In this document: one piece after another, positions 1 through 64,000 of the stretch
How positions within the stretch are numbered: position 1 is the first letter of the stretch
How the letters are laid out: the number at the start of each line of letters is the position of its first letter
DNA from: an uncultured bacterium
GTDB lineage: Bacteria; Armatimonadota; Abditibacteriia; Abditibacteriales; Abditibacteriaceae
Reading direction: 5' to 3'
NCBI GenBank assembly: GCA_963843795.1
Contig: CAWJLW010000006.1
Span: 186,001-250,000, forward strand
DNA: 64,000 nt
Made by a program: the position numbers and the translations under genes
Notes under the pieces: model-generated
The model's database searches: none
What the model was told of the DNA's origin: nothing
Seen by the model: only the letters and a program-made list of their open reading frames with translations

Positions 1-46
1 GATTTACAGAATCGATGAACAAACGGTTTTTGTGCTCTGCAGTGTT

Positions 47-3000
47 TTAGTTGGTATCGGCTTCGATGTTGAGGGTGACTGTGTAGTTTCCATCGCGCTG
101 CACGCCAAAGAGGAAGGTGTAGCTGCGCGATTCGTTGATGCCCAGGGGGGTGCCCAGAACCAGGGTGCCGGCGTTGCGATCTGCTGTACTGGTGTTTTCG
201 ACCACGCTGCTGTTGAGGGCACCACCCAGTGATTGTGCTGGCTCTTCAAGTGTGGTGCCGCTGACTGGAACCGAGCCGCCACCGACCAGAATCACGTTCT
301 GCTGTGTGCTGGAAATCAAGCGCAGGTCGGCCTGATTGGTGTCGTTGTAGCCGGGGCTTTGCAGGCTGGTCTGGTTGATGACCCGGAAGCGCAGGCGTTT
401 GATGACCTGCCCACTGGTGTTGGTGATGGTGCGGCGCAGGGCCAGAGTGCCCAGGGGTGAGTTGGGGTTGGCTTTGGCGGTCGCACTGGTGGCACGCGCG
501 CGATTGGGGGCGCGGTTGGCGGCGTTGGTGATGCCCGGTTGGAGCAAAGCGACGCTGAAGCCCTCGTTGCGATTGATCGGACTGCTCAGGTTCTGAGGAC
601 CTGGAGCGCCGAGTTGAGATTGATTGCCGTTGTAGAGGCCAGCATCGGTGGAGATGAAGTTGAAGTCGGCGGCGTTGTCGCCTGTGTCCTGAGGCTTGCC
701 CTGGCTGATGATGCGCACAAAAGCGTATTCGCCAGCAGTGTTGGGGGCTGAGGAAAGTGCTGTGCCTTCGCCCGTCACCGTAGAACCGGCAAAGGCCACG
801 GCATCTTGCGTCACACCCCCAGCATTGCGCAATTGCAAGCCTGCTGCCTCGGGAATATCGACTCCGCTGGCCTGGTTGGTCGCCACGGAAAGTGAGTAGC
901 CGCTGCCGGTGAGCAGGTAGTAGCCACGCGCGGGAAGAGTGACACCCGAAGCGATGGTGATGGGGTTTGCGGCACTGTCATACAGCACGCTCCACCCGCT
1001 GATGTTCAAGGGCGCATCGGTGGTATTGTAAAGCTCGATGTATTCATCAGCAGAACCACGCCGAACCACGCAAACGGAACTCGCTGATTAATGCGCCGGT
1101 GGTCGCACTGGCCACGGCGTCTGTATTGGTGAGGCTAAATTGAACCGAAGCTGGCGTTGCGCCATTGGCGCTGGCTGTCACGGTGTACGTGCCCGTTGTG
1201 CCGTTGGCCGTCGCTGGGCTGCTGGCGAAGCCAGTGCTGCCAATTGTCGCCGGATTGTTGCTAAGAGTGGCGCTCGCGCCGCTATCTGGGGCCGTGAAGG
1301 TCACTTTGCCGCCATTTACGGGTTCGCTGTTTGTGCTACTGACCGCTACGGTGAGCGGATTCGCAAAAGCGGTATTAACTGTCGCGCTTTGACTGTTGCC
1401 GCCACTGTAGGTCAGCGTGAAGCCACGACTCTCGAAAGCGCCAATATCGGCAGTATCTTGCTGCGGATCGAGCGATGCCGCGTTGGTCAGTTGCCGGCGC
1501 GTTGGCATTATCCGCCGCATTGAGGGCTGGACTTCCTGGCAACAACGCCATGGTTTGCGTCGGGCCGCCATTGTCGGCCAAAGTGCCGAGCAACGGGTTG
1601 ATTTTGTTAGCATTAGTGCCCACAATATTGCCGTTAGTGCCGTTGGTCAAGCCACTTGTGCCATCGCCAATCAGATTGTTGCTGCTGGCACTATTGAAAG
1701 AGCCAGAGCTGTCTCGGCTGCTGCTTCCTGCCACAATGCTGTTTTTGAGCAGCATTGCGCCGAAACCATTGTTTACTCCTGTGCCATTGCCGTTGAAAGT
1801 AGAGTTAACAATGGTTGCGTTACCTCCATCGGTAGAAGATGAACCAATACCTGTGCCTGTCCCGCTAATGGTGGAGTTAGTGACAGTAGCGTTGCCGCCT
1901 TGGACAAAAATGCCAACGTTTCCGCCGCTAACGGTGCAATTTGTAACGGTGATGCGGAGGCCTCTAAAATTGTGGATGTTAAACCCACTGTTACCCGCAA
2001 AGGCACAATCAACAACAGAGAGCGTCCCCTGGTTTAAAATACCAGTGTTCCAATTCGCAATTGTCAGCCCAGTCATTGTCGCGGTTTTATCACTGCTGAT
2101 GGTAAAGGCTGTTCCGCTACCTGTACCGCGCACAGTGAGCAGTTTGGCGCCGGGGCCAGTAATCTTCACATCGTCGTTGATTGCGGGTAGGCCGCTACTC
2201 AGTTGAATGGTCTGCGCGCTGTTGAAGAGCGACGAAAATGTGATTTCATCCGCCTGTGCGCCATTGGCTTTGCTGTTGGCGAAGTTAATCGCTTCGCGCA
2301 AAGAGGTCACATTGTCGGTATCGGTCGAAGTTGTCCGAAGTGGTAGCGACGACCAGCGAAAGGCGTTTCGGTGACGTTAAAGCTGCTAGCGCTGGTGGCG
2401 GTGCCGTTGGGCGTGGTAACGCTGATCGGGCCCTTCGTCGTACCAGTGGGAACCGTCGCAGTGATTTGCGTGGCGGAGTTGACGGCGAAAGTGGCAGGTG
2501 TGCCGTTGAAACTCACGCCAGTTGCGCCGGTGAAGCTGGTGCCAGTGATGGTGACACTGGTGCCGACACCACCGCTGCTCGGCGTGAAGCTCGTGATAGT
2601 CGGCATTGCTGCTACTGCTTCGAAGGCGCCCATATCAACTGTCGTATTCACAATACGTGCGAAGCCCGTCCCGCGCTGGTCGGTCGTCACGCCGCTGGGA
2701 ATCAGGGCGTTGCTGCCCGCATCAATAGCCGGACTGCCCGGCAAAAGCGCAACGGTGAAGGTCGGCCCGCCGTTGTTCTTCAGCACCGCCTTCCCATTAG
2801 CATCCACTTCCAAGCCTGCGGCGGCTACCGTGCCGGTGGTGCGATTGTTCGACCCGGTGAAATTTCCCTGCACGTTGGTGGGACTGCCCAACACCAGGCT
2901 GTTGGACATGTTTATTAGCGGGGTAGGCCCCCCAGCCGCTTGGCCAATGACACCAGAATTGGTGTTGTCGATCACCGTGGCGTTGGTGATCGAAAGGTTA

Positions 3001-6000
3001 GAGGTAAAGGTGGTGATGCCGTATTGGTTGCCCACGATGGTGCAATTGATGATCGTCGCCGTGTCCGAGTTGCTAACGCCGCTATAGGCATTGCTGATTA
3101 TAGTGCAGTTGGAAACGGTCAATCCGCCAAAACCATTGTTAAGGGCTGTATATCCTCGTGTGAACGTTAATCCGGTCAGTGTTAGATTTCCCTGGTTGAC
3201 GTCGATGAGGTTGAACCCCTTGGTCACGCCATCCACCGTTACGCCCGCCGAGGAGCCGGTGATGGTCACCGGAGTCGTGACGTTGGGTAGAGCCGAACCA
3301 AGCGCGATGGTCTTGGCGGTGCCAAAGACCGTCGAGTCGAAGGTGATGGCGCTCTGGTCGGCGTTGGCGTTAGCGTTGTTGATCGCTTCGCGCAGCGAAA
3401 TCAAGCCATCAGCTGCCACGACATCGGTGTCGGTTGTGACTACAAGTCCCGCCGCGCCTGTTGGGTCCGGCGGCGCATATTCAAAGGCGCCGATGTCCAC
3501 CGTCGTGTTGTAAATGCGCGGAAAACCTGTCCCGCGCTGGTCGGTCGTCACGCTGCTGGGCACGTTGGAATTGAGACCCGCATCAATGGCCGGGCTGCCT
3601 GAAAGCAGCGCTATGGTGAAGGACGGGCCACCGTTGTCCTTCAACACTGCCTTCCCGTTGCCATCCACTTCCAAGCCTGCCGCTGCGGCGGTGCCTTCGG
3701 TGCGGTTATTCGATCCGCTGAAAGCTCCCAGGACGTTGGTAGGATTGCCCACCACCAAGCTATTGGAGAGATTTGTTGTACTGTTGAAAGGTCCTACAGC
3801 TTTGCCATCGGCAACGCCGATGTTCGCATTGCCAACGATCGTGCTATTGGTGACCGAGAGGAAGTCTTGAAGTTGACGATGCCATTGTTATGGCCTACAA
3901 ATGGTGGAATTGATGACCGTCGCCGTGCCATCGTTGGTGAGGCCATCCCCGCCACTATTGCTGAAGGTGGAATTCGAGATGGTCGCCGTTCCCGAGTTGT
4001 ATAAACCTGCTCCTCGTGTGAATGTCAATCCGGCCACGTTGAGGTTTCCGCTACTACTGACGGCGATGAGTCTCAATTGCTTGGTCGCGTCATCCAATGT
4101 CACGCCTGCTGGGGAGCCGGTGATGGTCACTGGGGTCGTGATTTGAGGCAGCGCCGAAGCCAGCGCGATGGTCTTGGACGTACCAAAAGCCGTTGCGTCG
4201 AAGGTGATAGCGCTCTGGTCAGCGTTGGCGTTGGCGTTATCCACCGCTTCGCGCAGCGAAATTTTGCCATCTGAGGCCATCACATCAGTGTTGGTGGTCA
4301 CAATCAAGGCCAGCCGCGCCCGTCGGGTCGGGAATAACTGCCACCCCGCCAGAATCACGTCGGCGATTTGGGTGAGGGTCGCCGTTGAAGGGGTGTTCTT
4401 CACAGCGGGGAAAACGATCAGATAGGAGCTATAGGCCGATCGCGTTGGTGAAATTATACCGTCTGCGTACCGCCGCGCGTTGCTCGGCAGCGACAAATTG
4501 CCGCTGCCCAGCTGCGCAGGTTGGAAAAGTTGATCGTGCCCGAAGTCGCAGACACGGTGTCCAAGTGCCATAGACCACGTAGGAGGCCGGGTCGCGCTCC
4601 TCGGCGTCATTGGCCGTCGTCAGCGTGAGTTGATCGAAGGCAACCGTCGCGGCATTGGAAGGCGTGTAAAGCAGCGCCGCGTTGGCGGTTTTGAAGAGCA
4701 GGAACTTCGTCGCCCGCGTTTTCGTCCGCAGCGTTCGTTGGCACTCGGTTGAGGGATAGTTGTTGCTGTCGTTAGTTGTGCCCGACCGTGGCGACCGTGA
4801 AGCTGTTGCCCGGCGTTCTTGAGGCCGCCCAACACACCGCTCGCTGAAAGGTCGCATTCGATGCGCGTCGCCGGTGCCGGTCAGGTCACGGTGTAAGGAT
4901 TCTCGTTGCTATCGTTGTTGGCGATAGACAGCGTTGCCGTCTTGTTGCCCGTCGTCGTGGGCGCGAAGCGAACGGTGAACGATGTCGTGCTGCCCGACGC
5001 CACCGTGGCCGAGGGCTGCGTCGTGACGCTGAACTCGCTCGCGTTGGCGCCGCTGAGCGCCACGACGGGGGTGCCCGTCAGATTGAGCGTCTGGCTGCCG
5101 GTGTTGCGGATCGTGAACGTGGTGGAAGTCGTTCCTTGTCCCGCCGCGTTGGAGCCGAAGCTGCGCGTGCCGCCGCTCGCTAGAGCCGTGCCCGCGGGCT
5201 GCTCCAAATCGAACTCCGGCCCGTTGAACAGGGTTGAAAACGTCGCCACGCTCGAATAGCCCGTGCCGTTGGCGTTGATCGCATATGCCTTGAAGGAGTA
5301 GCCCGTGCCCGCCGTCAGCCCCGTCACTGGAACCGTGAAGACGCCCGTCGTCGTGCTGCCTTCCGCTGACTTTAGTGGCGTTCGCGTCGCCGATGTTGGG
5401 GTCGGCATCCAAACTCGTGCGCGCATAAACCACGCCGCGCTCGGTGATTGCCGCGCCGCCGTCAGCCGTAACGTTGCCGCCCAGCGTCGCGCTCGTCTCG
5501 GTGATGTTCGTGCTCGTCGGCGTCGTTACTGTCGGCGGCAGATTGCCGATCGTGAGCGTAACCACATAGTCCGCGTTCCAGGGGTTGGCGGTCGCGTCGC
5601 ACTAAAAGAATCCGGCGTGGACCCCGGCTCAATCGTGATTGAAAACTGCTCTCCTGACCCTGCGTTGATTGCGACCGCAACAGTGCCATTAGCGCTGTAA
5701 TTCGTCACCTGCGTGCCGCCTGTGGGGCTCGAAACCGTCACCTTCCCTGGATTACTACCCGCCGAGTAATTGCTTACGGCGATCGACGCCGCAGTGACTA
5801 TTTTTCCAGTTGAAAGGGTAAAGATGACTTTATCTGCAGGCTCAGTGCGGGTTACATACCCGCTCATCACGGTGGGGTTGGCGATTGTCCCGGGCACCGT
5901 CTGCCCCGAGGCCCCGAAGTTCCCTGTCGCCAACACTGTGGTCCCCGCTACCTTGACCGTCTCCGCGAGCGTCGTTGCCGTCGCCGTGTTGGAATACACC

Positions 6001-6830
6001 GTTCCGTCATTGTTCGTCGCGTAACCCCGAAAAGTGTAGGACGTCGAATGCGAAAGCGATCCGGCTACTTGCCCAAAGTCACCGGTGGCAGTCGAGGTGC
6101 CGGAATTCAGTTTGGTCACGTTCGAGCCATTGAGCACCGGGTTGTTATTCAGCGATGTCTGAGAATAGATGATGCCACGCTCAGTATTGAGTCCACCTGT
6201 TGAGGTCACCATTCCAGACGCGTCGATAGTCGTTGGCCGGATGTTGGAAATCGTAATGGTGGAGTTAATCGTTGGTGGCGCGGCCTCGGCTGGCGTCGCA
6301 GCAGCAAATAAGCTGAGCAGCGCGCCGAACGCTAAAGCATGGGCGCGGCCAGTAAACAGCGTCCTTAAGCGAGGCTGGTTGAGATCGAAGCTGGCCTGGC
6401 CGGTTATGGCTGGCAACAGCAGGCAAAGCGCCGCCAATAGCAACAGCAGGTTGACACTTAAAGTCGCCGCGTTCGTCGTATGGGCCGCATTCGCGGCAAA
6501 ACTCAGAGTTCCAATGGACGCGCTGACCGTTCCGTTGGCGCCTACGGCGGGCGAGGTCAAAGTGCTCGCGACACCCGCGGTTTGCGTAGCTGACACAAAC
6601 GTGGTGCCTGGCGTCAATGGAACGCTGAGCGTGACGTTCGTAGCATCAGCGTTACCGATGTTGCCCACGCTCACGTTGTAGGACAGGTTCTGCCCTTCTG
6701 CCACTGTCGTCGGGGCCACGTTGGTCACAGAAAGATTGGGCGCAGGCGGGAGGGCCTGAGCGTGAGCTGGCGCCGCACACAGTGCTCCCGTGAGTAGCGC
6801 AGCGCTCAACACAGAGAAAGCTTTCTTCAT
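47..6830 (-). pseudogene. Giant secreted/surface protein (DUF11, FnIII-like, choice-of-anchor D, 3x CSLREA + choice-of-anchor Q, IPT/TIG, Big-1-like, lamin-tail domains) split by about 9 frameshifts
   Basis: Consecutive minus-strand ORFs (5526-6830, 4909-5565, 4881-5426, 4429-4857, 3888-4610, 2307-3758, 1375-2310, 1047-1625, 47-1069) continue one T/S/G/A/N-rich protein. Motifs seen: signal peptide MKKAFSVL..AHAQA, SLREAI/V x3, NGGPT..ALLPGSPA..TDQRG..DIGAFE, PTITSFTPSSG, LISEFRLRG..DEYIELYN. The breaks may be assembly errors. Confidence 0.75.
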
Positions 6831-7450
6831 GAAGTTCTCAGACAAATACGGCTTGGCGTTCTCGGCAAAGGACGACGCCTGTGCGCCCCCGCAAGTACTT
6901 GCACCTGATACGCCCAGCATTGCTGACATTAACCACTGTTTCATAATTCCTTGGCCCGCTCACAAAATAAAAATAAAATCGCTCATTTCCACGGGCCAAG
7001 TGGAAATGAGCACGCTGCTCACCGATGTAACTGGCTGCACATTATCGAACTCGCCGCACCTCAAGCGCTGGTCACAACGAGTTCAAAGCGATATCACCGC
7101 ATAATGCGCCGCTTGCACACTTGCTGCAAGTACCCGCACACAGCACAGGCGCAGCTAAAGACACTGATCATGACAACTTTTTGGCCACAATCATTGCTCT
7201 CTTGGTAACACGAGGTATTTCGCAGATATTATAAGTCAACGCGTGTCATCAAGCAATGGTTTTCGGCGTTTGATTGGGCTTTTATTTCGTAATAAACCAA
7301 TTGTCTTTAAGCATGAAAGTTATGGTAAGATAGGCGTGAAATGGGTGTGGGGCTGAAAAGTGAATCAAAAGATGGAGTATTTGATTTCGGTCGCTAAGCG
7401 CCGCGTCTTTTGTTTTGGCAGCCGATTGCCTCACTGGTCGGAAGGAGAAA

Positions 7451-8461
7451 TTGGATATCGCTGTTACTCAGAAAGACATCGCTCGTCATCTTGGCATTTC
7501 GCGTTCGACAGTTGTGCAAGCTCTCAACGGTATTGGGCGCGTGCAACCGGAAACGCGCGACAAGGTGTTGCAAGCGGCACACGAGTTGGGATATCGGCCT
7601 AATCCGATGGCCCGCGCGCTGGTTTCGGGCAAAACCGAGCGGCTGGCGCTCTGGTATTATCCGATGCTCGACCCCAACTTGATGGAGATGGCGAACGAGC
7701 TGCAAATGCTGGTGCCGCCCTACAATTTGGTGGTGGCGAATCTGGGTTTATACAAACCGTCGTCCGATAGTTATACCGAACAGTTCCCACCCGCTGAGTG
7801 GCCGGTCGATGGAATTTTCGCCTACGACACTGGTTTGCCCGAACATATTTTGAGCAATATGAAGGGCGCGCCGCCGATGGTTTATATCGACACCGAACTC
7901 ACGACGGAAAATTATGACAAACGTGTCGATACGATTTTGATTGATATGCGACCCGGCACCGAAGCGGCGATTCGTCATTTGGTAGCCACTCGCCAGCGCG
8001 TGGCGATGCTGTGCTTGGAATCATTGGCCGCACCGGATAACTCGCGCGCGATTATTTATGAGCAAGTGTTGCGCGAAGCGGGACGCGAACCGGAATATAT
8101 TCCGGTGCCGGTGAACCGTTATTATCGCGACTGGGCGTATCGCGCGTTTCGAGAGTATGTGAAAGAAAATGGCTGCCCAGACGCGATTTTTTGTACCAAT
8201 GATGAACAGGCGGCGGCAGTCAATTGCGCTCTTTACGAAATGGGGCGTCGGGTGCCTGAAGATGTGGCGCTTATCGGTTTCGACAATCAACCCGAAGCGC
8301 GCTATCAAGCGCCGCCGCTGAGTACAGTTGCTTTACCGCTCACTGAAATTTGCCAGGTGGCGTGGCGCTTTTTGAAAAAGCGGCTCGAAGAACCGGACAC
8401 GCCACACCAACTCGAAGTGATAACAGCAGAGTGGATTGAACGCGAATCTTCAGCGGCGTGA
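7451..8461 (+). CDS. LacI family transcriptional regulator
   Basis: HTH TQKDIARHLGISRSTVVQAL, hinge YRPNPMARAL, C-terminal VPEDVALIGFDN..PPLSTV. TTG start follows AAGGAG. Confidence 0.93.
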   Translation: MDIAVTQKDIARHLGISRSTVVQALNGIGRVQPETRDKVLQAAHELGYRPNPMARALVSGKTERLALWYYPMLDPNLMEMANELQMLVPPYNLVVANLGLYKPSSDSYTEQFPPAEWPVDGIFAYDTGLPEHILSNMKGAPPMVYIDTELTTENYDKRVDTILIDMRPGTEAAIRHLVATRQRVAMLCLESLAAPDNSRAIIYEQVLREAGREPEYIPVPVNRYYRDWAYRAFREYVKENGCPDAIFCTNDEQAAAVNCALYEMGRRVPEDVALIGFDNQPEARYQAPPLSTVALPLTEICQVAWRFLKKRLEEPDTPHQLEVITAEWIERESSAA

Positions 8462-8576
8462 ATTGAGTGCAGCAAGTACTTGCAGCGATAAACACCTCGA
8501 AATGTGATTGTGGCACTCGTTGGCTAAAATAAGAGCGTCGCATTATCTCGATTAAATTTAATGGAAATCATTTTTT

Positions 8577-10516
8577 ATGGCTGTTTATCTGTCTTCTGCT
8601 ACGCTGGGCAACGACCAAACTTTGTTGACTCTTGGGCACAGCGGTGAATTAATGGCGTGGTTTTATCCGCACAAAGACCACGCCCAACAAATCCGCGAAT
8701 GTATGCCCGCGGTTTATGTGCGCGACGAGCACGGTGGCCACGCACACTGGACGTGGAGCGATAGTCTTCACGCGCGTGCAAACTTATTTGCCGCAATCCA
8801 ACTTGCTGCGCACGGTTCTCGAAGCGACTTCGCTGGGCTTGCGCCTCACTTTCAACGATTGCGTGCCGCTGCACGGCGCGGTTTTAATTCGTCGAATTGA
8901 AATTGAAAACACTGGCGAACGCGATTTGCGCGCGGCGGTTTTTCATAGCGGCGATTGGAATCTGGGCGGTTTTTCTCAGGGCAATGCGCTGCGCTTCGAT
9001 CACGATCATCAAATGTTGCTGCAAAACCACCGCGAAGCCGCACTGGCGATTGGCGGCGACGCGGTCGAAAGTTGGAGCTGTGGCAAAGCCGGTGCGAATT
9101 GGGGCAACAATGCCAAACGCGCGGTCGAAAACGGTCATTTATACGACAACGATCTGGAAATTGGCGATGTCGGCTGGGCCTTTGGTTTCGACTGTGATTT
9201 GCACGCGGGCACTGCGCTGCAAAAAACTGCGGTTTTCGCGCTCGCCGCGACCGATGAAGCCGCTGTTGCCGCCGCGCTGCACGCGTTTCATAATGCCGAA
9301 AGTTTGTGTGCCGAACGCAGCGCAGCCGATGAGAAATGGCTGAGCAAAGGCACCAAAATGCTGAAGAAAGCGTTGGCGTCCAAAAAGAAGTTGCCCGAAG
9401 ATTTACAAGTCGCCTACGAACGCTCGCTGTTGTGTTTGCCCTTGTTGTGCGGCGAAGAAGGCGTTGCAGTTGCGGCGCCGGAATTCGATCCCGAATTTAT
9501 CGCGTGTGGCGGTTACGGTTATTTTTGGCCGCGCGATGGCGGCGAATATGTATCGGGCTTAATCGACGCCGGTTATCCGCAGTTCGCGCCCGCGATGTTC
9601 GATTGGTGCGCGCGCCATCAGGATGCGGCAGGTTTGTGGCATCAGCGCTATTTCTTCAACGGCGCGCCCGCGCCCAACTGGTGTTTGCCGCCCGATATGC
9701 TGCAAATCGATCAAGTCGGTGCGGTCTTGTGGTCGTATGGCAAGTATTTGCAGACCGCCAAAGGCAAACCCAAAAGCGCGCACTTGGAAATGGTGCGACG
9801 CGCGGCAGATTATCTGCTGTCGCGCCAAACCGAACGCGGCGTTCACGCCAACGCTTTCGATACGTGGGAAACTTTTATCGGTTCGTTCACTTACTCCAAC
9901 GCCGCAATTCATTCGGCTTTTCTGGTCGCGCATCAGCAGTTGGGCGACAGCAAGTACTTGCAGGCCGCGCAAAGCACCAAAGCTGGGCGTGCTGAAACAT
10001 TTCGTGCGCGAAAGCGACGATTACAAGTATTTGGTGCGCGGTCTGGACTCGCACGGAAACGCCGATGAAACCGTCGATTCTTCCTCGCTGGGCGCTATCG
10101 AACCATTCGGTTTATTGGATTTGAGCGATGATGAAGAATTGGAAATTGCGGTGGGCACGCTGCATATTATGCGCGAGCGGTTGGAAGTCGATTGGATGGG
10201 CGGTCGCGCGATTCGCCGCTTCGAGGGCGATGCCTATGTCGGCGGCGTTCCGGCGTGTGTGAACACTTTGTGGATGGCGCGTTGCTCGCTTCACGTCGCG
10301 GCGCGTTTGCGCGAATTGGGGCGTGTTGCGGAAGCCGATGAGATGCGCGACCGCGCGCAGGGATATTTGCAGACGGTTTTGAAACGCGCGACGCCGACCG
10401 GTTTGCTGCCGGAACTCATGCAGGGGCCGGAAGGTCAGACGTTTTGGGCTGCGCCGCACGGTTGGGCAATGTCGAGCTTTGTTTCGGGCGTTTTGATGCT
10501 GGCGAAACAGTTGTAA
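8577..10516 (+). CDS. Glycoside hydrolase family 15 (glucoamylase-like), two frameshifts (about 8765 and 9985)
   Basis: YGYFWPRDG, QIDQVG, DTWE and GLLPE motifs spread over ORFs 8577-8900, 8716-10068 and 9623-10516. The second shift is at a GGG run. Confidence 0.85.
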
Positions 10517-10550
10517 AAATGTAGAATTATCAGTTGAGCGCGTATTTATC

Positions 10551-10594
10551 TCAGCGTTTTTCGGAGGTTTCGACCTTTGGAAAACGCTGATTTT
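10551..10594 (+). terminator. Probable intrinsic terminator hairpin
   Basis: TCAGCGTTTT..TTCG loop..AAAACGCTGA followed by TTTT, downstream of the GH15 gene. Confidence 0.55.
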
Positions 10595-10608
10595 GTCGCA
10601 AAATCGCT

Positions 10609-11787
10609 ATGGCTATTGCCGAACCGCTTTCTCCCGTTTCTCAGCGCAAACCGCGCAAGCGTTTGCCTGCGGCGGCGTGGCGTCCGTGCTTGTTCGATAT
10701 GGCATATGCGCGTGAGCTGCTGCTGCCCTTAACTCTTGGGATGTTGGTTTTGGTGGTCGTGATGAGCGGCAACTTTGTTTACGGCGCCATCAATTCCGTC
10801 GTCAATCAGGGCATTGGCATCGCGCCGATGCTGCGCTTGTTCTTTCTTTCGCTACCGGGTTTCGCGGTGCAGGGCGTGGCGGTCGGATTAATATTGGCAG
10901 TTTGTTTAGTGATTAATCGTGCGGTGCGAGATAACGAGATTATCGCGCTGCGTTCGGGCGGCGCATCGGTCGCGCGCATTCTGCTGCCGTTCTGGGTCAT
11001 CGCGCTTTTAGCGACTGGATTGGAATATACGCTGCTGGAAAAAGTGACGCCGGTGACCAATCAGATGGTTTATGAATCTTTAGCCAAGATGATGAAGACC
11101 AGCGCCACGCAACTTATCGAAGGCGATAAGTATTTTCGCGTTGGGCAGTATTATTTCTATGTCGGTAGCGCAGAAAAAGGCATCCTGAAAAATGTAATGA
11201 TTTACGAGCGCAATTCGGGTACTTTTAACGGGCTGCCCACGACAAATTATCCGAAAGTTTTCATCGCCCGCGAAGCGCGCGAAGACCCGAAGCACCCCAA
11301 TACCTGGGTTTTGCTCAATGGCGTGATTCATAATTACCAGAATAATGGCAAGCAGGCCAATGAATCGACTTTTGATTCGATAAGCATCAATGTCGGACAA
11401 GAATTATCGTCGTATTGGGCTGAACAAAAGGATCCGTTCGCGATGAGCGGCGATGAATTATCGAAGCAGATCAAAGATTTGGAAAACGCGGCTTTCGATG
11501 CGGGCCGAATTCGCGAAATGCAAGTAGCGCTTTATCGCAAATATTCGTTGCCCTTTGCGTGTTTCGTGATGGCTCTGTGCGCCGCACCGCTTTCTTTGCG
11601 TTTCGCGCGGCACGGCTCGTTCGCGGGTTTGGTGTGCGCGTTCTTACTGGCGTTTTTGTGGCAAGGTTTCGATGCGTGGTTCAGCGCTTTGGGCAAAGGC
11701 GGACACCTCGAACCAATAATCGCCGCGTGGAGCACCAATGCTTTGTTCCTGTTTTGCGGCGTGCTGCTTTTGTGGCGCGAACGTTGA
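10609..11787 (+). CDS. LptF/LptG family LPS export permease
   Basis: DNEIIALRSGGAS motif, 3+3 transmembrane layout with a central periplasmic domain, C-terminal PIIAAWSTN. Confidence 0.88.
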   Translation: MAIAEPLSPVSQRKPRKRLPAAAWRPCLFDMAYARELLLPLTLGMLVLVVVMSGNFVYGAINSVVNQGIGIAPMLRLFFLSLPGFAVQGVAVGLILAVCLVINRAVRDNEIIALRSGGASVARILLPFWVIALLATGLEYTLLEKVTPVTNQMVYESLAKMMKTSATQLIEGDKYFRVGQYYFYVGSAEKGILKNVMIYERNSGTFNGLPTTNYPKVFIAREAREDPKHPNTWVLLNGVIHNYQNNGKQANESTFDSISINVGQELSSYWAEQKDPFAMSGDELSKQIKDLENAAFDAGRIREMQVALYRKYSLPFACFVMALCAAPLSLRFARHGSFAGLVCAFLLAFLWQGFDAWFSALGKGGHLEPIIAAWSTNALFLFCGVLLLWRER

Positions 11788-11828
11788 AAGTGTGTGGCAA
11801 GTACTTGCCACAGGCGAAATTTCCTCTT

Positions 11829-14501
11829 ATGCAACTGCGTCCTCTATTTCTTGTTTTGGCCTTCTCACTTCCTGCACACGCTCAGGAAGCTGGCGTTCCG
11901 GAAGCCAAAGCGCCGTCGGAAAACGCGCCTGCAACCGAGCCAAAAATTGAAGCCGCAGATGTGCCGGACGCGCCCACGCCCCATATCGAAGCGACGGTGC
12001 CAACCACGCGCACTTCGGAAAGTAATCGTCTGGTGCCGGTCGCGCCTGAAACGCAGGCCGGAATTGGCAGCGTCGATAGGCCGCTGCCCTCGGTCAACAG
12101 TTCGACTATTCAGCCCACGCTCGATGGCACCGAAACCAGTTCGCAAACCGCTTTTACGCCCTTTGGCGCGCAAACTTTAACGCCCGTGCCGCCAATTCCC
12201 ACCGTGCCCGCCGATCCCAGCGATATTGGCGGGCAAGAAACGCGTGGCGGCGATTTTAATTTGAAAGCACCCAATGGTGTGATTTACGATGGCGAACGCG
12301 GCATCGCTTTCGCGCAAAAAGATATCGTCTTCACTTATCGCGAATTCACGGTGCGCGGACAACGCGCCGTTATCGACTACAATTCCAATACGGCCATTTT
12401 GTCCGACAATCTCACCGTGACTGCGCGTTTGGGTAGCGTGATGCAAACTTTCACCGGTCAATCGCTGCGCTTTAATCTGGTGACGGGCGAATGGACATTA
12501 AGCCAGATTCGCGCGACTTTCCCGCCCGAATTCTTTCCGCCCGGCGAAGTTTTGGAGCCGCTTTACATTCGCGATGGACAAGTTGTGGGCGAAGGCGAAG
12601 ACGCCAAAGGTGAAAACTTTACCTTCTCGTCGTGCGACCGAGATCATTATTATATTCGCTCGAAAAGCATCACATTCCGGCGCGACGCTCAGGGCAACAC
12701 CGAACGCATTGCGCTCAAGAAAAACGCGATTTATGTATTTGGTAGAAAACTGCTACCAGTTCCTTCGTTCGTCATCAATTTACAGGGCGCGCGCTCGCGC
12801 AACAGTCCGTTGCAGCCAACTTTTGGACAAAACGCTTACGATGGTTTTTTCGCCAAAACGGTTTACGGATTGGCTGAAACCAGTCGCCGCACCGATTCGC
12901 TCCTCATCGACGCGTTGCAAAAGCGCGGCTTAGGTTTGGGATTGCAGCGCGAACTGGCGGGCGGCGCAGGCTTGTTTTATCTTTATGCGCTTTCGGGCAC
13001 GAACAGCAGCGGCGGACGCCAGATCGACGCGCGCATTCAGCGCAATTTGCAAATTGCCAAGAACCTTCGCGGCAGCCTAAATTTCAATTCGACGCAGAAT
13101 AACGCGCTGTCGGGCAGCGGTTTTCGTTCGCAAAACGGCAGTCTCAGTTTCAATTACGCCAAAGCCAGCACGCAAAGTAGTTTGCTCCTTTCCAATAGCA
13201 ATACTGGCTCGCCGCTGTCGAGTTTTTCGCAAAAAAGCGCCAGCTTTTCCTACCGTCAGCAGCTGGATCAGGCGTGGAATGTCAGCTTGAATTCGCGCTA
13301 CAATAACAGCAGTTCGACCGGCTCGACCGGTTTATCAACGTTGGATAACATCGCCAGTTTGAACCGGCGCAGCGCGCTTTTCGATGCCTCGCTGGGCATT
13401 GAAGCTCACAATCAATTAACCGGCGAAAATACTGGCTCGTATCAGTTAGAACGTTTGCCGGAACTGCTTCTCAACTCCGATTCGCGACGTTTGGGCGGCG
13501 GCGCTCTCGACCGATATTTGCCCGGAGAATTCGTTTTATCGCTGGGTCGCTTCAACGAACCTTTTTCCGGCCAGCGCCTTAATCGCACCAGCTTCGCTTA
13601 TAGCGCGAATACGCGCACGTTAAATTTAGTGCAGAAAAGCGCGCTGCGTTCGCAATTGAACGTGGGCGGAAAATTCGGACAATCCCTATATTCCGATAAC
13701 ACGGCGCGCTATGATTACACGGTAAATATGAGCCTGAGCACGGGATTTGGCAAACCGCGGCGTGGCGCGGGCGACAACTTTCAATCGCAGTTGGAAGGTC
13801 TTTTCGACCCGACTTCGATTGGCACTAATTTCTACAACGCGTCAGCGCGCGCCAATGGCGATTCGCCGCTGCAATTGAATGTCGATTATTTCAAGTTGCG
13901 GCCCGTTGGTTATACGCCATTTCAATTCGATTTTCTCTCGCCCAACGAAAATGTACGTTTCAAAGGCGTTTTCCAACCCAGCACCAAAGCGCGGCTGGAA
14001 TTTTCGGGTGGGCGCGATTTGCAACGCGGTTTCAATAACGATTTAATCGCCAGTTTGCGCCTTAAGCCTTCGCCTTCAGTCGGGCTGGATTTTTCGACTT
14101 CCTATTCTCTGGAAAACAGCCAATTGGGCGACCTTGTTGGTAACGCTTACATCACGCGTTCACGGCGCAAATTTTTTGGCGGCGCGTTTTCGCTGGGCGT
14201 TCAATATTCGCCTCAAACCAGCACGCTGGCTGCCGTGCGCACCGGAGCCGATATTCAATTGGGCGCCAAAACGCGTCTACAAGCCTTGGCGGGCTACAAC
14301 GGATATACCAAGCGCTTTGAAACTCAGCAGTTCCGTCTTGTTCGCGACCTGCATTGTTTCAACTTATATGCGACTTATGATGGTTCGCTCAAGCAATTTC
14401 GACTCGATCTGGCGCTCAAAGCCTTTCCCTTCACCGATTCGCGCTTAGGTTACAATCGCTTCGGCGAAAGTTTCGACCCCACAATTCAAGGCGTGCAGTA
14501 A
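11829..14501 (+). CDS. LptD/OstA-like outer-membrane LPS assembly protein
   Basis: Signal peptide, Pro-rich linker, FTFSSCDRDHYYIRSKSI-type motif, beta-strand-rich C-terminus with RDLHCF; adjacent to LptF/G. Confidence 0.65.
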   Translation: MQLRPLFLVLAFSLPAHAQEAGVPEAKAPSENAPATEPKIEAADVPDAPTPHIEATVPTTRTSESNRLVPVAPETQAGIGSVDRPLPSVNSSTIQPTLDGTETSSQTAFTPFGAQTLTPVPPIPTVPADPSDIGGQETRGGDFNLKAPNGVIYDGERGIAFAQKDIVFTYREFTVRGQRAVIDYNSNTAILSDNLTVTARLGSVMQTFTGQSLRFNLVTGEWTLSQIRATFPPEFFPPGEVLEPLYIRDGQVVGEGEDAKGENFTFSSCDRDHYYIRSKSITFRRDAQGNTERIALKKNAIYVFGRKLLPVPSFVINLQGARSRNSPLQPTFGQNAYDGFFAKTVYGLAETSRRTDSLLIDALQKRGLGLGLQRELAGGAGLFYLYALSGTNSSGGRQIDARIQRNLQIAKNLRGSLNFNSTQNNALSGSGFRSQNGSLSFNYAKASTQSSLLLSNSNTGSPLSSFSQKSASFSYRQQLDQAWNVSLNSRYNNSSSTGSTGLSTLDNIASLNRRSALFDASLGIEAHNQLTGENTGSYQLERLPELLLNSDSRRLGGGALDRYLPGEFVLSLGRFNEPFSGQRLNRTSFAYSANTRTLNLVQKSALRSQLNVGGKFGQSLYSDNTARYDYTVNMSLSTGFGKPRRGAGDNFQSQLEGLFDPTSIGTNFYNASARANGDSPLQLNVDYFKLRPVGYTPFQFDFLSPNENVRFKGVFQPSTKARLEFSGGRDLQRGFNNDLIASLRLKPSPSVGLDFSTSYSLENSQLGDLVGNAYITRSRRKFFGGAFSLGVQYSPQTSTLAAVRTGADIQLGAKTRLQALAGYNGYTKRFETQQFRLVRDLHCFNLYATYDGSLKQFRLDLALKAFPFTDSRLGYNRFGESFDPTIQGVQ

Positions 14502-14920
14502 AATGCGTGGCAAGTACTTGCTGCAAGTACTTGCAGGACGATGAAAAACTATTTTCAATAAATTTTTTCTTAGCTGTAGTTATCTTGATACGGTTTGTCT
14601 TCTCACTCAAATTTTCACTGTCAATCGGTTAAATTCTCAGTGCTGCGAGCGGTCGGATGGAGACCATCAGAGATCAGCCATGTAGCCAGCAGCAAAATCA
14701 GCAGCCCAAAGCCTTGCCATGACGGAGTTTGTTGAGTGTGCTCGCGGTAACTCTTTCAAAGCACGCCATTCCGATTGGCGCCGCCTTGCCACAGCGCGGT
14801 CGCTGTCATAAAAATGCGCCAATCGATCGGATAAAGTTCCCGAAATTGCTCGAACAAAAGAAAATCATGGGGAAACTTTTACCGACCGAAAATTTGCCCT
14901 GTGGAAATTTGCCGCAAACG

Positions 14921-16681
14921 TTATTCGACTTCTACGCCGCTGGCGCGCAGCGATTTTTGAATTTTGTCAATCAATGGATAATCGGTCATGAGTTGGTGCG
15001 GCGAGCGCTGATCTTCGAGGCATAGCGCTGCCGCTGCACCCACGGCTTCGCCGCACGTCATTGTGATAGGAATCACGCGCGCGCTGCCTGCTGCTGCGCT
15101 GGTTGCGCCCAAACTGCGCGAGGCGAGGAAAATGCCATCAATGTCGCGTGGTACTAAAGAACGCAGTGGAATAGTATAGAAATAGCGGCGCGGGCCAAAC
15201 GGATTGCGGTCGGCTTTGTGATACGGATGCAAATCGAGCGGGTAGGAAACTAGTGCGATGCGGTCGAAAAAGCGTTTTTGCGTGCGCACATCTTCGGCCT
15301 TCAATTCGTACATCGCGTGAATGTGGCGCGTTTCGCGAATATACAATTCCGGTGCGATGCGGCCCAGCGTTGCGTGCGCGAAACCCGGCATTTTCTGGCG
15401 CAAATGAGCGAGCAGAAACGGAATTTCCGCGATGGCTTCGTTGCGGGCTTTCTGACGGGAAGCCACGTTTAAGCCGTTCACTCCTACGATGTTAATCGTG
15501 TTCAGCACCACGCTGCCGTCGCTTTGGCGACCGAAATTAATCGACAGCACCAAAGTATTTTCCCCGTGCGGTTTATACGGCTTGATAATATCGCCGCGCT
15601 CCCACGCATAATCTCCCATCGCGCCGCCCAAACGCACCCAGACTTTTTGCGTGGCTTTTGGCGCTGGCGTCGCGAGTGGCGATTGCAATGCGCCCAGCCG
15701 AGTTTGCACTTCCAACTTATGTTCGGTGTGGTTGACAATTCTGGATTCCGGCGCGGCTTCAATCACCTTCGGATGTTTTTGGGCTTTGACCAGTGCCAAA
15801 TCGGTGTCGCTGAGGTTAAATTTCGCGGCATCAGCCAAACGGCGTCCGCTCACATAAGCGCGCACCTGCTTCCAATTCACACCTTTGACCGAAAATAGCA
15901 AGCCTGCCGACTGCATGGCGCAGTCGCGGTTGATTTCTTCGCGTCCCAGATAAAATCCGGCACCGGCTCGCGCGGCAATATCGGCGTCGTTGGTTGCATC
16001 AATAACGCTCGAACATTCGATATTTTGCCACTGCGGCGGCGCATCTTTGCGGGGACGTTGCGAAATTTGCAGGCCGATGACGCGCTTTTGCGTTTGGTAA
16101 ATTTGCGTCACCTGCGCGCCGGTGAAAAAGCGGATGTTGGGCTGCTCGCGCAAGGCATTTTCAAACAAGCGTCGCGCTTTGTCGATGTCGCAGGCGAAGC
16201 CCAACTGCTCGAAAAATTCGCTGAAAATTCCGTGCGTGGGCGAGGCTTCGCCCGGACGCGCCACCACATCAAACATATTCAGCATCGCGTAAACGATGTC
16301 ACCGCCCGCTTTTTCGCGCGGTTCCACCACCACTACTTGCGCCCCGCGTCGACTCGCTGCCAAGGCCGCCGCCACGCCCGATGGCGTCGCGCCCACCACA
16401 ATCACATCACAACGCGCAATCGTGTTCAAAGGTCTCGCACTCCACGCCACGCTCGGCGCAAACGGCCGAGCCACAAACTGTACCGGTTGCGCGGCCAGCG
16501 ATTTCGTATCGTGCGAAAGCGAACGCTTGCGCAGCGACATCACCCCCAGAACCAGCACAACCGCGACCAACACATACCAGAACAGCACGCGCCGGCCCAC
16601 ATCCCGACGACGATGAGAGCGCTGCTGCGAATCCGAAAACGGTGGCTCAGAAGAGAAATCGGAGGGAGAATTAGATAGCAT
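14921..16681 (-). CDS. Membrane-anchored FAD-dependent oxidoreductase (FAD_oxidored-like)
   Basis: DVIVVGATPSGVAAALAA, VIDATNDAD, LYIRETRHI and YTIPLRSLVP motifs; N-terminal TM helix. Confidence 0.85.
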   Translation of the reverse strand: MLSNSPSDFSSEPPFSDSQQRSHRRRDVGRRVLFWYVLVAVVLVLGVMSLRKRSLSHDTKSLAAQPVQFVARPFAPSVAWSARPLNTIARCDVIVVGATPSGVAAALAASRRGAQVVVVEPREKAGGDIVYAMLNMFDVVARPGEASPTHGIFSEFFEQLGFACDIDKARRLFENALREQPNIRFFTGAQVTQIYQTQKRVIGLQISQRPRKDAPPQWQNIECSSVIDATNDADIAARAGAGFYLGREEINRDCAMQSAGLLFSVKGVNWKQVRAYVSGRRLADAAKFNLSDTDLALVKAQKHPKVIEAAPESRIVNHTEHKLEVQTRLGALQSPLATPAPKATQKVWVRLGGAMGDYAWERGDIIKPYKPHGENTLVLSINFGRQSDGSVVLNTINIVGVNGLNVASRQKARNEAIAEIPFLLAHLRQKMPGFAHATLGRIAPELYIRETRHIHAMYELKAEDVRTQKRFFDRIALVSYPLDLHPYHKADRNPFGPRRYFYTIPLRSLVPRDIDGIFLASRSLGATSAAAGSARVIPITMTCGEAVGAAAALCLEDQRSPHQLMTDYPLIDKIQKSLRASGVEVE

Positions 16682-16824
16682 TAAATTACAAAGATAATAG
16701 AATTTGCGTCAGTGTGCCAAGCGATTTTGGACAATAAAGGAAAGAGTTTTGCAACGCTGCTGGGGCTTGGTAGTTTCCTGTAAGTACGTGCGGGATGATT
16801 GTGAGGCATTTAAGGGAGAGCGCG

Positions 16825-17163
16825 ATGTTTGAAATGGATCATGTTGCGGTGCAGAGCGCGGATATCGCGCGCGATGTCGAGTTTTATGTGGCGCAGTTCG
16901 GTGCAGAAATTTTGTATCAAGACGCTACTTGGGCGTTTTTACGCGTCGGGCAAGGCAAATTGGCTTTGGTGACGCCCGCGCAACATCCGCCGCACGTCGC
17001 GTTGCGCGTCGATGAAGCCAGTTTGCAGCACGCCGCGCAAAATGCGGGCAAGAAAATCGACCGTCACCGCGATGGCACGGCGGGCATCTATGTGGATGAT
17101 CCCAACGGAAATGTGATCGAATTGATCTGTTATCCGCCGGGCGAGACGGTTTATGAAGAATGA
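16825..17163 (+). CDS. VOC/glyoxalase family protein
   Basis: MDHVAV..FY..HVAL..YVDDPNGNVIELI; RBS GGGAG. Confidence 0.85.
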   Translation: MFEMDHVAVQSADIARDVEFYVAQFGAEILYQDATWAFLRVGQGKLALVTPAQHPPHVALRVDEASLQHAAQNAGKKIDRHRDGTAGIYVDDPNGNVIELICYPPGETVYEE

Positions 17164-17207
17164 TTGAGCGTGCCAATTACCAAAGATAATACAGAAGCGA
17201 GAAAAAG

Positions 17208-17231
17208 TGCGCTGCAAGTACTTGCAGCGCA
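17208..17231. terminator. 24-bp perfect palindrome centred on the 12-mer, between convergent genes
   Basis: TGCGCT-GCAAGTACTTGC-AGCGCA with an A-rich left flank. Confidence 0.6.
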
Positions 17232-17284
17232 TTGGGAATTTTTCAAAGCTTCTATGAATTTCGAGATGAGGAGCTGAGACGACT

Positions 17285-18418
17285 TCAGGCAGATTCGGCC
17301 AGTTCATCCAGAAAATCGGCGAGTTGCAAGCGGCTGGGACTGGCGGCGTTACGCACGTAAAAGCCGCTGGTCGCGACGCCGATTTGCAGCGCGCTTTCCA
17401 AATCGCCACCGATTAACAAACCGGTGCAGAAACCGGCATTGAAATGGTCGCCCGCGCCGGTCGAGATTTTTGGTTTGGGCGTATACGGGCCATCGACTGC
17501 CGCCAATTTTTCGCCATCGCCCGCTGCGGCAAACGCCGTGGGATGCACGACACAGGCGCGAATCCCCAGTTCGTTCTGAATCGTGCGCGCCGTGTTTTTC
17601 ATGATTTCTTTGGCGTCCGAACCTTCAATCGTTAGTGCAAGTACTTGCGCGACCTGGCCGCCTTCTTTTTCGTTCAATCCCAGCACCACATCGTGCGATT
17701 TGGAGAATTTCGCCAGCGTGCGCAGCGCTTTGCGCAAATCTTCGTGCGGACGTTTTTCGGGGTCGGCCAAATCGAAAAACAACAGTTTGCGCGCGCTATT
17801 TTGCGGCGGCTCGTCGTCATCGAATTCCTGCAAGGTTTCCCACAGCGCGGTGAGATGCGGTAACATCGTCCAGTTGACCATGCCGATGAACTGCGCGCCG
17901 TTCCACGCCGCGCGCCATTTGTCTTCGCCGACGCGCTCGACGAGCGTTTGATAAGAAACTTCCGCAACGGTCGCGTGCTTGCCGACGATCAATTTGCCGT
18001 CATCGAATTCGTAAGCGTCTGTCAGCGCAGGCTCGCACAGTGGTAGCAAATGCGCCTGACGCCCGAAATCGCGAAAAACCGGATGGGTTTCGGGATAGCC
18101 GGTCATGCCGCAATACGTCACTTCGATGCCCAGCGTGGCGAGCGCGTTGGCCATAATCGGCCCGTTTCCGCCCAGTTTCACGTTCTGAGAAACGATTTCA
18201 AAGTTGCTGCTTTTGCCCGCCGCCAAACCGATGCGCCGCGCATATTCGGTGATCGTTTCGACGCGCGAATACTCTTCCGCAGATGTGCGCTGATCGACGA
18301 CGTGCAAAATGGTGTCAATAAAACCATCGAAGCCCAGCAGGGCCGAAGTGTTGTGCAATTGTTCGCCGCGTGCGCGCAAAAGTTGTGCGGCGCGCGCGGG
18401 CAATGAAGAATTTTCCAT
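17285..18418 (-). CDS. PfkB/ribokinase-family carbohydrate kinase
   Basis: LGGNG at the N-terminus and STGAGDHFNAGF signature. Confidence 0.85.
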   Translation of the reverse strand: MENSSLPARAAQLLRARGEQLHNTSALLGFDGFIDTILHVVDQRTSAEEYSRVETITEYARRIGLAAGKSSNFEIVSQNVKLGGNGPIMANALATLGIEVTYCGMTGYPETHPVFRDFGRQAHLLPLCEPALTDAYEFDDGKLIVGKHATVAEVSYQTLVERVGEDKWRAAWNGAQFIGMVNWTMLPHLTALWETLQEFDDDEPPQNSARKLLFFDLADPEKRPHEDLRKALRTLAKFSKSHDVVLGLNEKEGGQVAQVLALTIEGSDAKEIMKNTARTIQNELGIRACVVHPTAFAAAGDGEKLAAVDGPYTPKPKISTGAGDHFNAGFCTGLLIGGDLESALQIGVATSGFYVRNAASPSRLQLADFLDELAESA

Positions 18419-18466
18419 ATATCGCAATTTAACTAATTTACGGAAACATGGCCGAAATAATTTCCC

Positions 18467-18502
18467 AAAAAGCGCGTTGCAAGTACTTGCAACGCGCTTT
18501 TT
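18467..18502. terminator. 36-bp perfect palindrome (bidirectional terminator-like) centred on the 12-mer
   Basis: AAAAAGCGCGTT-GCAAGTACTTGC-AACGCGCTTTTT, overlapping the stop codon of the XRE gene. Confidence 0.8.
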
Positions 18503-18809
18503 ACAAGATAATTTCGAGACCTTTTTTCTGCAGCAATTTGAGCGAAGGTCCAGCGGGCGATTTTTTGCCGCGTCCCCACTGCGATACCAAACCTGGCGAA
18601 ACATTGAGATGCAGCGCGAAAACGCTCTGGCTCACGCCCGCTTCTTGACGAATGCTTTTGATTTGTTCGAGCGTCAGTTTTTCGACCGGCGTCAAGCACG
18701 TCTCATCGAATTCGCGTAGCGTTTGAGTATCCATTACACCAGCGCGGTGTAAGTCACTCGCGGTCTGGTGAATCGCCGCCATCATATCGCTTTTGGGTTT
18801 CGTTTTCAT
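18501..18809 (-). CDS. XRE-family HTH protein (HigA-like antitoxin), no toxin gene beside it
   Basis: AIHQTASDLHRAG..TLREFD..IRQEAGVSQSVFALHLNVSPGLVSQW. Confidence 0.8.
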   Translation of the reverse strand: MKTKPKSDMMAAIHQTASDLHRAGVMDTQTLREFDETCLTPVEKLTLEQIKSIRQEAGVSQSVFALHLNVSPGLVSQWGRGKKSPAGPSLKLLQKKGLEIIL

Positions 18810-18817
18810 GGCATTTT

Positions 18818-18917
18818 GTAGGGTGCGGGTCTCCGACCCGCCCAAGTTAAATGTCAGTAAGTGCATCGAAAGAACTTTCGTGATTTGGAAAAGAGCGGGT
18901 CGGAGACCCGACCCTAC
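18818..18917. repeat. Inverted pair of GTAG-type REP sequences (REPIN-like)
   Basis: GTAGGGTGCGGGTCTCCGACCCGCCC (18818-18843) and its near reverse complement GAGCGGGTCGGAGACCCGACCCTAC (18893-18917). Confidence 0.8.
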
Positions 18918-18927
18918 ATCCAAATTT

Positions 18928-20226
18928 TCAGCTCGCCAGCGCCATTTTCGCCGCGGCGCGACCGGCGACGGTTCCGCTGCTCCACGCCCACTGGAAGTTG
19001 TAGCCGCCGAGCCAGCCATCGACATCGCAAATTTCGCCCGCCAAAAATAAGCTTGGTTTGAGTTTCGATTCCATCGTGGCGGGTTCGATTTCGCTCAGGG
19101 AAATGCCGCCAGCGGTGGCTTCGGCGCGCGTATAATTGTCGATTTCGTGAACGGGAATCGGGCATGAAAACAATTGTTCGCGCGCCTGTTTTTGCGTCGG
19201 TGCGTCGAAACGGCCCAGAGGAATTTCGGGGAAAGGTTGGGCGAAAGTTTGCGCGACGCGGTTGGGGAAATGCGCTTGCAAAGCGGCAGCGAACGTTTTT
19301 TTGGCTCCCGTGCGCACGAATTCCTGCCACCAGCGGCCTTCGTCTTGCGGCTCGATTTCGGGCAGCCAGCGCACTTTTACTTGCGCTTTGGGATGTTCCC
19401 AGCGGCGGCGCGCGACGTGGCGGCTGATGTCCAATGCGACCGGGCCGGAATAGCCCAGATGCGTGAACAAAAACGAGCCGTCGCGAGTTTCCAGCGTTTG
19501 GTTTTCGTGATGCAGATTCAGTTGCACCGGCAGCGCGATGCCAGACAAATGCGCGTGCGGCAACGGTTGCGCCAAAAGCGGCGTGAGTGCGGGCGTAGTG
19601 CGAATGAGAGTGTGTCCCCATTGCAGCGCGAAATTGTAGCCGCTGCCATCGCTGCCAGTCTTGGGAAGCGCTTTGCCGCCGCTGCACAAAATCAATGCCT
19701 TCGCAGAATACGTGCAAGTACTTGCTGCGCCGTTTGAGACTTCGGTTGTGACTTGCCAATGATCGTCATTGTAAGCGATTTTCTGCACGCGCGAGCTGGT
19801 TTTTAGTTCGGCTCCGCTGGTTTCCAGTTCTTGCAACAAGGCGTTCAAAACGGTGCGTGAGGAATCGGAAACCGGAAAATATTTGCCGGTCGGTTCCAGT
19901 TTCAAGGGCACGTCGATAGCTTCGAAAAACGCGTGCGTGGCGCGCGCGTTGAAAGCACGCAGCACGCGACCGACGAACGAGCCGCGGCCATCGCCGCGTT
20001 TGGCGGCGTCGGGATTCGGGTCGCTTTCGGTGTGAAAGCGGCTGGGATGGATGAATTCGTTGGTGACGTTGCAGCGATTGCCGCCCGAAACCAGAATCTT
20101 GGCTCCGACTTTTTTGGCGCCGTCTAAAACTAAAACGCGCGCGCCGCGTCCGGCAGCGGCGATGCCCGCCATCAAACCGGCGGCACCGGCACCTACAATT
20201 AAAACGTCGTATTCTTTTGTGAGCAT
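18928..20226 (-). CDS. HI0933/BaiN/YhiN family NAD(P)/FAD-dependent oxidoreductase
   Basis: GAGAAG, KILVSGGNRCNVTN, LFTHLGYSGP, ATAGG and GEICDVDGWLGGYNFQWAWSSG. Confidence 0.93.
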   Translation of the reverse strand: MLTKEYDVLIVGAGAAGLMAGIAAAGRGARVLVLDGAKKVGAKILVSGGNRCNVTNEFIHPSRFHTESDPNPDAAKRGDGRGSFVGRVLRAFNARATHAFFEAIDVPLKLEPTGKYFPVSDSSRTVLNALLQELETSGAELKTSSRVQKIAYNDDHWQVTTEVSNGAASTCTYSAKALILCSGGKALPKTGSDGSGYNFALQWGHTLIRTTPALTPLLAQPLPHAHLSGIALPVQLNLHHENQTLETRDGSFLFTHLGYSGPVALDISRHVARRRWEHPKAQVKVRWLPEIEPQDEGRWWQEFVRTGAKKTFAAALQAHFPNRVAQTFAQPFPEIPLGRFDAPTQKQAREQLFSCPIPVHEIDNYTRAEATAGGISLSEIEPATMESKLKPSLFLAGEICDVDGWLGGYNFQWAWSSGTVAGRAAAKMALAS

Positions 20227-20355
20227 TTTGGAAGTTTGAAAGGGAAACTGTCAGTCGTGACCAAACAAGTATCCTGCAAGTACTTGCAGGATAGAGGAGA
20301 GCGCTTTCTAAGCAGTTTCCGACTTCCCTATCCTGCATTCCACCTTCTCTAAATT

Positions 20356-21630
20356 ATGACAACTTATTTTCTCGGAGTTTTGGGCACGCTGATGGTTGCC
20401 CTGGTTTTATACGATGTGTTTCAGGGTGTGGTGGTACCACGCTGGACGGGCAGCTTTTTCCGCATGGCACCGTTTGTGATTCGCATTTTATGGCCACTGT
20501 GGAAATGGTTGGCGCGGCGCATGAAACCCGCCAAACGCGACGATTTTCTGGCATCTTATGCACCGCTGATGCTAGTCGTTTTGTTGGTAATGTGGGTGCT
20601 GATGCTCATCGTGGGCTACGGCATGATTTTATACGCGTTTCGTAACCAGATCAGCTACGATTTTTCGTTTGGCGAAGCGTGTTACTTGGCCGGAGTCGCG
20701 CTGTTCACCATTGGTTTCGGCGATATTGTGGCTTTTGGCGCTCAAGGTCGCATCGTGCTTTTGCTGGCAGGAGCCTCGGGTTTGGCGGTTACTGCCCTGG
20801 TAATTTCCCTGACTTTTACACTGTATGGCGCGTTTTCCAAACGTGAGGCGCTCATTCTCACACTCGAAGCGCGCGCCGGTTCGCCGCCTTCAGGCGTTTC
20901 ACTTTTGGAAACTCACGCGCAGTTCGATTTATTAGACGATTTACCGCGTTTATTCGACCGCTGGGAAATGTGGGCCGCGCAAATGCTCGATTCGCATCTC
21001 GCCTATCCTTTATTGCCTTATTTTCGTTCTTCACATCAGGGCGCATCGTGGGTCGGCGCTTTGGGCGCAGTTTTGGATGCCGCAACTTTACTGATGACAA
21101 CAGTATGTTCGGGCGATAAATGCGGGCAGCGCCCCATTGGCGCGGCGCATCTGTTTTATCACATGGGCTGTCATACAGTCGATGATCTCAGTGTGAACTT
21201 TTTCGCTCAGCACACGCAATTCGATCAAGAAAACAATGCGATGCCCGATTCTGGCATTGATAAAGGCGAATTTCTCGCCGCGCGCATGCGCCTGTCCAAT
21301 GCTGGTTTCCAACTGCGCGACGCTAACGAATCGTGGGAAGCTTTTTCACGCCATCGCGCGGTTTACGCGTTGCATCTCAACCATTTAGCGCGCCATTTCG
21401 CCGCACCGCCCGCGCAGTGGATCGGCGACCGCTCGACGGTGGTTTACGCTTCGCATCACGACGAACATCCCAAAATGCTCGAAATGGAAGAACTGCACCA
21501 GAACAATCCCAACCGCGAAAGTCCCTACGATCACAACGCTAACGGTGATGATCCATCCGACGCTGTATTTCCCGGTGATGAACTTCCTAAAAATACCAGC
21601 GAAGAAGAACCTGCCGCAGTAGCCGGTTGA
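20356..21630 (+). CDS. Potassium channel family protein (2TM pore plus cytoplasmic domain)
   Basis: Pore motif FTIGFGD between TM helices; C-terminal YPLLPYFRS. Confidence 0.8.
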   Translation: MTTYFLGVLGTLMVALVLYDVFQGVVVPRWTGSFFRMAPFVIRILWPLWKWLARRMKPAKRDDFLASYAPLMLVVLLVMWVLMLIVGYGMILYAFRNQISYDFSFGEACYLAGVALFTIGFGDIVAFGAQGRIVLLLAGASGLAVTALVISLTFTLYGAFSKREALILTLEARAGSPPSGVSLLETHAQFDLLDDLPRLFDRWEMWAAQMLDSHLAYPLLPYFRSSHQGASWVGALGAVLDAATLLMTTVCSGDKCGQRPIGAAHLFYHMGCHTVDDLSVNFFAQHTQFDQENNAMPDSGIDKGEFLAARMRLSNAGFQLRDANESWEAFSRHRAVYALHLNHLARHFAAPPAQWIGDRSTVVYASHHDEHPKMLEMEELHQNNPNRESPYDHNANGDDPSDAVFPGDELPKNTSEEEPAAVAG

Positions 21631-21651
21631 AAGCTTCTACGAAATCTCAGT

Positions 21652-22995
21652 TTATTCCGGGCAGCGCCATTTCGCGCAAAACATTCCGTCGCAATTATCG
21701 CGCTGCGGTAACGTTTGCAGCGCGCCGTTTGCGGTCGCAAACGGGCTGCAAGTACTTGCGGGCGCTTCGAGCGTCCAATTGGCGTAACAATCGCTGAAAG
21801 CGCGTGCTTGAGCTTCGTTTTCTTCGGGTTCCAATGAACAAGTCGAATATGTTAACACGCCGCCGGGCTTGACCATTTGCGCGCAAATATCCAGCAATTC
21901 GCTTTGCAATTGCACCAGTTCCCGAATATTTTCGACTGATTTTCGCCACTTCAAATCGGGCCGTCGGCGCAACGTTCCGGTGCCCGAACACGGCGCGTCC
22001 AATAAAACCATATCGGCGCGCGGCAATTGATGGCGTTGGATGGCGGCAAGTACTTGCTGGGCCGAACCATCGAAAGTTTCTACCGATTTCAAGCCTAACC
22101 GAGCGGCGTTTTCACGCACTAATTTCAAACGTCCTGGGGCGCGATCTGCCGCGATGACGCGACCTTTATCGCCCATCAATTGCGCCAGATGGGTGGTTTT
22201 TCCACCGGGCGCCGAAGCGACATCGATCACAATTTGTCCACTTTGCGGCGCGGCGTTTAATGCCACTAACTGAGCGGCTTCATCTTGCGCGATGATATCG
22301 CCGCGCGTCCATAAATCCCAATCTACCGGCGCACCGCCGCGCTCAACGACCAAGCCGTGTGGCGAAACCGCGCTCGCTCGCGCATCCAATTCCTGCGCCT
22401 GCAACTGCTGCAAAACTTCCTCGCGCGATAAATGCAGCGTATTGGCGCGCAAATTTAAAGGGGCGATCTGATTATTGGCCGCGCACAATGCGCGCGTTGC
22501 GTCCAGCCCGAATTGGTGAGTCCAGCGTTCGACCATCCAACGCGGATGCGAACTTTCGATGGCCAGTTGCGATACTTCATCATCATTGGGGTTTGGCGCG
22601 CGCAAATCGGCGGGCAAGCGGCGCACAATGGCATTGATGAACGCGACTGCCGAGCGCGTTTTGGTTTGTCGCATCAGGCCCGCATATTCGTTGCCCGCGA
22701 CCTGAGCCGGTGTGCGCGTGCAGGCGATCTCGTAGGCCGCCAAACGTAACGCCGCGCGGACAGGCGCGTCGAGTTTGGTGATAGGTTTTTTAAGTAACGG
22801 TTGGATCGTCCAATCTAAGCGCAGTAAATTGCGCAGTGTGCCGCTGAGAATTTCGCGCGCGAAACCGCGCGTGGAAGAATCGAAATTGGCTTCGTCGAGA
22901 AGTGAAAGCGGCGCGCTTTCTTCGCTATCGAAACTCTGCAGCGCGCGCAACACGGTCAAGCGAGCCTGAGTTTTGGGATGAAGATTTAAAGGCAT
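21652..22995 (-). CDS. rsmB: 16S rRNA m5C967 methyltransferase RsmB
   Basis: NusB-like N-terminus, SHPRW, QDEAAQ, APGGKT, LDAPCSGTG, YSTCS..EENE; def-fmt-rsmB gene order. Confidence 0.95.
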   Translation of the reverse strand: MPLNLHPKTQARLTVLRALQSFDSEESAPLSLLDEANFDSSTRGFAREILSGTLRNLLRLDWTIQPLLKKPITKLDAPVRAALRLAAYEIACTRTPAQVAGNEYAGLMRQTKTRSAVAFINAIVRRLPADLRAPNPNDDEVSQLAIESSHPRWMVERWTHQFGLDATRALCAANNQIAPLNLRANTLHLSREEVLQQLQAQELDARASAVSPHGLVVERGGAPVDWDLWTRGDIIAQDEAAQLVALNAAPQSGQIVIDVASAPGGKTTHLAQLMGDKGRVIAADRAPGRLKLVRENAARLGLKSVETFDGSAQQVLAAIQRHQLPRADMVLLDAPCSGTGTLRRRPDLKWRKSVENIRELVQLQSELLDICAQMVKPGGVLTYSTCSLEPEENEAQARAFSDCYANWTLEAPASTCSPFATANGALQTLPQRDNCDGMFCAKWRCPE

Positions 22996-23025
22996 TAATA
23001 GTTTGATCTACGAGTAATTGCGGTG

Positions 23026-23970
23026 TTATTCCAGCTTTGCGCCCGCTTCCAAACGCGCGCCTCGTGCCCAATCCAAGGCGTCCATTTGGGCTTTACCAGC
23101 CGCTTGCACGCGCACCAATTGCAGGGCGCCCTTTCCGCACTCCACTAAAACTTTGCCTTCGCGCACTTGGATTGTGCCAGTGGTGCCGCGCACATTTTCA
23201 TCGCTGGCGCGGCATTGCCAAATTTTCAAATTTTCGCCATGCCACTGGCACCACGCGACGGGCCACGGCACAAAAGCGCGGCCGAGATTCTCGATTTCAC
23301 GCGCGCTTTTCGTCCAATCAATGCGCGCTTCATCTTTATCAATCGAAGGCGCAATAGTCACCTGGTTTTCGTCCTGAGGCACTCGCGGCGCCTGTCCGTT
23401 TTGCAGCATTTGCAGCGCCCCGTTCAATAAACGCGCACCGATAGGCGTTAAGCGTTCGAGCAGTTGCGGCGAAGTTTCGTTGGCTTCAATGGCAACGCTT
23501 TCTTGCAACAAAACATCGCCTGCATCCAATTTGGCGGCCATCCATTGAATTGTCACGCCGCTATGAGCGTCGCCGTGTTGGATCGCGCGCTGCACAGGAG
23601 CTGCGCCGCGCCACCGTGGAAGCAAAGAAAAATGCACATTCAAACACGCGCCGTGTGAGAAATTTTCACTCGGAATATCAAGCAAACTTTGCGGCAGAAT
23701 TTGTCCATAGGCGACGACCGCAATCGCATCGGGTCGCAATTGTCGAATCTGTTCAACAAATTCTTCATCGCGTGCGCGTGCGGGTTGCAAAACCGGCAGG
23801 TTCATTTCCAACGCGCGCGTTTTGATTGGCGAAGGTGCAGCTTCCATTTTACGTCCACGCCGCGCCATTTTATCGGGCTGCGTTACAACACCGACAATTT
23901 CGTGCTCGGTGGCGACGGCTTCGAGATGCGGCACGGCTAACTGTGGCGTGCCCATGAAAACAATTTTCAT
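23026..23970 (-). CDS. fmt: Methionyl-tRNA formyltransferase
   Basis: MKIVFMGTP, VVTQPD, NVHFSLLPRWRGAAP, LDAGD. Confidence 0.97.
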   Translation of the reverse strand: MKIVFMGTPQLAVPHLEAVATEHEIVGVVTQPDKMARRGRKMEAAPSPIKTRALEMNLPVLQPARARDEEFVEQIRQLRPDAIAVVAYGQILPQSLLDIPSENFSHGACLNVHFSLLPRWRGAAPVQRAIQHGDAHSGVTIQWMAAKLDAGDVLLQESVAIEANETSPQLLERLTPIGARLLNGALQMLQNGQAPRVPQDENQVTIAPSIDKDEARIDWTKSAREIENLGRAFVPWPVAWCQWHGENLKIWQCRASDENVRGTTGTIQVREGKVLVECGKGALQLVRVQAAGKAQMDALDWARGARLEAGAKLE

Positions 23971-23982
23971 AAAAGTTAATTC

Positions 23983-24083
23983 ACCGCAAAGAACGCAAAG
24001 GACGCAAAGGACGCAAAGATTGTTTGGGGAACAAGCAAATCTGCATCTCTAAAAAGCTTCGCGCCCTTTGCGTTCTTTGCGGT
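23983..24083. repeat. Inverted repeat built from tandem ACGCAAAG(A/G) units
   Basis: ACCGCAAAGAACGCAAAGG (23983-24001) pairs perfectly with CCTTTGCGTTCTTTGCGGT (24065-24083); extra 9-bp units continue to 24018. Confidence 0.8.
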
Positions 24084-24700
24084 TACTTCGTGACGCGGTT
24101 TTTCAGCATTTTTGGCGCGTGTAAGTTCTTGGGTAAACGTTTCGATTTTAGAGCGTTTAGCACTTCTTCATCCGTTGTGGGTTCGAGAAAAATCGTTTCT
24201 TCGCCTTCATCATCCAAACCTTCAATAAGCCAGACCAAAGAATCGGCTTCGGCTTTCTCAACATAAAGCACGCCATCCAAATGATCCAGTTCGTGCTGCA
24301 CGCAAGTACTTGCGCGGCCCTGCGCGTCGCTGTCCTCGCATTCGTAGGTGACGGTTTTGCCCCGTTCGTTGCGACCAGTCACGACGACTTTTCTAGCGCG
24401 CGCAACTTCGCCCTGCACGCCGGGAATCGACAGGCAACCTTCGGTCCCCACGACTTGTCCGCCGTTGCGTTGAAGAATTTTCGGATTGATAAGGGCGTGA
24501 ATTTCTTCACCGCGCCGGAAAACGAAAATGCGACGCGAGACGCCGACTTGCGGCGCGGCCAAGCCGGCACCATCGGCAGCTTCCATGGTTTCTTTCATGT
24601 CTTCGATGAGCTTGCGGTCGGCGGATGTGATGCGGTCTACGGCGATAGCGCGGCGTTTCAAAATCGGGTCGCCCCAGATGCGTATTGGTAAAATCGGCAT
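24083..24700 (-). CDS. def: Peptide deformylase
   Basis: GAGLAAPQVG, EGCLS, QHELDH. Confidence 0.97.
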   Translation of the reverse strand: MPILPIRIWGDPILKRRAIAVDRITSADRKLIEDMKETMEAADGAGLAAPQVGVSRRIFVFRRGEEIHALINPKILQRNGGQVVGTEGCLSIPGVQGEVARARKVVVTGRNERGKTVTYECEDSDAQGRASTCVQHELDHLDGVLYVEKAEADSLVWLIEGLDDEGEETIFLEPTTDEEVLNALKSKRLPKNLHAPKMLKNRVTK

Positions 24701-24808
24701 AATAATTCGTGTGTGACGCGAGTAAATTTTCGTGCGCCCTCAACTATTTTAGCGAAAACTTGCCGGTGCCTCGCATCAAACGCGCCGTTGAAGTTTCCAA
24801 AGCGCGTT

Positions 24809-27061
24809 ATGAACACATTTTCGCTTTCTCTTTTCGCCCTTTTGCCGTTCGCCATTTCGACCGTTCACGCACAAAACCCGCCGCAAGTACTTGCAGGGAA
24901 AAATCCATCCCCGCATTCGCTTTTGCGCATCGAAGCCCTGCCGCAAACTTTGGGAACCAACATTCATTTCACTCAGGCGCGAAAGGGTGAAATGGAAATG
25001 TTGCGGGCAGGCGGTTTTCGTCGCATTCGTATGGATTTCGGCTGGGGCGCGACCGAACGCGAAAAAGGAAAATACGATTTTTCGGCCTACGACCGTTTGC
25101 TCAAAGATATGGACGCGCAAAAGCTGCGCGCGTATTGGATTCTGGATTATGGCAACACGTTATACGCCAGTGCAGAAAACCGCGACGCCAGCCCGAACAA
25201 CGCCGCTTATTATGCGGCTTATTCGAAATGGGCGGCAGCAGCGGTCGCGCATTTCAAAGGTCGCGGCGTGGTATGGGAAATTTGGAACGAACCCAATATC
25301 GGTTTCTGGAAGCCCAAACCCAACGTTGATGATTACAGCGCGATGGCTTTGGAAGCGTGCCGCGCGATGCGAAAGGCCGCGCCCAAAGAGTGCATTATTG
25401 GCCCCGCGACTTCGGGCATCGACTTGCAATTTCTCGAAAAATGTTTTCAGAGCGGTTTGCTCGATTTGTGGGACGGCGTTTCAGTGCATCCTTACCGCCA
25501 GAGCGACCCCGAAACTGCCGCACCCGAATATCGCGCGCTGCGCGCTTTAATCGAACGCTATAAACCCAAGGGCAAAACAATTCCAATTATTTCGGGCGAG
25601 TGGGGCTACTCTTCGGCGTGGAGCGGCTATGATGTCGAGCGGCAGGGCAAGTACTTGCCGCGCCAGTGGCTGCTCAATCAATACGAACAAATTCCGATTT
25701 CGGTTTGGTATGACTGGCACGACGACGGAACCGACGAGAAAGAACCCGAACACCATTTCGGAAGCGTGCAAAACGCTTATCACGAAAACCGTACGCCAGT
25801 TTACGACCCCAAACCTGCGTATATCGCCGCGCAAACATTGTATCAAACGCTCGATGGTTTCAATTTCAATAAACGTTTATGGACGGGAAACGAAAAAGAT
25901 TGGATTTTGTTGTTCACACGCAGCAATGAAATTCGATTGGCGTGTTGGACAACTGATACCAAGCCACACGAAATTTCGTTTTCCGCTTCCAATGGCACAT
26001 TTTCGCGCGCCGATTATCTGGGCAAAAAGTTGACAGATGTAAACGCACAAAATCAGAAATTAAATTTGACTTTAAGCGATGGCGTGCAGTATGTGTGGCC
26101 GCAAAAACCGAACGCGTTATTGAAGCGTGCAGCCGCGTGGAAGCGTGTGCCTCTGGAAACTTTTGTCAGCGCGCCGCGCGGCGGTGTGCTGCGCGATAAC
26201 CTCGGTGTCAGCAATGCTATCAAAATGGATGGAAGTGCCAATTCTTATCAACAAAGCAGCATGGTTTCGGTCACCAATCCGCTGTTTGCCACGCCGGTTT
26301 CTGCGGTGGGTGCGCGCGGAGCAGTGCAAATTTTAAATCCCACCGGAGCGCCATTTAGCGGGAAACTGCGCGTTTCTATCGGTGCTAACACCACGCTGCA
26401 AGCATTGACTGTGATGCAGGGCGAAGCCGCGAAAACTGTGGAAATTGTGTTGCCCGCCAACGCTAAAGCCCAAACTACTTTGGGTGTTCAACTCTTGGGG
26501 AGCCAAAATCAGCCGCAAACTGGCTTGCAGAACGTGCGCTTTGTGCCGGTCGATGATTTCGCGCGTGCCGGTGCACTGGGCGATTATGCGGTCGTGCCCG
26601 ATGGCGATGCCAAAATCGCTTCCACACAAACTTTGAAAATCGAAAACGCGCCCGAAAAACTGCTGGGTCAGGACGTACCCGCGCTGCGTTTGGATTACAA
26701 ATGGGACGCGGGCTGGAAATTCGTGCGCGTTTTGCCGCCAAATGAAGTAAAAATCGAAGGTGCGCCCAAAGCCTTGCAGATGTGGATTTATGGCGATGGC
26801 AACAATCATCGCGCGCGTTTGCGCGTGCGCGATGCCGGCGGCCAAACCTTTCAGCCCAACGGCGTCGTGATTGATTGGAAAGGCTGGCGACCGGTAACGT
26901 TTCCGCTCGATGGCAGCACGGCCGGACATTGGGGCGGCGCAGACGACGGCAAAATTCACGGCGCCCTGAGCTGGGATTCGCTGTTTTTACTCGATAGCGC
27001 CGGAGCCGGACAAGGCACGATTTATCTGGCTGCGCCGACGCTGGTTTACGACGTGAAATAA
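24809..27061 (+). CDS. Secreted clan GH-A glycoside hydrolase (GH39/GH5-like) with a C-terminal carbohydrate-binding-like domain
   Basis: Signal peptide, WEIWNEPN acid/base motif, SVHPY, ISGEWG nucleophile, C-terminal IDWKGWR. Confidence 0.8.
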   Translation: MNTFSLSLFALLPFAISTVHAQNPPQVLAGKNPSPHSLLRIEALPQTLGTNIHFTQARKGEMEMLRAGGFRRIRMDFGWGATEREKGKYDFSAYDRLLKDMDAQKLRAYWILDYGNTLYASAENRDASPNNAAYYAAYSKWAAAAVAHFKGRGVVWEIWNEPNIGFWKPKPNVDDYSAMALEACRAMRKAAPKECIIGPATSGIDLQFLEKCFQSGLLDLWDGVSVHPYRQSDPETAAPEYRALRALIERYKPKGKTIPIISGEWGYSSAWSGYDVERQGKYLPRQWLLNQYEQIPISVWYDWHDDGTDEKEPEHHFGSVQNAYHENRTPVYDPKPAYIAAQTLYQTLDGFNFNKRLWTGNEKDWILLFTRSNEIRLACWTTDTKPHEISFSASNGTFSRADYLGKKLTDVNAQNQKLNLTLSDGVQYVWPQKPNALLKRAAAWKRVPLETFVSAPRGGVLRDNLGVSNAIKMDGSANSYQQSSMVSVTNPLFATPVSAVGARGAVQILNPTGAPFSGKLRVSIGANTTLQALTVMQGEAAKTVEIVLPANAKAQTTLGVQLLGSQNQPQTGLQNVRFVPVDDFARAGALGDYAVVPDGDAKIASTQTLKIENAPEKLLGQDVPALRLDYKWDAGWKFVRVLPPNEVKIEGAPKALQMWIYGDGNNHRARLRVRDAGGQTFQPNGVVIDWKGWRPVTFPLDGSTAGHWGGADDGKIHGALSWDSLFLLDSAGAGQGTIYLAAPTLVYDVK

Positions 27062-27129
27062 ACTGTTCGACAATGAACCAAACGCCTCGCAAGTACTTGC
27101 GGGGCGTTTTTAATGAGGAAGTGTATTTT

Positions 27130-27870
27130 ATGCGATTTGAAAACAAAACCGCGCTCGTAACCGGCGCCAGTCGCGGCATTGGTCGCGCCATCGCCGAAAA
27201 GTTGGCGCAAGAAGGCGCGCGCGTGGCGGTCAATTACCACAGCTCCAAAGACGACGCCGAAGCCGTTGTCGCGCACATCGAAAAACAGGGCGGAAGCGCG
27301 TTTGCGGTTCAGGGCGATGTTTCTCAGTTGGATGACATCGCGCAGGTACTTGCCACTGTGAAAAGCGAGTTCGGCGCGCTCGATATTCTGGTCAATAATG
27401 CCGGAACCGGCGAATTTGTGTCGTTCGCGCAAGCCACGCCCAGTCATTTCGACAAGCAGTTCAATTTGAACGTGCGCGGCCTGTTTTTCCTGACGCAGGG
27501 TGCACTGGAAATTATGAACGATGGTGGGCGCGTGATTAACATTTCGTCGATTTCCTCGCGTGGTTTGGGCAGCGAGGGTGCGGCTTATGGCGCGACCAAA
27601 GCCGCCGTCAATGCGCTTTCTTTCGCGCTGGCCAAAGGCGTTGGCAAACGCGGCATCACAATCAACGCGGTTTCGCCCGGACTGGTGAAAACCGATTTAT
27701 CGCGCAGCAGTTTTTCCGACGACGACATCGCGCGCATGGAAAGCGCCGCCACGCTGGGGCGCAGCGGTCAGCCGGAAGATATTGCCGACATTGTGGCCTT
27801 TTTGGCTTCGGATGCGGCGCGCTGGATTACCGGTCGCGAAATCGTTGCCGATGGCGGCACAATCGATTAA
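27130..27870 (+). CDS. SDR family oxidoreductase
   Basis: TGASRGIG, NNAG, YGATK. Confidence 0.93.
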   Translation: MRFENKTALVTGASRGIGRAIAEKLAQEGARVAVNYHSSKDDAEAVVAHIEKQGGSAFAVQGDVSQLDDIAQVLATVKSEFGALDILVNNAGTGEFVSFAQATPSHFDKQFNLNVRGLFFLTQGALEIMNDGGRVINISSISSRGLGSEGAAYGATKAAVNALSFALAKGVGKRGITINAVSPGLVKTDLSRSSFSDDDIARMESAATLGRSGQPEDIADIVAFLASDAARWITGREIVADGGTID

Positions 27871-27952
27871 AAACGCGTTGCAAGTACTTGCTGGCACAAA
27901 GTGCGCACTATGAAAACGCTTGTCTCAAAAAATACGTTCTTCAGGAGAAATT

Positions 27953-28642
27953 ATGAGTAAAGTTGCTTTAGTCACTGGCGCCAATAAAGGAATCGGTTTC
28001 GCTACTGCGCACGAACTGGCCAAACAGGGTTTTCACGTTCTGGTGGGCGCGCGCGATACCGAACGCGGCGAAGAAGCCGCGCAGAAAATTAAGGCCGATG
28101 GTTTTGATGCCGATTTCATCACGCTCGACGTGACCGATGAAGACTCGATTCGATCTGCCGCGTTGGAAATCGGCGAAAATTTCGGTGGCTTGGATGTTTT
28201 GGTCAACAACGCTGCTATCAACGAAGGCGAAAGCGATGTGCGCGAATTGAGCATCGAAAAATTACAAGCCGTTTTGGAAACCAACGTTTACGGTCCGCTT
28301 TTAGTGACCCAAGCGTTTTGGCCTTTGCTGGAAAAAGGCGAAGATGCACGCGTGATTAACGTGTCAAGCGGTGCCGGTCAGTTGAACGACATGAAACACA
28401 ATATGCCCGCGTATTCGCTGTCGAAAACTGCTCTTAACGCGCTGACGCGACAATTCGCGGGTTTGGGCGAGGGAAAAATTAGCGTTAATTCGATTTGTCC
28501 GGGTTGGGTCAAAACCGACATGGGCGGCGAAGGCGCTACACGCACGCCGGATGAGGGCGCAGCAATTATCGTGAAACTGGCGACAATGGAAAATCCACCG
28601 ACCGGCGGTTATATGAACGACGCTGGCTCAATGGATTGGTGA
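27953..28642 (+). CDS. SDR family oxidoreductase (carbonyl reductase-like)
   Basis: TGANKGIG, NNAA, YSLSK, CPGWVKTDMGG. Confidence 0.93.
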   Translation: MSKVALVTGANKGIGFATAHELAKQGFHVLVGARDTERGEEAAQKIKADGFDADFITLDVTDEDSIRSAALEIGENFGGLDVLVNNAAINEGESDVRELSIEKLQAVLETNVYGPLLVTQAFWPLLEKGEDARVINVSSGAGQLNDMKHNMPAYSLSKTALNALTRQFAGLGEGKISVNSICPGWVKTDMGGEGATRTPDEGAAIIVKLATMENPPTGGYMNDAGSMDW

Positions 28643-28648
28643 TTGAAA

Positions 28649-28681
28649 TGTAGGGCGCGAAGTGGAAACCCGCGCCCTACA
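28649..28681. repeat. Short GTAG...CTAC hairpin (collapsed REP pair)
   Basis: TGTAGGGCGCG-11 nt-CGCGCCCTACA. Confidence 0.6.
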
Positions 28682-28703
28682 AGACGACTCAACTGGATTT
28701 TTT

Positions 28704-30176
28704 GTGACTTTTAATTCCGCTTCCGAACCCGCTTACTCGCCCGACCCACGCCGCTGGCTCGCTTTGGGCGTAATTTTGTCGGCCACGCTTCTCGGTGTGC
28801 TCGATTTTCTCATCGTCAATCTCGCACTCACTTCGATTCAAGAAGATATCGGTGGCAGCGATGGACAGGTACAGCTCACTGTCGCGGTTTACGGTTTGTC
28901 GTTCGCGATGTTCCTGATCACCGGCGGGCGCTTGGGCGATATTTATGGACGCAAGCGAATTTTTCAAATCGGCATGGCGGGCTTTACGCTCGCTTCGATG
29001 CTGTGCGGTTTGTCACAAAATTCGTTTCAACTGATTCTTTTTCGCATTATTCAAGGCGCGTTCGCCGCTTTGATGTCGCCGCAAGTACTTGCCACAATTC
29101 AAGTGATGTTTCGAGGCCACGAACGCGACAAAGCGACCGGTTATGTCGGCGCGACGGTCGGCGTGGGCAGCTTTCTGGGCAATGTGGTCGGCGGTTGGCT
29201 GGTGGGCGCTAACGTGATGGGTTTGGGATGGCGTCCGATATTCTTCGTCAATGTGCCGATTGGAGTGGTCGCACTGGTTTTAGCACATTTTTATGTGCGC
29301 GAATCGACGGCAGATAGCGCGCGCAAGCTCGATATTATTGGCGCTTTAATTTGTGGCACGGCGCTGTTTTTGTTGGTGTTCCCGATTGCCGAAGGTCGCG
29401 AGCGCGGCTGGCCGATCTGGATTTGGTTGATGTTGGTGGGCGCGGGGCTAACGACGCTGCTCTTCGTGTGGTGGCAAAAGCGCGTTGCGCAAAATTCTGG
29501 CTCGCCCCTGGTATCGCCGGAACTGTTTGAATCGAGTGGCTACGTGCGCGGGCTGGGCGCCATTTTGATGTTGTTTTCTGGCCTCAGTTCGTTCGCGTTT
29601 GTGCTGGCACAATTTATCCAGCGCGGTCTGGGAGAATCGCCCGCGCGTACCGGTTTAATTTTCGCGGCGCTTTCGGTCGCGTTTTTGATGGCCTCGTTGG
29701 GTGCGGTCAACATTGTGCGGCGCATCGGAGGGCGCACACTTCTCATCGGTTTGGCGATGATGCAAATTGGGCAGTTGATTTTGGTTGCGCTGTGCCTGAT
29801 TTTTCGTGGCCATCTCAATCCGTATTGGCTGGCACCGGTTTTGTTTTTCTACGGATTGGGGCAGGGCTTAAGCGTGCCGCAGGTGATTCGTCAAACCTTG
29901 AATCATGTAGGAACACAAAACGCGGGCGCGGCTTCGGGCGTGTTGAGTACGGCACAGCAGATCGCGTTTTCGCTGGGCGTTTCGGTCGTGGGTGGCGTAT
30001 TTTTCGCCATCGCCGACCGCACGCGTTCGCCGGACGATTTCGCATTGGGCACCGCTGCGGCGTTCACTTTAAACTTCGTGCTGGTTTTCATCGCGCGCTT
30101 GTTAGTGGCGCGCAACATACGAGGCACTGAGGCCGTTGCTGACGAGCCAACTGGCGCTGTTGCACTGGAAATGTAA
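28704..30176 (+). CDS. MFS efflux transporter, DHA2 (EmrB/QacA-like)
   Basis: LDFLIVNLAL, GGRLGDIYGRKR, WRPIFFVNVPIG; about 14 TM. Start codon uncertain. Confidence 0.9.
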   Translation: MTFNSASEPAYSPDPRRWLALGVILSATLLGVLDFLIVNLALTSIQEDIGGSDGQVQLTVAVYGLSFAMFLITGGRLGDIYGRKRIFQIGMAGFTLASMLCGLSQNSFQLILFRIIQGAFAALMSPQVLATIQVMFRGHERDKATGYVGATVGVGSFLGNVVGGWLVGANVMGLGWRPIFFVNVPIGVVALVLAHFYVRESTADSARKLDIIGALICGTALFLLVFPIAEGRERGWPIWIWLMLVGAGLTTLLFVWWQKRVAQNSGSPLVSPELFESSGYVRGLGAILMLFSGLSSFAFVLAQFIQRGLGESPARTGLIFAALSVAFLMASLGAVNIVRRIGGRTLLIGLAMMQIGQLILVALCLIFRGHLNPYWLAPVLFFYGLGQGLSVPQVIRQTLNHVGTQNAGAASGVLSTAQQIAFSLGVSVVGGVFFAIADRTRSPDDFALGTAAAFTLNFVLVFIARLLVARNIRGTEAVADEPTGAVALEM

Positions 30177-30186
30177 AGGAATAATT

Positions 30187-30570
30187 ATGGAATCTCAAAC
30201 GCCGGCCAAAGCTAAAAACGTTCTCGGCACGCCCTTGGAAGATTGCTCGCGCGACCCCCTAACCGGCTTTTACCGCAACGGTTGTTGCGATACCGGCCTG
30301 GGCGATGACGGCGTGCACACCGTTTGCGTGCGCGTGACGGCGGGCTTTTTAGAATTTTCCAAAAGTCAGGGCAACGATTTATCGACGCCGCACCCCGAAT
30401 TCCAATTTCCTGGCTTGAAGCCCGGCGACCAATGGTGTTTGTGTGCCCCGCGTTGGCAAGAAGCCCTGGAAGCTGGCTGCGCTCCCGATGTCGTGCTCGA
30501 AGCCACGCACATCGCTTCCCTCGAATGGGTTTCGTTAGGTGATTTGAAAGAACACGCCATCAAGAAATAA
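30187..30570 (+). CDS. DUF2237 family protein
   Basis: NVLG..CS.DPLTGFYRNGCC..GNDLSTP..FPGLKPGDQWCLCA. Confidence 0.92.
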   Translation: MESQTPAKAKNVLGTPLEDCSRDPLTGFYRNGCCDTGLGDDGVHTVCVRVTAGFLEFSKSQGNDLSTPHPEFQFPGLKPGDQWCLCAPRWQEALEAGCAPDVVLEATHIASLEWVSLGDLKEHAIKK

Positions 30571-30573
30571 AAT

Positions 30574-30625
30574 CAAAAAAAGCGCGCTGCAAGTACTTGC
30601 GCAAGACTTGCAGCGCGCTTTTTTG
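30574..30625. terminator. Bidirectional terminator-like hairpin containing one exact and one 11-bp copy of the 12-mer
   Basis: AAAAAAAGCGCGCT-GCAAGTACTTGC-GCAAGACTTGC-AGCGCGCTTTTTT between convergent genes. Confidence 0.75.
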
Positions 30626-30634
30626 CTGTTGAAA

Positions 30635-31177
30635 TCAGGCCTTTCGTTCGTAACCTTCTTGCGCCAGAACAACGCCCATCGCGCGGTAATCATGGGCGTT
30701 TTCGGAACGCTGCGTCGCCAGTCCATCGACGTATCGGTTGAACATACAAAACGCTGCGGCGATTAACACGGTGTCGTGAATCGCTTTGTCATCGGCTCCG
30801 GCCTCGCGCGCCTTTTGGATGTCGCTTTCTTCGACCAAACGACCATCACGCCGCACTTTATCGGCGATCATCAGCAGCGCGCACAGCTTCGCATCGGGCG
30901 CGGATGTTTCGCCATTCTTTAACACGTTGTCGACAACTTCATGGTGTTCGCCCCACAATTCGCGTGCGGCTGCGGCGTGCGATAGCGTGCAAAAACTGCA
31001 ATGATTGCCTTGAGAAACGTGTGTCGCGATAGTTTCGCGCTCGGCGGGCGAAAGCGTTGACTCGCCGCGCAAAAGTTCCTGCGCCAAACTGCGCAAACGA
31101 TCTCCGGTTTCGGGATAAGCCGCCATCGGTCCGCTGATGCCTGGCAAATGAGCCGGTAATTCAATATGTGCCATCAT
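30635..31177 (-). CDS. Carboxymuconolactone decarboxylase/AhpD-like peroxidase-related protein
   Basis: RETIATHVSQGNHCSFCTLSH, FCMFNRYVDGL. Confidence 0.88.
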   Translation of the reverse strand: MMAHIELPAHLPGISGPMAAYPETGDRLRSLAQELLRGESTLSPAERETIATHVSQGNHCSFCTLSHAAAARELWGEHHEVVDNVLKNGETSAPDAKLCALLMIADKVRRDGRLVEESDIQKAREAGADDKAIHDTVLIAAAFCMFNRYVDGLATQRSENAHDYRAMGVVLAQEGYERKA

Positions 31178-31229
31178 TTTCCTTTTGGAACGCTTCAAAT
31201 TGGTAAAGCACTTTCTCAAAGTGCGTGAA

Positions 31230-32777
31230 TTAATCACCGCCGCCGCCGCATCCTCCACAACCACCGCCACAGCCGCTGCCACCATCACTGCTACTATCCG
31301 AAGAACTGCCACCGTCGCTGCTGCTGGCTTGGAGATGACGCCTCAAATTTAAATCGGCCAGCGGCGTCTGATCCAAAATTTGCAAGCCATACAAGCCGAC
31401 GCCCAGCGCCAGTAATCCGCTTTCGGGGCGCAATGCCAAATCGCGATACGCGCCGCTGCTTTTCAAGTTCGTATGGCGCAAACGCAGTTTTAGCAGCGCT
31501 TTATCACCGCGTGAGTTGCGGAACACCAGCGGAACGAAAAGGCTCAGCGCAATCACAAAGGCCAGCAGTGTCATACCTGCCAGATAACCAACCGGTCGGT
31601 CGCGCGACAGGCCTACGCCGATTTTAATCAGGCCTACCACGGGCGCTAACAACGCCAGCGCCAAAGTCGCGTTGCGCGCTCGCAGCGCGTCTTCTTTGGG
31701 CATCGCCAAACTCGCAGCGCGTAGCTGATTTTCAAGGTTTTGCAAAACTTCGGCGATTTCGACATCTTTTAGCAATTGAGCCACGCTGCTTGCGCCTGAA
31801 ACACCCAATCCGCGCAGAATCGCGGCTTCCAGCGGATGATCGCTGACGGCCGCATTGCTTTCAAAAGCTGTGGTGTTTTCCTGAGCGCGTGCGATATGGC
31901 CCTGAGCCGAAACTTCGATTTCGCGGCGCTGCGCCAGTTCGGCCAGCGCTGCTTGCACGGCACTGCGCGCGCCACCGCTCAGATACGCGATTTGATACGG
32001 ATCGCGTGGCAATTCGTGGTCGCTCACCTCGCTAGGCACCGAACTCTGCGCCCGGCGCCACACATACGCGACCAGCAAATTCAGCGGTGCGAAAATGCTG
32101 TAAAACACCAAAAATTGTGGCCCATTCCAATCGAAAATTGGCACCGCCTGACCCACTTGATCGCAGCCCGCGATCAATAACAAAAACGCGACCAAAGCCA
32201 AACTCCAGCGCGTCTTGGTTTTCATTGCGTCGCTTGGCGCGTTGCAAGGACTTGTGCAAGTACTTGCACAAGTCCTTGCAACGCGCTTCGCTCTTTGCGG
32301 CTTGCCTACAATCCAATGGCGCCGCGTATCCACGCGCACAAATTGCGCCTCACCAAATCTCACGCGCGCATTTGGCCACAAATCCGTTGGCGGTTCTTCT
32401 CCAAAAAACTGCCGGTAACTTCCCAACGTGCGCTTATACCAATCGTGAAATTTCGCGCTTTCATCATTACCGCCCCGAGTTGGGCCGTGATGGAGCGCGC
32501 GCGGCAAAATCTGGCCGCACAGTTCGTCCCAATACGAGCGTGTGTAAGTGAGATGCAGATGCCACACTTGATCGACTTCGTCCGATGGCGTGACGGGATG
32601 ACTGGCACACATAGCGAGAAAAACGAAGCGTTTGTATTCTGCGATGGCGCGTTGTGCAAACTGCGCACTCCAATGATTTTCGCGCGCCAGACGAGTGGAA
32701 AAAGGCAGAGCAGCGCCGGGAATACCCACTTCAAAAGCGCTGATGCGCGCCCATAATTCACGTTGCGATTCGGTCAT
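31230..32777 (-). CDS. TIGR04222-domain membrane protein with an N-terminal glycine-rich-domain-protein-like region
   Basis: PSDEVDQVWHLHL, GPQFLVFY, AYLSGG, C-terminal GCGGGCGGCGGG. Confidence 0.8.
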   Translation of the reverse strand: MTESQRELWARISAFEVGIPGAALPFSTRLARENHWSAQFAQRAIAEYKRFVFLAMCASHPVTPSDEVDQVWHLHLTYTRSYWDELCGQILPRALHHGPTRGGNDESAKFHDWYKRTLGSYRQFFGEEPPTDLWPNARVRFGEAQFVRVDTRRHWIVGKPQRAKRVARTCASTCTSPCNAPSDAMKTKTRWSLALVAFLLLIAGCDQVGQAVPIFDWNGPQFLVFYSIFAPLNLLVAYVWRRAQSSVPSEVSDHELPRDPYQIAYLSGGARSAVQAALAELAQRREIEVSAQGHIARAQENTTAFESNAAVSDHPLEAAILRGLGVSGASSVAQLLKDVEIAEVLQNLENQLRAASLAMPKEDALRARNATLALALLAPVVGLIKIGVGLSRDRPVGYLAGMTLLAFVIALSLFVPLVFRNSRGDKALLKLRLRHTNLKSSGAYRDLALRPESGLLALGVGLYGLQILDQTPLADLNLRRHLQASSSDGGSSSDSSSDGGSGCGGGCGGCGGGGD

Positions 32778-32859
32778 AAATACCTCGGCAAGTACTTGCT
32801 ACCGCACTTATTGTAACCCCATCGCAAAATTGGCGCGGCCACCATCGACAAAGCTCGGC

Positions 32860-33810
32860 TCAAGGTTTTTTTAGCGCATTGATGAATCGGCTGGTTTCAG
32901 CGATGAGTTTGGGCGCGACCGGAAACGCGGGGTCGATGTAGGAAGGCATCTGCGCGGCTTTGTCGCCCGCAACAGTTTTCAGCACATGGTTCATGCCGTC
33001 GATGAGCAAGAGTCGGGCGTCGGGTTTCGCTGTGGCCAGCAACTTTGCGTCATCGACGCTCAACTGCAAATCGGTTGTTCCCTGCGCGATAAGAACTGGC
33101 ATCCTTAATTTCGCAATTTCCACGACCGGATCGTAGCGAAACCACGAAATAAGATAGGGCTGCACGCTGGGTCGAAACAGCGCGCTGAAACCTTCGGGAA
33201 TGGTCGCTGTGGTTTGGCCCGCATTGAGGTTTTGCACGATGGTTTCGGCTTCTTTGAAAGAGGCTTCGGGCAATTGAGGTTTCAATTGATCGAGAATAAT
33301 TTTTCCTGCTGGGCTGCCCGCGCCTGCGATGGAAACAAAACCTGTCGCGTTCAATCTTCGAGCGGCAATCATACCGATAAGCGCCCCTTCGCTGTGGCCG
33401 ATAATCACCAAACGCGAAAAGCGGCGGTTTTTCTGCAATTGTTGTCCCCACGAAACAGCGTCGTCGATATAAATTTCGAAACGTAAATCGGCTTCTGTCG
33501 TGCCCGCAGCTGCGCTGGCTCCGACACCGCGCTTATCGTAACGCACCGAAGCGATGCCGTGCGCCGCCAAACCTTCGGCCAGCAAACGCAAACTGTCGTT
33601 TTCGCCGCCTAAAGAAAGCGAATCTCCATCGCGATTGGTCGGCCCCGAACCAGCTAAAATCAACGCCACCGGACACGGTAAGCGCTTCTTCGGCGTTTCC
33701 AATGTGCCAGACAGAGTTCCCGTCGGCGTTATAAGTGAGATTGGCTCCGCTCGCACCAGGTGGCAACTGGAAAGCAGTACCGCCAAAAACCCCCAGAGTT
33801 TCACGTTCAT
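32860..33810 (-). CDS. Secreted alpha/beta hydrolase
   Basis: GSGPTNRDG, RYDKRG, GHSEG, GMNH. Confidence 0.9.
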   Translation of the reverse strand: MNVKLWGFLAVLLSSCHLVRAEPISLITPTGTLSGTLETPKKRLPCPVALILAGSGPTNRDGDSLSLGGENDSLRLLAEGLAAHGIASVRYDKRGVGASAAAGTTEADLRFEIYIDDAVSWGQQLQKNRRFSRLVIIGHSEGALIGMIAARRLNATGFVSIAGAGSPAGKIILDQLKPQLPEASFKEAETIVQNLNAGQTTATIPEGFSALFRPSVQPYLISWFRYDPVVEIAKLRMPVLIAQGTTDLQLSVDDAKLLATAKPDARLLLIDGMNHVLKTVAGDKAAQMPSYIDPAFPVAPKLIAETSRFINALKKP

Positions 33811-33843
33811 AATATGGAGAAGTATAAAGGTTAGTCAACAAAT

Positions 33844-34413
33844 TTATTCGCTCGCAAAATAAAAAATCTTCTTCGCAATTTCTTTCAAATTTGGTGAATA
33901 ACCGATCTCTGTTGCGACGTGAATTGTCGGCACCTTGAAATTGGGCGCGATGTAACTATCGGGTGGGGCGATTGTGCCGGTTTGTTTGTAAAGCGTGACG
34001 CGCGAGTCGCCATGATAGAACTCGCGTTCGGGATGATCTAGTCCGCGCTGCAAATGCCGTTGTGCTGCGATTTCGGCATCAATCGAACACCGCACGAGGA
34101 TGGGAACACTTAACTCCACGATTTGCGCCATTCGGGTTTCCCACACTTGGTGCTGAAACGCCGCTTCAACAACCACTGAAACCCGCGCGGCCAGATATTG
34201 ATTGACCGTTGCGAAGAAGAAATTAGAAACCACGCCGTTGGTTTCGGGCGGCAGTTGCTTATGACTTAGGCCAAAGGTGCTGACGTAACCTTCTTTTATC
34301 TCATCGCGGCTAATCACCGGCAACAACAGGCATTGCCCGAGTTTTTTCGCCAAAGTGGTTTTGCCCGAACCGGGGCACCCTGTAACAATTATGCATTTGG
34401 GTTTGTGACTCAT
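33844..34413 (-). CDS. AAA/P-loop kinase-like ATPase
   Basis: Walker A GCPGSGKTT followed by ISRDEIKE. Confidence 0.8.
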   Translation of the reverse strand: MSHKPKCIIVTGCPGSGKTTLAKKLGQCLLLPVISRDEIKEGYVSTFGLSHKQLPPETNGVVSNFFFATVNQYLAARVSVVVEAAFQHQVWETRMAQIVELSVPILVRCSIDAEIAAQRHLQRGLDHPEREFYHGDSRVTLYKQTGTIAPPDSYIAPNFKVPTIHVATEIGYSPNLKEIAKKIFYFASE

Positions 34414-34612
34414 GCTTGTTCATCCAAAGAATACCGCGGAGCCTCTGGCAGATAACAGCGAAATCAATTGCAATCCGTCCAAGTGTGTAGCGTGCTGGTA
34501 GTAAATCAGGATATAAAGCGACAGCCACAAACTGCTCTGCAAGTACTTGCCCAACCTTTTTAATGATTAGGTTCTGTATCTTGTTAATCAAACAATTAAA
34601 GCTGTTGTTGTG

Positions 34613-34649
34613 TGCTGTGTCGGCATCGGTAAGTGACACCGACACAGCG
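34613..34649 (-). terminator. Hairpin downstream of the small secreted protein gene
   Basis: GCTGTGTCGG...CCGACACAGC inverted repeat. Confidence 0.4.
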
Positions 34650-34683
34650 GTTTGCATGTGATGCCAAATTTACACAGTGAAAA

Positions 34684-34992
34684 TTACGGGCGAATTTTCA
34701 AACTTGTCAGCACCATTTGGCCGTCTTTGGTATCGTAGTGGACAACGACGCGACGCCCTTCGCGCAGGTCTCCGCTTTTGATTCCGTTGGCGAGTGCTCC
34801 GCCCTTCAAGTTCAGGAACTGGGTATCGGCTGTGGTAGTGAAGTTGTAATCTTTTTGGCCTTCGACCACTGTGATAATGCCGTTGTTCGCGTTGACCGCT
34901 TTAATTCTGGCTCTCATTTCGGCAGCTAAACTTGGCATGACCATGGCCACCGTAAGAAGGAGGCCTAGCAACAGCATAGCGAATTTCTTCAT
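34684..34992 (-). CDS. Small secreted beta-barrel (OB-fold-like) hypothetical protein
   Basis: Signal peptide MKKFAMLL..SLAA and strong RBS AAGGAGGT. Confidence 0.75.
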   Translation of the reverse strand: MKKFAMLLLGLLLTVAMVMPSLAAEMRARIKAVNANNGIITVVEGQKDYNFTTTADTQFLNLKGGALANGIKSGDLREGRRVVVHYDTKDGQMVLTSLKIRP

Positions 34993-35138
34993 GTTTGATT
35001 CACCTCCTTCTTTTCGATCTTCGTGCGGGTGTTTCGACTACAAAAGCGAAATTAAAGTTTCACGCTCACCAAAAATCTGAGAAATGCTCAGAACAATCAT
35101 TGATGTAAATTTCCCCTTTGTAGCTGAGAAGACTTTAG

Positions 35139-36347
35139 TCAGGGTTTGTCTGAGGCCACCAGCGGATAGTGCGCCGATTTATCGAGCAGAGCGAGAATGC
35201 TGACGGCAATGCGGTCTATATAAGTGCTGGCATTGAAGTTCAGGGCAGTAGTGGCCACGTCCTGCCGAAACTTTTGCCCGCGCCCGACATCGGTTTCGAC
35301 GCGATTGGCAGCGATTAACCAACGCTCTATAGGGGCTTCCGCCGTGTAATGGCCGATTTTGCTTTGATTTTGATTGATAAATTGCCACAAGCGCGCGTGC
35401 TGTCCAGCTTCTCGTTCTGGTAGATAAGCCAAAGCAAACAGATTGGCCAAAATTCCCGGATATTGAGTGTCTTGGTAAGCGGCGATATTTCCGTTATCTA
35501 CTTGGCACGCATAAAGTTCACCACCGGACTGCGCAGCGAAAAGCGCGCTACCGCGAACGATTCCATCGGCCAGAGCTTTGGCTTGCTGGGCTTCGGCGGG
35601 GCGACCGATGTGTTGAAACAGTTCCTCTGCGGCCCGCAAACCGGCATGAGATTCGATGGCGTCGATCAGAAAATGCATCGGCGATTGGGCGCGCGCGATG
35701 GACAGGCCATTCGTCGCCGCGCCGCCCGAAAACGTCCACGTTGCGCCGCCGTCGCGCACTACGCCGTCTTTATCGTTAATGGTGCGATCCAGAGCGCGCA
35801 GCGAAACCAGAGCAGCTTCACGAACATCAGGTGGCAGTTGACCGGTTAGTTTGTAGTAGCGCGCGCTCGCCAGAAGGAACAGGCCAGCGTAAGCGTCGAT
35901 GCTGTCGTAATCTTTGTAAATCGTCTCGCCCTTGTTATTGGTGACCGGCACGAGAGGTTGCAGATCGTCGAGTGGCCCCTCTAGGTTGTGCGCCACACCC
36001 TGCGGCTGCCGCAATGCATCCCGGGCGTAAAATGTGAGATATTCGCCAACCCACTGCACATATTTCGACTGTGCATCGTCGCTGGCCGCGAGCAAAGCCA
36101 GCGTCGCTTCCAATGCGAAATAATGCTCAACCCACAATTTGGGCGCATTGGGTGCGACGCAAAAAGCACCTTTGGCATTGCCGCGTTCCAAACGGCGCGC
36201 TGCCAACAAAGACAAACATTTCTGCACCGCCCGACGCTCTGCGGGAACCGTCAAGCCATCCAAAACATCGGCCTGAACGCGCGAGGGGCACAGTAACATC
36301 AGCCCCACTCCCAGCAACAACATTACCCGCACAGCATATATTCGCAT
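35139..36347 (-). CDS. Secreted hypothetical protein, possibly (alpha/alpha)6-barrel glycosidase-like
   Basis: 402-aa ORF with signal peptide and YDSIDAYAGLFL motif; the function is inferred. Confidence 0.6.
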   Translation of the reverse strand: MRIYAVRVMLLLGVGLMLLCPSRVQADVLDGLTVPAERRAVQKCLSLLAARRLERGNAKGAFCVAPNAPKLWVEHYFALEATLALLAASDDAQSKYVQWVGEYLTFYARDALRQPQGVAHNLEGPLDDLQPLVPVTNNKGETIYKDYDSIDAYAGLFLLASARYYKLTGQLPPDVREAALVSLRALDRTINDKDGVVRDGGATWTFSGGAATNGLSIARAQSPMHFLIDAIESHAGLRAAEELFQHIGRPAEAQQAKALADGIVRGSALFAAQSGGELYACQVDNGNIAAYQDTQYPGILANLFALAYLPEREAGQHARLWQFINQNQSKIGHYTAEAPIERWLIAANRVETDVGRGQKFRQDVATTALNFNASTYIDRIAVSILALLDKSAHYPLVASDKP

Positions 36348-36420
36348 TGGTTTAAGCGTCTTGTTATAAGATTCGTTCGATTTTCACCGTTGCAAGAGAT
36401 TGAGAACGAGGATTGAGCCA

Positions 36421-36894
36421 TTAAATATCGGTTACCGATGGATGGCTAAGTTGCTCGGCTAGTCCGATGATGATGCCTTCAGGGCCCTGCAGGAAACAGA
36501 GCCGATAGCTGTCTTCGTACTGTGAGATTTCGCCAACGAGTGTGGCACCGTGCCTATGCAGACGGGCAACAACATCGTCGATATTAGTGACAGCGAACAT
36601 GATGCGGCGTAGGCCCAAAGTGTTCGCCGGCGCATCTTCCGGCTCGGATTTGATCGCTGGCGGCGTGTGAAATTTGGACAGTTCAACGCGGCTGTGGCCG
36701 TCCGGAGTGCGCATCATAATGATGTCGGCACGAACGTTATTGAGGCCAACGACACCGTCCGCCCAGCGCCCTTCCACTGTTGTCTTCCCTTCCATCTCCA
36801 TGCCGAGTTCGGCGAAAAACGCTCTGGCAGCCTCTATATCGTTGACAACAATGAGAATGTTGTCCATGCGTAACAGCTTACTTTTTGCGGTCAT
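36421..36894 (-). CDS. VOC family protein
   Basis: RMDNILIVV..FFAELG..MMRTPDGHSRVELSKF..GPEGIIIGLAEQL. Confidence 0.88.
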   Translation of the reverse strand: MTAKSKLLRMDNILIVVNDIEAARAFFAELGMEMEGKTTVEGRWADGVVGLNNVRADIIMMRTPDGHSRVELSKFHTPPAIKSEPEDAPANTLGLRRIMFAVTNIDDVVARLHRHGATLVGEISQYEDSYRLCFLQGPEGIIIGLAEQLSHPSVTDI

Positions 36895-37141
36895 ATTTCG
36901 ATTGTACAATTTTTGTGTTGGCCAATCTATGGATGCCAAACTGAACGAAGAACTGGCGACGTGTGCGCAGCAGCAGCACAACAATATTGGTATGCAGCAA
37001 TTTTGTCCGACAGGCGCGGCTTCATGCGGAATTTTCGGGCAGAAAACCGCAATTTTTAAGATGCGGTTTTCTGCAGAGTAACGGTCTAAAGCCGCATTGG
37101 CAACCCGCGCACAAATGCCTGCGGCAAGTACTTGCCGCACG

Positions 37142-38929
37142 TCACGCTTCAATCGCGTCCAATTCTTCCCAACGTGCAAACGCTCGTTTCAATTCCCCTT
37201 CAATTTCGCCCAGACGCGCCGTCGCCTGCGCAATCGTCACCGCATCGTTTTGATAGAACTTGGCATCGCCCATTTTCTCGACCAAAGCCGCGTTTTCGCT
37301 TTCCAACCGTTCAATCAAATCTGGCAGTTGTTCCAGTTCGCGTTTTTCTTTGAAACTGATGCGCCGCGCGCGCTGCGCTTTCGCGCGATTGTCGCCGTTA
37401 TTTTCGTTTTTGGGCGCTGCAAGTACTTGCACCGTGTTTTGCGCCCCACGTTGGCGCTGCAAATCGTCGTAGCCTCCAACAAATTCGCTCCAAGTACCAT
37501 CGCCATCGGGCGAAAGCGTGCTGGAAACGACGTTATTCAAAAACGCGCGGTCGTGACTGACGGTGATAACGGTGCCTTCAAACTCGACCAGCAGGTTTTC
37601 CAATAATTCCAGCGTTTCGATGTCCAAATCGTTGGTCGGTTCGTCCAACACCAACAAATTCGCCGGTTGTGCGAACAACCGCGCCAACAGCAAACGGCTG
37701 CGTTCGCCGCCGGACAAAACGCTGACCGGTTGATGAATGCGGTCACGCTCGAAAAGCCATTCATTGAGATAGCTCACAATGTGGCGCGATTGGCCGTTAA
37801 AACTGACCGTATCGTTTTCGCCCGCGACGTTCCAGCGTACCGAACGGTCTTCGTCCAGCGCGGCTTTGGCTTGATCGAAATAAGCGATTTGCAGGCGTGT
37901 GCCGAGCTTGACGCGGCCCGCATCCGGCGCGATTTCGCCGAGCAGAAGTTTCACCAACGTACTTTTGCCGCCACCGTTAGGGCCGACCAAACCGAGTTTA
38001 TCGCCGCGCAAAATGCGCGTGGAAAAGTCGCGCACCAAATTGGGTGCGCTTTCGTAGCTGAAACTGATATTTTCGGCGACAATAACTTCATGTCCCGAAC
38101 GCGCCACGTCTTGCGCTTGCATTTCGACTTTGCCCTGAATCTGGCGGCGCGCGGCACTTTGATCGCGCAAGCGTTGCAGCGCGCGCACGCGGCCTTCATT
38201 GCGAGTAGTGCGCGCTTTCACGCCGCGCCGAATCCACGCTTCTTCCTGTGCCAGCAGCGTGTTCAAATCGCTTTGCGTTTTGGCCTCGCTTTCCAGACGC
38301 GCCTCGCGCCGTTCTAAAAACGTGTGGTAATCGCAAGCGTAGGAAAACAGTTGTGCGCGGTCGATTTCGACGATGCGCGTCGCCAAGTTCTGCAAAAACG
38401 CGCGGTCGTGCGTCACGAACAACAGCGCTGTGTTTTGCGTGCGCGAACGGCGCAACAGCCATTCTTCGAGCCACTGAATTGCCGCGATGTCCAAATGGTT
38501 GGTCGGTTCGTCCAACAGTAAAACATCGGGCTGCGCGGCCAAAGTGCGCGCCAGCAAGACGCGGCGCTGTTGGCCGCCGGACAGGGCGCGAAAATCGGCT
38601 TCGCCATCAATGTCCAATTGCGAAAGCATAGCGTCGATTTCATAATCGGGCGCGTCATGTCCGCCTTGAACAATTTCGCGGACGCGGCCTTGCAAATCGT
38701 CGGGCACATCTTGCGGCAAATACGCGGCGCGCGCGTTATTTTGCCACGCCAAAGTGCCGGAATCGGGCGCGAGTTCACCACCGATGAGGCGCATTAAAGT
38801 ACTTTTGCCAGCGCCATTGCGACCGACGAGACAGACGCGCTCGCCGCTTTCGATGTGCAGCGAAATGGCGTCGAATAGCGGCGGGCCGCCCAAACTGAGA
38901 CTGATGTTGTGCAAACTGAGAAGTGCCAT
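37142..38929 (-). CDS. uup: ABC-F family ATPase (Uup-like)
   Basis: Two NBDs (GRNGAGKST, GPNGGGKST), LDEPTN x2, linker WIRRGVKARTTRNEGRVRAL, C-terminal RWEEL. Confidence 0.88.
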   Translation of the reverse strand: MALLSLHNISLSLGGPPLFDAISLHIESGERVCLVGRNGAGKSTLMRLIGGELAPDSGTLAWQNNARAAYLPQDVPDDLQGRVREIVQGGHDAPDYEIDAMLSQLDIDGEADFRALSGGQQRRVLLARTLAAQPDVLLLDEPTNHLDIAAIQWLEEWLLRRSRTQNTALLFVTHDRAFLQNLATRIVEIDRAQLFSYACDYHTFLERREARLESEAKTQSDLNTLLAQEEAWIRRGVKARTTRNEGRVRALQRLRDQSAARRQIQGKVEMQAQDVARSGHEVIVAENISFSYESAPNLVRDFSTRILRGDKLGLVGPNGGGKSTLVKLLLGEIAPDAGRVKLGTRLQIAYFDQAKAALDEDRSVRWNVAGENDTVSFNGQSRHIVSYLNEWLFERDRIHQPVSVLSGGERSRLLLARLFAQPANLLVLDEPTNDLDIETLELLENLLVEFEGTVITVSHDRAFLNNVVSSTLSPDGDGTWSEFVGGYDDLQRQRGAQNTVQVLAAPKNENNGDNRAKAQRARRISFKEKRELEQLPDLIERLESENAALVEKMGDAKFYQNDAVTIAQATARLGEIEGELKRAFARWEELDAIEA

Positions 38930-38964
38930 AGAAAACACTTAGTTTAGTGGAGTTGCGGCTCATG

Positions 38965-39133
38965 CCCCCACCCGGCCTCGTAAAACTCGGCCACCCTCCC
39001 CCGCAAGCGGGAGAGGGATTTTGGGTTTGTGCTCACTGCAAGTACTTGCAGCGAGATACTTACATGGTGAGCAGAAGTTTCCCTCTCCCGCTTGCGGGGG
39101 AGGGTGGCCGAGTTTTACGAGGCCGGGTGGGGG
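38965..39133. repeat. 54-bp perfect inverted repeat pair (REP/MITE-like) enclosing a 12-mer copy
   Basis: 38965-39018 is the exact reverse complement of 39080-39133. Each arm has internal hairpins (CCCTCCCCCGCAAGCGGGAGAGGG). Confidence 0.9.
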
Positions 39134-39159
39134 TTTAAACTTCACGCAAAAGGAACACG

Positions 39160-39543
39160 ATGATGACAATCAAACCCACACCTCAGCAAAAGCGCGTTCG
39201 CACGATTGCGCGTGCCCGCAAATTGCGTCAAACACAAACGCCCTATGAAACCGTGCTGTGGCGTTTGCTGCGTGCTCATCGCATGGAAGATTTTCACTGG
39301 CGACGCCAACATCCCATCGGGCCATACTTCGCCGATTTCGCGTGTTTGAAGTGCAAACTTATTGTCGAACTCGATGGCGATTCACACGAAGAACGAGAAG
39401 ATCACGATGCGAACCGCGATGAATCGCTACGGCAGCGCGGCTGGACGACGCTGCGCATTGCCAATCGTGATTTGATGCGTTCGCCTGAAGGCGTGTGGGA
39501 AACGATTCGAGCGGCTTTGAAAGCGTGTGAAATTGATGAATAA
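39160..39543 (+). CDS. DUF559 (Vsr-like) endonuclease-domain protein
   Basis: ARKLRQTQT..E..LW..LR, RRQHPIGPYFADF, LIVELDGDSH, RD..L...GW..LRI. Confidence 0.9.
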   Translation: MMTIKPTPQQKRVRTIARARKLRQTQTPYETVLWRLLRAHRMEDFHWRRQHPIGPYFADFACLKCKLIVELDGDSHEEREDHDANRDESLRQRGWTTLRIANRDLMRSPEGVWETIRAALKACEIDE

Positions 39544-39633
39544 GTCTGCGCAAGTACTTGCACTGCCATTGCACATCTTTAATGTGAATTTAAATTCCGC
39601 AGCTTTTGAATCTGCTAAAACTCTAAGCTCGTT

Positions 39634-40506
39634 ATGAAAAAATTTCTTCCGTTGTTCCTCGCCCTGATCCTGATGGCGTGCGGTCAGTCCGCATTCGCCG
39701 CGCCGCTGTCGCAGCACGTTTTCATCGTGTCTTTCGATGGCGGTAAGCCCGCCGTAATGCAAAAAAGCGCGATGCCTGTGGTTTTCGATATGGCCAAAAC
39801 CGGCGCGGTTAGTTGGAACGCGCAAACCGTTTTGCCCAGCATCACATTGGTTTCGCACACTTCGATGTTGACCGGTGTGCAGCCCGCGCAACACAAAATT
39901 CTGTGGAACACTTGGATTCCGGCCAACGGACTCGTCAAAGTGCCCACAGTTTTTGGATTGGCGCGTAACAACGGTTACACAACCGCACTTTTCGCGGGTA
40001 AAGAAAAATTCCGTCATCTCAATGTGCCGGGCACATTGGACGAATTTCAAATTCCGGCTTACGGTGCGGAAATCGTGGCCGATGCCGCCGCTAAATATAT
40101 CGTCGAGAAAAAACCGAATCTGTGCTTTATCCACTTTGCCGATAGCGATGGCGCCGGTCACGAATTCGGCTGGGGCACGCCCGAACAAATCAAAGCTTTT
40201 GCTGATGAAGACAAGGCGCTGAAAACCTTGCGCGATGCAGTCGAAAAAGCTGGCATCGCCAAAGAAAGCACGTTTATTCTCAGCGCCGATCACGGCGGCC
40301 ACGACAAAACCCATGGTTCGGACTCGCCCGAGGATATGACTATTCCGTGGATCGCGTGGGGCGCGGGCGTGAAAACCGGCGTTATCTCCGCGCCCATTAG
40401 CACGTGCGATACCGCAGCGACCGCGCTGTGGTTGCTGGATGTAGAGGTGCCCGCAAACTGGGATGGCAAACCCGTCGTGAGCGCGTTCAAAGAAAAAACC
40501 AAGTAA
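39634..40506 (+). CDS. Secreted alkaline phosphatase/nucleotide pyrophosphatase family protein
   Basis: IVSFDG, PSITLVSHTSMLTG, D.AGH, SADHGG. Confidence 0.88.
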   Translation: MKKFLPLFLALILMACGQSAFAAPLSQHVFIVSFDGGKPAVMQKSAMPVVFDMAKTGAVSWNAQTVLPSITLVSHTSMLTGVQPAQHKILWNTWIPANGLVKVPTVFGLARNNGYTTALFAGKEKFRHLNVPGTLDEFQIPAYGAEIVADAAAKYIVEKKPNLCFIHFADSDGAGHEFGWGTPEQIKAFADEDKALKTLRDAVEKAGIAKESTFILSADHGGHDKTHGSDSPEDMTIPWIAWGAGVKTGVISAPISTCDTAATALWLLDVEVPANWDGKPVVSAFKEKTK

Positions 40507-40523
40507 TTGATGAGGTGTAAAAT

Positions 40524-40560
40524 AAAAGGCGCGACCATTTGGTCGCGCCTTTTTGCTTTT
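40524..40560 (+). terminator. Intrinsic terminator
   Basis: AAAAGGCGCGACC-ATTT-GGTCGCGCCTTTT followed by a T-run. Confidence 0.8.
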
Positions 40561-40598
40561 GAGCTTCGGCAAGTACTTGCCGAATGGTTTATAAGATT

Positions 40599-42296
40599 AT
40601 GAGTTTCTTTCAAAAAATTTCTTTCGTAGCGGCAATTCAATGCACGATTTTATTTTCGGTGAGCATTGGTGCGCGTGCCGAACTCGCGCATGGGCAAAGG
40701 GGCATGGTAGCGAGCGTAGATAAGCTGGCCACACAAGCGGGCATTGATGCGATGAAAAATGGTGGTAACGCAGTTGATGCCGCAGTCGCGGTTGCGCTGA
40801 CTTTGGGTGTTGTCGATGGTCAGAATTCGGGTATTGGTGGCGGTTGTTTTATGCTGATTCGGCGCGCCAATGGAGAAATTATCGCATTGGATGGGCGCGA
40901 AATGGCACCGCAAAAAGCCACGCGCGATATGTTCGTGCGCGGGGGCAAAGGCGACACCACTCTCAGTCAGGTCGGCGCGCTGGCCGTTGGCATTCCCGGC
41001 TCGGTCGCGGTTTACGCAAACGCGGTAAAAAAATACGGACGCCGGAGTTTGGCTCAAGCGCTTTTGCCCGCCGCGAAAATCGCCGAAACCGGCTTTGTCT
41101 TGGATAAAGACGACGAAAGCCGTCTGGCCAGCGCGAGCACGCTCTTGAAAACCTTTCCCGCTTCGCGCGCGATTTTTTTCAAGGCCAATGGCATGCCATT
41201 TCGCGCCGGCGAGATTTTGAAGCAGCCCGATCTGGCGCGCTCTTACCGCGCTTTGTCTAAACAAGGCATAGGCTGGTTTTATGGCGGCGATTACGCAAAA
41301 ACTGTCGATGCGTGGATGCGAACTCACGGCGGAATTATCACGCGCGAGGATTTTGCGCGTTATCGCATGATACAGCGCGCGCCGCTTTTTAGCACTTACC
41401 GCGGCTATCAAATCATCGGCTTTCCTCCGCCAAGTTCGGGCGGCGTTCACGTCGCACAAACTCTTAATATCTTGCAGTCGTTCAACTTGCCCTTGCTCGA
41501 TGCTTCCGAGCGCGCGCACGTCGTGGCCGAAGCGATGAAAATGGCTTTCGCCGACCGCGCCTTCTGGCTTGGCGATCCCGATTTCGTGCGTGTTCCACTC
41601 GGGTTATTGGATGCGAAATATGGCGAATCGCTTTCGAAACGTATTGATATGAATCGAGCGATAGCGCTGGAAGGGCATGGCGATCCGCTAAAGTTCGATA
41701 AGGGTGTGTTCGCAAAACACACCACCCATTTTTCGACTGCTGATGCAGAAGGCAACTGGGTCGCGTGCACGGCGACCGTGAATTTGACTTTTGGCTCAAA
41801 AGTCATCGTGCCGGGCACTGGCATCGTGCTGAATAACCAGATGGACGATTTCTCCACTCAGCCTGGCGTGCCCAATGCTTTCGGTCTTGTCGGTTCGGAT
41901 GCCAACGCGATTGCGCCCGGCAAACGGCCTTTATCGAGCATGAGTCCGACTTTGGTGCTGAAAAATAGCCAGCCGTTGCTTTCATTGGGCGCGGCAGGTG
42001 GCCCGACGATTATCACGCAAACCGTGCAAAACTTGATCGGCGTTCTCGATTTGAAATTGCCGCTCGATGTTGCCTTAGCGCAGCCGCGCTTGCATCATCA
42101 ATGGTCGCCGGATGAAGTGCGTGTGGAAAAATCATTACCGGAACCTATCAAAAATGCGCTACAAGCCAAAGGTCACAAATTGGATGAAATCGAAACCATG
42201 GGAGTTTCGCAGATGATCGGGCGTGCTCCCGATGGCGCAGGCTTCGTGGGCGCTGCTGATGCGCGCGTCCATAATGGCCTGGCGTTGGGCTGGTGA
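40599..42296 (+). CDS. ggt: Gamma-glutamyltransferase
   Basis: GGNAVDAAVA, SGIGGG, PPPSSGG, HTTHFS, LNNQMDDF, PGKRPLSSMSP. Confidence 0.95.
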   Translation: MSFFQKISFVAAIQCTILFSVSIGARAELAHGQRGMVASVDKLATQAGIDAMKNGGNAVDAAVAVALTLGVVDGQNSGIGGGCFMLIRRANGEIIALDGREMAPQKATRDMFVRGGKGDTTLSQVGALAVGIPGSVAVYANAVKKYGRRSLAQALLPAAKIAETGFVLDKDDESRLASASTLLKTFPASRAIFFKANGMPFRAGEILKQPDLARSYRALSKQGIGWFYGGDYAKTVDAWMRTHGGIITREDFARYRMIQRAPLFSTYRGYQIIGFPPPSSGGVHVAQTLNILQSFNLPLLDASERAHVVAEAMKMAFADRAFWLGDPDFVRVPLGLLDAKYGESLSKRIDMNRAIALEGHGDPLKFDKGVFAKHTTHFSTADAEGNWVACTATVNLTFGSKVIVPGTGIVLNNQMDDFSTQPGVPNAFGLVGSDANAIAPGKRPLSSMSPTLVLKNSQPLLSLGAAGGPTIITQTVQNLIGVLDLKLPLDVALAQPRLHHQWSPDEVRVEKSLPEPIKNALQAKGHKLDEIETMGVSQMIGRAPDGAGFVGAADARVHNGLALGW

Positions 42297-42351
42297 AATT
42301 GCGCTGCAAGTACTTGCGTATTCGCCTCATCTCCCAACAGGCCAAACCGAT

Positions 42352-43224
42352 TCACTCGAAATTTGTCCATTGCAATTCTGCGTCGTCGCCTCGCGCGAAA
42401 CGCGCCATGCGTTTGGCATCGTCGCCCGATGGCAGCCACCAACGTAGTGGCGGGCGCGGCTCGCCCAAAAGCCAACGCGCTTCGGGTGCATAATTTTCCG
42501 TTTGTTCGGGCGTCAAGGTTTCGCGGTCGAGCGCGCGCATCCATGTGGGGCAGTAAGAGATATAAACGTTTTTACGCACCACGTCGCTTTCGTTTGGCGG
42601 TGCGGCGTGCCACTGTGCTTGATGAAACGCGATCACTGTGCCCGCTTCGCAATCGATTTGCACCACGTCGTCCGCGTAATTCTGAATGGAAAAACTACCT
42701 TTGCTTCCATCCAGTTCATCGCGCAAGTGCGAACCACGCACGACTTGCAAACTGCCACCATTGCCATGCGTGAGATCGGTGAAAAAATAGCCGAATTTTA
42801 AGTAGTGCAAGCCCATCGCAGCGCCAGTCGGGGTGCGAACGCGCGGAAACAAATTTGGGCGCGGCCCATCGGCGTGCCATGGCGTGCCGGAAACGAAATC
42901 GAGACTGTTGGAATTGTTATTTTCGCAAACGCGGCGCACGAAATTTGATTGGCAAAGATGAAACATCGGCCCAAATGCGTCATACGCCAACTGCAGCGCT
43001 GGCTTGTACAACATCAATTCCAGAAACGCCGCATCCAAATCGACGCAATTTTGCATTTTTACGCTTTTTTCGGTTCCCTCGCTGAGACGATCAATGGCTT
43101 CGATACAGCGATTATTTAAGTCTTCGGGCAGCTTTTGCGGCAGCACGAAGTAACCATCGCGTTCGAGTTGCGCCATCAAATCGGTGCGCTGTGCGTTGTT
43201 TAAAGTGGGTTCATGGAGGTTCAT
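42352..43224 (-). CDS. Phytanoyl-CoA dioxygenase (PhyH) family protein
   Basis: DGYFV, WHAD, VRGSH, WHAAPPN..R. Confidence 0.85.
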   Translation of the reverse strand: MNLHEPTLNNAQRTDLMAQLERDGYFVLPQKLPEDLNNRCIEAIDRLSEGTEKSVKMQNCVDLDAAFLELMLYKPALQLAYDAFGPMFHLCQSNFVRRVCENNNSNSLDFVSGTPWHADGPRPNLFPRVRTPTGAAMGLHYLKFGYFFTDLTHGNGGSLQVVRGSHLRDELDGSKGSFSIQNYADDVVQIDCEAGTVIAFHQAQWHAAPPNESDVVRKNVYISYCPTWMRALDRETLTPEQTENYAPEARWLLGEPRPPLRWWLPSGDDAKRMARFARGDDAELQWTNFE

Positions 43225-43350
43225 AGGATTCCTTTTGCGATAGAGAAATTATAAGTTAGTGGCGCCCGCAAGTACTTGCCACACGTCCCGACTTGATAAA
43301 ATTGAATCGCGGCAAGTACTTGCACCGCGCATTACCGCTTCCAACGCACT

Positions 43351-44958
43351 ATGTTTCGTCGTCATCAAGATCAGTTCGGAGAACTTTGTTACGCCCTGCG
43401 CACCGGCCAGCGCCCGCTCAAACGCATCATCTGCGCCACCACGCCCGGCGGCGGCAAAAGCCTTTTGCCCGTTATTGCTGCTGCCGGTTTAATTCCCGAA
43501 GTCGCCGACCGCATTTGCTGGGTCGTGCCGCGCCGCAGTTTGCAAATGCAGGCCGAAACCGAATTTCTCAAAGCGAATTTTCGCCAATTGCTCGGCCACA
43601 ATCTGGCGATTCGGCGTTCGACAAACGAAGTCGATCCGTGTCGCGGTTTGAATGGTCTGGCCACGACTTATCAGGCGATTGGAACGATGAACGCGCATTT
43701 GTTGAACGAATTTCGCGAGCATCGTTACGTTTTGGTTTTGGACGAACCGCATCACGTCGAAGAAGGCGGCGCTTGGGAAGCGGCGCTGGCACCGCTGGTG
43801 AAACGCGCGGTTTTGACGGTTTACATGAGTGGCACTCTGGAGCGCGGCAATCGCAAACGCATCGCATTTTTGCCGTATCGCGACACGCCCGATGGCGAAT
43901 TAATTGATTTGCGCCAATCGCCCGAAAGCGCTTCGATTACTTATTCGCGCGTGGATGCTTTGGGCGATAAAGCCGTTCTGCCGATTCATTTTGAATTGAT
44001 GGATGGAACGGCCCAATGGGTCGGGCGCGATGGCGTGACGTATGCCGCGCAAATTTCTGAAGCGGCTAAAAATACGCCAGAGGCGATCTATACCGCCTTG
44101 AAAACTCAATTCGCCGTGCATTTGCTGGACGAATGCAGCGGGCACTGGCAGAATTATCGGCAAACGCACCCGCGCTCAAAATTGCTGGTCGTAACGGCGA
44201 ACATCGAAGACGCCAAAAAGTATCTCACTCATGTCAAACGTCAGGGCATCAAAGCGGCGATTGCGACTTCGGACGATTCAATTCTGGCCGCGAAAAACAT
44301 CGAAAAATTTCGTAGCGTGGGCGAGAAAAATTCTTTAGATTGTCTGGTCACGGTCGCGATGGCTTATGAAGGTTTGGACGTGCCACCGATTACGCATATC
44401 GCGTGCTTGACACATATTCGCTCCAAGCCGTGGATCGAGCAGATGATCGCGCGCGCCACGCGCTTCGACCGCGAGGCGGGCGCGTGGGAAGACCAGGTCG
44501 CGTATGTTTACACACCTGATGATCGCAACATGACGCAGATTATCGGGCACATGGAAAGCGAGCAGATCGCGCTGATCAAGAAAACCAAAACGCTTGACGG
44601 TTTGGAAGAAGCGCCCGAAGCGCAGCGCGAACCCGGCGAACGGCGCTCGATTACGCCGGTTGGCTCGATGGGTGGCAAACGACGCTGGAGCCGCGTCGGT
44701 CAGCAAGTCGCGCACTCGCAGCCGCCGCGCCCGACCGGGCCACCACCAAGCGTGCAAGAAGCGGCTTTGCGCGAACAGATTCAAGTGCATTGCAAGCAAG
44801 TCGATGCGATTTATTTCGACCGCAAGTGGGGCGAAACCAACAAACGCGTGGCGAAAACTTTCGGTCGCTCGCGCGTCGAGATGCCGTTGGGGCAGTTGCA
44901 GCAAGTGATGAAATGGCTGGAATATTATTATCCCCTCGAGCGTAGTCGCGTGGGATGA
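43351..44958 (+). CDS. SF2 DEAD/DEAH-box helicase (ResIII-like)
   Basis: TPGGGKS, LDEPHH, MSGT, EGLDVP, QMIARATR; start codon uncertain. Confidence 0.85.
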   Translation: MFRRHQDQFGELCYALRTGQRPLKRIICATTPGGGKSLLPVIAAAGLIPEVADRICWVVPRRSLQMQAETEFLKANFRQLLGHNLAIRRSTNEVDPCRGLNGLATTYQAIGTMNAHLLNEFREHRYVLVLDEPHHVEEGGAWEAALAPLVKRAVLTVYMSGTLERGNRKRIAFLPYRDTPDGELIDLRQSPESASITYSRVDALGDKAVLPIHFELMDGTAQWVGRDGVTYAAQISEAAKNTPEAIYTALKTQFAVHLLDECSGHWQNYRQTHPRSKLLVVTANIEDAKKYLTHVKRQGIKAAIATSDDSILAAKNIEKFRSVGEKNSLDCLVTVAMAYEGLDVPPITHIACLTHIRSKPWIEQMIARATRFDREAGAWEDQVAYVYTPDDRNMTQIIGHMESEQIALIKKTKTLDGLEEAPEAQREPGERRSITPVGSMGGKRRWSRVGQQVAHSQPPRPTGPPPSVQEAALREQIQVHCKQVDAIYFDRKWGETNKRVAKTFGRSRVEMPLGQLQQVMKWLEYYYPLERSRVG

Positions 44959-45020
44959 AAAGATACAGCCCGGGCAAAGCGCAAGTACTTGCACCGATTA
45001 TTTGATTGCGCGTAACGATT

Positions 45021-46539
45021 ATGAAAACCAATTTTTTTCTCTGTAGCGCCACACTCATCGCTGCCACTTTCAACGTGCCCCCAACCCACGCCGCGCCGGT
45101 CGCACAAAACGCACCGACCGCGCAAAAATCGGTCGCTCCGCAGCTCTCTCTAGCACAATGGGCGCGCACGCAGAAAGCGCGACAGGCTTACGGGCTTTAT
45201 ATCACGGGGCGCAAAGTTGGTTATATGACGATGAACTTCGATGTCATCGCGCAGCCCGATTCTATGGGGCGCAGGCGCGATGTCGCAATTTCTGCTTCCG
45301 AAGTGACGTTGCGTTTACGCTCGACCGACCCGAAAACCGCGCCGGATATGGAAATTAAGACGCAATCGACGTTCGCCCTCAGCGACGAAGGGCGCTTAAT
45401 CGGTTCGCAGATGCAGCAAATCGAAAACGGGCGGCCCACGACTTATCGTTTGATTTTCGGTGCGCCGATGCAACTCGAAACCGATAGCGGCGGCAAGAAA
45501 GTCCGGCGCAATATCGCGCATCCACGGGAAAACTTGCTGCAAACGCGGCAGATGATGCAATGGCTGGAAAGCGTGCCCAAAAGCGGCGCCGAATTTTCTT
45601 ACCAGACGACTTCCTTAGATGATGAGAAGCTCAATTCGACAGAAACTCTCACTTTCCGCGGGCGCAAAACCATCGCTTGGGGAGGCATCAAAACACCGGT
45701 TTACAGCGTGAAAATGGATTCGCGCGGCGTGGGCTTTGAAGCCGATTTGCGCTCAAATGGAATGTTCGTCACGGGTCGCGTGGCAGGACTCATCGAAATG
45801 CGCGCTGAAGAAGAAAACCTGGCGCGCGATATGTCGAATGCAGGCGTTGATCTGCTGACGGCGTCTTTAATTCCCGTTGATAAACGATTGGGCGATCCGC
45901 GCGTTTTGAAATCGCTGACGCTGCAAGCCAATGGCGTGGCTGAACTTTCAATTCCGACCAGCAAACGGCAACAAGTCGTGCGGCGCGATGGGAAATTAAC
46001 CGTGCAAATGCGCGCCGATTTCTCTGGCAACGACGTGCAAGCTTGCCCCTGAGGAAAAGCGCCAATTCATGGCATCGACGACTTCACTGCAAAGTGATGA
46101 GCCATCGATTCGTGCGCTGGCCCGAAAAATTGTGGGCACGGAAACCGATCCGGTCGCCAAATCCGCCAAACTGGTGCATTGGGTTTACGCGAATCTGGGC
46201 AAATCGATGGATGCCAACGGCTCGACCGCGCTGCAAGTACTTGCCACACGCAAAGGCGATTGCACCGAACACGCGCTGTTGTTCACGACGTTGGCGCGTG
46301 CGGCGGGCGTGCCGGCGCGCGAAGTGACGGGTTTAGCATATGTGGAAACTCCCGATCCGGTTTTCGGCTGGCACGCTTGGTCGGAAATTTACGATGGCCG
46401 CCAGTGGGTAACGATGGACCCGACATGGAACGAAATTCGCGTCGATGCTTCGCACATCAAATTCGCCGACCGCAGCGATGATTATCGCTGGACGGGCGCG
46501 CTGGGAAAACTGAAATTGAAAGTGCTGGCCGTTGAGTAA
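45021..46539 (+). CDS. Secreted transglutaminase-like protein, frameshift at about 46035
   Basis: Signal peptide; C-terminal GDCTEH..HAW.E..W..MDPT catalytic triad lies in the shifted frame. Confidence 0.82.
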
Positions 46540-46602
46540 ATTACGAATTTTCGGAGGTTTTATGCCTCTGGAAAACTGCAGCAAAATTCCACAATCCACA
46601 AA

Positions 46603-48426
46603 ATGATTTCTCCGCCCGCCGACCGCGTTGAAGCCGCGCCATTTCTATCCGATTGGCGCGGCTATTCATTGGCGAAAACGCGCGCTGATCTGGTCGCTGG
46701 TCTGACGGTTGCGGTTTTCGCCATTCCGCAAGCGATGGCGTATGCGACGCTGGCGGGTTTGCCGCCCATCCATGGTTTATACGCGGCGATTGGGATGTCG
46801 ATTGTGGCGGCTTTATGGGGCGCGTCGCCGTTTTCCAACGCCGGGCCAACCAATTCTGCAGCGCTGCTGACGGCTTCGGCGCTGTTGCCATTTCTCGCGG
46901 GCCAACAATTCGATAGCGGCGCTTTGACGGCGTTGATTTTTCAATTCACGCTTTTGGTGGGCGTGATTCGTGTGGCGTGTGGCGTGTTGCGATTGGGAAT
47001 TTTAACGGCATTCGTGCCCGAATCGGCGATTGTCGGCGCGATGAGCGGCGCGGGCATCCTCATCGCAGTTGGTCCGCTGTCGCAACTGCTGGGCGTGCCG
47101 TCATCGCACGCGGCATCGTTTGTGATGCGCACCTGGGAAGTGTTGGGAAACTCTGCACACGCTAATATCTATGCGCTTTTGATCGGTGCAAGTACTTGCA
47201 TCGTGATGTCGGTTTTTGAATTGTGGTCGAAAAAACGTCCGATTTTGAAACGGTTGCCGGTTGCCCTGGGCGCAATTATTTTGGCCACTATCGCCGCGCA
47301 AGTACTTGCCGCGCGCGGCCACGGCGTTTCCACTGTGCGCGATTTGGGCGCGATTCCGCCCGGCTTGCCGCCGTTGCAATGGCGCGCTTACGATTGGGCG
47401 ATGACGCCGCAATTGCTGCCGGGCGCGTTCGCGGTCGCGATTATCGGGCTAATCGAAGCGACTTCTATCGGGCGTGTACTGGCGCTCAAAAAGCGGCAGA
47501 ATTTCAACGCCAATCAGGAATTTTTCGGACAGGGCGTCGGCCAAATCGCGGGTGCGTTTTGTGGAGGGTTGCCGGGTTCGAGTTCGTTTTCGCGCTCGGC
47601 ACTGGTTGAAAACTGCGGCGCGCAAACGCGCTTTGCCAACGTGTTTTTTGGCGTTTTTACGCTCTTGGGAATTTTGTTGGCGGCAAGCTGGCTGGAGCGC
47701 ATTCCGGTCGCGGCCTTAGCGGGCTTGTTGGTGTTCAGCGGCTTCAAATTAATCGACATCGGCGCGTTGAAACGGGTGTGGCAGACCGAGCGCAGCGATG
47801 CGATTGTGCTTTTAGTGACCTTGTTCGTAACGGTTTTTGTGAAAATCGAATACGGATTTTTCGCGGGCACGATTGTGGCGATGGGCTTTTTTCTGCAGCG
47901 CGCGCGTAATCTGCAATTATTTGAATTGGTGCCGGGCGACGATGAAAACGAAGGCGCGGGCTTTGTCGAAATCGAATATCGGCCCCACAGCATGCACGCG
48001 CGCAGCGATGTGGTAGCGCTGAGCGTGCATGGCAATTTGTTTTTCGGTCTCGCCGACGATTTGCGCGCGCAGTTCAATGAAATCGCGCGCTTGCAAAAAC
48101 CGCGCTGGGTGATTATTCGCGTGCGGCGCGCGCATTCGATAGATTATGGCTGCTGGAACGCAATTTTCGAGTTCGCTGCGACGCTGAAGGGCGAAGGTGG
48201 CGCGCTGTATTTGTCGGGCATTAGCGAAGATTTGGCGCAGATTATCGACGATGCCGCAATGTCGCAAGTGTTGCCGCCGTCGCAATTAATCGCACCCCAA
48301 GAAGCGCCGTGGGCCGCATTTGAAATCGCGTTGGAATGCGTGCGCGGGCAATTGTCGAACGAGGCGCATTTGCCCGCCAACTGGCTGCGCTTTTTTCATC
48401 CGGCGCACGCTCGTTTTGAAATTTGA
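46603..48426 (+). CDS. SulP family anion transporter with STAS domain
   Basis: DLVAGLTVA..IPQAMAYA..GLY, NQE, SFSRS, C-terminal LFFG. Confidence 0.93.
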   Translation: MISPPADRVEAAPFLSDWRGYSLAKTRADLVAGLTVAVFAIPQAMAYATLAGLPPIHGLYAAIGMSIVAALWGASPFSNAGPTNSAALLTASALLPFLAGQQFDSGALTALIFQFTLLVGVIRVACGVLRLGILTAFVPESAIVGAMSGAGILIAVGPLSQLLGVPSSHAASFVMRTWEVLGNSAHANIYALLIGASTCIVMSVFELWSKKRPILKRLPVALGAIILATIAAQVLAARGHGVSTVRDLGAIPPGLPPLQWRAYDWAMTPQLLPGAFAVAIIGLIEATSIGRVLALKKRQNFNANQEFFGQGVGQIAGAFCGGLPGSSSFSRSALVENCGAQTRFANVFFGVFTLLGILLAASWLERIPVAALAGLLVFSGFKLIDIGALKRVWQTERSDAIVLLVTLFVTVFVKIEYGFFAGTIVAMGFFLQRARNLQLFELVPGDDENEGAGFVEIEYRPHSMHARSDVVALSVHGNLFFGLADDLRAQFNEIARLQKPRWVIIRVRRAHSIDYGCWNAIFEFAATLKGEGGALYLSGISEDLAQIIDDAAMSQVLPPSQLIAPQEAPWAAFEIALECVRGQLSNEAHLPANWLRFFHPAHARFEI

Positions 48427-48436
48427 GCGTTGCTGC

Positions 48437-49489
48437 TCATTCCGCGTTTTCGCTCATCGTAATCGGCGCGATTGTGCTTGGAATAAACTCCCGATCAACC
48501 AGTTCGCTCATCGGCGTTTTCTTTTCTAACACTCCCAGTTTGATGCCCATGTCGCGAATATCTTCCAATTCGCGGTCGGTCGGCGTCAAACTCAGATACG
48601 AAACGCGGTCTTTGGGCTGCGTTAAAACATAACGCAACAGCGATTCTTTCTGGCGGAAATAGGGCGCGGCGATTTTGGCGGCTTGCTCTCGATGGGTTTC
48701 GGCCCACAAACCGCTTTCGGCAATGCCGCGCACTAAGTCGCGTACTTCTTCGGGATGCTCTTTAATCAAACGCTCGGTGACAACTAAAGCGCACGAAATG
48801 AATTTGGGCCAAATATCTTTGGTCATGTATAACACGCGACCGGTTTTATCGAGTTCGGCGCGCGCCGCGTGCGGTTCGCCCACGAAATAGGCGTCAATGG
48901 CGTGCGCAGCCAACGCCGCGGGCATATCAGGCGGTGGTAACTCGACGAATTTGATGTCGTCGTCGTTTAAACCTTGCATTTCCATCAAGCGATGAATCAC
49001 GAAATTCTGATTGGAAAATTTCGAAGGAATCGCAAAAGTTTTCCCTTTCAAATCGCGCAGACTTTTCGCGGGCAAATCGCTGCGCACGATAACCGTCGAG
49101 CCGTCGCGGTGGCCCAGATAAACGATTTTCACCGGCACGCCTTGTTCGCGCAGCTTCATCGCCAAGGGCGCGATCATAAAAGTCGCGTCCATTTTTCCGC
49201 CTTTAATGCTTTCCACAACAGTTGGGAAATCGGTGAAACGTTGCGATTGAAAGCGAGTTTGCGTGCTGGTGCGCGTGGCGAAATCAGTCACCGGACACGT
49301 CAAATGACACGTCACCGGCAGAAAACCGACCGCTAAAGTTGGGCGTTCGCTTGTAGGTTTGCTTGCACCTTGAGCCACTAAAGGCGCGCTGTTGGTAGTC
49401 GTGCGCTGCCACGGTTTGAAACGTAGCAAACCGAGTAGCACCACAACGGCAAAGCAGATGGCAATAGAACGAAGAAAAGTTGTTTTCAT
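48437..49489 (-). CDS. ABC transporter substrate-binding protein (NrtA/SsuA-like)
   Basis: VGFLPVTCHL, DLKGKTFAIP, PPPDM, VGEP. Confidence 0.88.
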   Translation of the reverse strand: MKTTFLRSIAICFAVVVLLGLLRFKPWQRTTTNSAPLVAQGASKPTSERPTLAVGFLPVTCHLTCPVTDFATRTSTQTRFQSQRFTDFPTVVESIKGGKMDATFMIAPLAMKLREQGVPVKIVYLGHRDGSTVIVRSDLPAKSLRDLKGKTFAIPSKFSNQNFVIHRLMEMQGLNDDDIKFVELPPPDMPAALAAHAIDAYFVGEPHAARAELDKTGRVLYMTKDIWPKFISCALVVTERLIKEHPEEVRDLVRGIAESGLWAETHREQAAKIAAPYFRQKESLLRYVLTQPKDRVSYLSLTPTDRELEDIRDMGIKLGVLEKKTPMSELVDREFIPSTIAPITMSENAE

Positions 49490-50283
49490 AAAGTTTCACC
49501 CGGGTTTTCGATGCCCAGCGCGGCGAGAATTTGGCGCACTGCGTCTACGACTTCACTTTGCGTTGCCGAACGCGGCGGCGCGGCATCAATACAAACTTCG
49601 CAGGCGATGTGCGCGGGCGAGCCAGCGGAATCAGCTTGCAAGACGAGAATGCGGTCGGCGAGTTGCGCGGCTTCCTCGATGTCGTGCGTCACTAAAACAA
49701 TAGTGCGCCGCGTCGCATCGGGCGCGTTCGGTTGACCTAAAATTTCGGCCAATTCGCGACGCAAACGCAGGCGGGTCAGGTAATCCAGCGCCGAAAAAGG
49801 CTCGTCCAAAAGTAGTACGTCCGTTTCGCCAGCCAAAGCGCGCGCGATTTCAACGCGCTGTTTCATGCCGCCCGATAATTGATGCGGATAATGCGACTGA
49901 AAACCGTGCAAACCCAGCCAATTCATCAAACGTTCGGTTTCCTTCTCTTGCGCACTTTTTTCGAGGTGACGCAAGCCCAGTGCGATATTTTGACTGGCCG
50001 AAAGCCACGGTAATAAACCATCGCTTTGATAAACCGTGCGAAAATGACCGTAACGCTCGATTGCTCCTGATGTGGGATGTTCCGCGCCCGACATCAAATT
50101 CAAGAGCGTGGTTTTGCCGCAGCCCGAAGGCCCGACAATCGCCAGCCATTCGCCGCGCTTCACTGTTAAATCAACGTTTTGCAAAACTGCGTGCACGCCG
50201 TAACGATGCGAAACATTTTTCAATTGCAACGCGCATTCATCGTTGCAAGTACTTGCAGGGCGCTTTTCAGGCGAAATTTTCAT
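49486..50283 (-). CDS. ABC transporter ATP-binding protein (nitrate/sulfonate type)
   Basis: GPSGCGKTT, LSGGMKQR, LDEPFSALD. Confidence 0.93.
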   Translation of the reverse strand: MKISPEKRPASTCNDECALQLKNVSHRYGVHAVLQNVDLTVKRGEWLAIVGPSGCGKTTLLNLMSGAEHPTSGAIERYGHFRTVYQSDGLLPWLSASQNIALGLRHLEKSAQEKETERLMNWLGLHGFQSHYPHQLSGGMKQRVEIARALAGETDVLLLDEPFSALDYLTRLRLRRELAEILGQPNAPDATRRTIVLVTHDIEEAAQLADRILVLQADSAGSPAHIACEVCIDAAPPRSATQSEVVDAVRQILAALGIENPGETL

Positions 50284-51152
50284 CGTTCATAACCCCAGCG
50301 CACAATCGGCCAGCGCGTTAATCTGAGCAAAACGCGGTCGAGCAAAACACCGATAACGCCGATAGTTATCATGCCCACGACTAATAAATCCATGCGCGCT
50401 CCGTTGCGCGCGTCCCAAATTAAAAAGCCCAGCCCATCGCGTCCGGCCAGCATTTCTGCCGCGACGACGACCAGCCACGCCACGCCGGTCGTCACGCGCA
50501 GCGCGGAAACGATTTGCGGGGTAATCGCTGGCAGCGCGACTTCCCACAGCAAATTGGCGCCGCGTAAACCGAAATCTTGCGCCACGCGAAAATAAACTTT
50601 TGGAATGCTTTCCACCGCGTTCAATGTCGAGAGCGCGAGCGGGAAAACGCACGACATGAAAATCAGAAACATCGCGGGCACGTCACCGATGCCAAACCAC
50701 GCGATGGCAAAGGGAATCCACGCCAAGGGTGACAAGCTGCGCAAAAAATTCAAGCCCGGCAACAAAGCCGCGCGCGCTTGAATTTTCAAGCCCAGCCACA
50801 AGCCCATGGGAATTCCCACCAGCGCCGCCAACACTAAACCCACGCCAACACGAAAAAGCGAAGCGATAATATCGTCGAGCAAACGCCCGCCCGCCATCGC
50901 TTCTTGGAAGGCCGCAAGTACTTGCAGCGGCGCAGGAAACACCAGCGGCGACAAAAGGCGCGTTGCGCTGAGCAGTTGCCATGCAAACAGCGCGAAAATC
51001 AAAACCGCCCACGCGCTCCAACGCGCGGGCTGAGCCGCAACCGCAAGTACTTGCGGGCCGGAACGAGCCGCTGCAAGCGCACTTGTTGCTTCGGTCACTT
51101 CTGCGCCGCTTCCGGCTTCAGCGACAATTGATGAAGGAGAATTTGAATTCAT
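50280..51152 (-). CDS. ABC transporter permease (SsuC/TauC-like)
   Basis: PLAWIP, WFGIG, VAAEM..GLG. Confidence 0.92.
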   Translation of the reverse strand: MNSNSPSSIVAEAGSGAEVTEATSALAAARSGPQVLAVAAQPARWSAWAVLIFALFAWQLLSATRLLSPLVFPAPLQVLAAFQEAMAGGRLLDDIIASLFRVGVGLVLAALVGIPMGLWLGLKIQARAALLPGLNFLRSLSPLAWIPFAIAWFGIGDVPAMFLIFMSCVFPLALSTLNAVESIPKVYFRVAQDFGLRGANLLWEVALPAITPQIVSALRVTTGVAWLVVVAAEMLAGRDGLGFLIWDARNGARMDLLVVGMITIGVIGVLLDRVLLRLTRWPIVRWGYER

Positions 51153-51414
51153 TGCAAAACGCGAATCGGATATGCCGTACCGCTAAAATTGAATCACGAT
51201 TGTAATCGTGCCTTAGTAGTATCGGTTTTGTAATGATTTTAACAAGGTGCTTTTCTCTTGACAGAGTCGTGTCATGTTGCTAAATTGATCGGGTTCCTTA
51301 AAGTATTTTAAGCTAATAATTTAGTAAAAGAGTTACGGGAAGTTCACCAGCGAGTTAAAATAGCAGGATATGGTAAGAGTTCACTTGCTCAGCCATTTTC
51401 TCAGGGAGAAGTAT

Positions 51415-52173
51415 ATGCATAATTTTTTTTACAGTCGTATGCGCATCAAGCGTGGTTTCACGCTGATCGAACTTTTGGTCGTTATTGCCATCATTGCAAT
51501 TCTGGCCGCCATCTTATTTCCGGTTTTTGCGCGTGCGCGTGAAAATGCCCGTCGCACTTCATGTTCCAGCAACTTGAAGCAAATTGGTTTGGGTATTTTG
51601 CAGTATGTGCAAGATTACGATGAAACGATGCCGGGCCATAATATGCAGGGTGTACAAAAGCAAGTATGGCAGGACACCATTCAGCCTTATGTGAAGAGCG
51701 ATCAGCTTTTCGTATGTCCCAGCGACTCTGGCGCCAAGTTCATTAGTTCCAAGGGCTATGCAGACCGGCCCAACGGCAACGGTGGCACGGTGGGCTACAC
51801 CGATGGTGACTATATGGGCAGCTACGGTGCGAACATTGTGGGTTGGCAGGGCGGTTATCCGACCACAGCGTTTTCGGTTCCCGACAACGGCGTGTTCGTT
51901 AACTTGGCACAATTCGAAGCGCCTACCACGACCGTCATGGTGGCCGATACGTCTCGCACCTTTGAAATTCCCGCACAGAATAGCGATTCGCCGGTAGTAA
52001 CTGGCACAGCTGGCAATCGTCAATTGTTGACGATTCGCGAACGCCATTTGGAGACGACCAACGTGTTGTATTCGGATGGTCATGTCAAGTCGGTCAGATT
52101 GGATGCTTTGGCCGCGCGTGCAACTGATGGCACTCACCTCAAGTTCTTCTCGGTTGAAGCCGATCCTGAGTGA
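51415..52173 (+). CDS. DUF1559 prepilin-type N-methylation protein with H-X9-DG C-terminus
   Basis: [56 protein letters not shown]. Confidence 0.93.
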
Positions 52174-52196
52174 ACGAATTTTGTTCACCCAATTAT

Positions 52197-52235
52197 ACGA
52201 GCTGCGACTTTCTTAAGTCGCGGCTCGTTTGTTTG
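52197..52235 (+). terminator. Intrinsic terminator
   Basis: ACGAGCTGCGACTT-TCTT-AAGTCGCGGCTCGT followed by TTGTTT. Confidence 0.7.
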
Positions 52236-52240
52236 TGACA

Positions 52241-52270
52241 AAGCGCGCTGCAAGTACTTGCAGCGCGCTT
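52241..52270. repeat. 30-bp perfect palindrome centred on the 12-mer
   Basis: AAGCGCGCT-GCAAGTACTTGC-AGCGCGCTT. Confidence 0.85.
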
Positions 52271-52302
52271 GGGTTCGCGCGAATGTGGGAAAATTAACAG
52301 CC

Positions 52303-53664
52303 ATGACCAAGCGAAACCAAGATTCTGAAAGTGCTGAAATTATCGAAAGCCCGAGCGGCCTGACTTTTCGCCATGTCGCGATTTTATTGGTGGCAGCGAT
52401 TGTTTTGTGGGCGGGCGTTTGGTGGTGGCAGTCGCAGCAAAAATTGCCCGCTGCGCAACTTCATCTCGAAGCGGGCTACGAAGCGTTGCAAGCGGGCAAA
52501 GGTTCGCTGGCCGAAAGCGAATGGATCAAAGCCGTCGAAGTCGAACCCAAAAATCTGCTCGCCTGGCAGGCGCTGGGCGATTTTTATCTCTCAACGCGCC
52601 AAATGGCCCAAGCGCAGCAGGCCTATGCTGTGGTGGCGAAGTTGGAACCGGAAACGCCCAAAATTTGGAGCCGATTGGCGCGTGCCGATGCCGCGCTGGG
52701 CGATAGTGTTGCGGCACGCCTGCACGTTGATGAAGCGTTGAAACGTGATGCCGATGATGTGAACGCGCTCAACATTTATTCCACTTTGTTGCTGCGCTCT
52801 GGCAACACGGAAAAGCGCGGCGAAGTTTTGCAGCATTTGGCGAAATTGCAGCCGGACAACGTGACGATTGTCACCAAAGCTGCCGATGATTTGATGCGCC
52901 GCCGTCGTTATGAGGAAGCCGCGCCTCTGGTCGAGCGCCTGCTGCAATTACAACCCGATTCCACCTCGGCATATGCGATGCGCGGCGCGATGGCCTTCGA
53001 GCGCAGTGTCAAGCCCGAAGCGTTGCGTGCGGCGATGAAAGATTTTCAAAAAGCGATTGAACTCAACGCGGCCAACTGGGTGGCACGCTGGTATTTGGGT
53101 CGCGCTTATTTACGCTTAAATCAAAACGCAGCGGCGCTGCGCGAATTGAAAGCCGTCGATGCGATGGGGCCAGCCGACAAAAATTACCTCAACGATTTGG
53201 CGGTCGCTTATCAGCGTACCGGCGATGCGACACAAGCGACTGCGCTACGCCGCCAGTTTGCGACCGCCGAACAAGAGCAGCACAAAATCACCGAATTGAC
53301 CAAACGCTTAGCTCTCGAACCCGACAATTTCGAAACCAATTTACAATTGGGACTGCTGCTTTTGCGCTCGAAAAATGCTGGCGACGCTTCGCCCTTGTTG
53401 AATAAAGCGCTGAGTTTGAAACCGCAAAACGCGCGGGCGCAACAAGCGGTCGGCGAACTCAATACTACCTACGAGCAAAATTTGGCAGCGGGCTTGAAAG
53501 CGTTGTCGGAGAAAAATCAGGCGCAAGCCATTAGTCATCTTTCCCGCGCTTTCGCCTTGCGCCCCGACGATGCGCGCACCGAGCAGGCGATTCAAAAATT
53601 GGCCGCGCTCGCGGGCGCGAGCTACGAACAAGCTTTGTTCGCCATCGAACGTTTAAGCCGCTGA
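52303..53664 (+). CDS. Membrane-anchored tetratricopeptide repeat protein
   Basis: N-terminal TM helix and repeated A..L.P TPR units. Confidence 0.85.
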   Translation: MTKRNQDSESAEIIESPSGLTFRHVAILLVAAIVLWAGVWWWQSQQKLPAAQLHLEAGYEALQAGKGSLAESEWIKAVEVEPKNLLAWQALGDFYLSTRQMAQAQQAYAVVAKLEPETPKIWSRLARADAALGDSVAARLHVDEALKRDADDVNALNIYSTLLLRSGNTEKRGEVLQHLAKLQPDNVTIVTKAADDLMRRRRYEEAAPLVERLLQLQPDSTSAYAMRGAMAFERSVKPEALRAAMKDFQKAIELNAANWVARWYLGRAYLRLNQNAAALRELKAVDAMGPADKNYLNDLAVAYQRTGDATQATALRRQFATAEQEQHKITELTKRLALEPDNFETNLQLGLLLLRSKNAGDASPLLNKALSLKPQNARAQQAVGELNTTYEQNLAAGLKALSEKNQAQAISHLSRAFALRPDDARTEQAIQKLAALAGASYEQALFAIERLSR

Positions 53665-53725
53665 TTTTCGCGTTTCGCCTCGTGGCAAGTACTTGCAATT
53701 CCCAATTTCACTCAAACTGCTCGCT

Positions 53726-55480
53726 ATGATCGCATTGTCGCAACCTAAAATTTGTCGCTTGCTGTGCTGGTTTGCGCTTGCACTCAGCGGTTGCACGTCG
53801 AAAAATTCAGTGCCTGTTACAGATTCGCAAAACACAGTTGCACCGGTAGCTGCGAGCCAGAAAACAACGTTATTTCAAGATGTGGCAACGCGCGCCGGCT
53901 TAAATTGGAAGCACAATTTGGGCGATAGCGGCGAGTTTTATTTCATCGAAAGTACGCCCTCTGGGTGTGCGTTTCTCGACTTCGATAACGATGGCTGGCA
54001 GGATATTTTTCTGGTGCAATCGGGCGCGCCTGTGCCAAAAGATAAAAATTATCGACGCCCCTTTTGCGCACTTTATCGCAATAATGGAAACGGCACTTTC
54101 GTCGATGTGACGCGCGCTGCGGGGTTGGAGAAAGATTTCGGCTACGCTCAGGGCGTCACGGTTGGCGATTATGACAACGACGGCTTCGACGATTTATTCG
54201 TCACGGCGTATGGCGGCAACGCTCTGCTGCACAACGAAGGTGGCAAAGCGTTTCGCGATGTCACGCAGGCAATGAAAATGCCCACCAAATACGGCACCGG
54301 TTACGCCACGAGCGCGGCATTTGGCGATTACGATAACGATGGTAAGCTCGATTTGTACGTTTGTCATTACGCGCAATGGACGCCCGCAACCAACAAAAAA
54401 TGTCGCGCGCGCGATGGCGGCATCGATTATTGTTCGCCCTTGATTTACCAGCCCGAAAGCGACCGTTTGTATCGCAACGAAGGCACGCGCTTTCGTGATG
54501 TGAGCGAAGAAAGCGGCATCGCCAAAGCGCGCGGTCGCGGCCTTGCAGTCGCGTTTGTCGATTACAATTCCGATGGCAAGCAGGATATTTTCGTGGCCAA
54601 CGATTTAACGCCCAACCTGTTGTGGCGCAATGATGGCAAAGGTCATTTCACTGATGTCGCAGTCGAAACCGGCTGCGCTTATGGCGATCAGAGTCAGGCG
54701 ATGGCGGGCATGGGCGTTGCCGTTGCCGATTACAATCGCAGCGGTCGTCCGAGTTTGTATGTCTCGAATTTTTCCAGCCGTCCGAACGTGCTGTTCAAAA
54801 ATGAGGGCACTTATTTTCAAGAGGAAAGCACAGCAGCGAACTTAATCGAATCGCATCTCGACTTGCTTTCCTTTGGCTGCGAATTTCTCGATTACGACGC
54901 CGATGGCTGGCCCGACATCGTGGCCAACAATGGCCATGTTCAGCAGCGCAAAGCGCAGCGCGAACCCGGCATCGAGCTTCAACAACGCAAACAACTGCTA
55001 CGCAATCTGGGTGATGGCACTTTCGCCGATATTGCTTTAAGTGAACTGGGCGACTTGAAAACGCCGCGCGTGGGACGCGGTTTGGCAGTCGGCGATTACG
55101 ATAACGATGGCCGCGTCGATATTTTGGCGATGAATCAAAACGCCGCACCGCAATTGTTTCGCAACGAATCACTGCGCGACAATCACTGGGTTTCGTTCGC
55201 CACACGCGGCACTAAAAGCAATCGCGACGGCTTGCACACGCGACTGGAAATTAAAGCCGGTGGCGCGCGCCAAACATCCAGTGTGCGCGCCGGTTCAAGC
55301 TATTTGTCTTCGAGCGATCATCGGGTGTATTTCGGTTTAAAAGACGCGACCGAAATCGACGAATTAAAAATAATCTGGCCCAGCGGCACGCGCGAAACCT
55401 TGAAAAATCTGAAAGCCGACCAATTTTACACGCTTACCGAAGGCAAAGGTGTAACGGCGAAAAAATCAGCTGCAAAATAA
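53726..55480 (+). CDS. CRTAC1/ASPIC-UnbV family FG-GAP lipoprotein
   Basis: Lipobox LSGC, repeated DYDNDG..D motifs, C-terminal SYLS..FGL..WPSG. Confidence 0.9.
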   Translation: MIALSQPKICRLLCWFALALSGCTSKNSVPVTDSQNTVAPVAASQKTTLFQDVATRAGLNWKHNLGDSGEFYFIESTPSGCAFLDFDNDGWQDIFLVQSGAPVPKDKNYRRPFCALYRNNGNGTFVDVTRAAGLEKDFGYAQGVTVGDYDNDGFDDLFVTAYGGNALLHNEGGKAFRDVTQAMKMPTKYGTGYATSAAFGDYDNDGKLDLYVCHYAQWTPATNKKCRARDGGIDYCSPLIYQPESDRLYRNEGTRFRDVSEESGIAKARGRGLAVAFVDYNSDGKQDIFVANDLTPNLLWRNDGKGHFTDVAVETGCAYGDQSQAMAGMGVAVADYNRSGRPSLYVSNFSSRPNVLFKNEGTYFQEESTAANLIESHLDLLSFGCEFLDYDADGWPDIVANNGHVQQRKAQREPGIELQQRKQLLRNLGDGTFADIALSELGDLKTPRVGRGLAVGDYDNDGRVDILAMNQNAAPQLFRNESLRDNHWVSFATRGTKSNRDGLHTRLEIKAGGARQTSSVRAGSSYLSSSDHRVYFGLKDATEIDELKIIWPSGTRETLKNLKADQFYTLTEGKGVTAKKSAAK

Positions 55481-55486
55481 GCAAAG

Positions 55487-55522
55487 CAAAAGCGCCCCGC
55501 AAGTACTTGCGGGGCGCTTTTG
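55487..55522. terminator. 36-bp perfect palindrome (bidirectional terminator-like) centred on the 12-mer
   Basis: CAAAAGCGCCCC-GCAAGTACTTGC-GGGGCGCTTTTG between convergent genes. Confidence 0.8.
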
Positions 55523-55556
55523 TGTGTCTAATGTGCAACGTTAGCGGCTCGAATAT

Positions 55557-58422
55557 CTACGCGCCACCCGCCGCGCTCGCGTTACCTGCGGCATCGTTAC
55601 GCGCGGCGTAAGTTCCAGCGATCACCAGCGTGCCCATGCCGGGCTGCAAGTACTTGCGAGCGGCTTCATTGACCTGCGCGGGTGTGATGGCTTTGTAGTA
55701 ACTGTTGCGTTTCTGAATGTAATCGTTGCCCAAACCATACACTTCGGCGGCCAGTAATTGATTGGCCACACCCGCGTTAGTCGAAAGCGTAATCGCATAC
55801 GAACCGGTCAGGTAATCAATGACATCTTGCACTTCTTTACTTGTGAAACCTTTATCGCGCGCCAGAGAAATTTGGCTTTGCATTTCGGCGATAGCTTTAT
55901 CGACGTTGGCCGGATTACTGCCAAATTGCACCTTGAACGGGCCAGCACCCAGACTGGCATCGGTGCCCGCGTAAATGCCGTAAACCAAGCCCAAACGGTC
56001 GCGTACATTGACCGCGAGACGCGACGTGAGGCCACCACCGCCCAAAATGGTGTTCAGCACAATCACGCGATAAAAATCGGGATCGCTGCGTTTGAGATGT
56101 CCGGCGTAGCCATACAAAACATCGGCCTGAGTTTTATCGGGCACCATAATAACCGAAGTTTTGGTCGTTGCGGTGGCGATATTGGTATCGGGAATATCGA
56201 GCTTGGGCAGATTGCCCTGCTTTTTCCAGTCGCCAAAGCGCTGCTTGATTTCATCTGCGGCTTTGGCGCTGTTCACGTCGCCGACAATTGTCAAAATCAA
56301 GCGTTCCGGGCCGTAATGCGCCTGATAAAAATTCATCAAATCGTCGCGCGTGAAAGATTTGATGGCCGCGATACGTTCATCGAGAGTCGCTTCGTGATAC
56401 GGATGTCCGACCGGATAAATCGCATTCGCGAAGGCAATTTGGGCCAGCGTTCCGGTATCCTGACGCGCATCTTCCAGACCGGCTAAAGCGCGGGCGCGCG
56501 CCTTGTCAAGTTCGGCCTGTGGAAAGGCCGGATTGCGCAACTGGTCGGCGAGAATATCGAGCATGGTGCCGAAATCGCCGGTCAGCGAACGACCGCCCAA
56601 CGACACGTATTCGTCGCCAGCACCAATATTCGCGCTGGCGCCGACATCTTCCAGAGTGCGCGCGATGTCCAATAGCGAACGTGTTGTCGTGCCGCGCGAC
56701 AGCAAGTCGGCGGTGAATGCGGCCAGGCCGGGTTTATTCTGCGGATCGAAAACACTGCCCGCCGAAAGCAGCGCGCCGCTGAGAGAAACCGCTGGTGTGG
56801 CGTGGTTTTCCTGCACAATGACCGTGATTCCGTTGTCGAAAACCAAACGTTTGGGTTCGACTTTCAGCGCGGGTTTGGCTTGCGCATTAGCCTTAATTTG
56901 AATTGCCGTGTTCGCAGACTTTTGCGGCGTGTTCGGCGTCAGGCGCGGCTCGGTTTTGGCATCGGCCACAGTTTCAATAACTGGCTTGGCTGCGAGCTTT
57001 GCGGATGGAATATTTTGCGTGGTGGTCTTTGTTTTCTCCGCGACAATCGGCTCGAAATAACCAACGGTACGATTGTTTTCGACGAGATACTTGTTGGCGA
57101 CGCGCTGGACATCGGCGGGTGTGACTTTGCGCAGATTTTCCAGATAGGTTTCGCCATAACGCCAATCGCCACGCATCGCGTTGCCGCCCAGTTCGCTGCC
57201 CTGCGACTGGACTGAATCCTGACCGAACACATACTGCGCTTCGGCCTGTTTGAGGGTGCGCTTGAGTTCGGCAGCGCTGATCGGCTCGGTTTTCACACGC
57301 TCGATTTCGGCCAACAAGGCTTTTTCTAATTCGGCATTTGTGTGGCCGGGTTGCGCAGCAGCGTCGAGATAAAACAAATCGGGATCGCGTAAACCGTAAT
57401 CGTAGGCATTGGCGTCTGAGGCCAAGCCGCTTTGCACCAATTTTTCAAAGAAGCGCGCGGTGCGTCCACCGGATAAAACGTTTTCCAAAACGTCCAGAGC
57501 ATAACGGTCGGGATCGCCAAAACCGGGAATGTGATAGACGATTTGTATTTGCGGCGTCGTGCCTGCGCGACGCACGATCACGCGGCGTTCGCCCTGCTGC
57601 ACCGGTTCGGGCGTGATGAAATGGCGCTGAATCGGGCGTTTCGGGAATCGCACCGAAATACTTTTCCAGCATCTTCATCGCATCGGCGGTGGCGAAATCG
57701 CCGACCATAACCACAGTCGAATTTTCGGGCGCGTAATAATTGCGATAGTAATTGTACATTTCATCGCGCGAAATGTTTTCGATGTCGGAACGAAAACCAA
57801 TCGGTGTCCAACGATAAGGATGAACTTGAAATGCCGCCAAGCGCACCGCTTTACTCAGCGCGGTGCCCGGATTATTTTCGCCACCTTCATATTCCGAGCG
57901 TACAACCGTCATTTCTTTCTGGTGCTCTTTTTCGTCGAAAAGCGAATTCACCATGCGGTCGGCTTCCAACTGCATTGCTTTTTCCAAGCGGTCTGAGGCG
58001 ATGGTTTCAAAATAATTGGTGCGGTCGAATGAAGTCGTCGCATTGAACTGGGCGCCATTCTGCTGCAAATAAGCGCTGATTTCGCCCGGTTTGCGCGTCT
58101 TGGTGCCCTTGAACATCATGTGCTCGAGCAAATGGCTCATGCCAGATTGTCCTACTTGTTCGTTAACTGAACCAACGTTATACCAAACCGAAAAATACAC
58201 AACCGGAGCGCCACGCACTTCTTTGGTCAGCACTTTGACGCCATTGGATAAAACCGATTCGCGAATGCCATTAAGCATCATCGGTAGCGGTGACGTTTTT
58301 AAAGTGGATGTAGGAACTGCGGGCGCGGCGTGAACCGGAAATTGTGCCCACAAAGGTGCGATGAGTAATAGGGGAAGCGATAACAAACGTGACTTTTTGG
58401 AAGACCTTTTCATCGTGTTCAT
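55557..58422 (-). CDS. M16 family (insulinase/pitrilysin) zinc peptidase, frameshift at about 57643
   Basis: HLLEHMMFKGT, NATTSFDRTNY, second half SRL..VR..LGLVY; a single extra base joins the two ORFs. Confidence 0.9.
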
Positions 58423-58677
58423 TCAAATAAACCTCTCTTAATCGCATGGACATTTTTTCATGTTCAGTCGTTCCCCAACAATAAATTCTATTGTTGCCAA
58501 CGAGTTTCAATTGTGGCGGCTGGCGTTGATAACTGTTTTTTATGGCCTTGAAGAGTGATGCAAGTACTTGCAGCGCGGAATATTAGCAGGCGCGCGGTTG
58601 CAGACTTCGCGAAATCGCACTCAATGCGCGAGTGCTAAAGCGCTACACTATCTCATTATCAATATAGTAGAGGAATT

Positions 58678-60768
58678 ATGGCCAAGAACCCGTCAAGAAA
58701 AAATCATTTGAAAAAAATCGCGCGCCGCGTTTCCGAGGGCAAGCTCGTCGTCGATCCTAAAACTGCTCAAGTCAAGCCAGCACGCAAGCCGCGTGCGGCT
58801 AAAATTACCAATCCGGGCGACTTTGCCAAGCGCGCGCCCGAAACCAAAAAGCCGGTCAACAAGCGCGCCGCCAAAGCGCGTGGCGAAAAGCCACTGCCGC
58901 CCGCTTTCGAACGCTTTCTCGATAAGCAGGCCGCGCAAAATGGCGAAACTTCGTTTCCCGCCACGCCCGCTGCACCCGACACCAAAAAAGCCAAAACTAA
59001 AAACAAGGTTGCTCCTGAAAGGGAATTTGCTGAAGCTGATTCGTACGAAGTTGAATCGCCTGTTGTTGAAACACGAGTGACGGAAGCGCGCGCAAAATCA
59101 CCGAAAAAATTTGCGCCGGTCGAAAACGCTCCGCTCGCACCTGCGAACTCCGCCAGCGTAAGCGCCGAGGATGACGAAGAATTGCCTGGATTTTCGGAAC
59201 TCGGTTTGAGCGAATCGACCGAGAAAGCGCTGCGCGAAATGGGATTTGAAACGCCGACACCGATTCAGGCGCGCGCGATTCCGTTTCTATTGCAAGGCCG
59301 CGATTTAATTGGCCAAGCGCAAACCGGTACTGGCAAAACTGCCGCGTTCGCGCTTCCGTTAATCGAAAAAATGGAGCTTTCCAGTTTGAAAACGCAGGCT
59401 TTGGTTTTGGCTCCCACGCGCGAATTGGCGGTACAAGTCGCTGGTGGAATTTACGACTTGGCCAAAGGCAGCGGTTTGAAAGTGGTGCCGGTTTACGGTG
59501 GTCAGCCTATCGACCGTCAGTTGCGCGCACTGCGCAGCGGCGCTCATATCGTGGTCGGCACGCCGGGCCGCGTGCAAGACCATCTGCGGCGCGGTTCGCT
59601 GTCGTTGCAAAACATCAGCGTTTGCGTTTTGGATGAAGCCGACGAAATGCTCGCATTGGGTTTTTTGGAAGAAATTGAAACCATTCTTAAAGATTTGCCC
59701 GAAGAACGCCAATTGGCATTCTTCTCGGCGACGATGCCGCCGAAAATCACGACCCTGATGAAAACCTTTTTGCGCAACCCGGAAACCGTTTCCATCGGCG
59801 GTAAAAAGCGCACATTGGAAGCGACCAATCAGGCGTATTACGAAGTGGCGCGTGGTCAGAAATTACAAGCCTTGGCACGCATTCTGGATATGGAAACGCC
59901 CGGTTCGACAATTGTGTTTTGTCGCACGCGCCAGGAAACCAACGATTTGGCCGAAGCGCTGCGCTTGCGCGGTCATAATGCGGAAAGTTTGCACGGCGAT
60001 ATGAATCAATCCGAGCGCGAACGCGTTTTGAAAAAGTTCCGCGATGAACATTGCGATTTGCTGGTCGCGACCGATGTGGCCGCGCGCGGTTTGGACATCG
60101 ACAGCGTAACGCACGTTATCAACTACGATATTCCGTGGGATGTGGAACAGTATATTCATCGCATCGGGCGCACCGGCCGCGCCGGTCGCAGCGGCGATGC
60201 GATTACTCTTGTGCAAGGTCGCGAACTGCGGCAGTTAAAGCAGATCGAAAAAATGATCGGCGCAAAAATTAAATCTGTGCGCTTACCTTCGCCCGCCGAC
60301 ATTGCCGCGCGCCGTCGCGAAAATTTCAAGCAGGCGCTGCGCGATATGTTGGACGAAGGCGAATATGACGCTCATCTCGCGACGGTGGGCGAATTGTCCG
60401 AAGATCACGATTTAAGCGAAATCGCTGCGGCAGCTTTGCAAATGTTGTGGAAAAGCCAGCACAGCGATAGCGCCAAGCTCGCGCAGGAAATGCAGGCCGA
60501 TGGCGAGCAACCAGAGCAGGGCATGACGCGCATTTTCGTCAGTTTGGGGCGCGGCGATAATTTGCGTCCGGGTGATTTGGTCGGTGTGATCGCCAACAAA
60601 ACTGGCTTGTCGGGACGCGATATTGGTACGATTGATATTTTAGATCGCTCGTCGTTTGTCGAAGTACCCAGCGCCAGCGCCGAAGACGCCATTCAAGCGC
60701 TGCGCAGTGCACGGCTGAAAGGTAAAAAAGTTGATGCGCAAATCGCGCGACCCCGCGATGTGCGCTGA
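58678..60768 (+). CDS. deaD: DEAD-box RNA helicase DeaD/CsdA-like with DbpA-type RNA-binding domain
   Basis: PTPIQ, AQTGTGKT, PTRELA, DEAD, SAT, HRIGRTGRAG, C-terminal RPGDLVG..IGTIDI. Confidence 0.88.
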   Translation: MAKNPSRKNHLKKIARRVSEGKLVVDPKTAQVKPARKPRAAKITNPGDFAKRAPETKKPVNKRAAKARGEKPLPPAFERFLDKQAAQNGETSFPATPAAPDTKKAKTKNKVAPEREFAEADSYEVESPVVETRVTEARAKSPKKFAPVENAPLAPANSASVSAEDDEELPGFSELGLSESTEKALREMGFETPTPIQARAIPFLLQGRDLIGQAQTGTGKTAAFALPLIEKMELSSLKTQALVLAPTRELAVQVAGGIYDLAKGSGLKVVPVYGGQPIDRQLRALRSGAHIVVGTPGRVQDHLRRGSLSLQNISVCVLDEADEMLALGFLEEIETILKDLPEERQLAFFSATMPPKITTLMKTFLRNPETVSIGGKKRTLEATNQAYYEVARGQKLQALARILDMETPGSTIVFCRTRQETNDLAEALRLRGHNAESLHGDMNQSERERVLKKFRDEHCDLLVATDVAARGLDIDSVTHVINYDIPWDVEQYIHRIGRTGRAGRSGDAITLVQGRELRQLKQIEKMIGAKIKSVRLPSPADIAARRRENFKQALRDMLDEGEYDAHLATVGELSEDHDLSEIAAAALQMLWKSQHSDSAKLAQEMQADGEQPEQGMTRIFVSLGRGDNLRPGDLVGVIANKTGLSGRDIGTIDILDRSSFVEVPSASAEDAIQALRSARLKGKKVDAQIARPRDVR

Positions 60769-60803
60769 GTGAAAACAAGCTGATTTGAAAAATCAGGTTG
60801 AAA

Positions 60804-60852
60804 CCAAAACGCCCCGCAAGTACTTGCAGCAAGTACTTGCGGGGCGTTTTGG
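60804..60852. terminator. 49-bp palindrome with two tandem 12-mers, between convergent genes
   Basis: CCAAAACGCCCC-GCAAGTACTTGC-A-GCAAGTACTTGC-GGGGCGTTTTGG. Confidence 0.8.
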
Positions 60853-60876
60853 ACTGGTTTTATCGCAACGCTTGGC

Positions 60877-61677
60877 TTAGCCGTTGGATTTCACGGTTTG
60901 GCTCGCAACGTCCACTTTATCCAGACCGATGCTTTTGACATGACCATCAGCGTACAAAAAGCAAGTGGTTTGCAGATGGCGCTCGACGTAAGCGCCTGAA
61001 GCGGCAGTGGGCGGATTGACACCAGCGAAACGATAGCCGTTGCCATCATCAGGACCGATACCCGACACGCCGTTCAAATCGACACGAGGCGCTCCGTTGC
61101 TATCGGATACCCAGATGGTGGTGGTCGGGTCTTGCAGTGAAGACAATTTCATGCCTTTTGCGCTACCCGCGAGAACCGGCGCGCCGGGGCCTTTCAGGCC
61201 GATAGCGCCAGCATCAGTACGATTGTAAGCGTTCATCGCATAGCTGCCGCCGCCATTGGCCGCGAAGCCGACCGGTTTTGTTACATCCCAACCGGCAGCC
61301 GCCGCCGGAATGTATTCGGCACCTTCAAAATCGGCGCTGGGGCACTCGAAAATCTGCGTGCTTTTGGCGTATGGCTGAAGTAAACCCATCCAGACCGCGC
61401 TGCCACCAGCACCAGCCGTGCAAGCATCGCCGGTCGCGCTGTTGTTCATACACGCGGCGGGTACGCGCTCGCTGAAATCCTGCGCGTATTGCATGAGGCC
61501 CAGACCCATTTGTTTCAGGTTGCTCTGGCAAGAAGCACGGCGCGCGTTTTCGCGAGCGCGGCCAAAAACCGGAAACAAAATCGCGGCCAGGATTGCGATG
61601 ATTGCTATCACGACTAACAGCTCGATGAGAGTGAAGCCGGAGCGGCGTGTAGAACTACGTTGTAAATACAATTTCAT
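60877..61677 (-). CDS. DUF1559 prepilin-type protein with H-X9-DG C-terminus
   Basis: [54 protein letters not shown]. Confidence 0.93.
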
Positions 61678-61958
61678 GGTGTTGCCTCCAAATTGGCGGA
61701 ACCTGCAAATGATTTCATAGACCAAACCTTTAAAAAGTCATTCAAATAGTAGAATTTAATTTATTAGCAGGTGCACATTTTTGTTCCGAATGAGTCGTAG
61801 CGGTCACTATTGCTACTCTTCAACTATAACACTTATCAGTTCGTCTCCACAACACTGACTGCAAGTACTTGCAGGATGTTTCATAGCCCTCGCACACTCG
61901 AAATAGCCATAGAAAATTGAATATTCAAAACCATCGCACAACTTCGGTTGTGAAATTT

Positions 61959-63236
61959 ATGCCCAACACATCTTCTTTCTCACCCCCAACACCTGCGAAA
62001 CGCACCTCTGGCTTAGGATTTATCTTCGTGTTACTGCTCATCGATGTGATGGGCATCGGCCTGTTGATTCCAATTTTGCCCGGATTTATCGCCCAGTTAT
62101 CGCACCAAACGCTGAGCGCGGCGGCGCGCGATTACGGCTGGCTGCTGGCGTTGTATGGCGCGATGCAGTTTTTGTTTTCGCCGCTTATTGGCACACTCAG
62201 CGATCAATTCGGGCGTCGTCCGGTATTGCTGGTTTCACTTTTCTGCACCGGCATCGAATACGTTTTGATGGCGCTTGCGCCGAACTTGATCTGGCTTTAC
62301 ATTGGGCGCACTCTGTCGGGCATCACCGGCGCCAGCATTACCGCAGCCAACGCTTATATCGCCGATGTGAGCGCGCCTCACGAGCGTGCGCAGAACTTCG
62401 GATTGGTGGGCGCGGCGTTTGGTCTGGGCTTCGTCATTGGCCCGGCATTGGGCGGTTTTCTAGGGCAATGGGGACCGCGCGTGCCGTTCTGGGCCGCAGC
62501 GGTTTTCTGCTTCGCCAACTTTTTATACGGCTGGCTGATTTTGCCCGAATCGCTCAAGCCAGCAAACCGTCGTCGCGTCGATTTGCGCTTAGCCAATCCT
62601 GTGGGTGCTTTGGGCATTCTTAGCCGCTATCCGCTGGTGTGGGGCTTAACCGGTTCTCTTGTGGTGACTAATCTGGCGATGAACTGTATCAACAGCACAT
62701 GGGTTTTGTTCACTGAAATGCGCTTTGATTGGAACTCAACGCAAGTCGGGTTTTCGCTTGCCGCTTTTGGCACTGTCGCACTGATTTATCAATTGGGATT
62801 GGCGCGCATTTTACTGCCGCTGTGGGGCGAACGCCGCACGATGTTAATTGGTTTGGCCGTTGGCGCGATTGAGTTCGTGGCCTACGCGCTTTCATCGCAG
62901 GGCTGGATGATTTATGCGATTATGCTGCTCGGTGGTTTGGGCTTGTTGGCCGGACAAGCGACACAGGGTTTGCTGTCGCGGCAAGTCGGCGAAGATGAGC
63001 AGGGCGCTTTGCAGGGCGCATTGAGCAGTTTGGCGAGCCTGACCGGAATTTTCGGCCCGCTCATTGGCACTTTTCTGTTCGCGCATTACACGCAACGCGG
63101 CGCGCCGATTTTTCTACCCGGCGCACCGTTTCTGCTCGCTGCTGCGCTCAACCTCGTGGGCCTGATTATCGCGGTGCGGTTTCTGGCGCGCTGGCCCGAA
63201 CCGCAAACCACATCAGGCGTCGCGCTGACCGAATGA
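61959..63236 (+). CDS. TCR/Tet family MFS transporter (DHA1)
   Basis: GTLSDQFGRRPVLL, AYIAD, GFVIGPALGG, LPES, EQGALQG. Confidence 0.9.
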   Translation: MPNTSSFSPPTPAKRTSGLGFIFVLLLIDVMGIGLLIPILPGFIAQLSHQTLSAAARDYGWLLALYGAMQFLFSPLIGTLSDQFGRRPVLLVSLFCTGIEYVLMALAPNLIWLYIGRTLSGITGASITAANAYIADVSAPHERAQNFGLVGAAFGLGFVIGPALGGFLGQWGPRVPFWAAAVFCFANFLYGWLILPESLKPANRRRVDLRLANPVGALGILSRYPLVWGLTGSLVVTNLAMNCINSTWVLFTEMRFDWNSTQVGFSLAAFGTVALIYQLGLARILLPLWGERRTMLIGLAVGAIEFVAYALSSQGWMIYAIMLLGGLGLLAGQATQGLLSRQVGEDEQGALQGALSSLASLTGIFGPLIGTFLFAHYTQRGAPIFLPGAPFLLAAALNLVGLIIAVRFLARWPEPQTTSGVALTE

Positions 63237-63238
63237 CA

Positions 63239-63262
63239 GGTGCTGCAAGTACTTGCAGCACC
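63239..63262. repeat. 24-bp perfect palindrome filling the gap between convergent genes
   Basis: GGTGCT-GCAAGTACTTGC-AGCACC. Confidence 0.8.
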
Positions 63263-63266
63263 ACTT

Positions 63267-64000
63267 TCAGTGCCAGTCGCGATAAAACACCGCGCGCTGC
63301 CAGTAATTCGCGGTTTTGGCTTCCAGGGCGTTTTGTTCGGCTTCAGTCATCGGCGCGGTTATCGAGCGCGCGGCCTTGACATTTTCTTCCAGCATTTCAA
63401 TTGAATCGCAGGCCACAATTGCGCACGCGACATTCTGTTGCGATAGCGAATAATGCAACGCGTGCTGAATGGTGACATCGGCTTTTTTGTCCAGCAAACG
63501 TCCGTAAGCCGGAACTTTCATGGCGACAACGCCGGTTTTGGTTTCCTGCGCGACCGGCAGCAAATTCTGGATAAACGAATCGTCGTGATGTTTATCGACC
63601 GCGTTGATTTGCGCTAGCATCATATCGAATGGATAACGCCGCAGCCAATCGGCCAAAATCGCCGAACGATGATGACCACTGATGCCGACGGTACGCACCA
63701 TTTTCTCATCTTTCGCTTTTTGCAGCGCTTTGACTGCGCCATCATCGGCGAAAAATGGTTTGGTGTCGCGATCTTCCAGCGAAACTGCGTGCATCAGCCA
63801 CGCATCGAGATGATCGGTTTGCAAACGCTTGAGCGAGCCTTCCAACGCGCGCATCGCGCCATCGTAGCCACGCGCATCGCATTTGGACGCGATAATCATT
63901 TCCTTACGCCGATTTTTAGCGACTTCGCCTAATGCGATTTCACTTTTGCCCGGCCCGTAACTATCAGCGGTATCGAAATAATTCACGCCCAGATTCAAAG
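63267..64000 (-). CDS. Aldo/keto reductase (5' end lies beyond the window)
   Basis: GVNYFDTADSYG, SLKRLQTDHLD, GISGH, GVVAMK. Confidence 0.9.
   Translation of the reverse strand, partial: LNLGVNYFDTADSYGPGKSEIALGEVAKNRRKEMIIASKCDARGYDGAMRALEGSLKRLQTDHLDAWLMHAVSLEDRDTKPFFADDGAVKALQKAKDEKMVRTVGISGHHRSAILADWLRRYPFDMMLAQINAVDKHHDDSFIQNLLPVAQETKTGVVAMKVPAYGRLLDKKADVTIQHALHYSLSQQNVACAIVACDSIEMLEENVKAARSITAPMTEAEQNALEAKTANYWQRAVFYRDWH

Follow-up and report, generated by a model that had tools for sequence, protein, structure and literature searches.

To our knowledge, only three bacterial groups are well known for words repeated about once per kilobase: the Neisseriaceae, the Pasteurellaceae and the cyanobacteria. 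Other repeated sites that serve for comparison are SlmA sites, which are absent from the terminus, and REP/RAYT elements, which are extragenic, bear a tetranucleotide head and flank the RAYT gene. The 12-letter palindrome GCAAGTACTTGC of an Abditibacteriaceae genome (G000) resembles each of these in part. Like HIP1 (GCGATCGC) and the alternate HIPs of cyanobacteria, it is a short palindrome that recurs roughly every kb, inside genes as well as between them, with lineage-specific extensions around a fixed core, in genomes that also encode a conserved orphan methyltransferase (PMC4390886, PMC5861425, PMC13756078). A genome-wide excess and in-gene positions conserved between genomes, two points on which the likeness to HIP1 was tested, were both found. 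The palindrome differs from HIP1 in sequence, in phylum, in its length of 12 bp, in being strongly intergenic and in its even spacing at 1.5 kb. With the DUS of Neisseriaceae and the USS of Pasteurellaceae it shares thousands of exact copies, dialects around a shared core, inverted pairs, terminator co-option, an intergenic excess, permissive protein positions, the lack of strand bias and empty islands, and the same sources describe overlapping dyad pairs in Simonsiella as well as AT tracts and even spacing for USS (PMC3630211, PMC7811141, PMC1939737). Unlike those words, it is palindromic in G000 and belongs to a family with three unrelated cores.

The SlmA-binding site, as quoted in the sequence-only reading, has the same AGTACT core, length of 12 bp and palindromic symmetry. 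However, the sites described here number in the thousands and none are missing at the terminus, and SlmA was rejected as their reader, its C-terminal domain being found in 0 of the 5 genomes searched with a positive E. coli control. REP/BIME elements with RAYT are likewise intergenic palindromes with terminator-like hairpins, but 29% of the present copies lie in genes, with no GTAG/CGTC head and no longer conserved element, and a separate REP family is present in G000. The E. coli gyrase motif shares a symmetric G+C wave with a period of ~10.7 over ~130 bp (PMC6379681), but its phase is off by 4 bp per side and gyrase lacks a strict core. The earlier proposal of a lineage-specific, genome-wide signal that is neither DUS, USS, HIP1 nor the SlmA site is thus borne out.

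With 2,567 exact copies in a genome-wide count, the palindrome is the commonest 12-mer of G000, against Markov expectations, with the motif masked, of 0.12 (order 3) and 7.4 (order 5). Its 36 single-mismatch variants sum to 506, a ratio of about 5:1 in favor of exact copies, and the extended consensus runs beyond 12 bp (aaa..gcgctGCAAGTACTTGCagcgc..ttt). The window, meaning the whole 64-kb stretch analyzed (G000:C6:186001-250000), is an ordinary piece of G000 in this respect. Its 47 exact copies between 6891 and 63256, as first reported, compare with a shuffle mean of 0.01, and none of 100 shuffles reached this number. The reported split into 29 intergenic and 18 in-gene copies became 31 and 16 with our own gene calls, because start-codon choice differs (Table 1). 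An Rfam search of the window gave no match, a scan of genome contigs gave at least 36 single matches among those listed, all chance-like, and four viral scans gave 6, 1, 4 and 9 loci, with a dense word in none. Sites 21748, 24302 and 25647 show no difference in public contigs, from a run that is possibly the source of the assembly. A contig from a second run, differing at 9 positions over 158 bp, spans site 17637, and 0 of the 8 listed differences fall inside the motif.

Table 1. Palindrome copies and associated features in the 64-kb window, with candidate protein genes elsewhere in G000. Coding and intergenic classes follow our own gene calls; gene names are from Pfam.
Feature	Position	Remark
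16 coding-sequence copies	9950..55657	own gene calls
Coding copies read as ASTC	19714, 21748 (rsmB), 24302 (def), 32256, 47188	
Coding copies read as QVLA	17637, 22046 (rsmB), 29081, 37419, 46233, 47298, 50914, 51043	
Coding copies read as KYL	9950, 25647, 55646	
15 copies between co-directional genes (6891..53696)	6891, 8472, 11797, 18479, 27089, 27880, 32788, 34539, 37124, 39550, 40569, 44981, 50245, 52250, 53685	
9 copies between convergent genes (14510..63256)	14510, 14523, 17214, 30589, 42306, 55499, 60816, 60829, 63245	
7 copies between divergent genes (20276..61872)	20276, 24883, 39038, 43268, 43312, 58560, 61861	
36-bp perfect palindrome around copy, A run before, T run after	18467..18502	two-way terminator-like hairpin; predicted terminator activity
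36-bp perfect palindrome around copy, between convergent genes	55487..55522	two-way terminator-like hairpin; predicted terminator activity
Tandem doublet, 13 bp apart	14510..14534	
Second tandem doublet, also at 13 bp, within longer hairpin between convergent genes	60816..60840	
Two neighboring copies at a distance of 44 bp, with unique spacer, between divergent genes	43268..43323	
50-bp perfect palindrome centered on copy	32237..32286	inside ORF without Pfam match (31230-32777, minus)
Motif-free stretch	1..6890	G+C 0.57-0.61; ORFs of surface proteins (LTD, DUF11) in fragments; probably a recent acquisition
Two tandem AP2-domain proteins of G000	C6:2124483-2125031 and C6:1248447-1248965	
MT1	G000:C6:2517365-2518135	only PF01555 match in G000

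Palindrome density in G000 is 2.81 per kb outside genes and 0.205 inside, and the 751 coding copies occur in all three frames. Density is even from origin to terminus, with equal replichores (0.644 and 0.646 per kb) and no terminus gap (0.61 vs. 0.64 per kb), while the mobile islands carry no copies. Intergenic spacers of at least 100 bp are occupied equally often whether divergent or tandem (0.54-0.59). The spacing is more even than expected, with a gap CV of 0.757 against 0.843 ± 0.012 (0/500), and the CV is 0.52-0.73 in seven other data sets; HIP1, judged from plasmid pAQ7 only, is not under-dispersed (0.97 vs. 0.90). In addition, a newly seen feature is gap filling, in which copies are added where intergenic ones are sparse and proteins are bent to fit. 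As the gap widens, core coding copies climb from 0.83 per 10 kb to 3.27 while control peptides stay flat, in-gene copies are fourfold denser where intergenic copies stand far apart, and a model of one site per fragment fits best at 1.5-2 kb (a gain of 16.5 log units). The peptides written by the palindrome are in excess over expectation (ASTC 134 vs. 3.9, QVLA 565 vs. 38, KYL 310 vs. 114). Sites were gained by substitution, with alignment gaps near 1 of 30 aligned sites against a background of 2-3%. In-gene positions are common to genomes in 7/21 and 2/9 cases, against 3.8% and 3.5%, and further in 4/12 with G001, 2/14 with G012 and 0/5 with G009; convergence at permissive codons may be the source of this sharing.

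A second newly seen feature is a helical A/T wave: every copy in G000 centers a symmetric wave that extends ~100 bp to each side with a period of ~10.7 bp (10.68 [10.60-10.78] vs. 11.2 for the genome background). Its amplitude is 0.024, unchanged whether or not the first tract is included; anchors placed on A tracts give 0.005-0.006, and anchors at start or stop codons give 0.0006-0.003. Tandem, convergent, divergent and coding copies all show the same symmetry between their upstream and downstream sides (amplitude 0.033-0.046, phase 4.1-4.9). Helical phasing is also seen in 88 close intergenic copy pairs (R 0.48 vs. 0.17 for the jitter null, 0/2,000). The test, which drew on only 40 windows in G016/G018 and left out G020, gave no wave above null in data set K (32/60), G012 (11/60) or single G006 copies. 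On pAQ7, again plasmid data only, the HIP1 wave is half the size, with a period of 11.5 (0.017 vs. a null maximum of 0.016). Three features had escaped the sequence-only reading: the regular spacing of the copies, their helical wave and the service of many of them as terminator hairpins.

Across the family, 11 of 27 genomes carry a word at 2,000-4,700 copies (G006 judged from a 240-kb sample), and these words fall into three unrelated cores, namely the dialects built on AGTAC and two further words, both non-palindromic and unrelated. The words are palindromic in G000 and non-palindromic in G006, G007, G016, G018 and G020. Because these relatives use non-palindromic words at equal density, the family as a whole can do without symmetry, which weakens the earlier suggestion of a dimeric protein. 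A signal read on double-stranded DNA is supported. In G006, 150 of 227 sampled copies sit in inverted pairs, as is described for DUS dialects (PMC3630211). No motif was seen in samples of 18-78 kb from the other 16 genomes. A tree of one gene places carriers next to motif-less genomes as sisters (G012/G017, G006/G004, G020/G013+G024 and G007+G016+G018/G002+G010), so that the trait seems to be dispensable and its word arbitrary.

Competence genes are widespread in the family (comEC 27/27, comEA 25/27, dprA 25/27; all three in G000), and they fail to separate motif-bearing from motif-less genomes. The comEA neighborhood holds no carrier-specific gene, and the ComP-type receptor PF16732 matched 0/5 genomes, with control genomes likewise giving no match. 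Several other candidate readers were rejected: HU and YbaB (each 5/5), an HNH-repeat protein (5/5) and an HTH_17 protein (5/5) do not track the trait, the histone fold is found in 0/5 genomes, and there is no shared extra ParB, with a single copy in G009 and G012. Tandem AP2-domain proteins, present in 18/27 genomes, also do not track it, occurring in all seven AGTAC-word genomes, ten motif-less genomes and G020, and not in G007/G016/G018; paralog B is nearly invariant across dialects and paralog A is absent from the near-complete G009. A ranking of abundant proteins by codon bias failed because the bias was too weak.

In combination, the palindrome points to a reading protein that serves either self-DNA uptake or chromosome folding. 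The preferred reading, with a probability of roughly 0.45, is that the palindrome marks double-stranded DNA as a tag for a protein, sits at the apex of a bend and has spread because self DNA is preferentially taken up. A sequence-specific protein, most likely part of the natural-transformation pathway, would bind the 12-mer with the DNA bent around it, and a single site would suffice for ~1.5-2 kb. Fragments with a site, easily bent there, would be taken up or recombined more often, so that sites and phased A/T tracts would pile up by molecular drive wherever the neighborhood lacks a site. As a secondary use, many intergenic copies have grown into terminator-like hairpins. This reading accords with the 5:1 excess of exact copies, the higher density outside genes, the excess peptides, gap filling, the gain of sites by substitution, empty islands, the three unrelated cores, the inverted pairs of G006, the dispensable-looking trait and the presence of competence genes. 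DNA kinking is thought to start uptake, phased AT tracts aid USS uptake (PMC7811141), and HIP1 raises transformation (10.1101/2024.09.10.611283). Against uptake, however, competence genes do not discriminate carriers, no receptor was found, the two-sided wave to 100 bp exceeds the AT tracts described for USS, and Neisseria DUS, the one true DUS set tested, behave differently. Their 414 sites in 282 kb are spaced near-randomly (CV 0.86 vs. 0.92), and 252 isolated DUS show no wave above null (17/60, 10/60), whereas equal-sized G000 samples exceed it (0/60); with paired copies included, the wave rises above null on one side (0/60). Chromosome architecture is a possible though less probable alternative, in which an abundant sequence-specific nucleoid protein would bend or wrap 150-200 bp per site in a loop-tip lattice every ~1.5 kb. 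A structural role, which has been proposed both for HIP1 (PMC5861425) and for bends at the tips of loops (PMC3940949), would suit a wave far above A-tract and codon anchors and symmetric in all copy classes, the phased close pairs, the even spacing and the equal replichores. It sits poorly with the 16 genomes in which no motif was sampled, sisters of carriers included, with the nulls for the wave in K, G012 and single G006 copies, and with candidates (HU, YbaB, histone fold, ParB, SlmA) that do not track the trait; it is also hard to explain how structural sites in their thousands could be switched to a word of unrelated sequence. Somewhat more doubtful still is a sequence-addressed bending lattice, in which a protein would wrap or bend 150-200 bp at a fixed word every ~1.5 kb, with phased A/T tracts and proteins adapted to it and the word swappable between sisters.

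The remaining explanations are less probable. Methylation-directed conversion was reportedly Elhai's proposal for HIP1. Here, the orphan adenine methyltransferase MT1 would mark GTAC and biased repair would write the palindrome around it, which is improbable. MT1 lacks a conserved neighbor in 14 loci and has relatives in 22/27 family genomes, GTAC, its putative target, is the most depleted 4-mer in MT1-bearing motif-less genomes relative to those that gave no MT1 match (O/E of 0.22 against 0.64), and HIP1 contains orphan methyltransferase sites (PMC4390886). Nevertheless, MT1 occurs in carriers and non-carriers alike, genomes without it are mostly one clade, G016 without it still purges GTAC (2 vs. 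51), two family words lack GTAC, and repair bias predicts neither gap filling nor the flanking wave. The names of MT1 homologs point to the Abditibacteriaceae as the family of G000, but the best characterized matches of MT1 are only 28-36% identical, so that specificity is not readable from homologs. No methyltransferase tracks the motif, which leaves this the weakest of the three roles first suggested. It is very unlikely that the palindromes are built-in strong gyrase sites, as might be suggested by the symmetric 130-bp pattern of the E. coli motif with its period of 10.75 (PMC6379681) and the one type IIA topoisomerase A subunit found in G000: the A/T maxima lie at 14.5, 25.5, 35.5, 46.5 and 56.5 bp, against 18.5, 29.5, 39.5, 49.5 and 60.5 bp for gyrase (Table DS10), the unshifted correlation is r = -0.44, and the GyrA N-terminal catalytic region is alike, by eye, in carriers and a non-carrier. 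Least probable of all is an RNA-level or mobile repeat, either a terminator module or a REP-like element copied between genes. Intergenic copies make up some 70% of the total, and an extended stem with a T run accompanies 188/290 convergent-gene and 282/1,235 tandem-gene copies, yet hairpins occur in only 11 of the 751 coding copies and the RAYT-like (Y1) gene of G000 is flanked by another, GTAG-type repeat. As a primary role this is largely refuted by the coding copies in all three frames, the filling of divergent spacers as often as tandem ones and the gain of sites by substitution.

The Abditibacteriaceae thus form a fourth group with such words, and one with several words and with carrier and non-carrier sister lineages, so that the reader can be found by comparison. 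Gap filling predicts that one site serves ~1.5-2 kb, and the phase-locked wave predicts that a flank shift of half a helical turn weakens function. Either outcome matters, as the palindrome would represent either a novel code for self-DNA uptake, read by an equally novel receptor, or a new mode of folding the bacterial chromosome.

The sequence-only reading had claimed 47 exact copies of GCAAGTACTTGC between 6891 and 63256 of the window, and recounting returned the same number against a mean of 0.01 in 100 shuffles. Genome-wide, the word is the most abundant 12-mer, with 2,567 copies in 4.30 Mb (11 contigs), compared to 0.12 to 7.4 expected under Markov backgrounds with the motif masked, while all one-mismatch variants together number 506. 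Most 50-kb bins of the 3.6-Mb contig hold 25-43 copies. The proposed origin-to-terminus and island maps likewise upheld the enrichment: the replichores, assigned from GC skew, carry 0.644 and 0.646 copies per kb, with 0.61 in the terminus region, and the three largest copy-free stretches contain, from sequences read by eye, transposases, a type I restriction locus and conjugation genes. The 12-mer is a real signal spanning the whole genome, in which the window corresponds to G000:C6:186001-250000. Homologs of one protein bear the names Abditibacterium utsteinense and Abditibacteriaceae, which places the genome in that family.

Each copy is surrounded by a periodic wave of A/T content, with maxima at 14.5, 25.5, 35.5, 46.5 and 56.5 bp from the copy center, that is gone by about 100 bp. 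Its amplitude is 0.024, compared to 0.005-0.006 at anchors on A tracts remote from copies and 0.0006-0.003 at start and stop codons, and is unchanged with or without the first A/T tract. In each of the four site classes (tandem, convergent, divergent and coding) the wave has the same shape on both sides, and its period is 10.68 (10.60-10.78) against a genome background of 11.2. Helical phasing is also seen in 88 close intergenic pairs whose spacers are unique (R 0.48, reached in 0 of 2,000 jittered sets), which a shared wave would explain. Intrinsic DNA curvature is associated with phased A tracts in excerpts of one report (PMC3940949), and we infer that each site marks a bend's apex.

Our own calls of 3,372 genes allowed 2,560 of the 2,567 copies to be assigned: 1,235 lie between co-directional, 290 between convergent and 271 between divergent genes, 751 are coding and 13 fall on an edge. 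Density is 0.205 copies per kb within genes vs 2.81 outside. Coding copies use all three reading frames and have bent the proteome, in which the peptides ASTC (134 observed, 3.9 expected), QVLA (565, 38) and KYL (310, 114) are in excess and control peptides are at the expected level or lower.

Approximately 60% of spacers of at least 60 bp hold a copy, independent of spacer length, and occupancy climbs from 0.34 to 0.78 as the flanking genes get longer. The gap CV is 0.757, rising to 0.843 ± 0.012 after random re-placement of coding copies (0 of 500 permutations as low). The 468 copies deep within well-supported genes become denser the farther apart the intergenic copies lie, increasing from 0.83 to 3.27 per 10 kb, a trend that persists within every gene-length class; two control-peptide sets are flat across gap sizes. 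A one-site-per-fragment model fits best at 1.5-2 kb. Across all eight data sets measured, relatives among them, gap CV is 0.52-0.73.

Two features set this signal, HIP- or DUS-like in kind, apart from the controls tested, which were small. In 282 kb of one Neisseria MAG (414 DUS), gap CV is 0.86, close to the 0.92 of randomly spaced sites (70-99 of 1,000); isolated DUS show no wave above null, and with paired copies included a wave is above null on one side. HIP1 on plasmid pAQ7 has a gap CV of 0.97 and a weak wave of period 11.5, and 30 HIP1 sites on a Nostoc plasmid show no wave. A 26-kb island raised the CV to 0.92 in one of three samples of the study genome run beside these controls.

Across 40 related genomes, exact GCAAGTACTTGC occurs 0-3 times per genome. 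Six of the 27 family genomes hold AGTACT 2,813-4,733 times; in the remaining 21 its count is 1-285. Dialects of the word are CAAAGTACTTTG in G001, TCGAGTACTCGA in G009, G015 and G019, cGAGTACTCg in G012, and the non-palindromic AGTACGGTCGA, frequently in inverted pairs, in G006; two metagenome organisms (about 70% DNA identity) have the 10-bp core of the study genome's word. Unrelated words take the same role elsewhere in the family: CAGCCACG, with 2,676-3,503 copies in G007, G016 and G018 (131-529 in the other 24), and CCACAAAAAATGA, with 2,035 copies in G020 (0-17 in the others). No word stood out in samples of 18-78 kb from the other 16 genomes. GTAC is near-purged from many motif-less genomes (examples are G013, with none where 37 are expected, and G005, with none where 27 are), a purge absent from G010, G021 and G023. 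In an RsmB tree whose base is without resolution, carriers and non-carriers pair as sisters several times. The wave is above null in G007 (period 11.2-11.4), G009 (11.4) and metagenome organism M (10.4), each 0 of 60, on one side only in G016 and G018, and marginally at pair centers in G006 (1 of 60); none was seen in G012, metagenome organism K or single G006 copies. Coding positions are shared more often than background predicts, at 7 of 21 and 2 of 9; the study genome has 4 of 12 in common with G001, flanks swapped, 2 of 14 with G012 and 0 of 5 with G009. Coding copies were gained by substitution, and the shared positions could be convergence at permissive codons.

Features by location (C6, contig of the study genome G000; other G, related or control genomes; L, individual loci or contigs)
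Location	Locus	Observation
Window 1-6890		No motif; raised G+C; large surface protein (LTD, DUF11) in broken-up ORFs
Window 32237-32286		Perfect 50-bp palindrome within an ORF without Pfam match
C6:751700-752500	L351	Short Y1 transposase-like gene between inverted GTAG-type REP-like repeats; repeat head has 22 matches in G000
C6:2124483-2125031	L227	Stand-alone tandem AP2-like protein; one domain matched Pfam, below cut-off; conserved, with L243, in 18/27 family genomes
C6:1248447-1248965	L243	As L227
C6:1267950-1270238		GyrB; acidic low-complexity insertion of ~100 residues in C-terminal half (by eye)
G007, G016, G018	L089, L090, L310-L319	CAGCCACG, ~3,000 copies; in G007 sample 92% within ORFs, on either strand; flanking wave the strongest observed
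G020	L065, L134, L146	CCACAAAAAATGA, non-palindromic 13-mer; many close pairs/triples, some inverted around GAATTC, like G006
G024:C98	L147	7.8-kb contig with 9/18 of G024's AGTACT; foreign DNA or mis-binned
Metagenome contigs	L166, L180, L182, L183, L186	Same word, terminator-like flanks, no G000 gene match
G043 (Neisseria MAG)	L330-L346	Top 10-mer GCCGTCTGCA, 322 copies; GCCGTCTGAA only 92, in 282 kb

The search for co-occurring genes suggested by the sequence-only reading did not return a reader among the candidates compared across family genomes. Almost all family genomes carry comEC, comEA and dprA, and tandem AP2 proteins, HU, YbaB, ParB, the histone fold, SlmA, an HTH_17 protein and an HNH-repeat protein do not follow the trait. 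No report of GCAAGTACTTGC was found in the literature covered, most subscription journals and k-mer survey supplements being outside its scope; by title and abstract, no work on Abditibacteri- palindromes or repeats concerned such a word, and the matches listed for five dialect words were unrelated. Excerpts of PMC4390886, PMC5861425, PMC13756078, PMC12324340, 10.1101/2024.09.10.611283 and PMC3630211 served for comparison.

Several purposes could be served by such a word. Terminator-like hairpins accompany 188 of 290 convergent, 282 of 1,235 tandem, 27 of 271 divergent and 11 of 751 coding copies; divergent and tandem spacers hold a copy equally often, and termination is thus a secondary use. 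The REP/RAYT-like family of this genome is distinct from the 12-mer, and a terminator or REP origin, a poorer fit than uptake or folding, is the least probable reading. Gyrase sites, also a poorer fit, are scarcely more credible: the E. coli gyrase motif, as excerpted from PMC6379681, matches the wave in length and period but has A/T maxima 4 bp farther out (r = -0.44). Methylation-directed conversion, again fitting less well, is unlikely; the orphan methyltransferase MT1 may read GTAC but is present in 22 of 27 family genomes. Chromosome folding best accounts for the long symmetric wave and the contrast with the Neisseria sample, and is a tenable though doubtful purpose.

Uptake-driven accumulation would be the best reading of purpose (probability about 0.45), as it best explains why the words are arbitrary, why some relatives have non-palindromic ones, why copies form inverted pairs and why sister lineages have lost them. 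In the parts of the sources consulted, uptake sequences are reported to be evenly spaced (PMC1939737, citing Karlin) and DNA uptake is thought to start with a kink (PMC7811141). Whichever the purpose, a protein probably binds bent double-stranded DNA at the word, and the data show a word held exact although proteins pay for it, required roughly once every 1.5-2 kb and in fixed helical register within bendable DNA.

Follow-up and report, generated by a model that had tools for sequence, protein, structure and literature searches.

Iterated motifs described in other bacteria

Sequence-specific uptake of self DNA is described in one account for only two families (PMC12616744), the Neisseriaceae with the DUS and the Pasteurellaceae with the USS (PMC2817400, PMC7811141, PMC12616744). 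These uptake sequences are presented there as non-palindromic (PMC2817400), and two AT tracts are described for the USS (PMC12616744). The genome studied here (G000) carries 2,563 exact copies of GCAAGTACTTGC, a perfect 12-base palindrome (0.60 per kb genome-wide). As far as DUS and USS are characterized in these sources, the motif resembles them in its hundreds to thousands of copies, its density near one per kb and its even spacing, in an origin by point mutation at poorly conserved residues, a tripeptide imprint and a frame bias, in its rarity in coding DNA, its bias towards intergenic regions and terminators (judged here by folding only) and its scarcity in newly acquired DNA, and in AT-rich flanks and dialects whose conserved core follows phylogeny. 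Genes with at least one coding copy represent 18% of the total here (577 of 3,153) and 22% and 39% in the published DUS/USS figures. However, DUS and USS are described as non-palindromic with a CTG or GCGG core, whereas the present motif is a perfect AGTAC-cored palindrome of unrelated sequence, in another phylum, and its phased flanks reach about 70 bp in either direction. The likeness to DUS/USS drawn by an earlier, sequence-only reading of this DNA is one of genomic anatomy only.

The HIP1 motif of cyanobacteria (GCGATCGC) and the alternate HIPs are likewise perfect palindromes with thousands of copies (PMC4390886, PMC5861425, PMC13756078). In their published descriptions they also occupy all three frames and non-coding DNA, have partly conserved site positions and share their clade with an orphan methyltransferase. 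Uptake has been proposed as the function of HIP1. The two differ in length (8 bp for HIP1, 12-16 bp here), word and phylum. Moreover, our motif is 8- to 20-fold denser between genes than inside them, and has an extended consensus, strongly phased flanks and several dialects within one family. Around HIP1 on a Nostoc plasmid, phasing is borderline (0.021, 95th percentile, 134 sites). GTAC does not occur in the texts of PMC4390886 and PMC13756078 on HIPs.

The SlmA-binding site of E. coli is also a 12-bp palindrome with a central AGTACT. SlmA gives 52 ChIP peaks in E. coli and is excluded from Ter (PMC3020112). Nucleoid occlusion by SlmA or Noc involves few sites and none in the terminus, in contrast to the 2,563 evenly spread copies seen here, and the shared AGTACT is probably a coincidence. 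The exact 12-mer was found in no paper, and a search for Abditibacteria and palindromes returned unrelated papers only. Among the matches listed, none on DNA uptake in Armatimonadota or Abditibacteria concerned the motif, and those listed for a broader search were cyanobacterial HIP papers or off-topic.

Abundance and distribution in the genome

Called genes contain 803 of the copies (31%) and the remaining 69% are non-coding. Density is 0.22 per kb in coding DNA against 1.8-4.2 per kb between genes, convergent intergenic regions being the densest class. About half of the intergenic regions hold exactly one copy, regardless of their length, and 232 of the 472 divergent regions carry the motif. 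The copies are spaced more regularly than chance would give (variance/mean 0.51 in 5-kb bins). Only 70 gaps exceed 4 kb, compared with 115 when coding copies are shuffled: coding copies fill the long gaps, which amounts to saturation. Coding sites less than 300 bp apart number 53 against a crude expectation of 39, a weak clustering with no repulsion. All three frames are used (501/166/136). Ten clusters were observed, with at most 4 copies per 1.2 kb and no arrays; none of those inspected surrounds an obvious nuclease. Close pairs are spaced at multiples of about 10 bp, i.e. in helical phase (permutation p <1e-4), a spacing that is no obvious requirement of uptake.

The motif occurs 47-83 times per 100 kb on both replichores and at the skew maximum. 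An ori-ter or replichore bias was rejected, the spread being even over the origin and terminus halves. It is absent from IS-rich and island-like stretches; the four longest motif-free stretches carry IS, restriction-modification, T4SS-like and tail-like genes (all identified by eye). Sixteen genes more than 80% identical to relatives (14 kb) contain no copy. The 16-mer gave at least 36 single matches in unrelated taxa in the 15 of 64 parts of the sequence collection covered.

Copies in the window

The window, i.e. the whole 64-kb stretch of DNA analysed, contains 47 copies, 19 coding and 28 intergenic. The sequence-only reading had listed 18 of the coding copies; all 18 start an exact GCAAGTACTTGC inside a called gene and in the frame it gave (nine xQVLA, six ASTC, three xKYLx). 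The host genes it named (def, rsmB, ABC-F, SulP and MFS) agree with Pfam (def, RsmB, ABC with ABC_tran_Xtn/CTD, SulP and MFS). Pfam gave no match for two (8776-10068 and 31230-32777) of the 13 host proteins searched. The xQVLA copies encode AQVLA in a PfkB/Khk-family kinase (17637..17648, minus strand, gene 17285-18418), QQVLA in rsmB (22046..22057, minus, 21652-22995), PQVLA in a GH5-like gene (24883..24894, plus, 24809-27061) and in an MFS transporter (29081..29092, plus, 28662-30176), VQVLA in an ABC-F-type ATPase (37419..37430, minus, 37142-38929), LQVLA in a transglutaminase-like ORF (46233..46244, plus, 46132-46539), AQVLA in SulP (47298..47309, plus, 46603-48426), and LQVLA (50914..50925, minus) and PQVLA (51043..51054, minus, codon 33) in an ABC permease (50280-51152), all Pfam assignments. 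ASTC is found in an HI0933-like flavoprotein (19714..19725, minus, 18928-20226), in the same rsmB (21748..21759, minus) and SulP (47188..47199, plus) genes, at codon 10 of an ABC ATPase (50245..50256, minus, 49486-50283), these again by Pfam, and in def (24302..24313, minus, 24083-24700), directly ahead of the QHELDH motif. The sixth ASTC copy, at 32256 (minus, gene 31230-32777), lies within a perfect 50-bp palindrome (32237..32286), a candidate insertion or duplication rather than a substitution. The KYL frame is represented by SKYLQ (9950..9961, plus, gene 8776-10068), GKYLP in the GH5-like gene (25647..25658, plus) and RKYLQ in an M16 peptidase assigned by Pfam (55646..55657, minus, 55557-57602). 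The 19th copy, previously overlooked, is a probable coding copy, RKYLR (27089..27100, plus), at codon 6 of 27073-27870, whose start is uncertain. Short-read contigs of run X1, possibly the source sample, are identical at sites 21748, 24302 and 25647.

The intergenic copies are given without strand. Between tandem genes they lie at 6891..6902, 8472..8483, 11797..11808, 18479..18490 (palindrome extended by 12 bp into a terminator-like hairpin), 27880..27891, 32788..32799, 34539..34550, 37124..37135, 39550..39561, 40569..40580, 44981..44992, 52250..52261 (extended by 9 bp), 53685..53696 and 58560..58571. Convergent genes flank those at 17214..17225 (extended by 6 bp), 30589..30600, 42306..42317, 55499..55510 (extended by 12 bp, terminator-like hairpin) and 63245..63256, as well as two pairs of copies 13 bp apart (14510..14534 and 60816..60840). 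Divergent genes flank 20276..20287, 39038..39049, 61861..61872 and a pair 44 bp apart (43268..43323). Rfam gave no match across the window.

Proteome imprint and origin by substitution

Codon and tripeptide usage was analysed in the 2,786 genes of at least 450 bp, with the first 30 codons removed. QVL, STC, KYL and VLA are the top four over-represented tripeptides of 7,996. The 838 occurrences of QVL compare with about 307 for the permuted tripeptides, and 498 of the 838 are encoded by CAA GTA CTT (0.4% expected). Similarly, AAG TAC TTG encodes 182 of 292 KYL (4% expected) and the exact motif 103 of 119 ASTC (0.2% expected, with only 3.3 ASTC expected in all). The check proposed in the sequence-only reading gives enriched peptides, the majority written in the motif's codons. 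The tested genes hold 683 coding copies compared with 2-8 in ten synonymous codon resamplings, which rules out synonymous codons at background frequency. That the same codons recur every time, as had been claimed, follows for the 18 sites from their being chosen as motif matches; the genome-wide shares are the real test. The supposed preference for GC-ending codons is right for GTA (7%), CTT (8%), GCA (12%) and AGT (12%), which are rare, but CAA and AAA are preferred over CAG and AAG. The use of all three frames, the fixed rare codons and the 69% of non-coding copies support the proposal that the motif acts at the DNA level. It has altered protein sequence at nearly a third of its copies, those inside genes.

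Orthologue comparisons show no net length change at 42 of 68 motif sites, in line with an origin mainly by substitution at tolerant residues. In def, GCCGCCACCTGC became GCAAGTACTTGC (AATC to ASTC) without gaps and with flanks untouched. Orthologue identity is 36% at motif codons against 63% at random positions. G000 is longer at 19 sites (by at least 6 residues at 5 of these) and shorter at 7, and a minority of the coding copies may therefore be insertions.

Dialects among relatives

AGTAC-cored dialects are found in 7 of 27 family genomes and form at least six dialects of one motif. They share a conserved inner core and follow phylogeny, although deep nodes are weak (55-75%): AAGTACTT types occur in g1, GAGTACTC types and AGTACGG in g6. 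Asymmetric forms, unlike the perfect AGTAC-cored palindrome of G000, are confined to G006 and to the clade of CAGCCACG. The G006 dialect occurs singly or as inverted pairs (its 141 sites include 32 such pairs, 14 bp apart). CAGCCACG is an unrelated, strand-balanced motif devoid of GTAC, present in 3 of 31 genomes, none of them carriers of AGTAC dialects. G017 shows an apparent loss of the motif. No motif site is shared between G000 (0/8) and the closer contigs L219/L220 (0/12). GTAC itself is almost absent from 13 relatives, an observation that uptake leaves unexplained, and near normal in three (G010, G021 and G023).

A putative DNA uptake tag

We give a probability of roughly 0.45 to the reading that GCAAGTACTTGC is a lineage-specific DNA uptake tag of DUS/USS type that has spread by drive and serves secondarily in termination. 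We infer a competent state in which the type IV pilus/competence machinery would have a surface receptor with a preference for fragments carrying the AGTAC-cored word in bendable DNA. Through biased uptake and homologous recombination, further copies would become fixed at every position where they leave the protein functional, until most 1-2 kb fragments carry one. Copies lying between convergent genes are predicted to act in addition as terminators for both directions. The genome encodes comEC, comEA, dprA, PilB/PilT-type ATPases, secretins and comM. However, these genes are equally common in relatives without a detected motif (comEC 27/27, the others 5/5) and therefore do not discriminate. 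There are 58 prepilin-type N-termini, several of them at the pilB/pilT/pilC locus (C6:391-402 kb). The analysis of G000 found no reader protein or receptor.

Phased flanks and a possible DNA-wrapping protein

A/T dinucleotides peak at about 15, 25, 36, 46, 57 and 68 bp from the dyad of GCAAGTACTTGC, with a best period of 10.5 bp. The phasing reaches about 70 bp on both sides, i.e. about 140 bp (24238..24377, without strand, illustrates this extent around the def copy for what is an all-site statistic rather than a property demonstrated for a single site). Such phased A/T steps are a signature of bent DNA. This both-sided pattern exceeds the two AT tracts of the USS and looks like wrapping on an intracellular protein. 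In a reading that we regard as possible but somewhat unlikely, an intracellular protein that wraps or bends DNA, either a nucleoid protein or gyrase helped by an adaptor, would bind with the palindrome at the dyad of its site. Such sites, roughly one for each gene and every one kept by weak selection, would give order to the chromosome or release supercoils. The amplitude is 0.041 and falls to 0.005 in controls that share the first A-tract and the coding status, which argues for this reading and rejects a general genome periodicity. Coding copies have the same phase as convergent, tandem and divergent ones (0.049-0.056), as do copies with one or two mismatches, and the phasing is missing at other GTAC sites (0.005). 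An amphipathic-helix artefact was rejected by a non-motif xVLx helix control and by the intergenic copies. The helical phase of close pairs and the single copy in about half of the intergenic regions also fit such a protein.

On the other hand, Neisseria DUS, used as a control, are also partly phased, on one side (0.035, null 99th percentile 0.032, 163 sites), and phasing around the motif falls short of significance in G012 and in L219/L220. For E. coli gyrase, a symmetric 130-bp motif with an A/T period of 10.75 bp is described (PMC6379681), arranged like the present pattern of about 140 bp and 10.5 bp around a 4-bp centre. However, its core is degenerate where ours is an exact 12-mer, and its A/T runs lie at about 19, 28, 38, 49 and 60 bp from the dyad (PMC6379681, supplement row DS10, by eye), so that ours are about 3 bp nearer. 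GyrA is single-copy and its DNA-gate region has no dialect-linked residue; it was rejected as dialect reader. The histone fold PF00808 is found in 0/5 genomes, and the fast turnover of dialects, together with the apparent loss in G017, better fits a non-essential self tag.

In nucleosomes, A/T peaks fall at half-turn positions. Those of GCAAGTACTTGC do so as well, which is a further difference from the gyrase motif. A positioning code, with the palindrome as the dyad of a particle wrapping about 140 bp of pre-bent DNA nucleosome-fashion once per gene, appears doubtful to us; it would involve a sequence-specific non-histone protein whose recognition word, within a single family, was replaced several times across whole genomes and their proteins.

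Alternative readings: GTAC methylation, mobile palindromes and terminators

M.RsrI recognises GAATTC. The genome has a single N6_N4_Mtase match, an M.RsrI-like enzyme without conserved neighbour, and none for Dam-like or m5C families. In a HIP1-like scheme, which we hold to be improbable, this orphan beta-class methyltransferase of the family would have the GTAC core as its target, and the extended palindromes would be made and maintained through repair, recombination or uptake linked to the methylation. HIP sequences are reported to track orphan methyltransferases (PMC4390886), and methylated HIP1 to increase transformation (10.1101/2024.09.10.611283). The enzyme is found in 22 of 27 family genomes, namely all 7 iterators, 12 of 13 GTAC avoiders and 3 of 7 intermediates, and the three genomes with near-normal GTAC lack it. 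However, GTAC avoidance is also seen in genomes that lack the enzyme, namely G016, G025 and, beyond the family, 12 of 136 genomes of the phylum, and the same enzyme, present in 15 of 20 non-iterators, goes along with hyper-abundance, with avoidance and with neither. Nor can a single enzyme set several dialects, and CAGCCACG has no GTAC. The PabI-type GTAC restriction family PF09522 gave no match in 31 genomes, where its control was equally silent.

A small mobile palindrome of REP or SRM type, spread by a cognate transposase or nuclease and leaving decayed insertions as coding copies, seems very unlikely. The intergenic majority with its many hairpins, the sites where G000 is longer, the 50-bp palindrome and the SRM hairpins described as flanking ssn genes (PMC11893778) point that way; the clean substitution in def, the 42 sites without length change, the absence of arrays, the over-even spacing and the 31% of coding copies do not, and support the earlier view of the motif as more than a REP.

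By folding, a terminator-like shape (hairpin and T) is found in 65% of the 273 convergent copies, in 23% of those between tandem and 9% of those between divergent genes, and in 2% of those within genes. The least credible reading takes the motif for no more than a preferred terminator hairpin whose coding copies arose incidentally. It is suggested by the convergent copies and largely refuted by the divergent regions with a copy and by coding copies that fill gaps and keep phased flanks: as had been argued, the motif is more than a terminator.

Implications for the family

If the uptake reading is true, this would be the third bacterial family with such a likely tag system. A single family combines at least six dialects, an unrelated second motif, genomes without a detected motif and genomes purging the core tetramer. 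Comparisons across this natural series could help to find the reader and to learn how such tags originate and change. The phased flanks of 140 bp provide a physical handle that separates uptake from chromosome architecture and can be searched for around other iterated motifs. Finally, the motif separates native from foreign DNA and may be a requirement for transforming these bacteria.

The palindrome in the window and in the genome

The window corresponds to G000:C6:186001-250000. All 18 positions at which the sequence-only reading had placed QVLA, ASTC and KYL peptides are starts of exact copies of the 12-bp palindrome GCAAGTACTTGC, and independent gene calls bear out the reading frame claimed for each. 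These calls were made anew for the source Abditibacteriaceae genome (G000; 3,517 genes), with the motif masked during training. The identities of the host genes def, RsmB, ABC-F type, SulP and MFS also hold, and the def homologues bearing names are from Abditibacteriaceae, on which the family assignment is founded. The window carries 47 exact copies, of which 28 are intergenic by the new calls, and a 19th, probable coding copy is located at 27089. Three window sites are identical in short-read contigs from a run that is possibly the source sample. A long repetitive secreted-protein region (47-6944) is split into many overlapping ORFs, probably by frameshift errors or by decay in a recent acquisition; the first motif copy of the window lies at 6891, with none earlier. 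A DUF559 gene (39160-39543) is flanked by copies at 39038 and 39550, an arrangement often expected by chance because half of the intergenic regions carry one.

The palindrome is a real feature of this genome. Its 4.30 Mb include 2,563 non-overlapping copies, for about 7 expected under a fifth-order model, and about 500 one-mismatch copies. The exact copies are distributed between genes (1,754), within genes (803) and on gene edges (6), with a density per kb of 0.22 in coding, 1.8 in divergent, 3.0 in tandem and 4.2 in convergent regions. The genic copies are read as QVL (501), KYL (166) or ASTC (136), and QVL, STC, KYL and VLA occupy, in that order, ranks 1 to 4 in over-representation among 7,996 tripeptides. 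The exact motif codons are used for 498/838 QVL, 182/292 KYL and 103/119 ASTC. Synonymous resampling yields 2-8 coding copies where 683 are observed. The outcome that would have refuted the sequence-only reading, synonymous codons at background frequency, was not obtained.

Origin and spacing of the copies

At the position of the G000 motif in def, relatives carry GCC GCC ACC TGC (AATC). RAATCV is present in 75/120 def homologues and the ASTC of G000 is common to its four closest homologues. G000 proteins were compared with sampled sequence from relatives, amounting to 440 kb for G009, 220 kb for G006, 66 kb for G001 and about 290 kb for others, and the motif codons are gap-free in 92/110 site alignments. 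In an orthologue set of 68 sites (the best match of each gene from G009, G006 and G001, identity at least 45%), net length is unchanged at 42, where random positions would give 60; the G000 protein exceeds the orthologue in length at 19 and falls short of it at 7. Identity in this set is 36% at the motif codons versus 63% at random positions. Origin by substitution, as initially proposed, therefore dominates, in variable regions, while a minority of coding copies may be insertions, for example the 50-bp palindrome spanning 32237-32286. The 16 genes (14 kb) more than 80% identical to relatives include no motif copy.

Motif density is flat over both replichores and spacing is evener than Poisson. 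About half of the intergenic regions, for lengths of 30 to 800 bp, carry exactly one copy, and 232/472 divergent regions carry the motif. Coding copies tend to fill gaps: their density is halved less than 200 bp from an intergenic copy and nearly doubled more than 1.5 kb away. There are 70 motif-free gaps longer than 4 kb; shuffles give 115. By inspection, the four longest motif-free stretches carry IS, restriction-modification, T4SS-like and tail-like genes. Of two motif-free stretches, G000:C6:3590136-3623414 and C3:1-32022, one has 63% GC and VirB-like genes at the contig end and is judged foreign or misjoined, and the other has a cluster of tail-like genes, both on inspection.

Dialects, avoidance and a second motif

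Each of 40/40 relatives has only 0-3 copies of the exact 12-mer. The variant CGAGTACTCG reaches 1,834-3,166 copies in 4/27 family genomes and was sampled in G012; other samples exhibit CAAAGTACTTTG (G001), WTCGAGTACTCGAW (G009, G015 and G019), CAAGTACTTG (contigs L219 and L220) and the asymmetric AGTACGGTCGA (G006), found as single copies and inverted pairs. According to RAGTACK counts, the family is subdivided into 7 genomes rich in the motif, 13 near-total avoiders and 7 intermediates. Avoiders have 2-40 RAGTACK per strand versus 500-1,600 for control words, and GTAC is absent from 120 kb of G014. Near-total GTAC avoidance is found in these 13 genomes, in G025 and in 12/136 other genomes of the phylum; several avoiders are also nearly devoid of CTAG. 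Contigs or stretches with abundant GTAC-containing words within avoider genomes (G024:C98, G020:C179, G013:C24) are likely foreign DNA or mis-binned.

The avoiders G007, G016 and G018 have in common a motif that is asymmetric and unrelated to the palindrome, CAGCCACG, with 2,100-2,700 copies per genome on both strands (sequences L242-L246 and L272-L276 for the three genomes). It is single within genes, and in G016 it forms inverted pairs with a spacing of about 33 bp; it is a candidate DUS-like system in its own right. Samples of 14-20 kb also show other local repeats, namely CATTTTTTGTGG (16 copies; L083 from G020), TTGACGTTATC (7 copies; L080 from G005) and a 75-copy array (L075 from G016).

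In a def-comEC tree, the AGTAC types form two clades with weak deep support, and G017 lacks the motif though placed inside one of them. The G009 core is in register at 8/40 G000 coding sites; this concerns 8/12 sites with VL in both proteins versus 14/197 other shared VL (Fisher p 1.6e-6), suggesting that some sites are older than the dialect split. With contigs L219/L220, 0/8 G000 sites and 0/12 of their own are shared; site turnover is therefore real.

Possible functions of the motif

We favour, at a probability of about 0.45, an uptake tag spread by drive. This reading was chosen because the motif shares every genomic property listed for DUS/USS (PMC2817400, PMC7811141, PMC12616744) except non-palindromy, and because asymmetric forms exist in the family. 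G000 has comEC, comEA, dprA, PilB/PilT-type ATPases, secretins, comM and 58 prepilin-type N-termini; competence and pilus genes are likewise present in the relatives examined, motif-bearing or motif-free. About 29 kb separate the parts of comM in G009 (C1:2145624-2176085), stops interrupt the gene in G017 (C50:123370-124440), and more than 20 comM 3' fragments occur in G010:C1, as would fit a role of the gene as an integration site.

The strongest rival, somewhat unlikely by our estimate, is a site wrapped by an intracellular DNA-wrapping protein, for which the long symmetric A/T phasing of the flanks argues. The extended consensus comprises an A-tract, a GC-rich arm, CT-core-AG, a second GC-rich arm and a T-tract. 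A/T dinucleotides peak about 15, 25, 36, 46, 57 and 68 bp from the dyad (period 10.5), with an amplitude of 0.041 versus 0.005 in matched controls. The phasing is equal over the four site classes, extends to mismatched copies and is not seen at other GTAC sites of G000; closely paired copies are spaced by multiples of about 10 bp. Such phasing corresponds to coherent DNA bending over about 140 bp. It exceeds the 99th percentile of the null in G009, G001 and for CAGCCACG, and falls below it in G012, L219/L220 and G006. Among controls, Neisseria DUS narrowly pass this percentile on one side only and HIP1 of a Nostoc plasmid reaches the 95th. The E. coli gyrase motif is similar in extent (PMC6379681), yet has A/T runs displaced outward by about 3 bp, judged by eye from supplement rows. 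No dialect signal was found in GyrA, and a search of five genomes for a histone fold found none. Around residue 430, the GyrA of G003 (L289) and G017 (L293) are without a segment of 12-16 residues that other family members possess; both genomes lack an AGTAC motif although grouped with bearers.

A methylation route like that of HIP1 (PMC4390886, PMC5861425, PMC13756078 and 10.1101/2024.09.10.611283) appears improbable. An orphan M.RsrI-like beta-class DNA methyltransferase (G000:C6:2517365-2518135; L140) occurs in 22/27 family genomes, including all 7 motif-rich ones, and is broken by stops in two of the 22, G013 and G022. The cultured family member Abditibacterium utsteinense possesses it as well. 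It has no match at 1e-45 in the 136 other genomes of the phylum, including the 12 that avoid GTAC, and the link of this candidate to the motif is weak. A precedent exists in Helicobacter pylori, where GTAC is scarce, the methyltransferase conserved and the nuclease patchy (PMC2588503). A REP/SRM-like element (PMC11893778) is very improbable, and a terminator alone even more so. By folding only, the extended consensus gives terminator-like hairpins in 65% of the convergent, 23% of the tandem, 9% of the divergent and 2% of the coding copies. These five readings are not mutually exclusive.

No paper on the motif was found in the open-access literature. As far as known, what is new is the phasing of the 140-bp flanks, the filling of gaps by coding copies, the sites that stay in register between dialects, the avoidance of GTAC by relatives, and CAGCCACG. 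The motif would work in a manner similar to DUS/USS and HIP1, yet belongs to neither. As an uptake tag, it would bias DNA uptake, and its copies would spread through the genome by drive.
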